Assembly (NCBI GenBank): GCA_001761425.1
Contig: CP012986.1
Coordinates: 450,001-482,000 of the forward strand
Direction: 5' to 3'
Length of the DNA stretch: 32,000 bases
DNA from: Candidatus Saccharimonadota bacterium
GTDB lineage: Archaea > Nanohalarchaeota > Nanosalinia > Nanosalinales > Nanosalinaceae
Shown here: positions 1 through 32,000 of the stretch, one piece after another
How the letters are laid out: each line of letters opens with the position of its first letter
Numbering within the stretch: the stretch's first letter is position 1
The notes under the pieces: model-generated
What the model saw: the letters and a program-made list of their open reading frames with translations, nothing else
Told to the model about the DNA's origin: nothing
Database searches by the model: none
Made by a program: the position numbers and the translations under genes

Positions 1-56
1 GTACGAAGAAGCTACTGGAAGAGAAATATAATGAGTTGAGGCCTTTAACTGTTTTT

Positions 57-224
57 TCAGGCCTTTACTGTGATAGGAAGTTTTTCCTGTTTCATTTCTC
101 TCTTGGCGATGTCCATAGGCTCTTCGTCGCCTTCTGTGTCTACGAATGCTGGTGCTCCCATTGCGATTTGAAGGCTTCTTGCGCCCAGGACTCTTGCTTT
201 CTCGTATCTTGTGAAATCTTTCAT
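57..224 (-). CDS. rpoK: DNA-directed RNA polymerase subunit K (Rpo6/omega-like), 55 aa; below the ORF-track size cutoff
   Basis: Hand translation of the minus strand gives MKDFTRYEKARVLGARSLQIAMGAPAFVDTEGDEEPMDIAKREMKQEKLPITVKA*. The TRYEKARVLGARSLQIAMGAP core is the conserved RpoK/Rpb6 motif. ATG at 224, TGA at 57-59. Confidence 0.8.
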   Translation of the reverse strand: MKDFTRYEKARVLGARSLQIAMGAPAFVDTEGDEEPMDIAKREMKQEKLPITVKA

Positions 225-230
225 TTAGTA

Positions 231-995
231 TCAACCTATGTAGCCTAGATCAGAACCTCCTTGACTGTCCTGATCAGGGCTCTGTGATTGTTTGAGGTTC
301 TGAAGTTTTTTAAGCACTTCCTGTGATTCCTGAACTTTCTCATCCAGATCGCTGTAGTCAAGGTCTACTTCAAGGATTTTCTCTAGAGTCTGTAGAACTG
401 CTTCAGTGGACTTCGGATCGCTCAGAAGGAAGCCCGGTGTTTCTCCAAGTATGCATACTCCTTTTATACCACGTTCCCGGCCCATGCTGACAAGAAGGCC
501 TGAAACGCCGACTATCTGACCTACTTCGTGGTCAAATTCCAGGAACTCTTCATATATTTCTCTCTGATCTTCGTCCGTGACTGCTCCGAAGACATCAGGT
601 TCTTCTACCACGTCTCCGGTTCCGTAACCGCCGATGGTGAGAATCTCATCTGCTTCTAAATCTTCGATGAAATCAAGTATTACCTCTGCTATATCGTAGT
701 GTCCTTCAGGGTTTGAGGCCTGAGCATTGCCTTCTAGAAGGATGATATCTCTTCCTTCGTCTCTCTGAAGCTGGTAGATATTGTTTTTGATCATCTCCAC
801 TTTTTTCCCATCATCGACTATAGTGTAAGGCGGGAAGTGGTGGCTGTGGATCTCGCCTATTTTCTCCGCTTCCAGGTTATCAGCCAGGTAACTTACACAG
901 TTTCTTCCGATGTGACCGATGCCTGCGAGGCCTTCGATAAATAACGGGTTTTCTACTCCAGGTTCTTTATCCAGTTTCAGTTCAGTTTGAGACAT
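231..995 (-). CDS. PAC2-family (COG1938) proteasome assembly chaperone-like protein
   Basis: 254-aa ORF. The N-terminus LFIEGLAGIGHIGRNCVSYL...EIHSHHFPPY resembles archaeal PbaA/PbaB-type PAC2 proteins. Acidic C-terminal tail. Confidence 0.6.
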   Translation of the reverse strand: MSQTELKLDKEPGVENPLFIEGLAGIGHIGRNCVSYLADNLEAEKIGEIHSHHFPPYTIVDDGKKVEMIKNNIYQLQRDEGRDIILLEGNAQASNPEGHYDIAEVILDFIEDLEADEILTIGGYGTGDVVEEPDVFGAVTDEDQREIYEEFLEFDHEVGQIVGVSGLLVSMGRERGIKGVCILGETPGFLLSDPKSTEAVLQTLEKILEVDLDYSDLDEKVQESQEVLKKLQNLKQSQSPDQDSQGGSDLGYIG

Positions 996-1001
996 ATTGA
1001 T

Positions 1002-1145
1002 TCATTCACCTTTCTTTGTCTTACGGCGGTATTTCCCGTATTTATCCGGGAAAGAAAACTTTGGAGGTCTCGCCCTCTCTGTTTCAACACCGCAGTGTTC
1101 ATCTTTCAACGTGTAACTACTGCATTCTGGACACTTTTTAATCAT
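1002..1145 (-). CDS. nop10: H/ACA RNP subunit Nop10, 47 aa; below the ORF-track cutoff
   Basis: Hand translation gives MIKKCPECSSYTLKDEHCGVETERARPPKFSFPDKYGKYRRKTKKGE*. It has the zinc-ribbon CxxC..C plus PPKFSP-like/YGKYRR motifs typical of Nop10. It lies directly downstream of aIF2-alpha, the conserved archaeal arrangement. Confidence 0.8.
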   Translation of the reverse strand: MIKKCPECSSYTLKDEHCGVETERARPPKFSFPDKYGKYRRKTKKGE

Positions 1146-1164
1146 AGGAGTTCACCGAAAGGCC

Positions 1165-1920
1165 TTATGCACGGCTGAACCTGAACTCGCCGTCAAGTTC
1201 GTCCGCTTTATCTCTGATCTGGTCCACAGCTTGGTCCATTCGTTTCTTCGCAAGTTCCTGTGTCCGGCCCCAGGCCTTGATAGAGTATTTAGGTGCTGAG
1301 ATATATTTGACTTCCACTCCTTCCTCAAGGCCTTCAAAAGTCTTTTTTATGAGTTCTGTTCCATTACCCTGGCTGTATTCGAGATCGATCTCTCCCTCGA
1401 ATTTCTCCTGTTTCAGGTCGATGTTTTCACGGGCTACTTCCTGGACGGCCTCCACTATTTCTTCCTCCAGTAGGTCTTTCAGACGCTCTTCCTCGGCAAC
1501 TGATACCTCAAAGCCGTGGAAGCTGGATCCGAACTCTTCCTGGAGCTTGAAACCGATTTCCTCGTAGGCCTCTTTCTTTTCTATATCTAGTTTGTCTGCC
1601 AGGTCTTCGATGAAGGCCTCTGCTTTTTTCTCTTTGTTCCAGCGGGCCATTGCGTCTCTTTTCTGGTTCTCGTTTACTCTTTTGATGGAGAGGTTAATGC
1701 TATCTTGGTCTACCTCGATTACCTGTGCGACCGTCTTCTCTCCCTCGCCCAGTTCTTTTCTGACGTCCTGTATCCAGGAGCGGGAGACCTCGGAGATGTG
1801 CAGAAGCCCGTCGACGTCTCTGTATTCGTCAAGTTCTGCGTATGCCGAATTCTTGTCCACATCTGTAAGTGTTATTACAACAAAATCTCCTTCGTCAGGT
1901 TTATCTTTGTACCAGCGCAT
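1165..1920 (-). CDS. eif2a: translation initiation factor aIF2 alpha subunit
   Basis: 251-aa ORF with an N-terminal S1/OB domain (GDFVVITLTDVDKNSAYAELDEY..GLLHISEVS). Length and layout are typical of aIF2-alpha. A TATA-like TTTTTAAG lies about 30 nt upstream of the ATG. Confidence 0.85.
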   Translation of the reverse strand: MRWYKDKPDEGDFVVITLTDVDKNSAYAELDEYRDVDGLLHISEVSRSWIQDVRKELGEGEKTVAQVIEVDQDSINLSIKRVNENQKRDAMARWNKEKKAEAFIEDLADKLDIEKKEAYEEIGFKLQEEFGSSFHGFEVSVAEEERLKDLLEEEIVEAVQEVARENIDLKQEKFEGEIDLEYSQGNGTELIKKTFEGLEEGVEVKYISAPKYSIKAWGRTQELAKKRMDQAVDQIRDKADELDGEFRFSRA

Positions 1921-2146
1921 AGATTCGTAGTGGAAAGTGATTCTTAAAAAGACGCCTCTGGCTCCCAGATCAGGCTGTTAGTAACCACGATTTATTACTG
2001 GGGAAAATAGAGATGATCGAAACAGGGTTAAACACATGGGAAGGCCTTGTACTGGGTTTTTCCGTGCCTGAACGTCTGTTGTGAAATTTTGATAAAATTG
2101 AAAGTATCTGCGGGCGGGAGAGAATGAAGTGAAAGGCCTTGAAGAT

Positions 2147-2320
2147 TTATTCTACTTCAAGGTGTTCTATGATTTCTGCGTTCAGCTCTGCCTGTCCGCC
2201 TGTGGGTTTTGCGATAACTGTTCCACAGACAAGGCATTCGACGCTTGTGGAAGCTCTGGAAAAGATTACCTGTTCGTTTCCACATTCGTTGCATTTTGCT
2301 TTGTAAAAATTGCGTGCCAT
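2147..2320 (-). CDS. rps27e: 30S ribosomal protein S27e, 57 aa; below the ORF-track cutoff
   Basis: Hand translation gives MARNFYKAKCNECGNEQVIFSRASTSVECLVCGTVIAKPTGGQAELNAEIIEHLEVE*, with the C4 zinc ribbon characteristic of eS27. Confidence 0.85.
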   Translation of the reverse strand: MARNFYKAKCNECGNEQVIFSRASTSVECLVCGTVIAKPTGGQAELNAEIIEHLEVE

Positions 2321-2330
2321 AATTGATTTT

Positions 2331-2633
2331 TCACCTCTCTATTTCGAACTTTGCTGCTCTTGGCTGATTTCTGGGCTTCCATGACTTTCCGCATTCTTTG
2401 CATGAGAACTGTAGGTCGTGCTTGCTGGAAGTAGGATTGGACTTACCTCTTGAAAGGTGTGAAGGATCTTCGAACGGGAACGAACCGTATCCTTTATCGA
2501 TCTTTCTCTGTCTCTTCCTGTGTTTCTTCTTGAAAGGACTGGTACCTCTGTTGGTAACTTCCTTTACTGTTTGCTCCGTATGTTCATCGCAGCTGGGACA
2601 GTATCTTCGCTGCTCCTTTGGAATCTTGACCAT
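2331..2633 (-). CDS. rpl44e: 50S ribosomal protein L44e (eL42)
   Basis: ORF-track 2331..2675 begins at a GTG. The internal ATG at 2633 gives MVKIPKEQRRYCPSCDEHTEQTVKEV..., the typical L44e N-terminus and zinc ribbon, and leaves a 42-nt spacer after pyrH. Confidence 0.85.
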   Translation of the reverse strand: MVKIPKEQRRYCPSCDEHTEQTVKEVTNRGTSPFKKKHRKRQRKIDKGYGSFPFEDPSHLSRGKSNPTSSKHDLQFSCKECGKSWKPRNQPRAAKFEIER

Positions 2634-2675
2634 ATCAGAAATCGAGGTGTTAAACTTTAAAAGACCTCTTCTCAC

Positions 2676-3314
2676 TCATGGAACAATCTGGGTTCCCAGG
2701 GCCTCATCCGGATCACTGATGTTTTCCAGCGTCCCTTCCAGAATCCTGGTTTCAGTACCTGAACGTTCGATAATATCGATAGCGGTCAAATCGATCAGCT
2801 CGTGACCACCGGCCTCATTGTTCCCTGAAACAACACTTCTTAGCTTCTCTGTAGAGATTTGGTCGAAACGTTTAGCATCAACCTCTTCAGGGTTTTTATC
2901 ATAGACACCGTCAACAGTGGTAGCGATATACAGATCTGCCTCCAGAATCTCGGCAGCGATAGCAGCCACAGCATCTGTCGAATGACCAGGGGTAAGGCCT
3001 CCCATCACAACATTCTGGCCGGTACTTGCTGCCTTCCTGATCTCTTCAGCGGTCTTTGGAGTATCAGGGTAGGCCTTCATCGCAGTCATCAAGGTCTTTG
3101 CGTTCAGACGGGTAGCGGCGATACCGACCAAGTCCTGTTCTCCCTGATTGCCGAAGTCTCCTGCTGCACGGATATACTCTTTGAGGCCTCCAGCACCGGT
3201 TACGACTAAAATCTGTTCTTCACCGTTCTGTAAGGCATTTGCCAGGTCTCCGAGCTCATCAAGGTTTTCGGTTATAAGCGATCCGCTTACCGCATATACT
3301 TTATCGACGTTCAT
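2676..3314 (-). CDS. pyrH: uridylate (UMP) kinase, archaeal type
   Basis: 212-aa amino-acid-kinase fold: VVTGAGGLKEYI, VMGGLTPGHSTDAVAA, ATTVDGVYDKNP. Confidence 0.8.
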   Translation of the reverse strand: MNVDKVYAVSGSLITENLDELGDLANALQNGEEQILVVTGAGGLKEYIRAAGDFGNQGEQDLVGIAATRLNAKTLMTAMKAYPDTPKTAEEIRKAASTGQNVVMGGLTPGHSTDAVAAIAAEILEADLYIATTVDGVYDKNPEEVDAKRFDQISTEKLRSVVSGNNEAGGHELIDLTAIDIIERSGTETRILEGTLENISDPDEALGTQIVP

Positions 3315-3949
3315 TTGATTACCTCCGCGTTCCCACGGTTTTCAAGTATCTCGGCGTTATCTTCCGGCACTTCGACCTGATCGCCTTCCTCGAAAGGTCC
3401 GTAGGCCTCGAGATCAGTGCCCATGAACTCTGGTACATCAGAATTGATCTCTACGATGTTGTAACCTTCCTCGGGTTCTGGAAGATCATCTTCTCTGGTA
3501 TCCTCTTCCTCTTCTTCACTGTTTTCTTTAGTTTCTTCTTTTTCCGATGCCTTTTCCGCCATTTCAGGCCTTTGCGGGTTTGCATCTTCTTCCTGTGCAT
3601 CCAGGAAATCGCTTATCCTGTCTCTGTGATCGGAGAAGTTTTCTTTTAGTTCTCTGAAGAGCTGTTTTTCTCTTGGCATCACGTTCATCTCTTCCAGGCT
3701 GACATTGGATGTGACGGACAGCTGGGCGTTTTTCACTATCTTGTCCTCCCTCAGAGATATTATCTTCCTGAAAACTCTTTTTGCGTTCTTGTATTCCCTT
3801 GATTCTCCTGATACATCTTTTTTCCGGCTCAGGTACTCTACTACGTCGGCGACAAAGTCTTCATCCAGTTCTGAAAGCTCATCCTGTCTTCTTTCCTGTT
3901 TCTGGATTTTTCTCAGCTCGCTGAATGTCAGTGCTTCGTCTCCGCTCAT
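3311..3949 (-). CDS. GINS-like replication complex subunit (Gins51-type N-terminus) with a long acidic linker
   Basis: The N-terminus LTFSELRKIQKQERRQDELSELDEDFVADVVEYL matches the archaeal GINS A-domain pattern. The gene sits immediately downstream of the primase gene, a known archaeal linkage. The call is by motif recall only. Confidence 0.5.
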   Translation of the reverse strand: MSGDEALTFSELRKIQKQERRQDELSELDEDFVADVVEYLSRKKDVSGESREYKNAKRVFRKIISLREDKIVKNAQLSVTSNVSLEEMNVMPREKQLFRELKENFSDHRDRISDFLDAQEEDANPQRPEMAEKASEKEETKENSEEEEEDTREDDLPEPEEGYNIVEINSDVPEFMGTDLEAYGPFEEGDQVEVPEDNAEILENRGNAEVIK

Positions 3950-3999
3950 CCTATTTTAACCACGTTCTTGTAAACTTTTTAGGCCCTGCCTCGGAGCTT

Positions 4000-5394
4000 T
4001 CAGGAAATCTTTCTGACTTCTCCATCGCCCTCACACTCCTTTACATGCCTTTTGTAGTAATGATTTTCGCTCTTGTAGCTCTTGCCGCAGTAAGGACACT
4101 CTACATCTTCATCATCTTCCTCACCGCCTCCATTGCCATCTTCCCTGCGGTTAGCCTTCCTGAAAGCATAACTGACAGGGTTCGGGACCTGCTCCTCCAG
4201 GTTGTCGCCTTCATACACTTGCATATCTTTGTAATATCCGTTAGCATCGTAGTTCGGTGGAGGGACATCTTCATCACGGTTTCTGTGCCAGTTCAACTGT
4301 CCTTTGACATAGGCCTCACGCAGGGCCTCATTGTTTCTCTCGTTCCACTGCCAGATCTTGGACTCTATCTCCTCCCAGGAATAGCCCACAGTCCTGTAAA
4401 AATTGATCAGGATAAACAGGCCGCGCTTTCTTCCGTCTTCAAGGCCTTCAAGAATGTTTTTTACCGTAGGAGGGAAGTATTTCTCCGGTATGGCGTCTTC
4501 AGGCCTTTCAAAATCTCTGTCCTGGTTCATGCGCTCTTCTTTCTTTTCCTTACGCCTTTCCTCGATGAAATCCATAGCCTGGATCACAAGGTTCTTTGCC
4601 TCTCCTTTCTCGTAGTCCTCGAGGAAGTCTGTTTCAAAGTCGACATTTTCTATTTCTGCCTGTTCTTTCTCGAAATTCTTGATTTCCTCTGGGTCGATAG
4701 GCAGGGATACAAGCCAGCTGCCGTCGTGTAGAGAGTAAGGCATACGGAAAAGATGTCTTTGACCCCAGTCATTCTCTATATCCGAGACCTGATATGGGTC
4801 AAGGCCTTGATCCGTCTCCATTTCTTCTCTGTAGCCGTATTCTTCGACTTTTTCTATTAACTGTTCTTCCAGCTGTTCTCTCAGGTAATCAACTATTCCC
4901 CGTGCCAGGTTAGGGTATAACTGGGAGAAATGCTGGTCATTAACGTTCTCGGGTAAGGCCTCCCCTCTTATGCCGATATGGAATCCTCTGTTTCCTGAGA
5001 ATTTCACTGAAATATTTTTTATGTCGTGCTGTCTTAGTTCTTCTACTAGAAGCTGTGCTGTTTCTTTTGCGAGTTCAAAGCTGTAGTCGCAGTCGATATC
5101 CATTACAAGGTCCCAGGCCTCACGGAGATTGTCTAGGTTGGAGACGTTGTCTATCAGAAGAGGGTTTTTCCATCGTTCGACGGAGGCGTGGAAGGCTATG
5201 GCACCGTTGTTTACAAGTTCTTCGAAGTCGCCTCTGAAGTTTATTGCGTCAGGCCTTTTTCCGTATCCTTTCGGGTATGTCGGGGTTATCTCACGGTATT
5301 CGGAGGTGCGGAGAAATTTCTCTATAAGTTCGTCCTGCTCGTAGTACTGTCTTATCTTCCAGTCCTGAGGCCTTTTACCCTCCTCTTCCCCCAT
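4000..5394 (-). CDS. priS: DNA primase: AEP catalytic (PriS) domain fused to a PriL-CTD-like helical domain and a C-terminal zinc finger
   Basis: AEP motifs are LVMDIDCD (DxD), FSGNRGFHIGI (sGxGxH) and MPYSLHDGS (hD). The C-terminal half has FPPTVKNILEGLEDGRKRGLFILINFY, resembling the FPPC motif region of PriL. The tail is CPYCGKSYKSENHYYKRH. Confidence 0.8.
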   Translation of the reverse strand: MGEEEGKRPQDWKIRQYYEQDELIEKFLRTSEYREITPTYPKGYGKRPDAINFRGDFEELVNNGAIAFHASVERWKNPLLIDNVSNLDNLREAWDLVMDIDCDYSFELAKETAQLLVEELRQHDIKNISVKFSGNRGFHIGIRGEALPENVNDQHFSQLYPNLARGIVDYLREQLEEQLIEKVEEYGYREEMETDQGLDPYQVSDIENDWGQRHLFRMPYSLHDGSWLVSLPIDPEEIKNFEKEQAEIENVDFETDFLEDYEKGEAKNLVIQAMDFIEERRKEKKEERMNQDRDFERPEDAIPEKYFPPTVKNILEGLEDGRKRGLFILINFYRTVGYSWEEIESKIWQWNERNNEALREAYVKGQLNWHRNRDEDVPPPNYDANGYYKDMQVYEGDNLEEQVPNPVSYAFRKANRREDGNGGGEEDDEDVECPYCGKSYKSENHYYKRHVKECEGDGEVRKIS

Positions 5395-5473
5395 GATTGA
5401 TTTTTATCGGTAAACTGTAAAAAACCGTCCGGGTGCTTCCCCCCAGAAAATAGTTTCAGGGTCTCAGAACCGG

Positions 5474-5869
5474 TTAATCTTGGTTGTCAAAGTCTAGGGC
5501 CTTGGAATTGATGCAGAACCGTTTCCCTGTCGGCTCAGGCCCGTCTTCAAATACGTGCCCGAGGTGAGATCCGCAGTTGGCACATACGACCTCGGTCCTG
5601 TTCATCCCGAGACTGTTATCGTCTTTGAACTCAACTGTGCCATCAATCGCATCGTAAAACGAAGGCCACTGGTCGGATTCGAACTTGGTATCTGAGTCAA
5701 AAAGTTTCTGTCCACAGGCCTTGCATCGGTAGATTCCTTCATCGTCTTTTTTCAGGTATTCTCCGGTTCCAGGCCTTTCGGTGTCTGCCTCTCGCAGGAT
5801 TCTGTACTCCTCTTCGCTGAGTCTGTCCTTTAATTCTTCCTCGTCGATCTGTTCTACCATATAGTTCAC
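5474..5869 (-). CDS. msrB: peptide-methionine (R)-S-oxide reductase MsrB
   Basis: SelR domain with two CxxC pairs (CKACGQ, CANCGSHLGHVF) and the RFCINS catalytic Cys motif. Confidence 0.85.
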   Translation of the reverse strand: MNYMVEQIDEEELKDRLSEEEYRILREADTERPGTGEYLKKDDEGIYRCKACGQKLFDSDTKFESDQWPSFYDAIDGTVEFKDDNSLGMNRTEVVCANCGSHLGHVFEDGPEPTGKRFCINSKALDFDNQD

Positions 5870-5931
5870 CTGGTTTCTTCAGAGTTAAACCTACGGTTTT
5901 TTGTGTTTATGATTGCTTCTGTGAAAAGGCC

Positions 5932-6666
5932 TTATTCCTGGCTGATTTCTTCTGTGTAGACTTCTGGGGGTATCTCATGGCTTCCTAAAGTGTTTTTCGT
6001 GATGTTCCAGTCGTCGTGCTGGTTTATAAGGTGTCTGATGCTTTTTTCGTCTCTGGGATATTTTACTGTCCGGAAATCTCTGTCTTGATCGATTAAGGCA
6101 CCTCTCTCATCGCCCATAGGTTCTTCTGGGATCTGGATTTCACTGCTGTACTGTATCAGGTTTGCCTGCTTCGTCTGAGGCCAGTAAGCTATTAGTTCAA
6201 CTCCTCTGATATCGGGAAAAGCATTTAGAGAAGTGCTACTTATTTCTTCTCCTATTCTGTCTATGTCACGGACTCTGCCTTCGTTATAAAATACCAGTGA
6301 GAAAGAGGAGTCTGCTACAGAACTGTTCATATCTTCGATCTCCCTCATAGCGTTCAGACGTTCTTCTCCAGGCCTGAGACTTGCGGGGACGGCCTCCCGC
6401 TGATATACAGGAACCTCGCCCGGATCTGGAACTTCTTCTTTTCCTTCTTGTTTCTTCTCCAGCCAGACATCCTCGTTGATATACTCGAAACCTAGGTAGG
6501 CCTCATCCATATCATCTAGGATTTCATCGACAGAAAAACCTCTGAAACGCTGATTATCCTCAACGTTCCTGGGCTTATCTAAAATATAGATCCTGTTAGG
6601 TTCGTAGCCAAACTTTCTCCGCTCATCTTCCGAGGGGTAGGCCTCGCCTTCAAAAGCAGTCTCCAT
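5932..6666 (-). CDS. hypothetical acidic protein
   Basis: 244-aa ORF with composition like its neighbours. No motif recognised. Confidence 0.5.
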   Translation of the reverse strand: METAFEGEAYPSEDERRKFGYEPNRIYILDKPRNVEDNQRFRGFSVDEILDDMDEAYLGFEYINEDVWLEKKQEGKEEVPDPGEVPVYQREAVPASLRPGEERLNAMREIEDMNSSVADSSFSLVFYNEGRVRDIDRIGEEISSTSLNAFPDIRGVELIAYWPQTKQANLIQYSSEIQIPEEPMGDERGALIDQDRDFRTVKYPRDEKSIRHLINQHDDWNITKNTLGSHEIPPEVYTEEISQE

Positions 6667-6747
6667 AACTATATTTTAGGCCTGAAAATCTTTAACTCTG
6701 ACGAACCTCTGTAACTTCTTGGTAAAAAGAGAGGTTAAATGGGTATG

Positions 6748-6777
6748 TGAAGAGTTTTATTCCTCTTCTATGCGTGG
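6748..6777. repeat. direct repeat copy 1: displaced copy of the PCNA 3' end
   Basis: TGAAGAGTTTTATTCCTCTTCTATGCGTGG matches 6813-6842 at 28 of 30 positions. On the minus strand it reads ..SPRIEEE-TAA. Confidence 0.8.
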
Positions 6778-6778
6778 C

Positions 6779-6802
6779 GAAGCATTCGCTATACGATGCT
6801 TC
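6779..6802. repeat. perfect 7-bp stem / 10-nt loop hairpin between the two repeat copies, just downstream of the PCNA stop
   Basis: GAAGCAT-TCGCTATACG-ATGCTTC read directly from the sequence. Confidence 0.7.
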
Positions 6803-6812
6803 TTAGAGCATA

Positions 6813-6842
6813 TGAAGAGTTCTACTCCTCTTCTATGCGTGG
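6813..6842. repeat. direct repeat copy 2: the authentic PCNA 3' end plus 9 nt downstream of the stop
   Basis: TGAAGAGTTCTACTCCTCTTCTATGCGTGG encodes ..APRIEEE-TAG of PCNA on the minus strand. Confidence 0.8.
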
Positions 6843-7574
6843 TGCCAGGACAAAGCTCAGGTCTACTTCGTCTGGTACGATGAATTCGAGTCTCATCGGG
6901 AAGTCTTCGCCGAGCTTGATGGTGACGTTGTCGTTGAGCTTTTTTGCTCCGATCATCTTGGAGAGATAATCCAGGCTGAACATGGATTTTGCGTCGCCAC
7001 CTTCCATATCGAGGACTCCTTCTGATCCCTCTGTGATCTCGAAGTTGACGTTGGATTGGTCTCCGTCAGCGGAGATTTCGAGGCTTTCGCCGTCGGCGGA
7101 AACTGTTACTGCGTCGGATACGACCATTGCGTCTTTGATAGCGCCTTCAAGTACGTTTGTCTCCAGCTCTGCTTCGAATGTGAAGTCAAGCTGATCTGTG
7201 CTCGGTATATCGTCCTCTGAGAGGTTGAGGATCGGGAGCGAGAAGTTCCTGGTCGAGGAATTCTCCATTGTGATATGGAACTTGGAGTCATCCTCCTTCA
7301 GTTCTAGAGTGATAGTATCGTCGCTGTTTGCTCTTCTGAGGATCGAATAGAAGTTTTCCAGGTTGAGGCCTACCTTTGTTTCCTCTTCCAGTTCATAACT
7401 TTCGAAGACTTCTTCCTTAAGCTTGTAGTCCACAAGGCCTACCATTGCAGGGTCTGCTGCGATCAGTTTGATGCCGTCTTCCTCTAGCTGGAAGAGGCCT
7501 TCACTGATAAGGTCTGAGACGGTTTTCATCGAGTCCTTCAGTAGTCCTACGTCCTCAAGTTCTGCTTTAAACAT
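6822..7574 (-). CDS. pcn: DNA polymerase sliding clamp (PCNA)
   Basis: 250 aa. Has MFKAEL...LKDSMKTVSDLISEG, the typical two-domain layout, and the LAPRIEEE C-terminus characteristic of archaeal PCNA. Confidence 0.9.
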   Translation of the reverse strand: MFKAELEDVGLLKDSMKTVSDLISEGLFQLEEDGIKLIAADPAMVGLVDYKLKEEVFESYELEEETKVGLNLENFYSILRRANSDDTITLELKEDDSKFHITMENSSTRNFSLPILNLSEDDIPSTDQLDFTFEAELETNVLEGAIKDAMVVSDAVTVSADGESLEISADGDQSNVNFEITEGSEGVLDMEGGDAKSMFSLDYLSKMIGAKKLNDNVTIKLGEDFPMRLEFIVPDEVDLSFVLAPRIEEE

Positions 7575-7593
7575 TTCAATAATTCACCTTATG

Positions 7594-7929
7594 TTACTCG
7601 GATGTGCTAACAACTTTTTTAACTCTGTCGTAAAGCTCTGGATCAAGGCCTTCAAGGCTCTGGACGATCTCTCCCTGGATCTCAAAGCTGTCAGGTGTTG
7701 GAAGAACTCTTCCGAATACTCTTACCCGAGCGTTTTCCTCTATATCTTCTAAAGCTTCTTCATCGAGGAAGGCTTCCACTGAGCCGGTTCCATCGTCGAT
7801 TGTTACTGCATCCTGGTCTTTTGAGAGTACTGTTCCGATTATTCTTACTCTTATATCGTTCTGCGGGTTGATGTCTTCGATGTTTTTAGGCCTTGCAGGT
7901 GCTCTTCTCTGCTGTTGCTCTGGTGGCAT
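7594..7929 (-). CDS. small OB-fold nucleic-acid-binding protein, possibly an RPA-associated ssDNA-binding subunit
   Basis: 111 aa. The pattern IRVRIIGTVLSKDQDAVTIDDGTGSVEAFL...RVRVFGRV is an OB-fold (tRNA_anti-like) signature. It lies 19 nt upstream of PCNA on the same strand. Confidence 0.45.
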   Translation of the reverse strand: MPPEQQQRRAPARPKNIEDINPQNDIRVRIIGTVLSKDQDAVTIDDGTGSVEAFLDEEALEDIEENARVRVFGRVLPTPDSFEIQGEIVQSLEGLDPELYDRVKKVVSTSE

Positions 7930-8022
7930 AATAGTTCAGACGCATCTAACTGTTTTAACTTTGTTTCTACTGTACCTCAAATTTCGAAGGTTTCAAATAC
8001 AGGTTTCCGCAAATATCTTTGT

Positions 8023-8589
8023 ATGGATATTCTCGGCAGGGAAGGAGAACAGGCCTCGGAAGCTATTCGGAATATGTCACAGAGACTTGAAAATCTGGAA
8101 TCTCGTGTAAACGCGCTTGATGATGCCCTTCAGGATTACGAGGGTCAGGATTCACAGCTGAGGCAGACGGTAGACAATCTGCAGGAAAGTTTCTCTGGAA
8201 AGGTTGATGAGGTCATGAACCTTGTGGAGAAAATTCTCAGGGTACAGCAGCGAAATATTGAGGATATCGACCGGAATAGGTCAAAGCTTTCTTCTATAGG
8301 TTCGAAGGCCTCGAATCTGGAGAGAAGGATCTCTGATATCGAGGAAAAAGTCGGGAATGAGATTGAGGAAGGTAGAGAGGAACGTGAGTCCATACATAAT
8401 GATATTCTGAATCTGGAGAAACGTCTGGAACAGCAGGAACAAGATCTGAACGATAAGTTAGAGGCTGAAGAGTTTTCCGCTCGCAAGAATCATGTTGAGA
8501 GGGAGATCAAGAAGCTCAGGTCTTCAGTTAACTATCTGGCTGACAGGTTCGAGAGTGAGGAGATAAGAGTGGAGAAAGGTTCCAGTTAG
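8023..8589 (+). CDS. coiled-coil protein of unknown function
   Basis: The long ORF (7915..8589) overlaps the divergent OB-fold gene, so the ATG at 8023 (or 8074) is more plausible. The heptad-rich sequence is LENLESRVNALDDALQ...LEKRLEQQEQDLNDKLE. Confidence 0.5.
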   Translation: MDILGREGEQASEAIRNMSQRLENLESRVNALDDALQDYEGQDSQLRQTVDNLQESFSGKVDEVMNLVEKILRVQQRNIEDIDRNRSKLSSIGSKASNLERRISDIEEKVGNEIEEGREERESIHNDILNLEKRLEQQEQDLNDKLEAEEFSARKNHVEREIKKLRSSVNYLADRFESEEIRVEKGSS

Positions 8590-8921
8590 TCGTATTCTTT
8601 GTAGACGTTACCGCACTCGGTGCATTTGTAGAAACGTGTAGCAGGCTCGTCTGAGGCCCTGGTCTGTTTCATCCACCACTCGTGTTCGGTCTCTTCACCG
8701 CATTTATGGCACTCTTCCTGCGTGGTAGGCCTTGCAGTATCATCTGCTCCTTCTTCGTTGACGTTAAGACGGTCTTTCGGATCCTCTTCTTTTTCCTCAG
8801 TAACTTTCATATCGTCAGAGTCTACATCCTGTACTTTTCCACAGTTTCTGCACTGCATAACTGTCTCTCCGTCTTTCTTCTCCGAGACAAGCATTCCTCC
8901 ACAATCATCACAGAACTCCAT
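8586..8921 (-). CDS. tfs: transcription factor S (TFS) / RpoM-like
   Basis: The internal ATG at 8921 gives MEFCDDCGGML..CRNCG (N-terminal zinc ribbon). The C-terminal ribbon CHKCG...QTRASDEPATRFYKCTECG carries the TFIIS acidic loop. Confidence 0.8.
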   Translation of the reverse strand: MEFCDDCGGMLVSEKKDGETVMQCRNCGKVQDVDSDDMKVTEEKEEDPKDRLNVNEEGADDTARPTTQEECHKCGEETEHEWWMKQTRASDEPATRFYKCTECGNVYKEYD

Positions 8922-8975
8922 GTTTCCAGTAATTATACTACTAAACTTTAAATTGGTTCCCAAAAAACTCTGGAT

Positions 8976-9725
8976 TCAGGCCTCTACCTCACAAGGCCTA
9001 TACCTGTCGAAGATGAAAGGCCTATCTCCGTTAAAACCGACGAAATCCATTGCCAGGATCTTCAGAATGCCTACACGCGGAATCTTGAAGAAAACCTTTC
9101 CATGGACCTGTTCAGGCCTTACATCCTGCTCGAACTCTAGCTGTGAAGGATTGTTGATACCTTTAGTCTCCAGATCTGTTTCATGCTTCTTCACTACTCT
9201 GTGGACCACCGGTATCGGCATTGTATCGATCCTTTCGATATCCACATTGATTCCATTGAACGAATAGCTCTGATCCTCATCTACTGCTTTTTTCTCCCCG
9301 TCTACACGAATTGAGGCTCTATCCATATCCTCAGAAACTCTTCCAGCCTTCAACAGGCCTACCTCTCCTACAGGAGTATCCACTGAGGGCCTTGGATTTG
9401 AATCATTTCTTACGAGACTGTAGTCCTGACCTGCTATAGAGAAATCTACTCGGTCAGGAACGTTATAGACGATAGTATCGCCCTCACTGATTTTTTCGAA
9501 TGCTGTGCCTTTCACAAAAAGAATATCTCCCTTGTAAAGGCCTTCCTCGCCTGGTCCTGGATACATAGAACATGATACAACAGAAACCACGGGCTGATCG
9601 GTGTTCAGAGCTGTCCCTGTTGTCTGAAGAGTTCCGAAAGCAAGGATCAAAGCTATAGCCAGAAAGTAAACATTACTGAAGACTTCATTCTCTGTAAGAT
9701 CTCTCCAGAACTCAGGTAGCTCCAT
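8976..9725 (-). CDS. signal peptidase I (archaeal/Sec11 type, S26B) with a large insertion
   Basis: N-terminal TM segment. Ser box VVSCSMYP, GDILFV, His box PVVHRVV, and TKGINN in place of TKGDNN. About 100 extra residues lie between the Ser and His boxes. Confidence 0.65.
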   Translation of the reverse strand: MELPEFWRDLTENEVFSNVYFLAIALILAFGTLQTTGTALNTDQPVVSVVSCSMYPGPGEEGLYKGDILFVKGTAFEKISEGDTIVYNVPDRVDFSIAGQDYSLVRNDSNPRPSVDTPVGEVGLLKAGRVSEDMDRASIRVDGEKKAVDEDQSYSFNGINVDIERIDTMPIPVVHRVVKKHETDLETKGINNPSQLEFEQDVRPEQVHGKVFFKIPRVGILKILAMDFVGFNGDRPFIFDRYRPCEVEA

Positions 9726-9751
9726 ACATCTCTATACATCCTACATGGTTT

Positions 9752-10324
9752 TTAATCAAATCCACAGCTTAACAGACCTTTCAGAGGCCTAGTACCGGAG
9801 CCGATTAGATCAGCAACCCGTACAGGCTCAGGAACCTGCCCGTGGATGATAGAGGCCTTTACGAATTCTCTGGCCTTATCTTCTTTACAGCCAGCGAACT
9901 GGATAAAACAGCTACCATCTTTTAACTCAGCTTCGACAGGCCTTTTCAGGGCTTCGAATTTTTCGTCGTAGTTTCCGGTCCTTTTCATCGTTTGCCGGAA
10001 ATCTTCGCGGTCAGGCCTGTTTTTGGTCACTGCGATGACAGGCTTTTCAAGTTCTTTGGAGGCCTTTCTCAGATCTATGATGTTGAATCCTGCGAAGCTG
10101 ATGCCGTCTGTTAGAACTGCTTTGATCTGTCCTGTGTTGTTGCAGGAGTCGTGGAGTTCTACGAGTTTTTCTGTAGCGTTTTCCGCGTCCACGCCTATTG
10201 GAACGGTTTTAATATCTTCGATGAACTCTGTGCCGCGATATATTACACCGGTTAAGAAAGTTTCACTATCTTCAAAGGAAAATGATGCGTCGTCGACGCC
10301 AAGGATGCGTGCGCCTTCTTTCAT
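9752..10324 (-). CDS. DUF99/UPF0215 (endonuclease V-like fold) protein
   Basis: The ATG at 10324 gives MKEGARILGVDDASF.., the typical DUF99 start. The longer track ORF would overlap rpoL. Confidence 0.6.
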   Translation of the reverse strand: MKEGARILGVDDASFSFEDSETFLTGVIYRGTEFIEDIKTVPIGVDAENATEKLVELHDSCNNTGQIKAVLTDGISFAGFNIIDLRKASKELEKPVIAVTKNRPDREDFRQTMKRTGNYDEKFEALKRPVEAELKDGSCFIQFAGCKEDKAREFVKASIIHGQVPEPVRVADLIGSGTRPLKGLLSCGFD

Positions 10325-10353
10325 AGGCCTTGAAGTAATAGTTGGAAGAAGAA

Positions 10354-10599
10354 TCAGGAGATCTGGCCCTGGAGGTCTTCCATCCATTCTCGTGCGGTCT
10401 CGACAGCGTCCTCAAGGTCTTCTTCAGGATTGTCCGACTTTACGATCAGGTGGCTTTCCTCTCCCAGTGGGTGACCTTTGTCATAGCCTGCTTCCCCACC
10501 GTTTTCCCAAACTGCTTTTCTGACAAGGTTTGCGAGTGTATGATTCTGTTTGAAGTCCACGATCCAACGATCCTCTTTTTCAGTAATGTCAAGTTCCAT
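10354..10599 (-). CDS. rpoL: DNA-directed RNA polymerase subunit L (Rpo11)
   Basis: 81 aa. NHTLANLVRKAVWENGGEAGYDKGHPL matches the (E/D)HTLGNLL...Y...HP signature of RpoL/Rpb11. Confidence 0.75.
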   Translation of the reverse strand: MELDITEKEDRWIVDFKQNHTLANLVRKAVWENGGEAGYDKGHPLGEESHLIVKSDNPEEDLEDAVETAREWMEDLQGQIS

Positions 10600-11207
10600 T
10601 ATTCTTTGTTCACCTTTCCGGTAACGATCAAATCAACAGAGGTTTCACGGCTCTCCTCCGTATGAAAGCCGTAACTTGGAGGCAGGCCGATCGAATAGGC
10701 CTCTACCCCCAGAATCTCATGATTGGAGTTTCCGACAAAATCTTTTATAGGTTCCCGAGCACCGCGAGGACTGATCCCGTACACCTTCTCGCTTATCTCA
10801 CAGGCCTTTCCCCAGAAGTCAAGGCCTACATCCGAATGAACAGAGAACGGAGGATTCATCAAAACAGTATCAAAATCGCCTTCAACCTCCTCGACATCGC
10901 ACTCTATGAAATCGATGAACTCCTCCACTCCCAGATCCTCAGCATTCTCTCTGGCCTGGGAGAGAGCCTCTTCGTCTTTCTCGAAGGCCTTAACGTTTTC
11001 CGCGCCTGCGAGGGCTGCTCCTATCGCCAGTATTCCTGTCCCTGTTCCCAGGTCCGCGACTTTAAGGCCTTTGATGTCGTTTTGCATGTAGGCTGTGAAG
11101 ACCATGTCGGCAGCGAGAGCGGGCGGTGTCATGTACTGTTCGAGGCTTATTCTTGGTTCCTTGAAGTCCGGGATTTTCGATAGCTCTTTTTTGAGCTGGT
11201 TTTTCAT
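10599..11207 (-). CDS. METTL5-like SAM-dependent methyltransferase (COG2263)
   Basis: LEQYMTPP, VADLGTGTGILAIGA (SAM motif I) and the NPPF catalytic motif. Its stop overlaps the rpoL start by 1 nt. Confidence 0.65.
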   Translation of the reverse strand: MKNQLKKELSKIPDFKEPRISLEQYMTPPALAADMVFTAYMQNDIKGLKVADLGTGTGILAIGAALAGAENVKAFEKDEEALSQARENAEDLGVEEFIDFIECDVEEVEGDFDTVLMNPPFSVHSDVGLDFWGKACEISEKVYGISPRGAREPIKDFVGNSNHEILGVEAYSIGLPPSYGFHTEESRETSVDLIVTGKVNKE

Positions 11208-11303
11208 GTCTTTCAGTCTTTTCTGAAAGGTTAAAAAGAGGCCTTGAGTTTCTCTGCATCGAATTTTTACAGATAAAAAACTTTCTGTTCCAATAGTGGT
11301 GGC

Positions 11304-12938
11304 ATGAAGGAAGAAAAACTTTCTGAGATGTCGCGTGAAGAACTTGAGGAGAAAATTCTGGAGATGGAGGCTGAGGAGGAAGTGGTTTTCTTCGAACCTC
11401 AGCGAGAGATAATTTTAACCAATCCCGGCGATGAAACGCTGAACAGGATCTCCAGTATAGCCCATATGGAGACGTCTTCAGCGGATCATTACAAGTTCCA
11501 GGTCAAGGAGATGGATATCTGGAACTCGGATAAGAGCCTGGAGGAGATGAAAGAAATCTATACCGATCTGATCGGTTCAAGGCCTCGATTCCTTGAATGG
11601 GTGGAGAGAACGTATGAGAAACAGGAAATCTTCTCCATAGAACATAAAGGACGTTACCACGCTCTCGTAGCTTCTGACAAGGAAAGGATGGAGTGGGCGC
11701 GTGGAATAGATAAAGTTCGAGATAACCTGGCTGTAGATCTCTCTGATACACAGTCAAGAATTGCCATGGGAAGTAAGAGCAGGGCTGAGATCAAACAGGC
11801 CTTGTTAAAGAAGGGTTATCCTGTTGAGGATAACTCTAAATTCCGTGAATCAGATACTAAGATCGGGGCAGATCTTGCAGAAGATATAGAGTTAAGAGAT
11901 TACCAGGAAGAATACGTGGAAAAGGCCTACGAGAAAAAGGCAGCAGTCCTGGCCAATCCTGCTGGCTCAGGTAAGACTGTTACTGCTATAGGCCTTATGT
12001 CGAAGATCGATGCTCCTACGCTGGTTCTGGTTCCTCAGAGGAATCTTGTGGGTCAGTGGAAACGTGAGTTGCTGGATAAGACCAGGTTGACTGAGGATCA
12101 GATCGGTGAGTACCATGGCGATGAGAAGAAGATGAATGATGTGACTATCGCAACTTATCATATGGCGGGTGAGAAAACTGATATTTTCAGGAAGGAGTGG
12201 GGCTTGATCATCTTTGATGAGGTCCATCACATCCCGTCCCAGCTGTTCAGGAAGACAGCTTCGCTTCAATCGACCCGACGTGTAGGCCTGTCCGCATCAC
12301 CTGTAAGAGAAGACACCAAGGAGAAGGACATCTTCGCCCTGATTGGACAGGAGATCGGAAGCGACTGGGCACGTTTCTTCAACCAGGGATATGTTAAGAA
12401 GCCTGAGGTAGATATTCAGCTTGTGGAATGGGCCTCTGATTTTTACAGGCATAAATACGAACAGGCCTCCGGGATCAAGAAAGCTATTGTCGCCTCGAAG
12501 AATCCGGCCAAAAATCAGGTGCTGGAAGATCTGCTGGATGAGCATGAGGATAGAAAGACTATCATTTTCTGTGACTGGCTAGACCAGGGAGAAGATCTCT
12601 CAGAGGAATACGATATACCGTTTATCTCCGGGGAGACCGATTTCGAGGAAAGAGAGAAGTACTTCCAGAGGTTCAGGGACGATGAACTTACTACGATAAT
12701 CGTCTCAAGGATCGGAGACGAAGGCCTTGACCTTCCGGACGCTGAGATCGGGATTATTATGTCTGGACAGGGCGGTTCAAGACGTCAGGCAACCCAGCGA
12801 GCAGGGAGAGTCATGAGGCCTTTCGGGGACGCTGAGGTCTATATGGTTGCGACGAAAGGCTCTAACGAGGAGGATTTTGTCAAGCAGCAGGTGGAATTGC
12901 TGAAGGAGAAAGGAGTCTCTGTTTCTGTCAAGGAGTGA
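11304..12938 (+). CDS. xpb: XPB/Rad25-type SF2 DNA helicase
   Basis: LRDYQEEYVEKA, Walker A NPAGSGKT, DEVHH box and the helicase C motifs SRIGDEGLDLP..QATQRAGRVMR. Confidence 0.75.
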   Translation: MKEEKLSEMSREELEEKILEMEAEEEVVFFEPQREIILTNPGDETLNRISSIAHMETSSADHYKFQVKEMDIWNSDKSLEEMKEIYTDLIGSRPRFLEWVERTYEKQEIFSIEHKGRYHALVASDKERMEWARGIDKVRDNLAVDLSDTQSRIAMGSKSRAEIKQALLKKGYPVEDNSKFRESDTKIGADLAEDIELRDYQEEYVEKAYEKKAAVLANPAGSGKTVTAIGLMSKIDAPTLVLVPQRNLVGQWKRELLDKTRLTEDQIGEYHGDEKKMNDVTIATYHMAGEKTDIFRKEWGLIIFDEVHHIPSQLFRKTASLQSTRRVGLSASPVREDTKEKDIFALIGQEIGSDWARFFNQGYVKKPEVDIQLVEWASDFYRHKYEQASGIKKAIVASKNPAKNQVLEDLLDEHEDRKTIIFCDWLDQGEDLSEEYDIPFISGETDFEEREKYFQRFRDDELTTIIVSRIGDEGLDLPDAEIGIIMSGQGGSRRQATQRAGRVMRPFGDAEVYMVATKGSNEEDFVKQQVELLKEKGVSVSVKE

Positions 12939-12987
12939 GGCCTCGGTAATCTCGTCTTTCTTAAAACCTTCTTCCTAACTTTATTCC

Positions 12988-13995
12988 ATGACTCTTATTG
13001 AAGCTGAAAACCTGGACAAGACCTTCAGAATATACAACCAGGGAGAAGGCCTTAGAGGCTACCTGAAAAGCTTTGTCAGCCGTGATTATGAAGAGATTCA
13101 TGCTGTCGAGGACCTGGATCTGGAGATCAGCGAGGGAGAGATGATCGGTTACATCGGGGCTAATGGTGCCGGAAAATCTACTACGGTCAAGATGCTGACC
13201 GGTATCCTTGAGCCTTCTTCAGGCCTGATAGAGGTCGATGGCAGGAACCCGCATGAAAACAGGAAGAAAAATGCGATGAATATTGGAGTGGTATTCGGAC
13301 AGAAGACACAGCTCTGGTGGGATCTGCCGGTGAAGGAAAGTTTCAGGCTTTTGAAAGAGATTTACGAAGTTTCGGATGAGGCCTATGATGAGAGGATCGA
13401 AGAGTTCGATGAAGTTTTACAGCTAAGTGATTTCTGGGATCAGCCTGTTAGAAAGCTCAGTCTGGGCCAGAAGATGAGATGTGAGCTTGCTGCAGCGTTT
13501 TTACATCATCCTAAGATTGTCTACCTGGATGAACCGACTATAGGCCTTGATGTAGCAGTTAAAGAACGTATCAGAGATTTTATCAGGAAGATGAACGAGG
13601 AGAAGAGTATCACGGTGATGTTGACAACGCATGATATCGGGGATATTGAGGATCTGTGTGACAGAATTGTTGTACTTGATGGAGGAAAGAAGATCTACGA
13701 TGGTCAGTTAGATGATCTGGTTGACCGTTTCTCGTCAAGGAGGCTTGTACTTGAGACGGATGACTGGATAGAGATCGAGGCCGATGGTGTGAAAGATATT
13801 CAGAAGCCGAACGGCCAGGTCGAGATAGTGTTCGACAGGGATATTATCTCCGCTGCTGACCTGATGCGTGAAGTGCTTGAGAAATACGATGTCAGCGACT
13901 TCCAGATCAAGGAGCCGGATATCGAAGCTGTTGTCAAGAAAATCTACAACGAAGGCCTTGCGGACAGAAGCAGTCAGGAAGCTGATGCTTCTTAG
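12988..13995 (+). CDS. ABC transporter ATP-binding protein (ABC-2/COG4586-like)
   Basis: Walker A GANGAGKST, signature LSLGQKMR, Walker B VYLDEPTIGLD, H-loop TTHD. Confidence 0.9.
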   Translation: MTLIEAENLDKTFRIYNQGEGLRGYLKSFVSRDYEEIHAVEDLDLEISEGEMIGYIGANGAGKSTTVKMLTGILEPSSGLIEVDGRNPHENRKKNAMNIGVVFGQKTQLWWDLPVKESFRLLKEIYEVSDEAYDERIEEFDEVLQLSDFWDQPVRKLSLGQKMRCELAAAFLHHPKIVYLDEPTIGLDVAVKERIRDFIRKMNEEKSITVMLTTHDIGDIEDLCDRIVVLDGGKKIYDGQLDDLVDRFSSRRLVLETDDWIEIEADGVKDIQKPNGQVEIVFDRDIISAADLMREVLEKYDVSDFQIKEPDIEAVVKKIYNEGLADRSSQEADAS

Positions 13996-14034
13996 ATGAA
14001 AATTCTGTAGAGATTTTTCGAGGAGTGATTATTC

Positions 14035-14817
14035 TTGGGTAAATATCTGGAGTTCGTCCGGATGGGATTCCGGGAGATGACAGCTTACAGGTTTAACGCG
14101 GTGATGTCGCTGGTCGCATCGATTCTCTACCTGGTAATGGTCTATGCTATCTGGACGGCGATCGATGCATCTGGCCAGCTTGCAGTACCGCTCTCAGGAG
14201 TCCTAACATACGTACTTCTTGGACAGGTAGTATCTAACTCTGTCTTTACAGATGTAGAAGGCTACTTATCGGAAAGGGTGCGTGAAGGAACTATAGTAAA
14301 TGAACTGAAAAGGCCTGTATCCCTCAGGCTTCAGATCTACTGCTACCTGATTGGAAAAACACTTTTCAATACTTTGACGAAAGGTCTTCCGGTACTGGTT
14401 ATAGGCCTTCTGTTCCTTGATATGCAGACGCCTTCAATGTTGAATGCTGTAGGTTTTGTGGTTGCTCTGCTTCTCAGTTTTAACCTCGTGTTTGCTTTCT
14501 CGTTCCTGACCTCTATGCTGGTTTTCTGGACGGAGATTGGCTGGGGTATCAGAGCTATGAGGTCTAATATCCAGGACGTGTTTTCAGGTGTTCTTTTCCC
14601 GCTATACCTGTTGCCTGCGAGAGTTGCTTACTTCTTTGATTTACTTCCTTTCCAGGCGATGGCTGATGGACCTATCAGGATCTTTACGATGGATGCGACA
14701 GGCATGCAGATGCTTAATATCTTCGGTTTACAGATTTTCTGGATAATCATAATCGCGGTACTGGGCGAGCTTGCCTGGAGAAAAGCCAAGAAAAAGATGA
14801 CGGTGCAGGGAGGATAG
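14035..14817 (+). CDS. ABC-2 family permease (type A, copy 1)
   Basis: Polytopic membrane protein. TTG start preceded by GGAG. Paralog of 15690-16484; shared segments include GTIVNELKRPV, SMLVFWT and KMTVQGG*. Confidence 0.8.
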   Translation: MGKYLEFVRMGFREMTAYRFNAVMSLVASILYLVMVYAIWTAIDASGQLAVPLSGVLTYVLLGQVVSNSVFTDVEGYLSERVREGTIVNELKRPVSLRLQIYCYLIGKTLFNTLTKGLPVLVIGLLFLDMQTPSMLNAVGFVVALLLSFNLVFAFSFLTSMLVFWTEIGWGIRAMRSNIQDVFSGVLFPLYLLPARVAYFFDLLPFQAMADGPIRIFTMDATGMQMLNIFGLQIFWIIIIAVLGELAWRKAKKKMTVQGG

Positions 14818-14821
14818 AAAG

Positions 14822-15664
14822 ATGTCAGAAAATCAGAGATTTTCTATGAACCCGAAACGCATGTTGTCGGGATTAAAGAAGTATCTGTCGATTTACTGGT
14901 ACTACTTCAAACAGTACTGGAAAACAAGGCTTGTCTATAAAGGAGACTTCGCCGTAGGCTTTGTAGCTCAACTGGTGAACCTGGGAGCATCTCTTGCATT
15001 CCTTACACTGCTATTTACGCAGGTTGACTCGATTAACGGCTGGAGTTTCAACGAGATGCTTTTCCTCGCCGGAATAGGAGGCTTTATCATGAATTTCCAC
15101 CACATCTTCCTGTTCAACATGTTCAGCCTGGAAGACTACGTGGTAGAAGGCAAGATGGATCGCTTCCTGGTAAGGCCTCTAAGTCCTCTGTTCCAGGTCT
15201 ACTCGGACGAGGTGTCGGATAACAATCTCTCGAAGCTGATAGCAAACTCTGCGCTGATAACTTATTCGGCGAATCAGCTAAGCCTTCAGCTTCTCACGGT
15301 TTCAAACCTGATCTATGGTGCAGCTTTTCTTATTTCAGGAGTTTTAGTCTTTGCAGCGGCTTATATGGCCTTTGCAGCCACGAGTTTCTGGACAGGGAAA
15401 AGCAGGAGCGCTATCTGGCTGATTTTCAGGCTTAGCGAGTACAGGAGATACCCTTACAGTATCTACTCCACAGCGATACAGATTGTACTTGTAACGTTGA
15501 TTCCGATAGCTTTTGCCTCGTTCTTCCCGGCAACTTACTTCCTTGGAAGAGAGGGCTGGAGAACATGGCAGTTAGCCTCTATCGCCGCAGGACCAGTACT
15601 TTTCCTGCTCTCCTACAGGTTCTGGAAGATAGGCCTCTACAATTACTCCAGCACAGGTAGTTAA
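14822..15664 (+). CDS. ABC-2 family permease (type B, copy 1)
   Basis: Polytopic membrane protein. GGGAGG Shine-Dalgarno inside the end of the upstream gene. Paralog of 16488-17294; shared segments include NGWS..E.LFLAG, RF.VRPL..LFQVY and YSSTGS*. Confidence 0.8.
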   Translation: MSENQRFSMNPKRMLSGLKKYLSIYWYYFKQYWKTRLVYKGDFAVGFVAQLVNLGASLAFLTLLFTQVDSINGWSFNEMLFLAGIGGFIMNFHHIFLFNMFSLEDYVVEGKMDRFLVRPLSPLFQVYSDEVSDNNLSKLIANSALITYSANQLSLQLLTVSNLIYGAAFLISGVLVFAAAYMAFAATSFWTGKSRSAIWLIFRLSEYRRYPYSIYSTAIQIVLVTLIPIAFASFFPATYFLGREGWRTWQLASIAAGPVLFLLSYRFWKIGLYNYSSTGS

Positions 15665-15689
15665 AATTGCTGTTGGAAAAAACTGTCCT

Positions 15690-16484
15690 GTGAAATCGAA
15701 AACTGCGAAATACTGGGAGCTGACCAAGATAGGGTTCAAGGAGGCCTCAGCCTATCGACTGGACGCAGTTACAGGCCTCGCTTCCTCACTCCTGTATATA
15801 ATCCTGTACTACTACATCTGGCAGGCAATAGCCGCAGCGGGAACGCTAGCCTCCAGTTTGTCCGCAGTCATGACCTATATCGTTGTTGCACAGGTAGTAT
15901 CGTCTACAGTGTTCATCAGCGTGGAGGGATTTATAGGAAGGAAGGTAAGACATGGAACGATAGTCAATGAATTGAAAAGACCGGTAACATTGTTCACACA
16001 GGCCTATTTCAGGAAACTCGGTGTCGCAGCGTTCCGCTCAGTGACCAGAGGCCTGCCTGTACTTGTCCTTGGTATCTTTTTCCTCCAGGTACCTGTGCCT
16101 CAAGGCTTTAACCTTGTTTATTTCTTTCTGAGCCTTTTACTGGCTTTGAATCTTGTTATACTGTTTTCCTACAGCGCTTCGATGCTGGTTTTCTGGACGA
16201 AAGTGGAGTGGAGTATCAGAGGGGTCAGGAACACAGTGCAGAAGCTTTTTTCTGGAGTGATTTTCCCGCTTTACCTCCTGCCTGAAGGCCTTTCCACGGT
16301 TTTCAGTATTTTGCCTTTCAGGTACATGGTTGATGGCCCGATTCAGATATTCCTGATGCAGAGAACAGGCCTTGAAGCTGTCAAAATGCTGGGGCTTCAG
16401 TTTGTCTGGGTAATTGTACTGTTTGGACTTGCACGTTTTATGTGGAAAAAGGCTAAGGCTAAAATGACGGTTCAGGGAGGCTAA
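15690..16484 (+). CDS. ABC-2 family permease (type A, copy 2)
   Basis: GTG start. Roughly half of residues are shared with 14035-14817 by eye. Confidence 0.8.
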   Translation: MKSKTAKYWELTKIGFKEASAYRLDAVTGLASSLLYIILYYYIWQAIAAAGTLASSLSAVMTYIVVAQVVSSTVFISVEGFIGRKVRHGTIVNELKRPVTLFTQAYFRKLGVAAFRSVTRGLPVLVLGIFFLQVPVPQGFNLVYFFLSLLLALNLVILFSYSASMLVFWTKVEWSIRGVRNTVQKLFSGVIFPLYLLPEGLSTVFSILPFRYMVDGPIQIFLMQRTGLEAVKMLGLQFVWVIVLFGLARFMWKKAKAKMTVQGG

Positions 16485-16487
16485 AGT

Positions 16488-17294
16488 ATGTTGGATGAAG
16501 TTAAACATCACTGGCAGGTCTACAGGAGCTTCTTCATCGCTTTTGTGAAGACTAAGCTGATCTATAAAACAGATTTCATCCTTGGAACTTTGAATCAGTT
16601 GGTCAGCCTTACAGCCTCTGTCGCGTTCATAGGCCTTATTTTCACACAGATTGAGAGCCTGAATGGCTGGAGTATCTACGAACTGCTGTTTTTAGCAGGG
16701 GTTTCAAGACTGATTCTGAATGTCCATGGTTTCTTCGGTTTCGGGCCTTTCTCCCTAGGCGAGCACTACATCGTGCGCGGAAGGCTTGACAGGTTCAAGG
16801 TAAGGCCTCTTAACGTCCTTTTCCAGGTGTATGGAAGCTATGTCCAGACACACGCTTTTTCCGACATCGTGGCAAGCATTTTCCTGATAGCTTACACCCT
16901 GCCCTATCTTGGTGTCACGGTAATCACGCCTCTCAACATGGTCTATTTCCTGTTCGCGGTTGTCAGCGGTGTTCTGACGATTGGCGCAGTATTTCTCGCC
17001 TTCGCCTCGACAGGTTTCTGGACTGGTAGAACTGAATCCCTTTTCCAGATATTCTTCGACCTTGCCAGCTTCAGAAAATATCCGCTTACAATCTACTCGG
17101 CACCGTTGAAGGCCTTTTTCACAGTCCTGTTTCCAGTAGCCTTTGCTTCTTTTTACCCTGTGACTTTTTTGCTTGGAAAAGAAAGCTCCGCATTTCTGGA
17201 GTTTGCGACGCTTTTCGTGGGGCCTGTATTTTACCTGGCAGCATATGGTTTCTGGAGGTATGGCCTTTCGAAGTATTCGAGTACCGGTAGCTGA
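16488..17294 (+). CDS. ABC-2 family permease (type B, copy 2)
   Basis: Paralog of 14822-15664, with GGGAGG upstream of the ATG. Confidence 0.8.
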   Translation: MLDEVKHHWQVYRSFFIAFVKTKLIYKTDFILGTLNQLVSLTASVAFIGLIFTQIESLNGWSIYELLFLAGVSRLILNVHGFFGFGPFSLGEHYIVRGRLDRFKVRPLNVLFQVYGSYVQTHAFSDIVASIFLIAYTLPYLGVTVITPLNMVYFLFAVVSGVLTIGAVFLAFASTGFWTGRTESLFQIFFDLASFRKYPLTIYSAPLKAFFTVLFPVAFASFYPVTFLLGKESSAFLEFATLFVGPVFYLAAYGFWRYGLSKYSSTGS

Positions 17295-17296
17295 TT

Positions 17297-17818
17297 TCAA
17301 GGCCTGTGCTGGGCGTCTATTCTTACTTCTGTGGCTTTTTTCTTGATTTCCAGGTCGAACTGGAAGCTGCCGTCTTCGCTTCCCAGTACGTACATGTCTG
17401 TGCCTTCAAGAGGTGTTCCCATGTATGTGACGTTTACAGAGCACTCCATCTCGTAACAGGCGTACGGATCTGAGGTTCCCTCAAATTTCAGGCAGAGGTA
17501 ATCGCCTCTAGCAGTTTCCTGTTCCGATACATAGTTAGGGATTTCCGGAGGAGGATTGCTCTTGGATTCAGATGCGTATATGCCTCTTACACCGCTGAAA
17601 GAGATTTTTTCTGTCGTCATCGAGCCTTCGCCCCTGGAGCAGTATAGGTCTGCTGTATTCCTGACGTTCTCGAATCTGTCGACTACATCGTTCCTTCCGC
17701 TGGTTTCTCCGACAGATACAAGGCTCTGAAAGGTCATGGTAAAGGTCAGCATCGCTACTACAAGGCCTCCAATTATCCAGATCCAGATTGAGGTAGAAAG
17801 GCCTTTTGAGTTTAACAT
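17297..17818 (-). CDS. type IV pilin-like protein (class III signal peptide); last gene of the operon
   Basis: N-terminus is MLNSKG/LSTSIWIWIIGGLVVAMLTF: a basic-Gly cleavage motif followed by a hydrophobic helix. Confidence 0.6.
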   Translation of the reverse strand: MLNSKGLSTSIWIWIIGGLVVAMLTFTMTFQSLVSVGETSGRNDVVDRFENVRNTADLYCSRGEGSMTTEKISFSGVRGIYASESKSNPPPEIPNYVSEQETARGDYLCLKFEGTSDPYACYEMECSVNVTYMGTPLEGTDMYVLGSEDGSFQFDLEIKKKATEVRIDAQHRP

Positions 17819-18297
17819 AGGATCACCTCTTTTCCAGTCCCTGTGAACGATATGCTATCTCCAGGTCTGTATATTATATCAGATTCTTCTTTTCCGAAGG
17901 TGAGGCCTGTCAGCCTGAGATCTTTTGCGGAGGCACAGTCCTGCCTGTAGAACAGAAGTAGTTCTCCTGAACTATCTTCGAGGCCCCATTTCCTTGCTTT
18001 AGATTCTATCATGTTCTTTTCAACTGTGAAATCTGCTGTTAATGTCTGTTCCTCCAGGTCACAGGAGTTTTTTAGCCGGTAGTAGGTTATCTGGTAGAAT
18101 TCCTGACGGTCTATTTTTTCTCCGGTGCTGTAGTCAGAGCAGTAGGGATAATCGACTTGAGGGTACACGTTTTCCAGGTTTATCTCCGTTTCTGAGGCCT
18201 CTTCTTCCAGGTTTGTGATGATTTGGAGGCCTATTCCTGTCATTATCATGACGATTATCAGGGCAGCTATCTGTTCCAGGCTCAGCTGGCCCTTCAT
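17812..18297 (-). CDS. type IV pilin-like protein (class III signal peptide)
   Basis: N-terminus is MKG/QLSLEQIAALIIVMIMTGIGL, with the QxSxE pattern typical of archaeal pilins. It overlaps neighbouring genes by 4-7 nt. Confidence 0.7.
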   Translation of the reverse strand: MKGQLSLEQIAALIIVMIMTGIGLQIITNLEEEASETEINLENVYPQVDYPYCSDYSTGEKIDRQEFYQITYYRLKNSCDLEEQTLTADFTVEKNMIESKARKWGLEDSSGELLLFYRQDCASAKDLRLTGLTFGKEESDIIYRPGDSISFTGTGKEVILC

Positions 18298-18713
18298 TTC
18301 TCCACTATCACCTTTTGGGAGGCTACCTCGTACTGGATGATGATGGAGTCTCTGTCGTATGTCGAGGCCTTGAACTCGACTTTCTCTGCTGTATCTTCAT
18401 TGAGCTCGTTTTCTATCTCCGAGCTTTCCAGGTCAAAGCTTCCGGAGTCAATTCTTGCGATGAAACAGGAGAGGTCTTCATATCCTTGTTCTAGGCTTCT
18501 CTGGTGGCAGAGTGTTATCAGGTTGGCGACTTTGCTGAGGCTGTTGCTGGATTCTACCTGTACGATTTCAAGGCCTGGATCGTCGTTGCCGTTTCCAGGT
18601 GTTGGTGTGGTGTTGTTTATCTGGTCTCTGAACTCTGTTATCATTCCGATTGATACTGCTATGACTACTAGTATTATGACAAGTTTGCCTATGTAGTCCA
18701 GTGACATTGCCAT
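18294..18713 (-). CDS. small secreted or membrane protein with an atypical pilin-like N-terminal helix
   Basis: MAMSLDYIGKLVIILVVIAVSIGMITEF. There is no clear [KR]G site, but a single N-terminal hydrophobic helix is present. Confidence 0.45.
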   Translation of the reverse strand: MAMSLDYIGKLVIILVVIAVSIGMITEFRDQINNTTPTPGNGNDDPGLEIVQVESSNSLSKVANLITLCHQRSLEQGYEDLSCFIARIDSGSFDLESSEIENELNEDTAEKVEFKASTYDRDSIIIQYEVASQKVIVEK

Positions 18714-18714
18714 C

Positions 18715-19266
18715 TTATTCGACCTCCACTCGTTGTGTGCCGGTTGTTGAAGTGTTGTATTCTATAACTATGAAGTCATCGGCAGTTATCTCTTCTCTCT
18801 CGAAATAAACCTGGTTGGACGAACCGCACGTCTCGCCGCTTCCGGACTCTAAAGCACTGTTCTCTATAGCCTCCGGGCATAGATCGTTCTCCGCAAGCTC
18901 TGAGGTGAAATCGCTTTCCGTGACAGTGTCCGGGAGGCCTTTTACATTCCAGCCCTCGCAGAACTCTGAGGTGTTGTAACCCTGGTACTGGTCGTAGCAG
19001 GATGTCACGGCGTTAGAAAGCCTGAGGTTGAATTCTTCGGCACTATCAGCCTCGATAACCTGGTAATCGACGGTACGGCCTTCACCACATCCTTTTGGAG
19101 GAGGAGAGTCCTTACCTGGGAACACGACACTGATACTATCGTAAGTGTCGCAGAAGATACCGCTTGAACCGCCGTAGTTTGAGGAAAAAGCGGCCAGGAG
19201 TACAGAGACGCCGACCAGTGCCAGTGTCATACCTCCTATAACCTTGATCCCCAGGCCTTTGCTCAT
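18715..19266 (-). CDS. type IV pilin-like protein (class III signal peptide), Cys-containing
   Basis: N-terminus is MSKG/LGIKVIGGMTLALVGVSVLLAAF. Confidence 0.6.
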   Translation of the reverse strand: MSKGLGIKVIGGMTLALVGVSVLLAAFSSNYGGSSGIFCDTYDSISVVFPGKDSPPPKGCGEGRTVDYQVIEADSAEEFNLRLSNAVTSCYDQYQGYNTSEFCEGWNVKGLPDTVTESDFTSELAENDLCPEAIENSALESGSGETCGSSNQVYFEREEITADDFIVIEYNTSTTGTQRVEVE

Positions 19267-19318
19267 AAACTGTTATCAGTACCGCTCGATTTTAAGGTTT
19301 CCATAGAAAGGAGAAAAG

Positions 19319-20221
19319 TTAAGGTGTTACAGTCATATCATAGGCAATCCAGCGACAGTTCTCAGGAACACTTGAGTCATCGCAGGCCCAGATAAACAGG
19401 CCGTAGCCACCAGGTGAAAGAGAGGAAACATTCAGCGAGGCCTTGGCTCTGAAAAGGTTTCTCTCCGTACTTCCTGTTCCCACAGCTTCTCTGGGAGAAG
19501 TTAGTTCTTCACTTTCAACATCTATGACTTCCTTGGATGAAGGAACAGGCCTCTCCATAGCAAATGCTTCTGTAAGGCCTAAATTATCTCCTATGTCGAT
19601 ACTAACCGTACCGTCCTCTGATTCTACTTCTTCAGTGTCTGATACCGGGCATGAAAGGCTTTCGCATGGATCTTTGGAGGCTTCGAAGTCGTATTCTTTG
19701 ATGCATCCTTTGCTGTCGGTCTCAGGGTTTCCGTCGCCGTCAGGGTCAAATCCAGGCCCGCAAGCTGTCCGGCAACTGCACTGTGTGCTGAAGCATGTAT
19801 CGCCCCGTGAAGGCCTGCAGATGCTGAGTGTCGATATGTTTACTGAGTTGTCTACAGGCCTGTAGGTGACTTTTACGCTGCTTTCGCCTTCTGGTATTTT
19901 TCCCTGGAATCCGAAGTTTTCTTCCGGTATTTTTTCTAGCATGTCGGATATGTTTTTCTCCGATACTGTATCGTTTGAGTATATCTTGGCCTTGAAACAG
20001 TCGTCCTGTGTTGAACGGCTTCCTTTACCTGACTGGCGCCAGCAGCTCTCAACCAGTCTTGCCATATCATCTGAGATCTCGTACACTCCGCCTGAGACTG
20101 TCTGATCCTCATCTTTTGGGAGGCTGACCTGATCCAGGCTTATATAAGCGGTAGAGACTGTTATGAAAACTATTCCGAGAATCCCGATCACCATAATCGT
20201 ATCAGAGATCTCACCTTTCAC
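19319..20221 (-). CDS. type IV pilin-like protein with a Cys-rich module and a DxDGDG motif
   Basis: N-terminus is MKG/EISDTIMVIGILGIVFITV. Contains CSCRTACGPGFDPDGDGNPETDSKGC. Confidence 0.65.
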   Translation of the reverse strand: MKGEISDTIMVIGILGIVFITVSTAYISLDQVSLPKDEDQTVSGGVYEISDDMARLVESCWRQSGKGSRSTQDDCFKAKIYSNDTVSEKNISDMLEKIPEENFGFQGKIPEGESSVKVTYRPVDNSVNISTLSICRPSRGDTCFSTQCSCRTACGPGFDPDGDGNPETDSKGCIKEYDFEASKDPCESLSCPVSDTEEVESEDGTVSIDIGDNLGLTEAFAMERPVPSSKEVIDVESEELTSPREAVGTGSTERNLFRAKASLNVSSLSPGGYGLFIWACDDSSVPENCRWIAYDMTVTP

Positions 20222-22728
20222 CGGAAGCTCACCCCCTCAGAAGGACTGTAACGTACCAGTACCTCGTGGCTCCCAGGCCTCAAAGTGAAATCCTCTACAT
20301 TGTCAGATCTCAATGCGACGCAGCTATCGCTGTTTGAGTAACACAGTGTTCTCTTCTCCACTTCTTCTACCTTCCCTATCTCGACCTGTGTAAAATTGTG
20401 GTAGAAAGGACCGAGGCCTCCAAGCTCAATGTATCTTTCTTCGCCCTCTGAGGCCTGTATATGATCGGGGTTGATGGTCTGTGTTTCTCCACATCCGTTC
20501 ACACATGAGAGTTCGAGTTCAGGGAGTTTAAGGCTGGGTGCGACAGTGTTCAAAGCTATCACCTGGATGCTTGCACCTTGGTAGGCCTTGAACTGGTTAT
20601 CTTCATCTGAGAAATCGATTTTGGAAGGTGACTGATCCCGGTCCTGGAAGACTGTCCTGCCGTTTACACCTATCATCAGGTCGTCTTCTATATCAACTTC
20701 TGTATTTCCATTGCTCTGAAGCTGGTAGGTCGTTTTCTCATCTCTTTCGATCTCTCTTGATTCGATTTCAAGGGTCTCGTCGTTGTTGATATCTGCGTAG
20801 ACTGTTACGTTTTCCCCAAATTTATTTCCGTTGGATATGGCCTTGTTGATCGCTCCGGCAAGTTTTTCCAGACTGCCTTTCCTCAGTGTTATATCAACGC
20901 TGGCAGGGGTAGTCAGTTTATCCGACTGCCTCACAGAAGCCGGGAAACGGGAAGTAAGTGAGGCCTCAAGATTTGATCCTTCTGAACCTTTTTTCTCGCC
21001 GAAACTGTATGTAACATTGTTACATGTTGCTGCGGTCTCCGAATCTCTCTCTGAAAGGCCTGAGAACTGCTCCTCAAACTTCTCCGGTATATCGTTTGTG
21101 TTCTGATACTCTATACTGTTACCTCCTGTGTTTAAGGAGACACGGCTCATAAGCTCTTTGGCATCATTCTTATCGTTATCTCCGTACTCATCGGTATCGC
21201 TGTACTCCATATCTCCTGACATCGTGTAGACGTTCACGCTCTTGTTCGCAGACAGTTCTGTCACGTTATGGACAATCTCCGTCTCGTTATCAAGAATCTC
21301 AGTTCCTTTCTTATCTCTGAAGGCCTCTCCAGAACTGTTACCTCCAGTAGGGTCCTGATCGCCGAGTAAAAACAGCATCCGGCGGTCAACGCTTTGGTTC
21401 CAGTCGTGGTTCTCAAGTATCCATTTAGAGGAGACGCCCCAGGCCTCAAGACCGTAATCCTTCGAGCTGTTATAATCTGTAAGGCCTTCGCCGCTCCACT
21501 CTGTGATTCCTTTTCCGTGAGTGCCTGTGGCTGCGTTGTTCTCGTCTGCGGAGACGCATGAAGGTACTCTGTCGCTAAAGTCGTAGTTTCCTCCTGAAAT
21601 CTGCATTGGGTTGCCTTTTCCGCTGTCAGGGGCTTCAGGCTGACCTGGTATGTAGTAACTTACGTTCGTTTTAAGGCCTCTGGCCTCCATTTTATCTACT
21701 GTGCTTGTTACTTTGTCACATAGGGCTTCCCATTCTTCATCGAAGTTGTCCGAGGCATCTGCTGTGACTGCGATCTGTGCTGTACCGTTGTACTGTGTGA
21801 CGGGAGGTACTGTGCAGGTGCTTTTTCCTCCTATGAATTTTTCCTCTCCTGCGATTTCTTCAAAGACTGATGAGTAGTCTGCTGTGACTTCGAATCTTTT
21901 TCCTTCAGTTATCTCTGCTATATCCACGTAGGCGCCTGCTCTATCGGATACAGTGTAGATCTCAACATTTTCGTTTGCTGCTTCTTCCGCCCATTCCGTT
22001 ACGTGCTTTGAAGTCGCCTTATCTGAAGTTGCAGGTTCTGTAGCAAGTATTATCAGTATCTTTCTCTTGCTGTCGTCGAAATCGAAATTATTCAATGTGT
22101 ACTGGATGGCCTTGTCCTCAGGCTCGGAGCCTCCGTTAATGGATATAGAGGCCAGCTCTGAGTTTACCTTGGACACTTCTTCTGTCAAATCAACCCTGTT
22201 ACTGATATAACTGCCAGGAGGTGTTGCGTAAGTGAATATACCGACTCTGCTCCCTTCAGGAAGCGCATCGATGAACTCCCGCGTGTTATCTTTAACCTTG
22301 TTGAGGTAGCTTCCCATGCTTCCGCTGTCATCTAGTGCAAAGACTACATCAGCTGCCTTAGTGGTCTCAGCTGGCTCAACCCCTCTCAGGTAATCCTGCT
22401 CCACCTTGACCTCGAAACCGTTCACAAAATTCTCCGCACATCCTGGCTCACGAAGATTATAATTCCTGTCCATCCTCTCCAGCTTTGTCTGATTCAACAG
22501 AAAGCTACTGCCGGAAACGCCTTCATCTACGGAAAGACATTCTGCAACAGCACTGAAATCCTCACTGGGTGAGGCCTGAAACTTTACCTGGCTCCGGTCC
22601 TCGCTAACACCTATATTGAAGTTTAGAGAACTCATGAGAAGAGACATCAGCAATCCACCGAATATCATGATCAGTATCGGCTTCATAAAAGTGCTGTACT
22701 GTCCCTTCCAGGTCCTATAAAGTCTCAT
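20218..22728 (-). CDS. large (836 aa) pilin-like protein with von Willebrand factor A domain(s); candidate tip adhesin
   Basis: N-terminus is MRLYRTWKG/QYSTFMKPILIMIFGGLLMSLLM. The MIDAS motif is DVVFALDDSGSMG (nt 22315-22350). A second, degenerate vWA-like module has IAVTADASDNF ... RRMLFLLGDQDPTGG ... VNVYTMSGD. Confidence 0.75.
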   Translation of the reverse strand: MRLYRTWKGQYSTFMKPILIMIFGGLLMSLLMSSLNFNIGVSEDRSQVKFQASPSEDFSAVAECLSVDEGVSGSSFLLNQTKLERMDRNYNLREPGCAENFVNGFEVKVEQDYLRGVEPAETTKAADVVFALDDSGSMGSYLNKVKDNTREFIDALPEGSRVGIFTYATPPGSYISNRVDLTEEVSKVNSELASISINGGSEPEDKAIQYTLNNFDFDDSKRKILIILATEPATSDKATSKHVTEWAEEAANENVEIYTVSDRAGAYVDIAEITEGKRFEVTADYSSVFEEIAGEEKFIGGKSTCTVPPVTQYNGTAQIAVTADASDNFDEEWEALCDKVTSTVDKMEARGLKTNVSYYIPGQPEAPDSGKGNPMQISGGNYDFSDRVPSCVSADENNAATGTHGKGITEWSGEGLTDYNSSKDYGLEAWGVSSKWILENHDWNQSVDRRMLFLLGDQDPTGGNSSGEAFRDKKGTEILDNETEIVHNVTELSANKSVNVYTMSGDMEYSDTDEYGDNDKNDAKELMSRVSLNTGGNSIEYQNTNDIPEKFEEQFSGLSERDSETAATCNNVTYSFGEKKGSEGSNLEASLTSRFPASVRQSDKLTTPASVDITLRKGSLEKLAGAINKAISNGNKFGENVTVYADINNDETLEIESREIERDEKTTYQLQSNGNTEVDIEDDLMIGVNGRTVFQDRDQSPSKIDFSDEDNQFKAYQGASIQVIALNTVAPSLKLPELELSCVNGCGETQTINPDHIQASEGEERYIELGGLGPFYHNFTQVEIGKVEEVEKRTLCYSNSDSCVALRSDNVEDFTLRPGSHEVLVRYSPSEGVSFR

Positions 22729-22734
22729 TATTTT

Positions 22735-23418
22735 TCAGGCCTCTATCTTGACTTTTCCGGAGAGCAGGAACAGGCCTATCAGTACTGCAGCTATTACTAT
22801 CGCTATCAGCAGGTAGTTGCTGTAGTCACTGTCCACTACTTCCTTTGTCTGATCCTCGGTACTGCTTTCAGTGTTTTCAGAACTTTCAGGCTGTGAACAG
22901 TCTTCTGGACATAGTTCCTGCTCATTCGTTGACTTCTGGCAGATTTCGTCGCCACAGGTACAGTCAACGTCTACCTCCTTTCCGTCGCAGTAAGATGTGC
23001 ATGTGTTGTCAAAGTCGCAGCAAAGGTTATCTTTCAGGTTGTAGGAGGCCTTTTCCTCGTCTTCGTAGAAGATTTTGATCTCTGTTATGTTTTTCTGGTA
23101 TTCGAGGAACAGGTTTTTCTGTATCTCTTCTTTCTCTGTTTCATAGCCTCCTTCGCTGGTCCTGACATGGTTGGTGAAGCTGATAGGAACTTTTCCATCT
23201 ATCTCGGTTTTTTTATCTGTGCTTAAGGCCTTTATGCTGAAGTTTGCTCCTACGTGTCTTAACGCTGTGGTTCTTGTTGCATCGAGGATTTTTACATTGT
23301 TTATTTTTGCGCTTTCATTGTCGTAGAAGGTTGCATCTACCAGGAACTTTTTTTCTGCGCTGGCTGCTCCTGTTAACAGTGCTAGAGCTGTTATTAGTAT
23401 CAGTATTTTTGTTTTCAT
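22735..23418 (-). CDS. Sec-secreted, C-terminally membrane-anchored Cys-rich protein
   Basis: Sec-type signal MKTKILILITALALLTGAASA/EKK. Has the Cys cluster CCDFDNTCTSYCDGKEVDVDCTCGDEICQ, an acidic S/T/E linker and the C-terminal TM segment YLLIAIVIAAVLIGLFLL. Confidence 0.65.
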   Translation of the reverse strand: MKTKILILITALALLTGAASAEKKFLVDATFYDNESAKINNVKILDATRTTALRHVGANFSIKALSTDKKTEIDGKVPISFTNHVRTSEGGYETEKEEIQKNLFLEYQKNITEIKIFYEDEEKASYNLKDNLCCDFDNTCTSYCDGKEVDVDCTCGDEICQKSTNEQELCPEDCSQPESSENTESSTEDQTKEVVDSDYSNYLLIAIVIAAVLIGLFLLSGKVKIEA

Positions 23419-24825
23419 TTAGCATCCTCCTAGGTAACTATCAAATACGTCTTGCTCCATATATGAGTAACCTGCTGGCCCGTACTGGTTCCTCTGGTCT
23501 GAATAGGACATAAGAAAATTCCTTCTATCGCTTTCAGGTTCATTGCAGTCCTCGCTGTTAGGGCCTTGGCAGGCTCCGCCTTCGTTGTTTCCAGGTGTTG
23601 ATACGTGGTAGAGGCCTGTGGAGTGTCCTGTCTCGTGTGAAGCAGTCTCCACATCACAGGAAGAGTATGTCACGCTTACAGGGGATGGAATGTTCTGTGC
23701 TTTACCGCAGATCATCCCTGTCTGGCCATTGTAGGTTATCTGGGGGCCGTCGCCTTTCGCCAGGCCTATTATCTTGTTCCAGTTGCCTACACCTAACTGG
23801 CTGTTTGCACACTGTTTCATCTTGTTGAAACAGCTGTCTCCTGTGGACACATCGCAGTTATCTATGTTACAGCTGGATATGTCCAGAACTGTTTTCTTGA
23901 TATTATGGTCTGGGTTACTGCATTGTTTGAAAGGTGATTTGGAGACGAAATAATTGAAGGCATCCTCGGCGTCGCTCTCGAAATTCCCCTGATCGGAGTA
24001 ACGAGCCGGAGTGAACACCACATTGTACCTCTCATTGTCTTTGCATTCAGTCCCGTTCCAGGAACTTCCCTGGGGACAGCACCTGTCCCCGGAGACCCCA
24101 GAGGCTGTGTAGTGAGGCCCGCTGCAGGAAAGATCAGCGCTACACTCGAAGCTCTGACTGCATTTTTCCCCATCTGCCTGAACATCTGTATAACTTTTTT
24201 TCACACATCCAAGGCCTGTCGTATCCTCGCCTGAAGTATCAGCGTTGATGAAGTCCTCAGCTTCATAATCTGGGTCACAGACTTCTGAGGCCTCATCTGA
24301 TTCAGCATCGCCAGGGCATAGACAGTCTCCCTGGGAATTGCTACAGGTCTCGCCTTTATCCGGTTGGCAGATATCGTTCACACATCTACCGTCCGTACAG
24401 AAGTTGCTGAGGCCTCCTGAACCGCATTCGCCTTCACTGAAATTGACCTTTGAACCGGTTTTGCTGACACAGATCTGGTCAGAGTCGGAGACACGAGTGT
24501 TCTCAAGACGGTGATCCAGAAAAGTCGTTGAAGAACTTTCCTCCCCTGGAATCTTGACGACCACAGTTCTTTGCTCCTGGACTGTCAGGGTATAACTGTT
24601 TACGGAAGGTTCATAAGTCGTGGAGAAACTTCCTCCAGACTCAGGCAACCCGTTTATAACACTGGAAAGCTCCTGAGAGACCTGGTTCTGCGTCGAACTG
24701 AAAAGGCCTTCACTCTGCAAATCGATGATATTACCGCCGACGAAGACAAAAGCTACCGCTACCAAAATAGTGCCTATTGCAAGCAAGGCCTCAGATATTA
24801 TAGTCATTCCCCTAGAGCTATTCAA
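23419..24825 (-). CDS. pilin-like N-terminus fused to a Cys-rich region and a metzincin (M43/pappalysin-ulilysin-like) zinc protease domain
   Basis: N-terminus is MNSSRG/MTIISEALLAIGTILVAVAFVFV. HETGHSTGLYH is an exact HExxHxxGxxH (nt 23605-23637). A downstream NFLMSYSD resembles the NFM(D/S)Y Met-turn region. Confidence 0.7.
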   Translation of the reverse strand: MNSSRGMTIISEALLAIGTILVAVAFVFVGGNIIDLQSEGLFSSTQNQVSQELSSVINGLPESGGSFSTTYEPSVNSYTLTVQEQRTVVVKIPGEESSSTTFLDHRLENTRVSDSDQICVSKTGSKVNFSEGECGSGGLSNFCTDGRCVNDICQPDKGETCSNSQGDCLCPGDAESDEASEVCDPDYEAEDFINADTSGEDTTGLGCVKKSYTDVQADGEKCSQSFECSADLSCSGPHYTASGVSGDRCCPQGSSWNGTECKDNERYNVVFTPARYSDQGNFESDAEDAFNYFVSKSPFKQCSNPDHNIKKTVLDISSCNIDNCDVSTGDSCFNKMKQCANSQLGVGNWNKIIGLAKGDGPQITYNGQTGMICGKAQNIPSPVSVTYSSCDVETASHETGHSTGLYHVSTPGNNEGGACQGPNSEDCNEPESDRRNFLMSYSDQRNQYGPAGYSYMEQDVFDSYLGGC

Positions 24826-26095
24826 CTGTCTCCACCTCTGTCTGACATGTTGAAGCTGTCCCGCTGTATGAGCAGGATTTTATAGAGGATGGAAGCGTGC
24901 TGTAAGGCTGTGCGGAGCATGAGTAGCTTCCTCCACTAGCTGAGTTTTCATTTACCTGGAAGCTGAGATCTATCTTCCATTTAAGGTTTCCGAGAGTGCT
25001 GTTAGGGACGTTTTTGAACTTTTTGTCTCTGCAGGTGAGTGTGGTATCTATCTTTGAATTTATAGATAGGCTCCAGGACTTGATACAGTTATAGTCCCAC
25101 TGGGGTTCTACACAGTCTCCTGTTGAGTTTGTCTCTGCACAGCCACATCTTACTCCATTGCTGACGTTGTTCGCGCTTTCTCCCTCGTTCACGGTTACGA
25201 TGTGGCCCGGGAACTGGTTGCCGTTTTTCCTGTTCGACGTAAAGCTGCATTCGACGCTCGTATCGTTGAAGTATTCCTGGCTGCTTTCAAGTTTTTCTCT
25301 CTCTTCTGCTAGGCCTTCCACTACAGCTTGATCCATCAATGTGCCGTGATCGGAACACATCTTCGGGCTTGGATAGTTACATTTGGAAGGTCCTGTGATA
25401 CACATACTGTTGGTCCTGGACCCTTGATCTTTCACATTGCTGAGCTGGCTCACGACCTTGTTTTTCAGGTTCTCCTGGTTCACCCATTTCTTCAGAGTCG
25501 AGTAGATATACCAGTGTCTGTTGTACTTGATATCTTTCGACAGCGTAACACTTCTCTCACTGTTCTGAAGGCCTCCTGTCTCTCTGGTAAGGTTGATCGA
25601 TTCTATCTCAACTGCCTGTGTAAAGTTATCGCTGTCCTTTGAAGCAGGAAGCTCGTTGTGGCCAGTATCCAGACATGAGGCCTTACCTATGCTGTAAACG
25701 TTGCTGTCTCTTATTCCGTGCATTTCGTTGAATCTCTCTTGCATATAATCCAGGGTGAAGTTGGAGGTCGTGTTTCTGACAACCTCTACATCTGGTACCT
25801 GTGTAGAACCTCCGCAGTACCAGTAGCGGGCTTCCTGGTCTTCTGAGCGCCTTCCAGAGTAGTTTCCGGCTTTATCACTGCCTTTCTGACCTGCATAGAA
25901 GAGACTGTTTTCTAGATAGAGCCTTACGTTTTCAAAACGGTTGTTGAACGTGTTTACCTGTGACTGCTGGATGATCTCTTGCTGGACGCCTGTGCCAGAA
26001 CTGGTAGAGGCCTTGAACCAGGAGACAGCGATCAGAGAAATTACCAGGATAATGAAGACTGCTATGAGGGTGCTGGCGCCTTTTCTATCTACCAT
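24818..26095 (-). CDS. type IV pilin-like protein (425 aa), Cys-rich
   Basis: N-terminus is MVDRKG/ASTLIAVFIILVISLIAV. Confidence 0.65.
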   Translation of the reverse strand: MVDRKGASTLIAVFIILVISLIAVSWFKASTSSGTGVQQEIIQQSQVNTFNNRFENVRLYLENSLFYAGQKGSDKAGNYSGRRSEDQEARYWYCGGSTQVPDVEVVRNTTSNFTLDYMQERFNEMHGIRDSNVYSIGKASCLDTGHNELPASKDSDNFTQAVEIESINLTRETGGLQNSERSVTLSKDIKYNRHWYIYSTLKKWVNQENLKNKVVSQLSNVKDQGSRTNSMCITGPSKCNYPSPKMCSDHGTLMDQAVVEGLAEEREKLESSQEYFNDTSVECSFTSNRKNGNQFPGHIVTVNEGESANNVSNGVRCGCAETNSTGDCVEPQWDYNCIKSWSLSINSKIDTTLTCRDKKFKNVPNSTLGNLKWKIDLSFQVNENSASGGSYSCSAQPYSTLPSSIKSCSYSGTASTCQTEVETVE

Positions 26096-26598
26096 CTCTG
26101 TATCATAACCTCCGACCTGTTCCCAGTAGCCAGCGGAAACTCAAGAGTTGAAGAGATAACTTTCCCCGGGTTATCAGGTAATTCTTCGCCGATTACAATT
26201 TTTCTGTCAGAGCTATCTCCGCAGTCAGCGGTGAAACGATAATCCGTACCTAGTGACCTGTTAAGATAGGACTCAAGGAAAGTAACGGTCTCAACTCTGA
26301 GGCCTTCGGGTTCTGATATTTTGAATGCGTATCCTTCCTCTTTCTTACCGTAATCACAGGCCTGTGAGATAACCGTGGCGATCTTCATATTGTCCTCACG
26401 TGGAATAGGGAAAGAGCGTGTGTAAAGGCCTTTAAGCTCCATTTCAGAGTTGAAGGAAACGTCTGTGGTTACCAGTGTTTCCAGGTTCTGAGCCTGGTTG
26501 CCTGACTGAGTTACAAAGAGGAAAAGTGCAAAGATAGCAGTTAGAAGGACTCCTAGAAGGGTATACATGGAGCTGGCCTGGCCCTTCCCTGTATTCAT
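26089..26598 (-). CDS. type IV pilin-like protein
   Basis: N-terminus is MNTGKG/QASSMYTLLGVLLTAIFALFLFV. Confidence 0.65.
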   Translation of the reverse strand: MNTGKGQASSMYTLLGVLLTAIFALFLFVTQSGNQAQNLETLVTTDVSFNSEMELKGLYTRSFPIPREDNMKIATVISQACDYGKKEEGYAFKISEPEGLRVETVTFLESYLNRSLGTDYRFTADCGDSSDRKIVIGEELPDNPGKVISSTLEFPLATGNRSEVMIQRW

Positions 26599-26650
26599 GG
26601 TATTAGAAGAGTCTAGTTAGAATTTAAGGTATAGGCCTTCTATTGTTTTT

Positions 26651-27217
26651 TTATTCCCCCAGGCCCTGGAAGTTCTGGCTGTACCATGTGACTTCTTCTA
26701 TTTCATCTAGTCCGCAGGTACCGATGGTTTTGTCGCTTTCTCCGTTTGGTTGGTACCATTCTGCGATGCTGTTGTTTGCCTCTTCTTCAGACTGGCCTAC
26801 TTCTGAGGAAGTGTAATAGTTTTTCATTACTTCTTTGCATCTTTCTGCGTTTAGCTGTTCCTGTCCGATTTCGCATGTGTGGACGTTGAAGCATTTTACA
26901 CCGTCTTCGCAGTAAGAATTGTATAGTCTTCCGGCGGTTTCCGATAGTGTGCCGTCTCCGTCTGCGTCATAATTGAACGTGGAAGTACAGTAGTCTATTG
27001 CTGCTGTCTGACCTCTCACGCCCTGAGCCGACTTGTACTCAGAACACTTAGACTGACAGGTACGAGAAATCTCCTCCTGCTGCAAAGTATTCTCATACTG
27101 ATCACCAGGATTATCCTGGAACTGGTTTAGGAAGGTTGAGATTACGACGCCGGCCACGACAAGTAAAATTACAAGGCCTATTATCATTTCCAGCGACTTC
27201 TGTCCCTTCCTGAACAT
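26651..27217 (-). CDS. type IV pilin-like protein; first gene of the operon and a candidate major pilin
   Basis: N-terminus is MFRKG/QKSLEMIIGLVILLVVAGVVISTF (QxSxE pattern). It is Cys-rich with a YDADGDGTLSE motif. A TATA box lies upstream. Confidence 0.7.
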   Translation of the reverse strand: MFRKGQKSLEMIIGLVILLVVAGVVISTFLNQFQDNPGDQYENTLQQEEISRTCQSKCSEYKSAQGVRGQTAAIDYCTSTFNYDADGDGTLSETAGRLYNSYCEDGVKCFNVHTCEIGQEQLNAERCKEVMKNYYTSSEVGQSEEEANNSIAEWYQPNGESDKTIGTCGLDEIEEVTWYSQNFQGLGE

Positions 27218-27239
27218 AATTAACTAAACCGAAATCCTC

Positions 27240-27249
27240 TTTTTTATAT
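27240..27249 (-). promoter_or_regulatory. TATA box of the pilin-like operon
   Basis: The minus strand reads ATATAAAAAA, 23-32 nt upstream of the ATG at 27217. It lies in the 42-nt spacer after the gltX stop. Confidence 0.5.
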
Positions 27250-27259
27250 CCTAATTAAA

Positions 27260-28939
27260 TCACTCATGAGCAAAGTAGTAGAGGCCTTCTTCATCGCATT
27301 TCACGAAGCCAAATCTCTCGAACTGGACGACTTCACCTTCTTCGATCTCATTCGGCTCGATCACTCCTTCAATCGTATCGCCGTTAGGCATCCTGACAGA
27401 GGCCTTCTCCGCATATTCTGGGGTCCAGTGGATGAAGTCTGCATCTTTTTCAAGAGCGACTTTGTGATCGCCTTCAACGAATTCTGCTTCTTTTCCAGAG
27501 ATTTTGATGTTGCAGAGGCCTTTCAGACGGTAGAAGCCGTCTTCAAGATCTTCGCTGTCGATAAAGATTTCAAGCTCTCCATCTTTGATTTCCAGATCCG
27601 GTGAGCGGATACCTCTTTCTGGATGTTCTGGGTGAAACCTCATTTCTGGTTCAAGGTTTTCTGGAAGGCCTTTGACTGTAAGTTTTTCTGGTTCTGCGAC
27701 GAAGAAGTATCTGTCTGCGTCCTCGTCGATCACACGGGTGTTTTCCTTTTCCAGTGTTTCCACAGAGGCCTCGATATCTTTCTCTGAGACTCCCATCTCG
27801 GTGTAGAAGTTTTTCAATGCTTCAGGCTGGAAACCTCTTTTCTTTAACGCTTTCAATGTTGGAGCTTGTGGATCATCCCAGCCGTCTAGCTCGCCGTCTT
27901 CAATCATTTCGGAGAGCTTGGAGCCGGAGACAGGGGCGTTGAAACCTGAGATTTTGACGTTGCCCCAGTGACGGACCTCAGGATACTCCCAGCCCAGGTA
28001 CCTGTAAACGTATTCCTGACGCTTCTTCGAGGCCCTAAGATCCTTTCCACGGAAAATATGGGTTGTTCCCATCATGTGGTCCTCGACAGCTCCCTGAAAA
28101 TCAAGCATAGGCCAGACACGGTATTTGCCCCCGGTGATCGGGTGATCAGGGTCATCGATAATCCTGAAGGCCACGAAATCTCTCACAGCAGGGTTCTTGT
28201 GCTGCATATCCGTCTTGACCTTCAGAGTTGCTTCTCCTTCCGAGATACCGCCGTTTTTCATCTTCTTCCAGAGTTCCATGTTTTTTTCAACACTCTGGCC
28301 TCTATGTGGACAGAATTCTCCTTCTTTTCTGTATTCCTGACCTTCCTCCTGCGAACACTTACATACATAGGCCTTCTCCATTTCAATTAATTCTTCAGCG
28401 ACTCTGATGTATTCGTCAAAGTTTTTTGAGGAGTAACGGATTTCATCGATTTCATAGCCCAGCCATTCGTAATCTTCTTTCAGCATCTCGTATGCATCGT
28501 ATTCTTCGGTTTTCAGAGGCCTTTTTGTGACAGGATCGGTGTCATCGTAGCGTAGAATCAGTTTTCCGTTGTATTTCTGCTTTAGTTCTCCGTTGATGAC
28601 CATTCCTCTGGCGTGTCCGACGTGTGGAGGCCCGTTCGGATTTGGGGCAAACCTGAGAACTACTTCCTCGTCTTCATTGACATCCAGGTCTGGAATCGGA
28701 TCATGTTTTTCTTCCTGCTGTTCCTCGAACTCGTATTCTTCAAGTTCTTCCTCCTGCTTTTCCTGAGATAGCCCGTTGACCTCTTCACATACTTCCTGCG
28801 CCTTTTTCTGTACTTCGCCTTTGTCTTCAAATTCCTCTTCTGCGAATATCTTTCCGATTACTGCTCCAGGGTTGCATTCTCCGCCGTGTTCCACAGCGTT
28901 GTTCAAAGCGTATTTACGGGCTATCTCCTCAATTTCCAT
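27260..28939 (-). CDS. gltX: glutamyl-tRNA synthetase (archaeal type)
   Basis: RFAPNPNGPPHVGHARG (HIGH motif), LRYDDTDP and a class I GluRS/GlnRS catalytic core. Has an acidic N-terminal extension. Confidence 0.85.
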   Translation of the reverse strand: MEIEEIARKYALNNAVEHGGECNPGAVIGKIFAEEEFEDKGEVQKKAQEVCEEVNGLSQEKQEEELEEYEFEEQQEEKHDPIPDLDVNEDEEVVLRFAPNPNGPPHVGHARGMVINGELKQKYNGKLILRYDDTDPVTKRPLKTEEYDAYEMLKEDYEWLGYEIDEIRYSSKNFDEYIRVAEELIEMEKAYVCKCSQEEGQEYRKEGEFCPHRGQSVEKNMELWKKMKNGGISEGEATLKVKTDMQHKNPAVRDFVAFRIIDDPDHPITGGKYRVWPMLDFQGAVEDHMMGTTHIFRGKDLRASKKRQEYVYRYLGWEYPEVRHWGNVKISGFNAPVSGSKLSEMIEDGELDGWDDPQAPTLKALKKRGFQPEALKNFYTEMGVSEKDIEASVETLEKENTRVIDEDADRYFFVAEPEKLTVKGLPENLEPEMRFHPEHPERGIRSPDLEIKDGELEIFIDSEDLEDGFYRLKGLCNIKISGKEAEFVEGDHKVALEKDADFIHWTPEYAEKASVRMPNGDTIEGVIEPNEIEEGEVVQFERFGFVKCDEEGLYYFAHE

Positions 28940-29011
28940 AACAGGCCTTGCGGAAGAAATTTCTATAAAATGAATGCCTCTATTCTTCCTTCATGTTGGG
29001 GTTAATTCTGG

Positions 29012-29194
29012 TTATTGCTGGAGCATTGACGCTGTCAGAAGAATCAGCAGGAAGGTGAGGAGGACTAGGCCAAATCCCGTTGCCATCTCTCTCCAGGTGA
29101 GGTGGACCAGAGCGTGATTCAGGTCATCATTCCCGCCGTGGAGGACTGGGGAAATCTGTAATAGGTAAATCATGTTTGAATCTTGATCTCTCAT
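29012..29194 (-). CDS. possible small His-containing membrane protein co-transcribed with the PadR regulator
   Basis: The ATG lies 4 nt after the padR-like stop. Has a C-terminal TM segment GFGLVLLTFLLILLTASML and an HGGNDDLNHALVH segment. No homology recognised. Confidence 0.3.
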   Translation of the reverse strand: MRDQDSNMIYLLQISPVLHGGNDDLNHALVHLTWREMATGFGLVLLTFLLILLTASMLQQ

Positions 29195-29197
29195 AAG

Positions 29198-29584
29198 TTA
29201 ATTTGAGGCACAGTGCTCACAGCAGTAGATTTCTCCTTTTTCCTCGTAACCGCCAGAAAAGATCTCACAGCCGCAGTTCTCACACTCTTCTATTTTTTCA
29301 AGGACTGAGGCCTCTATTATCTCTCCGAATGATTTTGTTTTTTCCTCGGCAAAACTTTCTCCTTCCTCTGTCAGCCTGTAGACCTTTCTCCTTCCATCTT
29401 TTCTCTCGTCTAAGAGGCCTTTATCCACGAGTTTTGACAGGAAAGGATAGATATGAGAGCTTGAAGGCCTTTTACCGGTTATCTTCTCGATTCTGTCCAT
29501 TAACTCGTAGCCGTGCCTGTCTCCGCTCTTCAGCAAGAGTACTGTGTAGAGCCGGTTTACGTGAGATAGATCTATCTCAGTCAT
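29198..29584 (-). CDS. PadR-family winged-helix regulator with a C-terminal TRASH-like Cys-rich metal-binding domain
   Basis: [47 protein letters not shown] is a PadR wHTH. The tail [25 protein letters not shown] fits a CxxC...CxxC TRASH-type pattern. Confidence 0.7.
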
Positions 29585-29600
29585 GCCTTCAACTATGTCA

Positions 29601-29616
29601 TATATTGATATAAAGG
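29601..29616. promoter_or_regulatory. AT-rich near-palindrome; candidate bidirectional TATA/operator between the padR-like gene and copB
   Basis: TATATTGATATAAAGG contains the inverted halves TATAT/ATATA. Its centre is about 26 nt from the padR-like ATG (29584) and about 39 nt from the ATG at 29649. Confidence 0.35.
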
Positions 29617-29648
29617 TGGATGTCCATGGAGTTTTTGACAGATATTAT

Positions 29649-31691
29649 ATGAGTCGGGATGAAGAGAAGCAAAATTCGGGGAATGGGCACAGACACCATG
29701 AAGTGATGTTCAGGAAGAAGTTCTTTATCTCCACAGTGTTATCCATACCTGTCTTACTCTACTCCTCGTTTATACAAGGACTCCTCAACTTCTCCATGCC
29801 AACATTCACAGGAAGCTCACTTATCGTACCGGTCTTCTCAGTTATTGTTTTCGCATATGGAGGCCTTCCGTTCCTCAGAATGGGTAAGAACGAGTTAGAG
29901 GGTCGTGAACCAGGTATGATGGCGTTGATCTCGCTGGCGATTTTTGTCGCCTTCACTTATTCTATGGCATCGCTTTTCCTCTCTGGAACTTCCAGCTTTT
30001 TCTGGGAGCTAGTCACGTTGATTGATGTCATGCTTCTCGGTCACTGGATCGAGATGAGAAGTGTTAGAAAGGCCTCGGGCGCGCTGGAGGAACTGAAAAA
30101 GCTGATGCCAGATACTGCTGAGAGAATTACAGAAGGAGAGACTGAAGAGGTTAAAGTCTCAGAGCTGGAAGCCGCAGATTGCTCAAATAGAGAATCTGCT
30201 TGCAGCAGCAATCCAGAGGAATGCTGCGAAGGTGATAAAGTGCTTGTCAGGCCTGGAGATTCAATACCGGCGGACGGAGAAGTTTTTGAGGGAGAGTCTT
30301 CTGTCGATGAATCCATGATAACAGGTGAATCAAAACCCGTCGACAAGTCAGAGGGAGATGAGGTTATCGGAGGAACTGTCAACAAGGAAGGTTCTCTGAG
30401 GATCGAGATAACTGCTACAGGAGAGGAAACTGCTCTTTCCGGCATCATGAACCTGGTGGAGGAAGCTCAGGAATCAGAATCAAGGTCTCAGAAGCTCGCG
30501 GACAGGGCAGCAGGACACCTGTTCTACATCGCGCTCGGATCAGGCCTTGTAACAGGCATCGTTTGGACTCTGGCGGTTGGCTTCGGATTAACTGTCATTG
30601 AACGCGTTGTGACGGTTCTCGTAATCGCCTGTCCGCATGCTCTAGGCCTTGCTGTACCGTTGGTTGTTGCTATTAATACGTCGATGGCGGCAAAAAACGG
30701 TATCCTGGTGAGAGACAGGATTGCGATGGAGGAGGCGAGGAAACTGGATACAGTTATTTTTGATAAGACAGGCACTCTGACCGATGGAGAACAGTCTGTG
30801 GTTGATATGGAAGCTGAGAATCGGGATGAGGCCTTGAAGAAGATGGCAGCTGCTGAATCTGATTCCGAACATGTAATCGCACAGGCGATCAGGGAGAAAG
30901 CTCACGAGGAAGGCCTTGAAATTCCTGATTCCTCGAATTTTGACAGTATCTCCGGTAAAGGAGTTAGGGCAGAGGTTGAAGCCAGGGAGGTCTACGTTGG
31001 AGGCCCTAATATGCTGGAGCATCTTGGAGTCGAGAAAAAATTCGGAGACTTTGCTGATAAGTCCGGGGAGGAGGGCTATACAGTGGTCTACGTGGTTGAG
31101 GGTGACGAGGTTACGGCTGCTGTTGCTCTGGCTGATAAGATCCGTGATGAGAGCCGTGAAGCTGTTGAGGAACTTCAGGGTCGAGGCCTTGAGGTTGCGA
31201 TGCTGACTGGAGATTCTGAAGATGTTGCTGAGTCTGTCGCTGGGGAACTCGGTATTGATACCTGCTTCGCAGAAGTTTTACCGGAGGATAAGGATTCTAA
31301 GGTTCAGGAGATCCAGGATGAAGGTAAAGAGGTTGCGATGGTCGGTGACGGGGTTAACGATGCGCCAGCTCTTACAAGAGCGGACGTTGGAATCGCGATT
31401 GGTTCCGGTACTGATGTAGCGGTGGAGTCCGCGGATATCATCCTGGTGAGAAATGATCCTCTGGCGGTCGTTAGACTTCTCAACCTGTCTGATTTGAACT
31501 ACAGCAAGATGATTCAGAACCTGTTCTGGGCAACAGGGTATAATGCTCTTGCGATTCCGCTTGCAGCCGGTGTTGCAGCACCGATCGGTATCATGCTTTC
31601 GCCAGCGGTTGGAGCCGGTATAATGTCACTGTCGACTGTTATAGTTGCGATTAATGCCCAGTTGATGAGGAGAAAGAGTATCGAGGCCTAA
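29649..31691 (+). CDS. copB: heavy-metal (copper) P1B-type ATPase, CopB-like (CPH motif, His-rich N-terminus)
   Basis: TGES, CPH ([13 protein letters not shown]), DKTGTLT and GDGVNDAP motifs, plus N-terminal GNGHRHHE. In-frame ATGs at 29583 and 29595 also exist, but the first overlaps the divergent regulator start. Confidence 0.85.
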
Positions 31692-32000
31692 CTTCTGTAA
31701 CGGCAGTTTATCTCGTCTTTTCTGTTTTCTATGACTTCTTTCTTTTCCTCAGTGTCTTCGGGTATTATTCTTTCGCCGTATTCGCCTCCTCCGCCCGGTA
31801 TCATCACTATTTCATCGTTTCTGAACTTCCTGATAGATTCTGCCACTTCTCTATCAACCTGGGCCAGCTGCTGGATATCCTTCTCCACCAGTATATCTAT
31901 TTCAGCGCCGAACTCCTTGTTCAACGTCTCATACCTGTCCTGAACAGTCTTTGTCGTCGGAGAGGCGTGGCCTACCGTGTACTGGATAATTTTCGCTAGC
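31688..32000 (-). CDS. 3' end of a gene that continues past the window edge; function uncertain, possibly an EndoQ/COG1379 PHP-family C-terminus
   Basis: The frame is open from nt 31999 to the TAG at 31688-31690: ..[37 protein letters not shown]...[15 protein letters not shown]... The track's TTG start at 31924 is internal. The functional guess rests only on recall of a PG(Y/G)xGxYG-type C-terminal motif. Confidence 0.5.

Follow-up and report, generated by a model that had tools for sequence, protein, structure and literature searches.

The palindrome AGGCCT is iterated throughout the window (the whole stretch of 32,000 nucleotides analysed here) at about 20 times the frequency expected by chance. 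The host is a salt-lake member of the Nanohaloarchaeota (DPANN) with a genome of about 1.1 Mb. The explanation we favour, with a probability of about 45%, is that AGGCCT is a highly iterated palindrome that watermarks the DNA of one nanohaloarchaeal clade, is maintained at the level of DNA, and has a methyltransferase-type reader that biases the survival of alleles. It is the first archaeal counterpart of the cyanobacterial HIP1 palindromes that we found in the literature.

Results

AGGCCT is enriched as an exact word

An exact count confirmed the earlier note's manual tally, both in number and in coordinates, and AGGCCT ranks first in frequency among the hexamers of the window (4.72 per kb, or about one per 210 bases).

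1..32000, no strand: 151 dispersed copies of AGGCCT, flanks not conserved, at least one copy in 32 of the 33 genes

GC content, guessed in that note to be about 44%, was measured as 46.9%, and a naive composition model therefore predicts about 6.7–8 copies. The strong excess that had been reported thus stands, while its figures (about 6 copies expected, roughly 25-fold) change: in 100 dinucleotide-preserving shuffles the word occurred 8.24±2.92 times (maximum 17; z of about 49), and enrichment is 18–23-fold. The maximal-order Markov estimate proposed earlier (138.7) is uninformative, because AGGCC, GGCCT and GGCC (172, 175 and 217 occurrences in the window) are mostly part of AGGCCT itself; a first-order model, which predicts 10.2 copies against 182 observed in 38.9 kb, keeps the excess.

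No other palindromic hexamer compared was so enriched. The full palindrome is the enriched unit, as had been claimed, with each single-base variant occurring 1–23 times in the window and one-mismatch words remaining at 0.5–2.5 times their level in non-enriched relatives. The counts of sites with zero, one, two and three mismatches were 268:35:23:10 for high genomes and 27:116:84:36 for low ones; the proportions of the three mismatch classes were the same in both, and the favour is limited to the exact hexamer. The ratio of the word to its one-mismatch forms has moved about 33-fold in favour of the word, which equates to a scaled advantage of some 3.5.

Coding does not explain the excess

We found 137 copies within coding sequence. 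Shuffling synonymous codons, with proteins and codon usage kept, left 18.9±4.0 copies (pooled) or 23.3±4.0 (within gene), and shuffling codon order left 9.2±3.0; since all these fall far below 137, the excess survives the codon-shuffle test that the earlier note had suggested. Copies occur in codon phases 0, 1 and 2 (27, 49 and 61, respectively), as illustrated by the XPB gene, where the three examples given in that note lie in the phases it stated.

11580..11585, + strand: phase-0 copy in XPB, AGG CCT (Arg-Pro); the peptide is RPR in the window and in relative L009, YPH in L002 and L007
11797..11802, + strand: phase-1 copy in XPB, CAG GCC Ttg (Gln-Ala-Leu)
11990..11995, + strand: phase-2 copy in XPB, ATA GGC CTT (Ile-Gly-Leu); in L002 this peptide is written ATC GGA TTG

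The word overlaps the stop codon in 6 of 33 genes, among them the following.

12938..12943, + strand: copy over the XPB stop codon, TGAGGCCT
1160..1165, − strand: copy over the aIF2-alpha stop codon, TAAGGCCT on the coding strand
5927..5932, − strand: copy over the stop codon (TAAGGCCT in coding orientation) of the gene at 5932-6666

Also in agreement with earlier claims, copies lie in genes on both strands and in spacers. Density is equal on either coding strand, and true spacers (after two further genes were recognised) contain some 11 copies over about 2.3 kb, which is the density of coding sequence.

2042..2139, no strand: two spacer copies (2042 and 2134) between aIF2-alpha and L44e
11239..11244, no strand: copy in the spacer between XPB and a divergent methyltransferase-like gene
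26633..26638, no strand: spacer copy within a pilin-like operon
28943..28948, no strand: spacer copy, with the GluRS start codon 4 nt downstream

Occupancy and retention among relatives

AGGCCT occupies 0.83 of the protein-permissive positions in the window and 0.73–0.87 in three other enriched genomes, against 0.00–0.16 in low relatives (9–16%, with one relative at 0/55). A force on the exact word thus raises synonymous choice to about 80% saturation. The permissive peptides themselves (Arg-Pro, x-Gly-Leu and Lys/Glu/Gln-Ala-x) are about 1.7 times as common as in relatives without the trait, at 15.6–18 versus about 9–10 per 1000 amino acids, and the observed/expected ratio (O/E) of Arg-Pro is 2.1 in enriched genomes versus about 0.9. 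In orthologue alignments, AGGCCT sites differ by synonymous codon changes as well as by amino-acid replacements, with no indels, and site gains involve changes at all six positions, transversions included. The pressure is strong enough to alter codon choice and even protein sequences. Together with the codon and dipeptide controls, the synonymous saturation and the spacer density, these amino-acid changes bear out the central inference of the earlier note, namely a driver acting on DNA and not selection on proteins.

Once present, sites are kept. Between enriched genomes 50–71% of AGGCCT sites were retained, compared with 14–23% of control hexamers; where the amino acids were identical, the values were 85–100% and 27–31%, respectively. 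Toward non-enriched genomes we saw no retention (1/13). Across relatives O/E ranges from 0.2 to 24 in a graded and patchy manner, with high and low genomes interleaved on the GluRS tree, and among genomes with 70–80% protein identity occupancy takes a continuous range of values from 0.00 to 0.87. In one relative, L025, GGCC is truly avoided.

Even spacing and an island free of the word

Copies are spaced more evenly than by chance (dispersion index 0.56 versus 1.0, P<0.0005). Any 500 bp holds at most 5 copies, and only 16 spacings are shorter than 50 bp, where 31 were expected. We could detect no tandem arrangement, fixed spacing, helical or other short periodicity at short range in the 32-kb window. 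A metagenome contig of 1.125 Mb (L011), otherwise identical to the window, has about 7.4 kb extra between GluRS and the gene listed below.

26651..27217, − strand: junction gene of the extra stretch in L011, GluRS being on the other side

Within this stretch lies a strain-specific island of 3.1 kb with zero AGGCCT, which the force favouring the word has so far left untouched.

Local genes

As the earlier note had reported, a pilus-like operon is present in the window.

17297..27217, − strand: 11-gene operon in which most products have a type IV pilin-like (class III) signal peptide, together with a gene for a VWA-domain protein (context only)
10599..11207, − strand: methyltransferase of 202 amino acids with an MTS domain, of the HemK/PrmA-like housekeeping type

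The AGGCCT density of the operon is ordinary for the genome. The adjoining segment of L011 encodes a T2SSF-like platform protein. No sequence-specific receptor could be identified; pilus genes are also found in a low-enrichment relative (L020). We rejected the methyltransferase at 10599..11207 as the driver, since it is without a target-recognition domain and is the neighbour of XPB in enriched and non-enriched relatives alike. In the 32 kb of about 1.1 Mb and roughly 20 kb per relative that were searched, we found no DNA methyltransferase of any kind, AGGCCT-specific or other, and no Vsr-like, MutH-like or restriction gene. In the only published nanohaloarchaeal methylome the motif is another one, GDGCHC, of which that genome has few copies (PMC10266531).

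Discussion

Resemblance to highly iterated palindromes

AGGCCT shares with the HIP class a short, GC-rich and perfectly palindromic word, an enrichment of 15–25-fold (O/E of 18–23 for AGGCCT), spread by point substitution in all frames and spacers without flanks or indels, conservation of sites between related genomes above controls, and a patchy distribution among relatives (O/E 0.2–24). HIP1 and alternate HIPs are likewise patchy and co-occur with cognate methyltransferases (PMC4390886); an alternate example is GGCGCC of Calothrix PCC 7103 (PMC4390886, PMC5861425), and the HIP of Synechococcus PCC 6312, CAGGCCTG, contains an AGGCCT core (PMC5861425). HIP1 itself, however, is GCGATCGC and cyanobacterial, whereas AGGCCT is found here in a nanohaloarchaeon; at 4.7 per kb the hexamer is denser than HIP1 in any reported genome (0.2–2.73 per kb); and the one-mismatch forms of HIP1 (HIP1*) are enriched, unlike those of AGGCCT. 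HIPs also show a quasi-periodic distribution at 10–90 kb, a scale for which the window spans only 32 kb, with even spacing at short range.

A broader bias in repair or exchange linked to methylation is our leading idea. The reader would be a dimeric enzyme with the specificity of type II systems; the most probable candidate is a DNA methyltransferase, whether or not a nuclease accompanies it, and methylated copies may bias allele survival in repair or in DNA exchange. One possible route is a ratchet of methyl-directed mismatch correction, as Elhai reportedly suggested for cyanobacterial HIPs. It is also possible that DNA bearing the site survives or integrates better during exchange between cells. 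Under either route a new copy near an existing one would bring diminishing returns, which would account for the even spacing. [quoted passage not shown] We noted no signature of hypermutable 5-methylcytosine, C-to-T neighbours at unoccupied positions being in no significant excess (7/12 versus 18/48).

Alternative explanations

The retention and the even spacing are also expected from direct selection on a protein-binding site. AGGCCT could then be bound by an abundant protein that structures, segregates or replicates the chromosome, with the copies under direct natural selection; a chromatin or segregation protein was among the suggestions of the earlier note. We consider this unlikely. In its favour, retention far exceeds controls, spacing is more even than chance, dense clusters are absent, nearly every gene has a copy, and for HIP1 Xu et al. 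argued that selection acts and that its role is structural (PMC5861425). An essential architectural site would, however, be odd in genomes that interleave on the tree and whose occupancy ranges from 0.00 to 0.87 at 70–80% protein identity, one of them (L025) avoiding GGCC. Nor is there helical or other short periodicity, and strict, all-or-none recognition of a hexamer is commoner among restriction-modification enzymes than among architectural proteins. Slightly less likely still, in our estimate, is an uptake or exchange signal, an idea also raised in the earlier note, that is read without methylation by a receptor on the cell surface (a minor pilin, for instance) and spread by molecular drive in the manner of the uptake sequences of Pasteurellaceae (USS) and Neisseriaceae (DUS). 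Those sequences, too, are dispersed in thousands of copies that arose by substitution, and molecular drive has been proposed for them; the roughly doubled peptides that they encode (tripeptides for USS) and their absence from recently acquired genes (PMC2817400) parallel the 1.7-fold commoner peptides and the empty island described here. The pilin-like operon, the T2SSF-like gene in the adjoining L011 segment and an even spacing suited to one signal per fragment point the same way. Yet USS and DUS are asymmetric words of 9–12 nt, occurring about once per kb, whereas AGGCCT is a palindromic hexamer with uninformative flanks that discriminates little. Pilin-like operons are common in archaea, where they commonly serve adhesion, and the low-enrichment relative has pilus genes as well; we know of no sequence-specific DNA uptake in archaea. 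Mismatched uptake sequences are gradually over-represented (PMC1939737), in contrast to the one-off forms of AGGCCT, whose mismatch classes keep their proportions. USS and DUS moreover have a known receptor and competence system.

Classical very-short-patch (VSP) repair, in which a C5-cytosine methyltransferase and a Vsr-type T:G endonuclease would restore C from deaminated or mismatched T within AGGCCT, had been put forward in the earlier note. The palindrome fits a type II methyltransferase site (the specificity of StuI), and precedents exist for a methyltransferase site raised by mismatch correction specific to sequence context: in E. coli, VSP repair increases the frequency of CCWGG, the Dcm site, and archaea of the genus Methanothermobacter have Mig.Mth with M.MthTI (GGCC). 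These systems act only on T:G at the methylated cytosine and enrich modestly, whereas in AGGCCT all six positions are driven, and the 20-fold enrichment and 80% saturation are far above the E. coli effect. VSP repair would feed the word from its two transition neighbours only, but relative to non-enriched relatives these are not depleted (AGGTCT/AGACCT 1.02, AGGCTT/AAGCCT 1.14). Moreover, all mismatch classes are drained equally, and gains require substitutions at positions 1 and 6 as well as transversions, as in ATC GGC CTG to ATA GGC CTT and CGC CCC to AGG CCT. In the form stated, the proposal is not supported, and we consider such repair improbable. There is next to no chance that protein composition, codon usage, a dispersed repeat or a mobile element produced the excess as a side effect. 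Arg-Pro, Gly-Leu and Glu/Lys-Ala are indeed common in the proteome, but shuffles that keep proteins and codon usage yield 19–23 copies against 137, non-enriched orthologues write the same peptides with other codons, and spacers are as dense as genes; the sites have no conserved flanks, tandem or fixed spacing, or indels. Shuffles, absent flanks and orthologue alignments refute both a codon artefact and a repeat element.

Other short words

AGGCCT is also the StuI site (AGG^CCT), and shares the exact-hexamer specificity of systems of this type, such as the AgGCcT system of Alcanivorax borkumensis SK2 (PMC12128166). Restriction sites are, however, normally avoided in genomes (PMC4687349), host-site avoidance being usual for this type, whereas AGGCCT is enriched 20-fold. 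Chi, recognised by RecBCD, is likewise a short word present in excess; it marks self DNA and alters what becomes of DNA ends. AGGCCT, as a palindrome, can carry no orientation, whereas the asymmetric Chi is aligned with the direction of replication.

Enrichment of AGGCCT over chance and codon models

The earlier note had counted 151 copies of AGGCCT by hand. The exact count is the same, at the same coordinates, and makes AGGCCT the commonest hexamer of the window; the GC content, put at ~44% by eye, is 46.9%. Dinucleotide-preserving shuffles of the window gave 8.2±2.9 copies (maximum 17), corresponding to ~18-fold enrichment (z ~49), and a first-order Markov model expected ~10 copies where 182 were observed in 38.9 kb. 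A maximal-order Markov model, proposed in the earlier note as a check, gave an expectation of 138.7. This value does not refute the enrichment and is uninformative, because the 5-mers and 4-mer from which it is calculated consist almost wholly of AGGCCT itself.

The enriched word is the hexamer alone. Its one-base variants occur 1–23 times each in the window, 151 of the 217 GGCC tetramers sit within it, and its flanks carry almost no information (A/G at −1 and T/C at +1 are mildly favoured). No longer or degenerate motif around it and no second enriched palindrome were found; the next palindromic hexamer, AGATCT (observed/expected ratio, O/E, 2.7), is accounted for by dinucleotide content, and none is enriched comparably. 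A repeat, mobile element or tandem array was ruled out by the unconserved flanks and irregular spacing. Extrapolated from the density in the window, a genome would hold ~5,000 copies. Relative to zero-order expectation, the window is also depleted in CTAG (36 versus 121), CGCG (25 versus 97) and GCGC (29 versus 97), and mildly enriched in GATC (166 versus 121) and TCGA (165 versus 121). Its + strand is T-rich (9886 T versus 7103 A) because most genes lie on the − strand.

The 33 called genes contain 137 copies (4.8 per kb), with equal density on both coding strands and at least one copy in 32 genes. As previously noted, all three codon phases are used (27, 49 and 61 copies in phases 0, 1 and 2). 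True spacers, once two later-recognised genes are added to the called ones, hold ~11 copies in ~2.3 kb, the same density as coding sequence. In 6 of the 33 genes the word overlaps the stop codon (window positions 1160, 5927, 8978, 12938, 22737 and 31684), three times as TAA/TGA-GGCCT and three times as GAG GCC TGA/TAA.

We compared the 137 genic copies with codon-aware controls. Synonymous-codon shuffles, which keep the proteins and the codon usage, gave 18.9±4.0 copies when pooled and 23.3±4.0 within genes, and shuffling the codon order gave 9.2. The excess thus survives the codon-aware control that the earlier note had proposed for its DNA-level driver, and these shuffles, together with the orthologue comparison below, rule out a codon or dipeptide artefact. 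There are 167 permissive positions in the window, that is, positions where the protein sequence allows AGGCCT by synonymous choice (Arg-Pro, Lys/Glu/Gln-Ala-[FLSYCW or stop] and x-Gly-Leu). AGGCCT occupies 137 of them (82%), so that its synonymous use is close to saturation.

Source of the DNA and a motif-free segment

The genes of the window are archaeal (PCNA, GINS51, primase, aIF2-alpha, XPB, endonuclease dU, GluRS, TFS and L44e among them), and the nearest GluRS sequences are those of Nanohaloarchaeota (Nanosalina, Nanohalobium and related MAGs). JGI metagenome 3300010222, in a contig of 1.125 Mb (L011), and the Logan assembly of SRR2630167 both encode an identical GluRS protein. The embedding of AGGCCT in codons and its recurrence in independent assemblies and in a complete RefSeq genome rule out a sequencing artefact. 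Overlapping DNA of the window and L011 is 100% identical apart from a paralogous gene copy and 7.4 kb of additional sequence in L011, leaving no usable strain polymorphism between the two to polarise gains and losses of the word. The segments concerned are:

L011 11723–19178, against window 26651–27260: ~7.4 kb extra between GluRS and a 188-aa pilin-like gene, bordered by a diverged second copy of the latter, with genes for a secreted acidic repeat protein (710 aa), a pyrophosphatase and a T2SSF-like pilus platform protein (724 aa)
L011 ~12150–15255: 3.1 kb without any AGGCCT, containing the gene for the 710-aa secreted acidic repeat (surface) protein and two small ORFs

The longer arrangement is also found in the related loci L021 and L022, so that a deletion or assembly collapse seems to have shortened the window. 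In the motif-free stretch none of 6 permissive positions is occupied, while the flanking genes carry 4–8 copies per kb and the genome mean is one per 211 bp; at that density, the chance of a 3.1 kb gap is of the order of 10^-6. The stretch is probably recently acquired DNA, only briefly exposed to the force that generates AGGCCT.

Distribution among relatives

We compared ~20-kb loci around GluRS from 16 other nanohaloarchaeal genomes; a metagenome scan yielded 5 loci.

Table. O/E of AGGCCT in the window and in GluRS-region loci of relatives
O/E 21–24: window, L002 (Nanosalina sp. VS9-1), L007, L016
O/E 14: L009
O/E 10: L021
O/E 6–7: L013, L018
O/E 2.6–4: L003, L019 (Nanosalina J07AB43), L022, L023, L024
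O/E about 1.2–1.5: L001, L014, L020 (Nanohalobium constans)
O/E 0.2: L025 (GGCC itself avoided)

Occupancy of permissive positions parallels these ratios, from 0.87 down to 0/55. In a neighbour-joining tree of GluRS, genomes with high and with low values are intermingled. Within this clade, at 70–80% protein identity, the trait varies by degrees and in patches. Two loci showed features of their own:

L025 (GCA_022729235.1, JALDAJ010000001.1), whole 21.7 kb locus: 11 GGCC, 1 AGGCCT, 0/55 permissive positions occupied
L009 (Nanohalobium sp. DAL-WCL_22_66C1R contig) 1–8865: uneven AGGCCT density, high in XPB and the methyltransferase gene and low in the ABC transporter genes

A restriction system of GGCC type is suggested by the composition of L025, a member of the clade in which other genomes enrich AGGCCT. 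The sparse genes of L009 are closer to those of the non-enriched L001 than to those of the window, and this contig may have arisen by recombination or be chimeric.

In codon alignments of orthologues, the enriched genomes spell conserved Arg-Pro, Gly-Leu and Glu/Lys-Ala contexts as AGGCCT, where non-enriched ones use other codons (for example AGG CCG, ATC GGC CTG, GAG GGT TTG and CGC CCC). Many AGGCCT sites also coincide with amino-acid replacements (KGL versus TGV/TGI, RPR versus YPH, RPY versus RDY). Permissive contexts number 15.6–18 per 1000 aa in highly enriched genomes and about 9–10 in low ones; O/E is 2.1 (window) versus about 0.9 for Arg-Pro, and 1.5–1.8 versus about 1.0 for Gly-Leu. 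The proteome is reshaped in line with the peptides that AGGCCT can encode.

Properties of the force

Among permissive positions, the numbers at 0, 1, 2 and 3 mismatches from AGGCCT were 268:35:23:10 in high genomes and 27:116:84:36 in low ones. The ratio of exact to one-off words thus shifts ~33-fold (a scaled advantage of ~ln 33 = 3.5), with the proportions among the mismatched classes unchanged, so that only the exact word gains. Genome-wide, one-off words stand at 0.5–2.5 times their level in non-enriched relatives; neither a depletion of these neighbours nor a signature of hypermutable cytosine was seen, and the deamination neighbours in particular are not specially depleted against non-enriched relatives (1.02 for AGGTCT/AGACCT, 1.14 for AGGCTT/AAGCCT).

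Between enriched genomes, AGGCCT is kept at 50–71% of aligned positions, and at 85–100% where the amino acids are identical, compared with 14–23% and 27–31% for control hexamers; toward non-enriched genomes it is retained in 1 of 13 cases. The copies are also more even than chance. The dispersion index in 500-bp counts averages 0.56, where the null gives 1.00 (P<0.0005), the fullest 500-bp interval has no more than 5 copies (null mean of the maximum 7.7), and spacings under 50 bp number 16 against 31 expected (P=0.001). Dispersion is somewhat below even that of a shuffle of the observed spacings (P=0.014), whereas other common hexamers are over-dispersed (index 1.1–2.3). No helical or other short periodicity of AGGCCT was detected. 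The force acts at the level of DNA and on the exact word, saturates, alters proteins, retains its sites, spaces them evenly and depends on time.

Genes at the locus

No DNA methyltransferase gene is encoded in the 32-kb window or in the ~20-kb loci of relatives, the window's unknown ORFs have no nuclease or methylase matches, and the window has no tRNA genes or Rfam matches. Features of the window include:

8976–9725: archaeal signal peptidase I
9752–12938: genes for endonuclease dU, a small MTS-domain methyltransferase and XPB helicase, a cluster conserved in synteny throughout nanohaloarchaea and often with a gene for RNA polymerase subunit L in between
10599–11207: the MTS-domain methyltransferase of this cluster
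14035–17294 (+): one ABC ATPase, then two tandem pairs of ABC-2 permease genes
17297–27217 (−): 11-gene operon, most of its products with type IV pilin-like class III signal peptides, e.g. MFRKGQ|KSLEMIIGLVILLV and MKGQ|LSLEQIAALIIV; a VWA-domain protein of 836 aa and a protein weakly similar to metallopeptidases are also encoded

The MTS-domain enzyme, the window's sole methyltransferase, was rejected as the driver: it is a small housekeeping enzyme and sits beside XPB in enriched and non-enriched genomes alike. Restriction at GGCC with protection of AGGCCT only was also rejected, total GGCC being 2.2 times expected and the sites arising from sequences without GGCC. The ABC-2 permease pair is duplicated, with copies ~50% identical; four permease genes also occur in L018 and one pair in other relatives.

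Possible origins of the enrichment

The closest known kind of element is the highly iterated palindrome (HIP) of cyanobacteria. HIP1 (GCGATCGC) occurs at 0.2–2.73 per kb with O/E of 15–300, and among the alternate HIPs are the hexamer GGCGCC of Calothrix PCC 7103 and CAGGCCTG of Synechococcus PCC 6312, the second of which (0.37 per kb, O/E 14.7) contains AGGCCT (PMC4390886, PMC5861425). Like AGGCCT, HIPs spread by substitution, occupy all frames, persist from one genome to another and have a patchy distribution; AGGCCT differs from HIP1 in its archaeal host, its length of six, a density above that of any reported HIP1 genome and its all-or-none specificity. It also leaves a measurable imprint on the proteome. 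Elhai noted that HIPs co-occur with a methyltransferase of matching specificity, and proposed a ratchet of methyl-directed mismatch repair that adds no further site once one is near. According to a 2026 preprint, transformation is increased by HIP1 in a way that depends on methylation; the authors propose that HIP1 is a watermark parting kin DNA, used for recombination, from foreign DNA, used as food (10.64898/2026.06.24.733823).

Our preferred, though tentative, reading (probability about 0.45) is that AGGCCT is an archaeal watermark of the HIP type: a methyltransferase-like enzyme would read it, and the copies so marked would bias repair or DNA exchange. Enzyme, methylation and route of the bias are all inferred. 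A dimeric type II enzyme as reader would give strict specificity for an exact palindromic hexamer, and marked copies could bias mismatch repair, as in Elhai's ratchet, or DNA exchange, as for HIP1. Either mechanism predicts even spacing, because a new site beside an existing one adds little.

Direct selection for a structural protein-binding site agrees with the retention and even spacing of AGGCCT, but fits poorly with the specificity, which is like that of an enzyme, and with an occupancy that varies continuously between 0 and 0.87 in closely related genomes; we consider it unlikely. An uptake sequence read by a receptor would suit the genuine pilin-like operon of the window, and both the doubling of AGGCCT-encoding peptides and the absence of the word from new DNA have parallels in the uptake sequences called USS (PMC2817400); known uptake sequences, however, are longer and asymmetric, and their mismatched forms show graded enrichment (PMC1939737), making this explanation quite improbable. 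Classical very-short-patch repair, suggested in the earlier note, would maintain the word by restoring C from T at a methylated cytosine only, yet the T-neighbours are undepleted and gains are seen at all six positions; these observations contradict it, and we give it very little credence. There is also a small chance that AGGCCT is a methylated self-mark by which an obligate ectosymbiont that scavenges host nucleic acids tells its own or conspecific DNA from that of the host. A marked site every ~200 bp would then stop or ward off a degradative nuclease, or permit recombination, like a palindromic Chi, and unmarked host DNA would be degraded to nucleotides; alleles with the mark would be passed on in preference to others, spreading the word by molecular drive. 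If true, this would be the first sequence-specific signal of self-DNA recognition or exchange in Archaea, and the HIP1 principle would have been invented there independently.

Full-text literature searches turned up neither AGGCCT nor another iterated palindrome described from Nanohaloarchaeota or from any other archaeon, and the single published nanohaloarchaeal methylome has a different, rare motif (PMC10266531). What is new is a HIP-like element in Archaea, the kind being already known from cyanobacteria. An independent archaeal case means that the HIP phenomenon is no cyanobacterial oddity. The function and origin of HIPs have been debated for ~30 years, in cyanobacteria alone, and nanohaloarchaea offer a much simpler system, with genomes of ~1 Mb and a continuous range of occupancy (0.00 to 0.87) in closely related genomes, so that correlation across the phylogeny could reveal the gene responsible. 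For at least one of the strongly enriched relatives, Candidatus Nanosalina sp. VS9-1, the complete genome is available, and methylation and DNA exchange could be tested there if the strain is cultured. A DNA-level pressure that can saturate synonymous sites and reshape the proteome affects analyses of codon usage, dN/dS and phylogeny in these archaea. The word can also serve as a built-in marker of recently acquired DNA and for binning nanohaloarchaeal contigs.

AGGCCT clusters in viral contigs

Among the matches listed, a scan of viral contigs for AGGCCT clusters returned mostly chance matches or tandem repeats. The contigs described are:

L085 (IMGVR_UViG_2791354938_000002) 1–11862: HK97-type tailed prophage with TerL 52% identical to that of Lactobacillus delbrueckii phages
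L129 (IMG/VR contig) 6700–8430: tandem array of period ~73 bp with the doublet AGGCCTAGGCCT in each unit

L085 (GC 0.43) carries 26 dispersed AGGCCT in 11.9 kb (O/E 14), with 23 of 44 permissive positions occupied, and 86 GGCC; AGGCCT or GGCC enrichment therefore exists also in an unrelated bacterial lineage, in this one case from a biased scan. The array of L129 is unrelated to the dispersed AGGCCT, and similar tandem repeats occur in two further contigs, L120 (period 54) and L128 (period 29).

Follow-up and report, generated by a model that had tools for sequence, protein, structure and literature searches.

The question raised by this locus is what is built from a long series of pilin-like genes that appears to lie apart from any assembly machinery. 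In the window, that is, the whole 32,000-nucleotide stretch of DNA analysed, from Nanohaloarchaea archaeon SG9, eleven co-directional ORFs occupy positions 17297-27217 of the minus strand. All were found at the coordinates originally given, tightly packed as had been described, with adjoining genes overlapping by 4-8 nt or separated by spacers of 0-52 nt, and the product lengths of 139-836 aa were also right. The answer reached here is that this conserved operon of a tiny, halophilic, symbiotic archaeon probably specifies some ten subunits of a surface filament resembling a type IV pilus, an adhesin and a protease being borne by two of them, and that assembly genes seem to be lacking because this copy of the genome is 7.5 kb short. 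The genes, in order of transcription, are as follows.

26651..27217, minus strand: g1, 188 aa, MFRKG/QKSLE; candidate major pilin
26089..26598, minus strand: g2, 169 aa, MNTGKG/QASS; small pilin-like protein, candidate minor pilin
24818..26095, minus strand: g3, 425 aa, MVDRKG/ASTL; large, Cys-rich (14 Cys), pilin-like, without a known domain
23419..24825, minus strand: g4, 468 aa, TTG start, MNSSRG/MTIISE; modular pilin-like protein
22735..23418, minus strand: g5, 227 aa; Sec-type signal peptide, Cys-rich domain, C-terminal transmembrane anchor
20218..22728, minus strand: g6 (AQV86_02495), 836 aa, MRLYRTWKG/QYST; modular pilin-like adhesin
19319..20221, minus strand: g7, 300 aa, GTG start, MKG/EISD
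18715..19266, minus strand: g8, 183 aa, MSKG/LGIK; small pilin-like protein
18294..18713, minus strand: g9, 139 aa, MAMSLDYIGKLVII; without a [KR]G leader, N-terminal helix kept
17812..18297, minus strand: g10, 161 aa, MKG/QLSLE; small pilin-like protein, Gln+1 and Glu+5
17297..17818, minus strand: g11, 173 aa, MLNSKG/LSTS; small pilin-like protein

A class III-type signal, taken as a [KR]G no later than residue 9 and, after it, 19 residues whose mean Kyte-Doolittle hydropathy is at least 1.98, is present in nine of the eleven operon products and in none of the 22 other ORFs of the window, and the [KR]G motif is kept in orthologs at 30-80% identity. Gln at +1 occurs in g1, g2, g6 and g10, Glu at +5 in g1 and g10, and the strict FlaFind hexamer, in the form applied here, fits only five of the nine N-termini. 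No Pfam or NCBIfam pilin model was matched above threshold by the operon products; PF04021 (Class_IIIsignal, Pfam) was matched repeatedly, but below threshold, among g1 relatives. The product of g5 is not a class III signal protein, having a Sec-type signal and a C-terminal membrane anchor, and is kept in all orthologous operons. That of g9 begins with a conserved SLDYxGK without [KR]G, and aligns by profile with g10 and is also profile-related to g8. The proteins are Cys-rich, as proposed, with 2-26 Cys each versus mostly 0-2 in the other proteins of the window. The original prediction of type IV pilin-like signals in nine of the eleven is upheld, and at the sequence level the operon genes are supported as a set of class III signal proteins.

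The g1 product looks like the major pilin subunit. The first 25 residues of its mature N-terminus are 100% conserved, whereas the remainder is only 59-84% identical in the same orthologs, and the family has 213 cluster representatives. It contains 8 invariant Cys and a DGDG motif. The predicted model (pLDDT 92) has a mostly alpha-helical head, and the helix of g1 is interrupted at residues 34-37. This model matched neither solved pilins nor other PDB entries (best Foldseek E 1.7), and a profile search of the PDB with g1 was empty.

Two of the larger products bear recognizable functional modules. In g4, a module common with g7 is followed by a Cys-rich middle region (26 Cys) and a C-terminal metzincin domain, the zinc site of which is:

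23605..23637, minus strand: g4 zinc-binding motif HETGHSTGLYH, residues 397-407

The HExxHxxG of this motif is invariant in 5 orthologs, with H or D as the third ligand, and a Met-turn downstream of it (M439-S-Y441) is conserved in the orthologs as well. Pfam Reprolysin_5 falls just short on g4 (24.6 against a threshold of 27 bits), an ortholog of g4 matches Reprolysin_2, and the weak PDB matches are to metzincins only. The metzincin fusion first proposed from the reading frame is borne out: g4 joins a pilin-type N-terminus to a conserved metzincin active site. The N-terminal modules of g4 and g7 are homologous (hhalign probability 93%), and the C-terminal module of g7 varies between lineages. 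The g6 protein is organized as follows.

22534..22695, minus strand: g6 predicted N-terminal helix (pilin alpha-1), residues 12-65, a continuous 54 residues
21838..22353, minus strand: g6 vWA domain 1, residues 126-297, MIDAS D133-x-S-x-S137
21070..21783, minus strand: g6 second alpha/beta (vWA-like) domain, residues 316-553, degenerate DASDN motif

Beta-rich domains occupy residues 572-836, after the second vWA-like domain. D133 and S137 are invariant in 21 orthologs. Pfam reports only one VWA domain in g6 (residues 127-278, 53 bits); the second alpha/beta domain is seen in the AlphaFold model, the best PDB match of which by Foldseek is the two-vWA protein PTMP1 (4cn9, E 8e-12, 481 columns), with a further match to the SpaC pilus tip adhesin (9e-8). 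The double-vWA protein originally described is in this way sustained by structure prediction together with the 4cn9 match, and g6 is predicted to be a modular pilin in which a 54-residue helix is followed by two vWA-like domains. The g6 family (30 matches) does not visibly include cultivated nanohaloarchaea, so that no experimental system is attached to it.

Transcription from a single TATA box had been proposed, and the box is present, but two further candidates lie within the operon.

27240..27249, minus strand: TATA-like box ATATAAAAAA, about 28 nt upstream of the g1 ATG
26622..26630, minus strand: candidate internal TATA-like element ACCTTAAAT, upstream of g2
19290..19298, minus strand: candidate internal TATA-like element ACCTTAAAA, upstream of g8

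The sequence ACCTTAAA[AT] is found in both 52-nt gaps, 26-34 nt ahead of the start codons of g2 and g8. Moreover, in the full-length arrangement described below the ATATAAAAAA promoter precedes a 273-aa g1 paralog and not the 188-aa g1. The count of AGGCCT in 17297-27249 was exact, at 46 copies; there are 151 in the window versus 8.2 expected. The proposal that the operon is resident agrees with its synteny, in relatives, with the same ABC-2 transporter and helicase genes.

The statement that no assembly machinery is nearby stood for the window itself, where no T2SSE, T2SSF or A24 peptidase was found, but not for the genome neighborhood. The operon, the wider conservation of which had been left as a point to check, is kept in seven relatives examined, with orthologs of all 11 genes in L082, L084, L087, L088 and L090. 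Directly upstream of g1, in seven of seven relatives and in L088, lies a gene for a TadC/PilC-like platform protein of 703-735 aa, which aligns along its entire length with a bona fide T2SSF x2 protein at 24-27% identity (E down to 1e-81). In two lineages (L082 and L100) a T2SSE-type ATPase gene and a second platform gene are divergently adjacent. The ATPase family has >3,000 matches; among the best 120 are the cultivated Ca. Nanohalobium constans, Ca. Nanohalovita haloferacivicina and Ca. Nanohalococcus occultus, and no SG9 ATPase was identified among these 120. A prepilin peptidase was found in none of the operon loci examined.

The absence of the platform gene from the window is traced to g1 itself, at the following junction.

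26904..27178, minus strand: repeat common to two tandem g1 paralogs, at which 7,457 bp present in JGI Ga0136257_100001 are missing from the window

In the JGI version of the same genome (L088), in which the operon is 99.7% identical and the GluRS protein identical, 7,457 extra bp stand between GluRS and g1, flanked by two g1 copies. Besides the tail of the g1 paralog, this segment contains genes for a 710-aa secreted protein, a pyrophosphatase and a 724-aa TadC-like platform protein, together with small ORFs. The window g1 is a hybrid, with the head of one copy joined to the tail of the other, which accounts for the window being without this segment; the missing machinery is thus due to repeat collapse or to a deletion variant. 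That the window is true as it stands, SG9 or a sub-population having lost the 7.5 kb by recombination between g1 paralogs and leaving an orphan pilin operon that is served in trans by machinery elsewhere or is decaying, is somewhat doubtful. Direct repeats in tandem, here about 330 nt long, lend themselves naturally to deletion, and the overall difference between the two 1.1-Mb genome versions is 6.5 kb. A patch of about 95 nt in the window g1 (about 27031-27125) also matches no g1 copy of L088 or L090, so that merely splicing the two JGI copies would not yield the window g1. However, the read set that assembles 100% identical to the window operon over 16.7 kb also has the platform-to-g1 junction. 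These reads (SRR2630167) were also assembled independently by Logan, whose contigs stop exactly where either repeat is entered and resume at the tail of copy 2; such breaks are the signature of a two-copy repeat. All 11 ORFs are, in addition, intact, and the platform-to-g1 adjacency is kept in every relative.

Taken together, the block probably encodes the subunits of an Epd- or 'system 1'-type pilus, an archaeal type IV filament, in SG9. In such a filament, a prepilin peptidase would cut after the Gly, and the ATPase and platform would polymerise g1 as the major subunit, with the small proteins g2 and g8-g11 serving as minor pilins for its priming or capping. Functional heads may be displayed on the fibre, at its tip or along its length, by the modular pilins g3, g4, g6 and g7: the vWA domains could bind a ligand on the haloarchaeal host surface via the MIDAS metal site, and the metzincin could cleave a surface protein locally. 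The Sec substrate g5, with its C-terminal anchor, would be an accessory membrane protein. A role in host attachment or envelope penetration is plausible.

The same signals and TadC/ATPase machinery might instead build no long pilus. A short structure close to the membrane, comparable to T2SS pseudopili or to the Sulfolobus bindosome, would then hold the vWA, metzincin and Cys-rich heads at the cell surface or push them out. The variety of large 'pilins' that bear functional heads, against a small number of short ones, the g1 head, which is atypical for a fibre subunit, and the conserved Sec-dependent anchored partner g5 would suit this arrangement, and archaeal PibD substrates include non-pilus surface proteins (PMC4371748). 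Filament length is not distinguished by the data at hand, but the extreme conservation of the g1 N-terminal helix and its tandem duplication are typical of a polymerising major subunit, and Epd-type relatives form real pili; a short display is judged unlikely. Highly improbable is a generic island of surface proteins having no link to type IV filaments, in which the products, alike only in their basic N-termini, are Sec substrates or ordinary type II membrane proteins with a signal anchor that is not cleaved. It would fit the want of an above-threshold pilin model and of a peptidase in the loci examined, but has to contend with the same [KR]G position in nine non-homologous families and in their orthologs at about 30% identity, with Gln+1 and Glu+5, with a platform gene that is always adjacent (and the ATPase also, in some lineages), and with the 54-residue N-terminal helix predicted for g6.

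With respect to known systems, the original prediction had named bacterial Tad (TadE/F/G) or T2SS pseudopilin sets as the nearest likeness. Several pilin-like subunits per operon are indeed seen in Tad (Flp, TadE/F/G) and T2SS, TadG-like proteins may bear vWA domains, and the ATPase is of the CpaF/TadA type. However, secretin and outer-membrane parts are absent here, the leader and cleavage motif are of the archaeal KG/Q type, and the analogy was rejected, no TadE/TadG or pseudopilin family being matched. The g6 protein resembles Streptococcus sanguinis PilB (Raynaud et al. 2021, PMC8179133) in that a vWA module with MIDAS is grafted behind the class III signal and alpha-1 helix, and the expected role, as for bacterial modular type IV pilins, would be that of a tip-exposed adhesin. 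It differs from PilB in being archaeal, without the bacterial N-methylation motif signature, and in having two vWA-like domains and beta-rich C-terminal domains. Bacterial modular pilins with peptidases of the S74 and M26 families are known (PMC8179133), whereas the protease here is a metzincin; that survey makes no mention of archaea.

Among DPANN loci, Hamm et al. 2024 (PMC11291902) describe for Ca. Nanohaloarchaeum antarcticus type IV pilus-like loci of cluster 2 DPANN, with a CpaF-type ATPase, TadC and a proposed role in host interaction, and Makarova et al. 2019 (PMC6393860) describe 'dark matter' pilin islands in which unannotated signal-peptide proteins adjoin TadC and are read as diverged pilins. 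As presented there, these loci are defined, unlike the present one, by coiled-coil proteins, FlaF and PilA, and neither a vWA/metzincin pilin operon nor the g1 family is mentioned in the text or figure legends of the two papers. The closest known system is the archaeal Epd or 'system 1' type IV filament (Makarova et al. 2016, PMC4858521; Pohlschroder & Esquivel 2015, PMC4371748; bioRxiv 10.64898/2026.04.22.720090). The present operon departs from it in the 150-residue disulfide-rich head of g1 (the primary Epd pilin is without a globular domain), in two platform proteins that are full-length paralogs of about 700 aa, in an EppA-like peptidase not found in the loci, in PF04021 matches that stay below threshold, and in tandem-vWA and metzincin modules, two features that are not described for Epd. 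The likeness lies in a cluster of about 11 genes combining many different pilins with adhesin-like class III signal proteins, in one ATPase with two platform genes (here in L082 and L100), and in KG/Q processing sites with Gln+1 and Glu+5, as in Methanococcus maripaludis Epd. Methanococcus Epd pilins have EppA-type KGQ sites (PMC4371748), and the archaeal 'system 1' filament is reported from DPANN (bioRxiv 10.64898/2026.04.22.720090).

The block at 17297-27217 consists of eleven minus-strand open reading frames, g1 to g11, in which adjacent frames either share 4-8 nt or leave a gap of 0-52 nt. The product of 20218-22728 (g6, 836 aa) is identical to AQV86_02495 of Nanohaloarchaea archaeon SG9, whose contig measures 1,118,574 bp. 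The remainder of the window holds archaeal housekeeping genes, among them those for PCNA, GINS, primase, eIF2-alpha and GluRS.

Operon genes and sequence motifs discussed in the text
26651-27217, minus strand: g1, first gene, candidate major subunit
23419-24825, minus strand: g4, pilin-like protein with a predicted metzincin module
22735-23418, minus strand: g5
20218-22728, minus strand: g6, pilin-like protein with a vWA domain
19319-20221, minus strand: g7
18294-18713, minus strand: g9
17297-17818, minus strand: g11, last gene
26622-26630, minus strand: copy of ACCTTAAA[AT]
24979-24987, minus strand: copy of ACCTTAAA[AT]
19290-19298, minus strand: copy of ACCTTAAA[AT]

A class III-type signal, with [KR]G among residues 1-9 and then a 19-residue stretch of strong hydrophobicity, is found in nine of the eleven operon products and in none of the 22 other open reading frames of the window. 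The eleven-gene class III signal block of the original prediction therefore stands, and its reading as pilins is largely right. The [KR]G signal is conserved in orthologs down to about 30% identity, including those of the TTG-started g4 and the GTG-started g7, and the leader would be cut after the glycine by a prepilin peptidase. A strict hexamer rule modelled on FlaFind, whose count is only indicative, fits five of the nine N-termini. The two exceptions to the signal are g5, with a Sec-type signal and a C-terminal anchor, and g9, which is without a leader but whose conserved N-terminal helix aligns at profile level with g10 and g8. The site KG/Q (cut at the slash) is found in g1, g2, g6 and g10, with Glu+5 in g1 and g10; both features are absent from g3, g4, g7, g8 and g11. 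Matches to PF04021 are weak, at 12-19 bits against a cut-off of 23.7 bits.

Two further observations concern how these genes are expressed and annotated. The motif ACCTTAAA[AT] has three copies in the window against 0.52 expected, all on the operon strand; two of them occupy the only gaps of 52 nt, at 26-34 nt before the start codons of g2 and g8, and are candidate internal promoters. In L088, which belongs to a second (JGI) assembly of the SG9 genome, the gene calls for g4 (14628-16016, 462 aa) and g6 (16749-19217, 822 aa) begin downstream of the conserved [KR]G leader, so that those database entries do not include the class III signal; such late start calls may be one reason that pilins of this sort stay unannotated.

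The best candidate for the major subunit is g1, which comes first in the operon, follows the best TATA box and has a tandem duplicate. Over the 25 N-terminal residues of its mature form, identity is 100% among orthologs that share 59-84% of the remaining sequence, and 76-92% where that share falls to about 40%, a conservation far exceeding that of the N-termini in the other operon families. An exhaustive search returned 213 cluster representatives, which share the KG[Q]xSLE N-terminus and have eight invariant cysteines, and several of these relatives score just below threshold for the Pfam Class_IIIsignal model. The AlphaFold model of g1 (pLDDT 92) shows one helix at 6-33 and, past a break, another at 38-63, followed by a mostly helical head; it gave no significant match in the PDB, and the head is unlike those of solved pilins. 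The g1 family is a pilin family whose confident model has no solved structural relative.

Other products join a pilin module to an independent functional module, a design seen in g6 and g4. In the model of g6 (pLDDT 73), an uninterrupted helix at 12-65 leads into a small beta module, after which come a vWA domain, an alpha/beta domain at 316-553 and beta-rich C-terminal domains. The vWA domain matches PF00092 at 5e-14 (53 bits), and D133 and S137 of its MIDAS (DxSxS) are invariant in 21 orthologs; in the predicted structure the 316-553 domain is a second vWA-like domain. More than 280 vWA structures in the PDB match the g6 model at E <= 1e-3, the best being PTMP1, itself with two vWA domains (E 8e-12), with the pilus tip adhesin SpaC further down the list. 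In g4, the residues H397, E398, H401, G404, M439 and Y441, making up HExxHxxGxx[H/D] and a Met-turn, are invariant in five orthologs. Its Reprolysin_5 score is 24.6 bits against a 27-bit cut-off, one ortholog matches Reprolysin_2, and its weak PDB matches are all metzincins; g4 is accordingly predicted to carry a metzincin metalloprotease module. The N-terminal 160 or so residues of g4 are homologous to the N-terminus of g7 (hhalign probability 93%), and the C-terminal module of g7 varies by lineage, being CARDB in L090 (an 82%-identity relative) and, in L082 (another related locus), residing in a separate protein of 1,377 aa. A variant of the operon from a different lineage (L101, 2838-14967) has a platform gene, g1, small pilins like g8 and g11, proteins of 897 and 708 aa, and a final Peptidase_S8 (subtilisin) protein; the fetched part of the locus shows no metzincin, which hints that the protease module is exchangeable between lineages.

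As to assembly machinery, the original prediction found none nearby, which is correct for the window itself, where no T2SSE, T2SSF or A24 peptidase gene is present, but fails for the locus, since a platform gene adjoins g1 in seven of seven related loci. In each of these, the JGI version of the same genome included, a protein of 703-735 aa is encoded immediately upstream of g1. Four of these proteins align over their full length, at 24-27% identity and E down to 1e-81, with a 695-aa protein of L082 that has two T2SSF domains (44.7 bits, above the Pfam threshold). This likeness, together with their own weak T2SSF matches, identifies the g1-upstream protein as a paralog of TadC/PilC-type platform proteins. 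In L082 and L100, a T2SSE ATPase gene (769-778 aa) and a second platform gene are divergently adjacent to the one upstream of g1; L082 encodes a single 769-aa T2SSE protein and two T2SSF-like proteins (695 and 714 aa), and L100 is arranged alike. Further ATPase and platform pairs appear to lie on common contigs of 14.8-47 kb, as judged by matching contig sizes. A search with the L082 ATPase gave 3,158 matches, and the family is present in the cultivated Ca. Nanohalobium constans, Ca. Nanohalovita haloferacivicina and Ca. Nanohalococcus occultus; the SG9 ATPase was not among the best 120 of these matches. Some nanohaloarchaeal T2SSE pilus ATPases (P0102, P0193, P0198) reach about 1,250 aa and contain the intein/LAGLIDADG domains PF14528 and PF14890, indicating that in some lineages the pilus ATPase gene hosts an intein. 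No A24 prepilin peptidase gene (PibD/FlaK/EppA) was seen in the window or in the fetched related loci. Two open reading frames were considered for this role and rejected, that at 5932-6666 being soluble and acidic and that at 8976-9725 resembling a type I signal peptidase. The latter (minus strand, 249 aa) has no Pfam match, is anchored at its N-terminus and contains SCSMYP, GDILFV and VVHRV motifs, and by eye looks like a Sec11/S26-type enzyme with a large insertion.

The absence of the platform gene from the window is explained by comparison with JGI contig Ga0136257_100001 (1,125,078 bp; L088 and L092), which encodes an identical GluRS protein, shares 99.7% identity with the window across the operon, and has between GluRS and g1 an additional 7,457 bp. 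This stretch holds, in order, a 273-aa g1 paralog (copy 1), a 710-aa secreted protein, small open reading frames, a pyrophosphatase gene, a 724-aa platform gene and a 188-aa g1 (copy 2). The window g1 has its promoter and first codons (MFRKG) from copy 1 and its 3' half from copy 2, and an exact look-up of its protein returned no record, consistent with a hybrid. The orphan look of the operon thus arises because some 7.5 kb with the platform gene are missing from this sequence. Starting at 26903 and running 16.7 kb downstream, the independent Logan assembly of SRR2630167 agrees with the window at 100% identity, and it breaks at three places: the GluRS contig stops at window position 27179, the platform contig at the equivalent base of copy 2, and the operon contig begins at the copy-2 tail. 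This pattern is the signature of a two-copy repeat, and it places the platform-to-g1 junction in that read set. That the window is a real deletion variant and not a repeat collapse is possible though rather unlikely; in its favour is a patch of about 95 nt inside the window g1 (about 27031-27125, codons about 33-62) that is unique to the window, with some 25 mostly synonymous differences from both JGI g1 copies and from L090 between identical flanks, and which suggests gene conversion or strain mosaicism. Whether collapsed repeat or deletion variant, the window gives a wrong description of the locus as having no machinery nearby, and analyses built on the public SG9 sequence, which is without these 7.5 kb, would wrongly call the pilin operon orphaned. 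Within the additional stretch (L088 4761-8068), three consecutive genes, encoding the 273-aa g1 paralog, the 710-aa protein (with a Sec signal and internal repeats) and a 92-aa lipoprotein-like protein, end in a common Cys motif of about 60 residues (EWCQxN..G.A...GC...Y...C...YxCE) that could be a docking module.

All eleven operon genes have orthologs in the fetched related contigs, and g6 has 30 full-length orthologs at 29-82% identity. A profile search of metagenome contigs with the g3 alignment found only six loci, and one of genome contigs with the g6 alignment, dominated by generic vWA motifs, returned bacterial vWA proteins and no orthologs. The ABC-2 transporter and XPB-like helicase genes that neighbour the operon in the window do so in several related loci as well. 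AGGCCT occurs 46 times in the operon block, exactly as first counted, and 151 times in the 32-kb window against 8.2 expected (18-fold), with an even spread of about 4.7 per kb. It is a lineage-specific excess, at 3.3 per kb in L090 and 0.1-0.3 per kb in L082, L084, L087 and L095, and the density is only 1.7 per kb in a 6.9-kb segment that has no counterpart in the window (L088 5300-12210). Recent acquisition as a mobile element was rejected on the conserved flanking synteny and on an AGGCCT density equal to that of the remaining window, in agreement with the resident status first proposed. The pilin operon is met by a convergent ABC transporter operon (12988-17294, plus strand) comprising an ATPase gene and four ABC-2 (PF06182) permease paralogs; relatives retain this neighbourhood with only two permease genes.

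Nanohaloarchaeota and other DPANN need physical contact with a host, the molecules of contact are largely unknown, and the operon is a concrete and conserved candidate, a type IV filament with metal-dependent adhesin and protease subunits. In the favoured scheme, a prepilin peptidase would cleave after the glycine, the ATPase and platform would polymerise g1, the small pilin-like g2 and g8-g11 would prime or cap the filament, g3, g4, g6 and g7 would be displayed, and the surface of a haloarchaeal host would be bound and locally proteolysed. A more specific and speculative proposal, on the doubtful side, is a "tip-armed" Epd-like pilus that the DPANN symbiont turns against its haloarchaeal host for attachment and envelope breaching. 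Its filament would be built of a pilin whose helical head, with four disulfides, would be of a kind not seen before; at the tip, the tandem-vWA adhesin would grip the host S-layer and the metzincin would open it locally; and host range would be tuned as lineages swap modular heads (CARDB, PKD-like, S8 protease). What the analysis establishes is the class III-type N-termini with their conservation in orthologs, a genomic link to platform and ATPase genes, a pilin-plus-vWA architecture predicted for g6, and the metzincin site kept in g4 orthologs. It is very improbable that these proteins are plain signal anchors. The main functional rival, a short pseudopilus or bindosome-like display structure, is judged improbable, if less so than plain anchors.

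Among known systems, the likeness to bacterial Tad or T2SS pseudopilins originally seen was not borne out, as no operon protein matches a TadE/TadG or GspG-K family model in Pfam or NCBIfam, the nearest match being ComGE at E 0.033, far below cut-off. The Methanococcus Epd pilus is closer, for EppA substrates have KG/Q sites with Glu+5 (PMC4371748), and some proteins of the window operon match these sites. Archaeal "system 1" combines a single ATPase and two platform genes with many pilins and with class III proteins that resemble adhesins (2026 preprint, bioRxiv 10.64898/2026.04.22.720090); it is reported in methanogens and DPANN, and the Epd cluster has 11 genes (bioRxiv 10.64898/2026.04.22.720090). 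The single ATPase with two platform genes is present in L082 and L100. An Epd or system 1 locus is, however, expected to have a headless primary pilin, whereas g1 has 188 aa with a folded head and no short headless pilin gene was seen in the loci; a dedicated EppA, of which no gene was seen in the loci; and PF04021, which the present locus matches below threshold only. The locus fits an Epd-like archaeal type IV filament operon of the system 1 kind, with tandem-vWA and metzincin modular pilins, while departing from some of its defining points. Published work on nanohaloarchaeal ATPase/TadC loci describes coiled-coil proteins and notes the pilins as not annotated (PMC11291902), and another study mentions DPANN "dark matter" pilin islands beside TadC in general terms (PMC6393860); no description of a vWA/metzincin pilin operon was found in the literature searched. 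The modular-pilin design of bacterial PilB (PMC8179133) is matched by g4, g6 and g7, and the operon extends to archaea a principle documented in bacteria. What is new here is the occurrence of tandem-vWA and metzincin modular pilins in an Epd-like operon, together with a structurally unmatched major-pilin family.

Follow-up and report, generated by a model that had tools for sequence, protein, structure and literature searches.

A pilin-like, cysteine-rich protein with a predicted C-terminal metzincin-type protease domain, encoded in a conserved cluster of secreted proteins of Nanohaloarchaeota

The window analysed here, a 32,000-nt stretch of DNA, stems from a tiny, salt-loving, symbiotic archaeon (Nanohaloarchaeota) and contains on its minus strand a gene for a 468-aa protein that combines a pilin-like N-terminus, a cysteine-rich stalk and a zinc protease domain. 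The features of the locus, with the evidence for each in brackets, are as follows.

17297..27217, minus strand: cluster of eleven co-directional genes, the 468-aa gene included, for secreted proteins that bear pilin-like signals (N-terminal pattern, synteny)
20218..22728, minus strand: gene for an 836-aa VWA-domain protein with KGQ and a hydrophobic N-terminus (Pfam VWA, 5.2e-14)
22735..23418, minus strand: gene for a 227-aa, Cys-rich, C-terminally membrane-anchored protein with a Sec signal, directly downstream of the 468-aa gene (sequence)
23419..24825, minus strand: whole gene for the 468-aa pilin-like/Cys-rich stalk/metzincin protein (ORF list, translation, 14 homologs, synteny)
24808..24825, minus strand: leader (M)NSSRG with a TTG start (a prepilin peptidase is predicted to cleave after Gly6)
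24736..24807, minus strand: hydrophobic N-terminal helix of the mature protein, MTIISEALLAIGTILVAVAFVFVG (invariant Ser11-Glu12)
24427..24735, minus strand: rest of the pilin-like module, aa 31-133, a second helix and a seven-strand beta head (AlphaFold)
24040..24426, minus strand: Cys-rich stalk, aa 134-262, with 15 Cys (translation, invariant Cys in orthologs)
23422..24039, minus strand: C-terminal metzincin-type zinc metalloprotease domain, aa 263-468 (Pfam, PDB profile, Foldseek)
23605..23637, minus strand: zinc-binding motif HETGHSTGLYH, aa 397-407, with His397, Glu398, His401, Gly404 and His407 (translation)
23503..23511, minus strand: Met-turn Met439-Ser-Tyr441 (translation)
23419-23421, minus strand: stop codon of the 468-aa gene

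Sequence comparison identifies 23419..24825 as a real, conserved gene. A search for orthologous fusions, as proposed by the first-pass annotation of this DNA, returned one 99%-identical copy and 13 further homologs in metagenomes and MAGs (39-77% identity, 66-100% query coverage), with a conserved position in the cluster, and the gene is carried as well by genomes that GTDB names Candidatus Nanohalobium and Candidatus Nanosalina. The reading frame opens with a TTG codon, in an 8-nt overlap with the stop of the gene upstream. Among the 13 homologs (P0002-P0014), eight are annotated with a leader of 2-11 residues that has KG at its end, and in three checked homologs called from 'MTI[IL]SE', an in-frame, TTG- or GTG-initiated leader, again with KG at its end, is encoded upstream. 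These annotated or upstream in-frame leaders support the TTG start, and their conservation across homologs led us to reject a start at Met7.

The translated N-terminus, MNSSRG/MTIISEALLAIGTILVAVAFVFVG, has the form of a class III signal: the leader is short, hydrophilic and positively charged, its last residue is Gly, and 24 hydrophobic residues come next (Kyte-Doolittle mean 2.53), the sole hydrophobic segment of the protein. In homologs, the leaders vary in length (2-11 aa) and sequence, they invariably end in [KR]G, and conservation begins directly after the Gly; T8, S11, E12, A13, L14, L15 and G18 of the helix are invariant in the ortholog alignment. We infer that a prepilin peptidase cleaves MNSSRG after Gly6. 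AlphaFold places the N-terminal helix at residues 4-30 in one model and 6-38 in another, and models aa 31-133 as a helix (H43-59) followed by seven strands (pLDDT 67-84). Pilin and class III models were absent from the Pfam and NCBIfam matches of the full 468-aa protein and of the 70-aa N-termini of all cluster genes, save for a weak Class_IIIsignal match (E 0.23) to the first gene of the cluster (26651-27217). Likewise, a profile built from 22 N-module sequences retrieved no pilin from PDB or Pfam and yielded noise only (EapH1 at E 0.059; DUF7266 in two members), and Foldseek with a separate AlphaFold model of the N-module (mean pLDDT 64) gave nothing significant, and no pilin, against the PDB. 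Archaeal pilins are poorly covered by pilin and class III signal models (PMC6393860). It is the variable, [KR]G-ended leader in front of a conserved mature end, together with a syntenic cluster of similarly signalled proteins, that suggests a pilin-like nature of this module; the basis of this reading is thus signal pattern, conservation and gene context.

Archaeal class III signals also serve proteins that are not filament subunits, such as the sugar-binding proteins of the Sulfolobus bindosome, which are large, carry a prepilin-type signal and depend, in order to reach the cell surface, on a PibD-type peptidase and on an assembly system that resembles that of type IV pili. These differ from the 468-aa protein in being substrate-binding proteins of ABC transporters rather than proteases, and in that their genes do not lie among some ten pilin-like ones. 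The bindosome is listed among the archaeal type IV pilus-like systems (PMC4858521).

The protein contains 26 Cys (5.6%), and 16 of these, all invariant in the 14 orthologs, fall between residues 119 and 261; by sequence, the stalk is Cys-rich and of a disulfide type. A six-Cys mini-domain (GEKC..FEC..LSC...CCPQGSSWNGTEC) forms the part of the stalk that adjoins the catalytic domain, and it precedes this domain in 23 of 82 family representatives. The stalk also shows weak similarity to the Cys-rich part of the neighbouring gene at 19319-20221. Its Cys spacing had been described as EGF- or knottin-like, an identity that we reject because no such HMM matched and AlphaFold confidence in the stalk is low (aa 136-209, pLDDT 29-51).

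By sequence, the C-terminal domain is a metzincin-type zinc protease with all catalytic hallmarks present, and both zinc binding and peptidase activity are predicted for it. It shares the HExxHxxGxxH zinc site and the Met-turn with the members of clan MA(M), that is, serralysins (M10B), astacins (M12A), pappalysins/ulilysin (M43) and adamalysins (M12B). HETGHSTGLYH sits exactly where the first-pass annotation had placed it, and the segment 'NFLMSYSD', with the Met-turn M439-S-Y441, is present as well. Counted over the six frames of the window, the pattern HExxHxxGxx[HD] has a single occurrence, and 200 shuffles gave none. Across 83 diverged family sequences, the H, E, G and H of the zinc motif are invariant and the third His is found in 82; the Met and the Tyr of the Met-turn are kept in 79/83 and 81/83 sequences, respectively. 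A family profile searched against the PDB matched exclusively metzincins (E about 1e-5 to 1e-6, the lowest 5.8e-6), and in the profile-to-PDB alignment with serralysin (E 9.7e-6) the family's Met-turn consensus 'imsY' is aligned to 'LMSY', with the zinc motifs also aligned.

Pfam puts the catalytic domain nearest to the Reprolysin-like models (PF13688/13583/13582/13574; M12B-like), which are broad catch-all models. The isolated domain scores 27.5 bits against Reprolysin_5 and the full protein 24.6 bits (cut-off 27), and 36 of 42 relatives match the same model. Three orthologs lie above the curated Pfam cut-offs, namely P0007 (30.4 bits) and P0006 (28.0) for Reprolysin_5 and P0011 (28.0) for Reprolysin_4. 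Similarity to every curated metzincin family is marginal, the best values being the above 27.5 bits in Pfam and E about 1e-5 in the PDB. At the structural level, AlphaFold models a catalytic core (aa 261-400, pLDDT 68-93) consisting of E267-274, H279-296, E309-313, H331-344, four strands and H393-402, and resembling the N-terminal metzincin subdomain of beta-sheet and helices that ends in the active-site helix. When this model was compared with the PDB by Foldseek, the top 24 matches were without exception metzincins or metalloprotease domains of the ADAM type (best E 4.3e-4), and so were most of the 50 matches listed, which include ADAM33, snake-venom metalloproteases, fragilysin, ulilysin and BF3526. 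Model confidence is low (pLDDT <50 for aa 407-453) in the C-terminal subdomain that bears the Met-turn. With Reprolysin_5 at threshold on the domain, three orthologs above curated cut-offs and only metzincins in the PDB profile search, the metzincin claim withstood the HMM and structural comparisons. The wider architecture proposed at first pass, a class III-type N-terminus, a Cys-rich region and a C-terminal metzincin-type protease, is supported as well.

The proposed resemblance to M43 pappalysins and ulilysin fared differently. Peptidase_M43 (PF05572) gave no match to the 468-aa protein at E up to 1. Among the relatives, this model was matched in four of 42 at E<=0.01 (best 0.0028), with two ortholog scores of 14 and 17.5 bits (cut-off 23), and ulilysin ranked 23rd in Foldseek (E 0.04). 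We reject M43 membership on these grounds: sub-threshold matches in 4/42 relatives, compared with 36/42 for Reprolysin_5. The protein does contain HExGHxxGLxH and an M-x-Y Met-turn with Tyr, yet these do not discriminate M43 because both are also found in serralysins and astacins. A Tyr two residues past the Met of the Met-turn, common to serralysins, astacins and pappalysins (Gomis-Ruth reviews), is shared by the 468-aa protein. On the other hand, the protein is devoid of the accessory domains of known metzincin families (RTX repeats, disintegrin, LNR): the C-terminal RTX beta-roll of M10B serralysins was sought, there was no RTX/HemolysinCabind match, and the protein ends 27 residues past the Met-turn Tyr. 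With serralysin, the alignment is confined to the zinc motif and the Met-turn. Neither a zymogen nor a latency mechanism was identified for the 468-aa protein.

The metzincin domain is found in 97 cluster representatives (50% identity), usually at the extreme C-terminus, and among these it also occurs alone and behind other N-termini. Named members of the family come from DPANN/Altiarchaeota-type archaea only. The family has a signature of its own, AC-x-G-P-N-x-x-D-C between the third His and the Met-turn, followed by YGPAxY and a C-terminal Cys. A profile search with the 42-sequence domain alignment against a set of 5.8 billion proteins added one new protein only. The protease head diverges fast, with a mean pairwise identity of 30% compared with 53-69% for the pilin module and stalk; the third zinc ligand switches from His to Asp among orthologs, and some of these have degraded motifs (QEIAH in P0007, no Met-turn in P0013). 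We count the fast divergence of the head as suggesting a role at a tip or facing a host.

As for the genomic surroundings, a [KR]G followed by a hydrophobic N-terminus is present in eight of the 57 open reading frames of at least 100 aa in the window, and all eight lie inside the eleven-gene cluster. Synteny of the cluster extends across Nanohaloarchaeota, with protein identities of 39-77%, and six contigs (L001, L003, L005, L007, L008 and L009) keep its gene order. Two neighbours deserve mention, the 836-aa VWA protein, a candidate adhesin of the same apparatus, and the 227-aa protein, whose gene follows the ortholog directly in every locus read and which is a possible partner of the protease. 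An adjacent ABC-2 transporter was rejected as a functional partner, being encoded on the opposite strand and at an adjacency indistinguishable from the general synteny of related genomes. Genes for an assembly ATPase, a platform protein and a prepilin peptidase are all absent from the window. Next to the cluster of related strains lies the gene for a polytopic membrane protein of 724 aa, which has a sub-threshold T2SSF match (E 7e-4, 20 bits vs 25.2); as NCBIfam and PDB profile searches with this protein returned no match, we treat it as a lead and not as evidence. Elsewhere in their genomes, nanohaloarchaea encode type IV pilus machinery and a prepilin peptidase (PMC6642349, PMC9563170, PMC11291902).

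Taken together, the 468-aa protein is most likely a modular minor pilin or a surface-tethered protease of Nanohaloarchaeota. Our main reading, to which we assign a probability of roughly 0.55, is that of a modular, pilin-like surface protease, built into a pilus or tethered, that cleaves extracellular protein, most attractively a surface protein of the host. The precursor would insert into the membrane, where an archaeal prepilin peptidase would cut off MNSSRG and the N-terminal helix would keep the mature protein held. The latter would then either join the remaining pilin-like proteins of the cluster and its VWA adhesin in a type IV pilus-like filament, as a minor subunit whose bulk probably places it at the tip, or remain tethered at the cell surface. 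In either case, the stalk would hold the protease off the cell, and extracellular protein would be cleaved there, the most attractive target being a surface protein of the haloarchaeal host where the two cells meet, either that of the S-layer or another one. Filament incorporation and target identity are the least certain of these steps. With a front end like that of a pilus subunit and a zinc protease at the far end, the protein may cut host surface proteins at the point of contact.

This design has precedents among bacterial type IV pilins. Modular pilins with adhesin modules are known in bacteria, such as Streptococcus sanguinis PilB (vWA module) and PilC (lectin module), and peptidase modules, S74 or M26, are predicted in pilin architectures listed by InterPro (Raynaud et al. 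2021, PMC8179133). Like these, the 468-aa protein shows a class III-type, Gly-ended leader, a hydrophobic alpha-1N helix, a small pilin module, a linker and a bulky functional module, and its cluster encodes a vWA-bearing pilin-like protein; because of its bulk, a location at the tip would be expected, as in modular pilins. Provided that the N-module is a true pilin, the protein is a modular pilin in the sense of Raynaud et al. 2021, with N-module, linker and an independently folding module as judged by AlphaFold confidence and conservation. It differs from the bacterial proteins in being archaeal (DPANN), in an N-module that matches no pilin signature (IPR012902, Pfam), in having its conserved Glu at position +6 instead of +5, in its linker, a Cys-rich stalk of ~130 residues, and in its functional module, a metzincin, which is absent from the architectures named in PMC8179133. 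In the literature surveyed, there is no experimentally characterised peptidase-bearing pilin from any organism.

A possible, if rather less probable, explanation is a membrane-tethered ectoprotease that never polymerises, with the helix acting only as a membrane anchor, be it a signal-anchor that stays uncleaved or, as in the Sulfolobus bindosome proteins, a class III signal that is cleaved and serves surface retention, and with the enzyme feeding on environmental or host-released protein or remodelling the cell's own envelope. The failure of the 468-aa protein to match any pilin HMM or fold and the lack of pilus machinery in the window speak for it. Besides, the same metzincin module is located behind ordinary Sec signal peptides in other DPANN proteins (e.g. 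Micrarchaeota P0019 and P0032) and therefore needs no pilin carrier, and there is a proposal that nanohaloarchaea feed by means of secreted M43/M64-type peptidases (PMC9563170). Yet, a plain signal-anchor has no need of a leader with an unvarying [KR]G end and of conservation from the very next residue onwards, and one would not expect a nutritional enzyme to evolve at twice the rate of its anchor. Moreover, all eight open reading frames with the strict pilin-like pattern share one conserved, operon-like eleven-gene cluster with a VWA adhesin, for which reason an assembled appendage fits better than a lone enzyme. Were the feeding protease the true explanation, the protein would be an ordinary secreted metalloprotease on an unusual anchor.

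We deem it improbable that the protein is a dedicated processing protease of the apparatus that trims, matures or sheds the pilin-like proteins of the cluster or the VWA adhesin and does not attack a host. Its tight and conserved co-location with about ten secreted proteins would suit such a role, but fixed substrates predict conservation, whereas no part of the protein varies more than the catalytic domain, down to a third ligand that changes to Asp, and a long Cys-rich stalk is unnecessary for reaching neighbours in the same membrane. Least probable is a catalytically dead, protease-derived binding module that uses the metzincin fold as an adhesin, like the non-catalytic ADAM22: although ADAM22 ectodomains are among the Foldseek matches and two orthologs have lost HExxH or the Met-turn, the catalytic H, E, H and H are intact in the 468-aa protein and in 82/83 family sequences, which indicates selection for catalysis, and the Met-turn residues are widely kept too.

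Returning to the modular, pilin-like surface protease, its reach can be extended to a speculative version that we consider unlikely in full. Here, the zinc protease would sit on the tip of a type IV pilus-like filament beside the VWA adhesin, and the filament would first bind the host, then digest its S-layer locally and thereby open the contact zone of ~15-20 nm seen by cryo-ET. The head would track variation of the host S-layer, the 227-aa protein would be a self-protecting inhibitor or a partner, and the scheme would extend to many DPANN archaea in which members of this metzincin family have similar N-termini. In line with the main reading too, cryo-ET has revealed gaps in both S-layers at the contact sites between nanohaloarchaeon and host (PMC11291902). 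Nanohaloarchaeal SPEARE proteins, which unite adhesion-type regions and a protease domain, have been proposed to degrade the host S-layer (PMC6642349), and thus resemble the 468-aa protein as surface proteins with a protease domain for which S-layer degradation is proposed. They differ in other respects: at up to 8,553 aa they are giants, most have their anchor close to the C-terminus, they contain a serine protease region and a cytoplasmic restriction-enzyme domain (PMC6642349), and they have no sequence relationship to the 468-aa metzincin.

In summary, the 468-aa protein may bear on the question of how DPANN ectosymbionts pass through the S-layer of their hosts. To our knowledge, the giant SPEARE serine-protease protein is the only proposal so far for S-layer passage in nanohaloarchaea. 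The present work adds a small, tractable candidate of 468 aa with a separable catalytic domain of ~200 aa. This candidate is conserved in Nanohaloarchaeota (Nanohalobium, Nanosalina and numerous MAGs) as part of a defined eleven-gene surface-appendage cluster. Cultivated systems exist in Ca. Nanohaloarchaeum antarcticus with Halorubrum and in Ca. Nanohalobium constans with its haloarchaeal host. The present work also brings to light an uncharacterised metzincin family, DPANN/Altiarchaeota-type in its named relatives, that recurs behind pilin-like N-termini. The protein follows the known design of modular pilins in a new, archaeal combination with a metzincin and, if our reading is true, it would be the first enzyme-bearing pilin proposed in Archaea.

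Judged from its sequence, the target is best read as a modular pilin-like protein that presents a metzincin on a Cys-rich stalk. The ORF claimed for it in the first-pass annotation is real, and translation recovered every feature that had been listed. Sixteen of its 26 cysteines fall within residues 119-261. The relevant features are, in window coordinates:

12988-17294, (+): ABC-2 type transporter, one ATPase gene and four paralogous ABC2_membrane_6 permease genes
17297-27217, (-): focal cluster of 11 co-directional genes
19319-20221, (-): 300-aa pilin-like protein
20218-22728, (-): VWA protein, 836 aa; Pfam VWA, 5e-14; MIDAS-like DDSGS; KGQ plus hydrophobic N-terminus
22735-23418, (-): 227-aa protein; Sec-type signal peptide; Cys-rich segment CCDFDNTCTSYCDG...CTCGDEIC; C-terminal membrane anchor
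23419-24825, (-): target, 468 aa; TTG start; 8-nt overlap with the stop of the upstream gene

Nanohaloarchaea are DPANN ectosymbionts of haloarchaea. The window carries archaeal genes (archaeal-type GluRS, PCNA, GINS, primase, TFS, XPB), and the focal-cluster proteins and GluRS are acidic (pI 4.0-5.6). A set of 5.8 billion proteins contains 14 homologs of the target, one of them 99% identical and located on a contig of 416 kb, another named Candidatus Nanohalobium; in GTDB, the gene is also present in Ca. Nanohalobium and Ca. Nanosalina genomes. The source of the window is therefore a nanohaloarchaeon. In Candidatus Nanosalina sp. J07AB43, the copy was seen as a fragment only (L013, 4328-5335): its ORF begins within the pilin module, stops short of any HExxH and is followed by unrelated genes. 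Either this copy is a pseudogene, or this old draft genome has a frameshift or an assembly problem there.

The class III-type signal pattern is present as described, with the leader MNSSRG preceding the protein's only hydrophobic segment (MNSSRG/MTIISEALLAIGTILVAVAFVFVG). Leaders of the homologs vary from 2 to 11 residues, invariably ending in [KR]G, and strong conservation sets in directly after this Gly (T8, S11, E12, A13, L14, L15, G18 and onwards). In all three checked homologs called from 'MTI[IL]SE', the upstream DNA encodes, in the same frame, a KG-ending leader with a TTG or GTG start codon (MNKSKG or MKNVQKG; L007 2108-2125, L008 2030-2047 and L009 7980-8000 in related contigs). Gene callers that start at 'MTIISE' miss these leaders, and database entries are therefore often N-terminally truncated and devoid of the signal. 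For the N-terminal module, AlphaFold predicts two helices followed by a seven-strand head. HMM, PDB sequence and fold comparisons gave no match of this module to a pilin; what argues for the pilin reading is architectural and comparative evidence. Following prepilin-type processing, the protein would stay held through its N-terminal helix. It may then be built into a type IV pilus-like filament alongside the VWA adhesin and the remaining pilin-like proteins of the cluster, where it would form a bulky minor subunit or tip subunit; as a second option, it would simply be tethered at the surface. Either way, the Cys-rich stalk would present a predicted-active metzincin. A rival reading, a tethered ectoprotease that does not polymerise, is possible if rather doubtful.

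The same N-terminal pattern occurs in eight of the 57 window ORFs of at least 100 aa, all eight inside the focal cluster, which is syntenic in every related contig examined, down to 39-45% protein identity. Its VWA protein, a candidate 'modular pilin'-like adhesin, recalls S. sanguinis PilB or TadG. Residues 134-191 of the 300-aa neighbour weakly resemble the target stalk (residues 152-228) through the pattern C.P..G[DE]TC...C.C (BLASTP E about 0.01, 11-protein database), which suggests a stalk module common to proteins within the cluster. The ATG of the 227-aa gene abuts the target's stop codon, and a counterpart lies directly 3' of the target ortholog in every related locus examined; its product may be a partner or a self-protecting inhibitor of the protease. 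That the protease instead processes its own apparatus seems improbable to us. The ABC-2 transporter genes converge on the end of the cluster, an adjacency kept in the related loci that reach far enough (L001, L002, L003, L005 and L008). The upstream edge is strain-variable: contig L001, 97-98.5% identical to the window, has ~6.4 kb (~4.4 kb + 2 kb) extra between GluRS and the cluster (window 26581-27259 versus L001 1270-8245), encoding a pyrophosphatase together with proteins of 71 aa, 471 aa (secreted) and 724 aa. The last of these, a polytopic membrane protein, has a sub-threshold T2SSF match (E 7e-4) and may be a divergent platform protein. The adjoining 188/204-aa pilin-like gene is just 84% identical between L001 and the window.

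The metzincin claim was borne out. When the window is translated in all six frames, the zinc motif HETGHSTGLYH (nt 23605-23637) is the one occurrence of HExxHxxGxx[HD] (0 in 200 shuffles), and 'FLMSY' supplies Met439-Ser-Tyr441 (nt 23503-23511), an M-x-Y Met-turn like that of serralysins, astacins and pappalysins. On the full protein, the only Pfam matches are Reprolysin-like and sub-threshold (Reprolysin_5, 24.6 bits, cut-off 27); the isolated domain reaches 27.5 bits with this broad catch-all model, which also matches 36 of 42 relatives, and three orthologs surpass curated Pfam cut-offs. An exhaustive phmmer search with residues 266-468 yielded 97 cluster representatives carrying the domain, mostly at the very C-terminal end of proteins between 185 and 2587 aa long; named members come from Micrarchaeota, Altiarchaeota and Nanohalobium, every one annotated 'hypothetical'. 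Across 83 aligned family sequences, His397, Glu398, Gly400 and His401 are invariant, Met439 is found in 79 and Tyr441 in 81, and Leu405, His407, Cys419, Asn423, Asp426, Cys427, Gly449, Tyr453 and the C-terminal Cys each in at least 80%. Against the PDB, the family profile hit metzincins exclusively (BF3526 at 5.8e-6, then trimerelysin, pappalysin, ulilysin and serralysin), and a sub-profile aligned both zinc motif and Met-turn to serralysin HEIGHALGLSH...LMSY (E 9.7e-6). With the AlphaFold model (mean pLDDT 62.9; catalytic core 68-93), the best 24 of 50 listed Foldseek matches are without exception metzincins or ADAM-type metalloprotease domains. Because both profile and structural matches were found, the target is a metzincin; a dead, adhesin-like domain is very improbable. 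Assignment to M43 (pappalysin/ulilysin) was not demonstrable, and the domain is best described, from these comparisons, as a distinct, uncharacterised metzincin family nearest to the Reprolysin-like Pfam models.

The domains differ in identity among the orthologs:

Mean pairwise identity by domain, 14 orthologs of the target
N-terminal helix region: 69%
Beta head: 53%
Cys-rich stalk: 57%
Protease: 30%

In P0005, P0010 and P0013, the third zinc ligand is Asp instead of His ('GL[NC]DEY', ortholog alignment A1); two of these three carry an insertion of ~60 residues, and P0013 weakly matches Peptidase_M6. In P0007, QEIAH replaces HExxH, and this variant is likely inactive. The head module is undergoing remodelling while the carrier is constant; a head that evolves fast on a conserved carrier fits a module that faces outward, towards a partner. 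Two elements recur upstream of the catalytic domain in the family representatives (P0015-P0110). Of 82 representatives, 23, the target included, have a 6-Cys mini-domain (GExC..EC...LxC...CCPxGxxWNGxxC); Micrarchaeota-type members with Sec signals have a helical 'WFxYLMNKTDELIGK' motif. Either one might serve as a pro-segment or keep the enzyme latent.

Bacterial modular pilins with adhesin modules are documented, and S74 and M26 peptidase modules have been predicted (PMC8179133). Nanohaloarchaea encode type IV pilus machinery elsewhere in the genome (PMC6642349, PMC9563170, PMC11291902), and S-layers show gaps at nanohaloarchaeon-host contact sites (PMC11291902). Cleavage of the host S-layer is thus a reasonable hypothesis for what the protease may attack. 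In full-text literature searches, neither the focal locus nor a pilin-metzincin fusion from DPANN or other archaea turned up; the nanohaloarchaeal pilus loci in print are other loci, distinguished by CpaF, TadC and coiled-coil proteins. A modular pilin combined with a metzincin would vary a known design, and the target is a concrete, testable candidate for breaching the host envelope.
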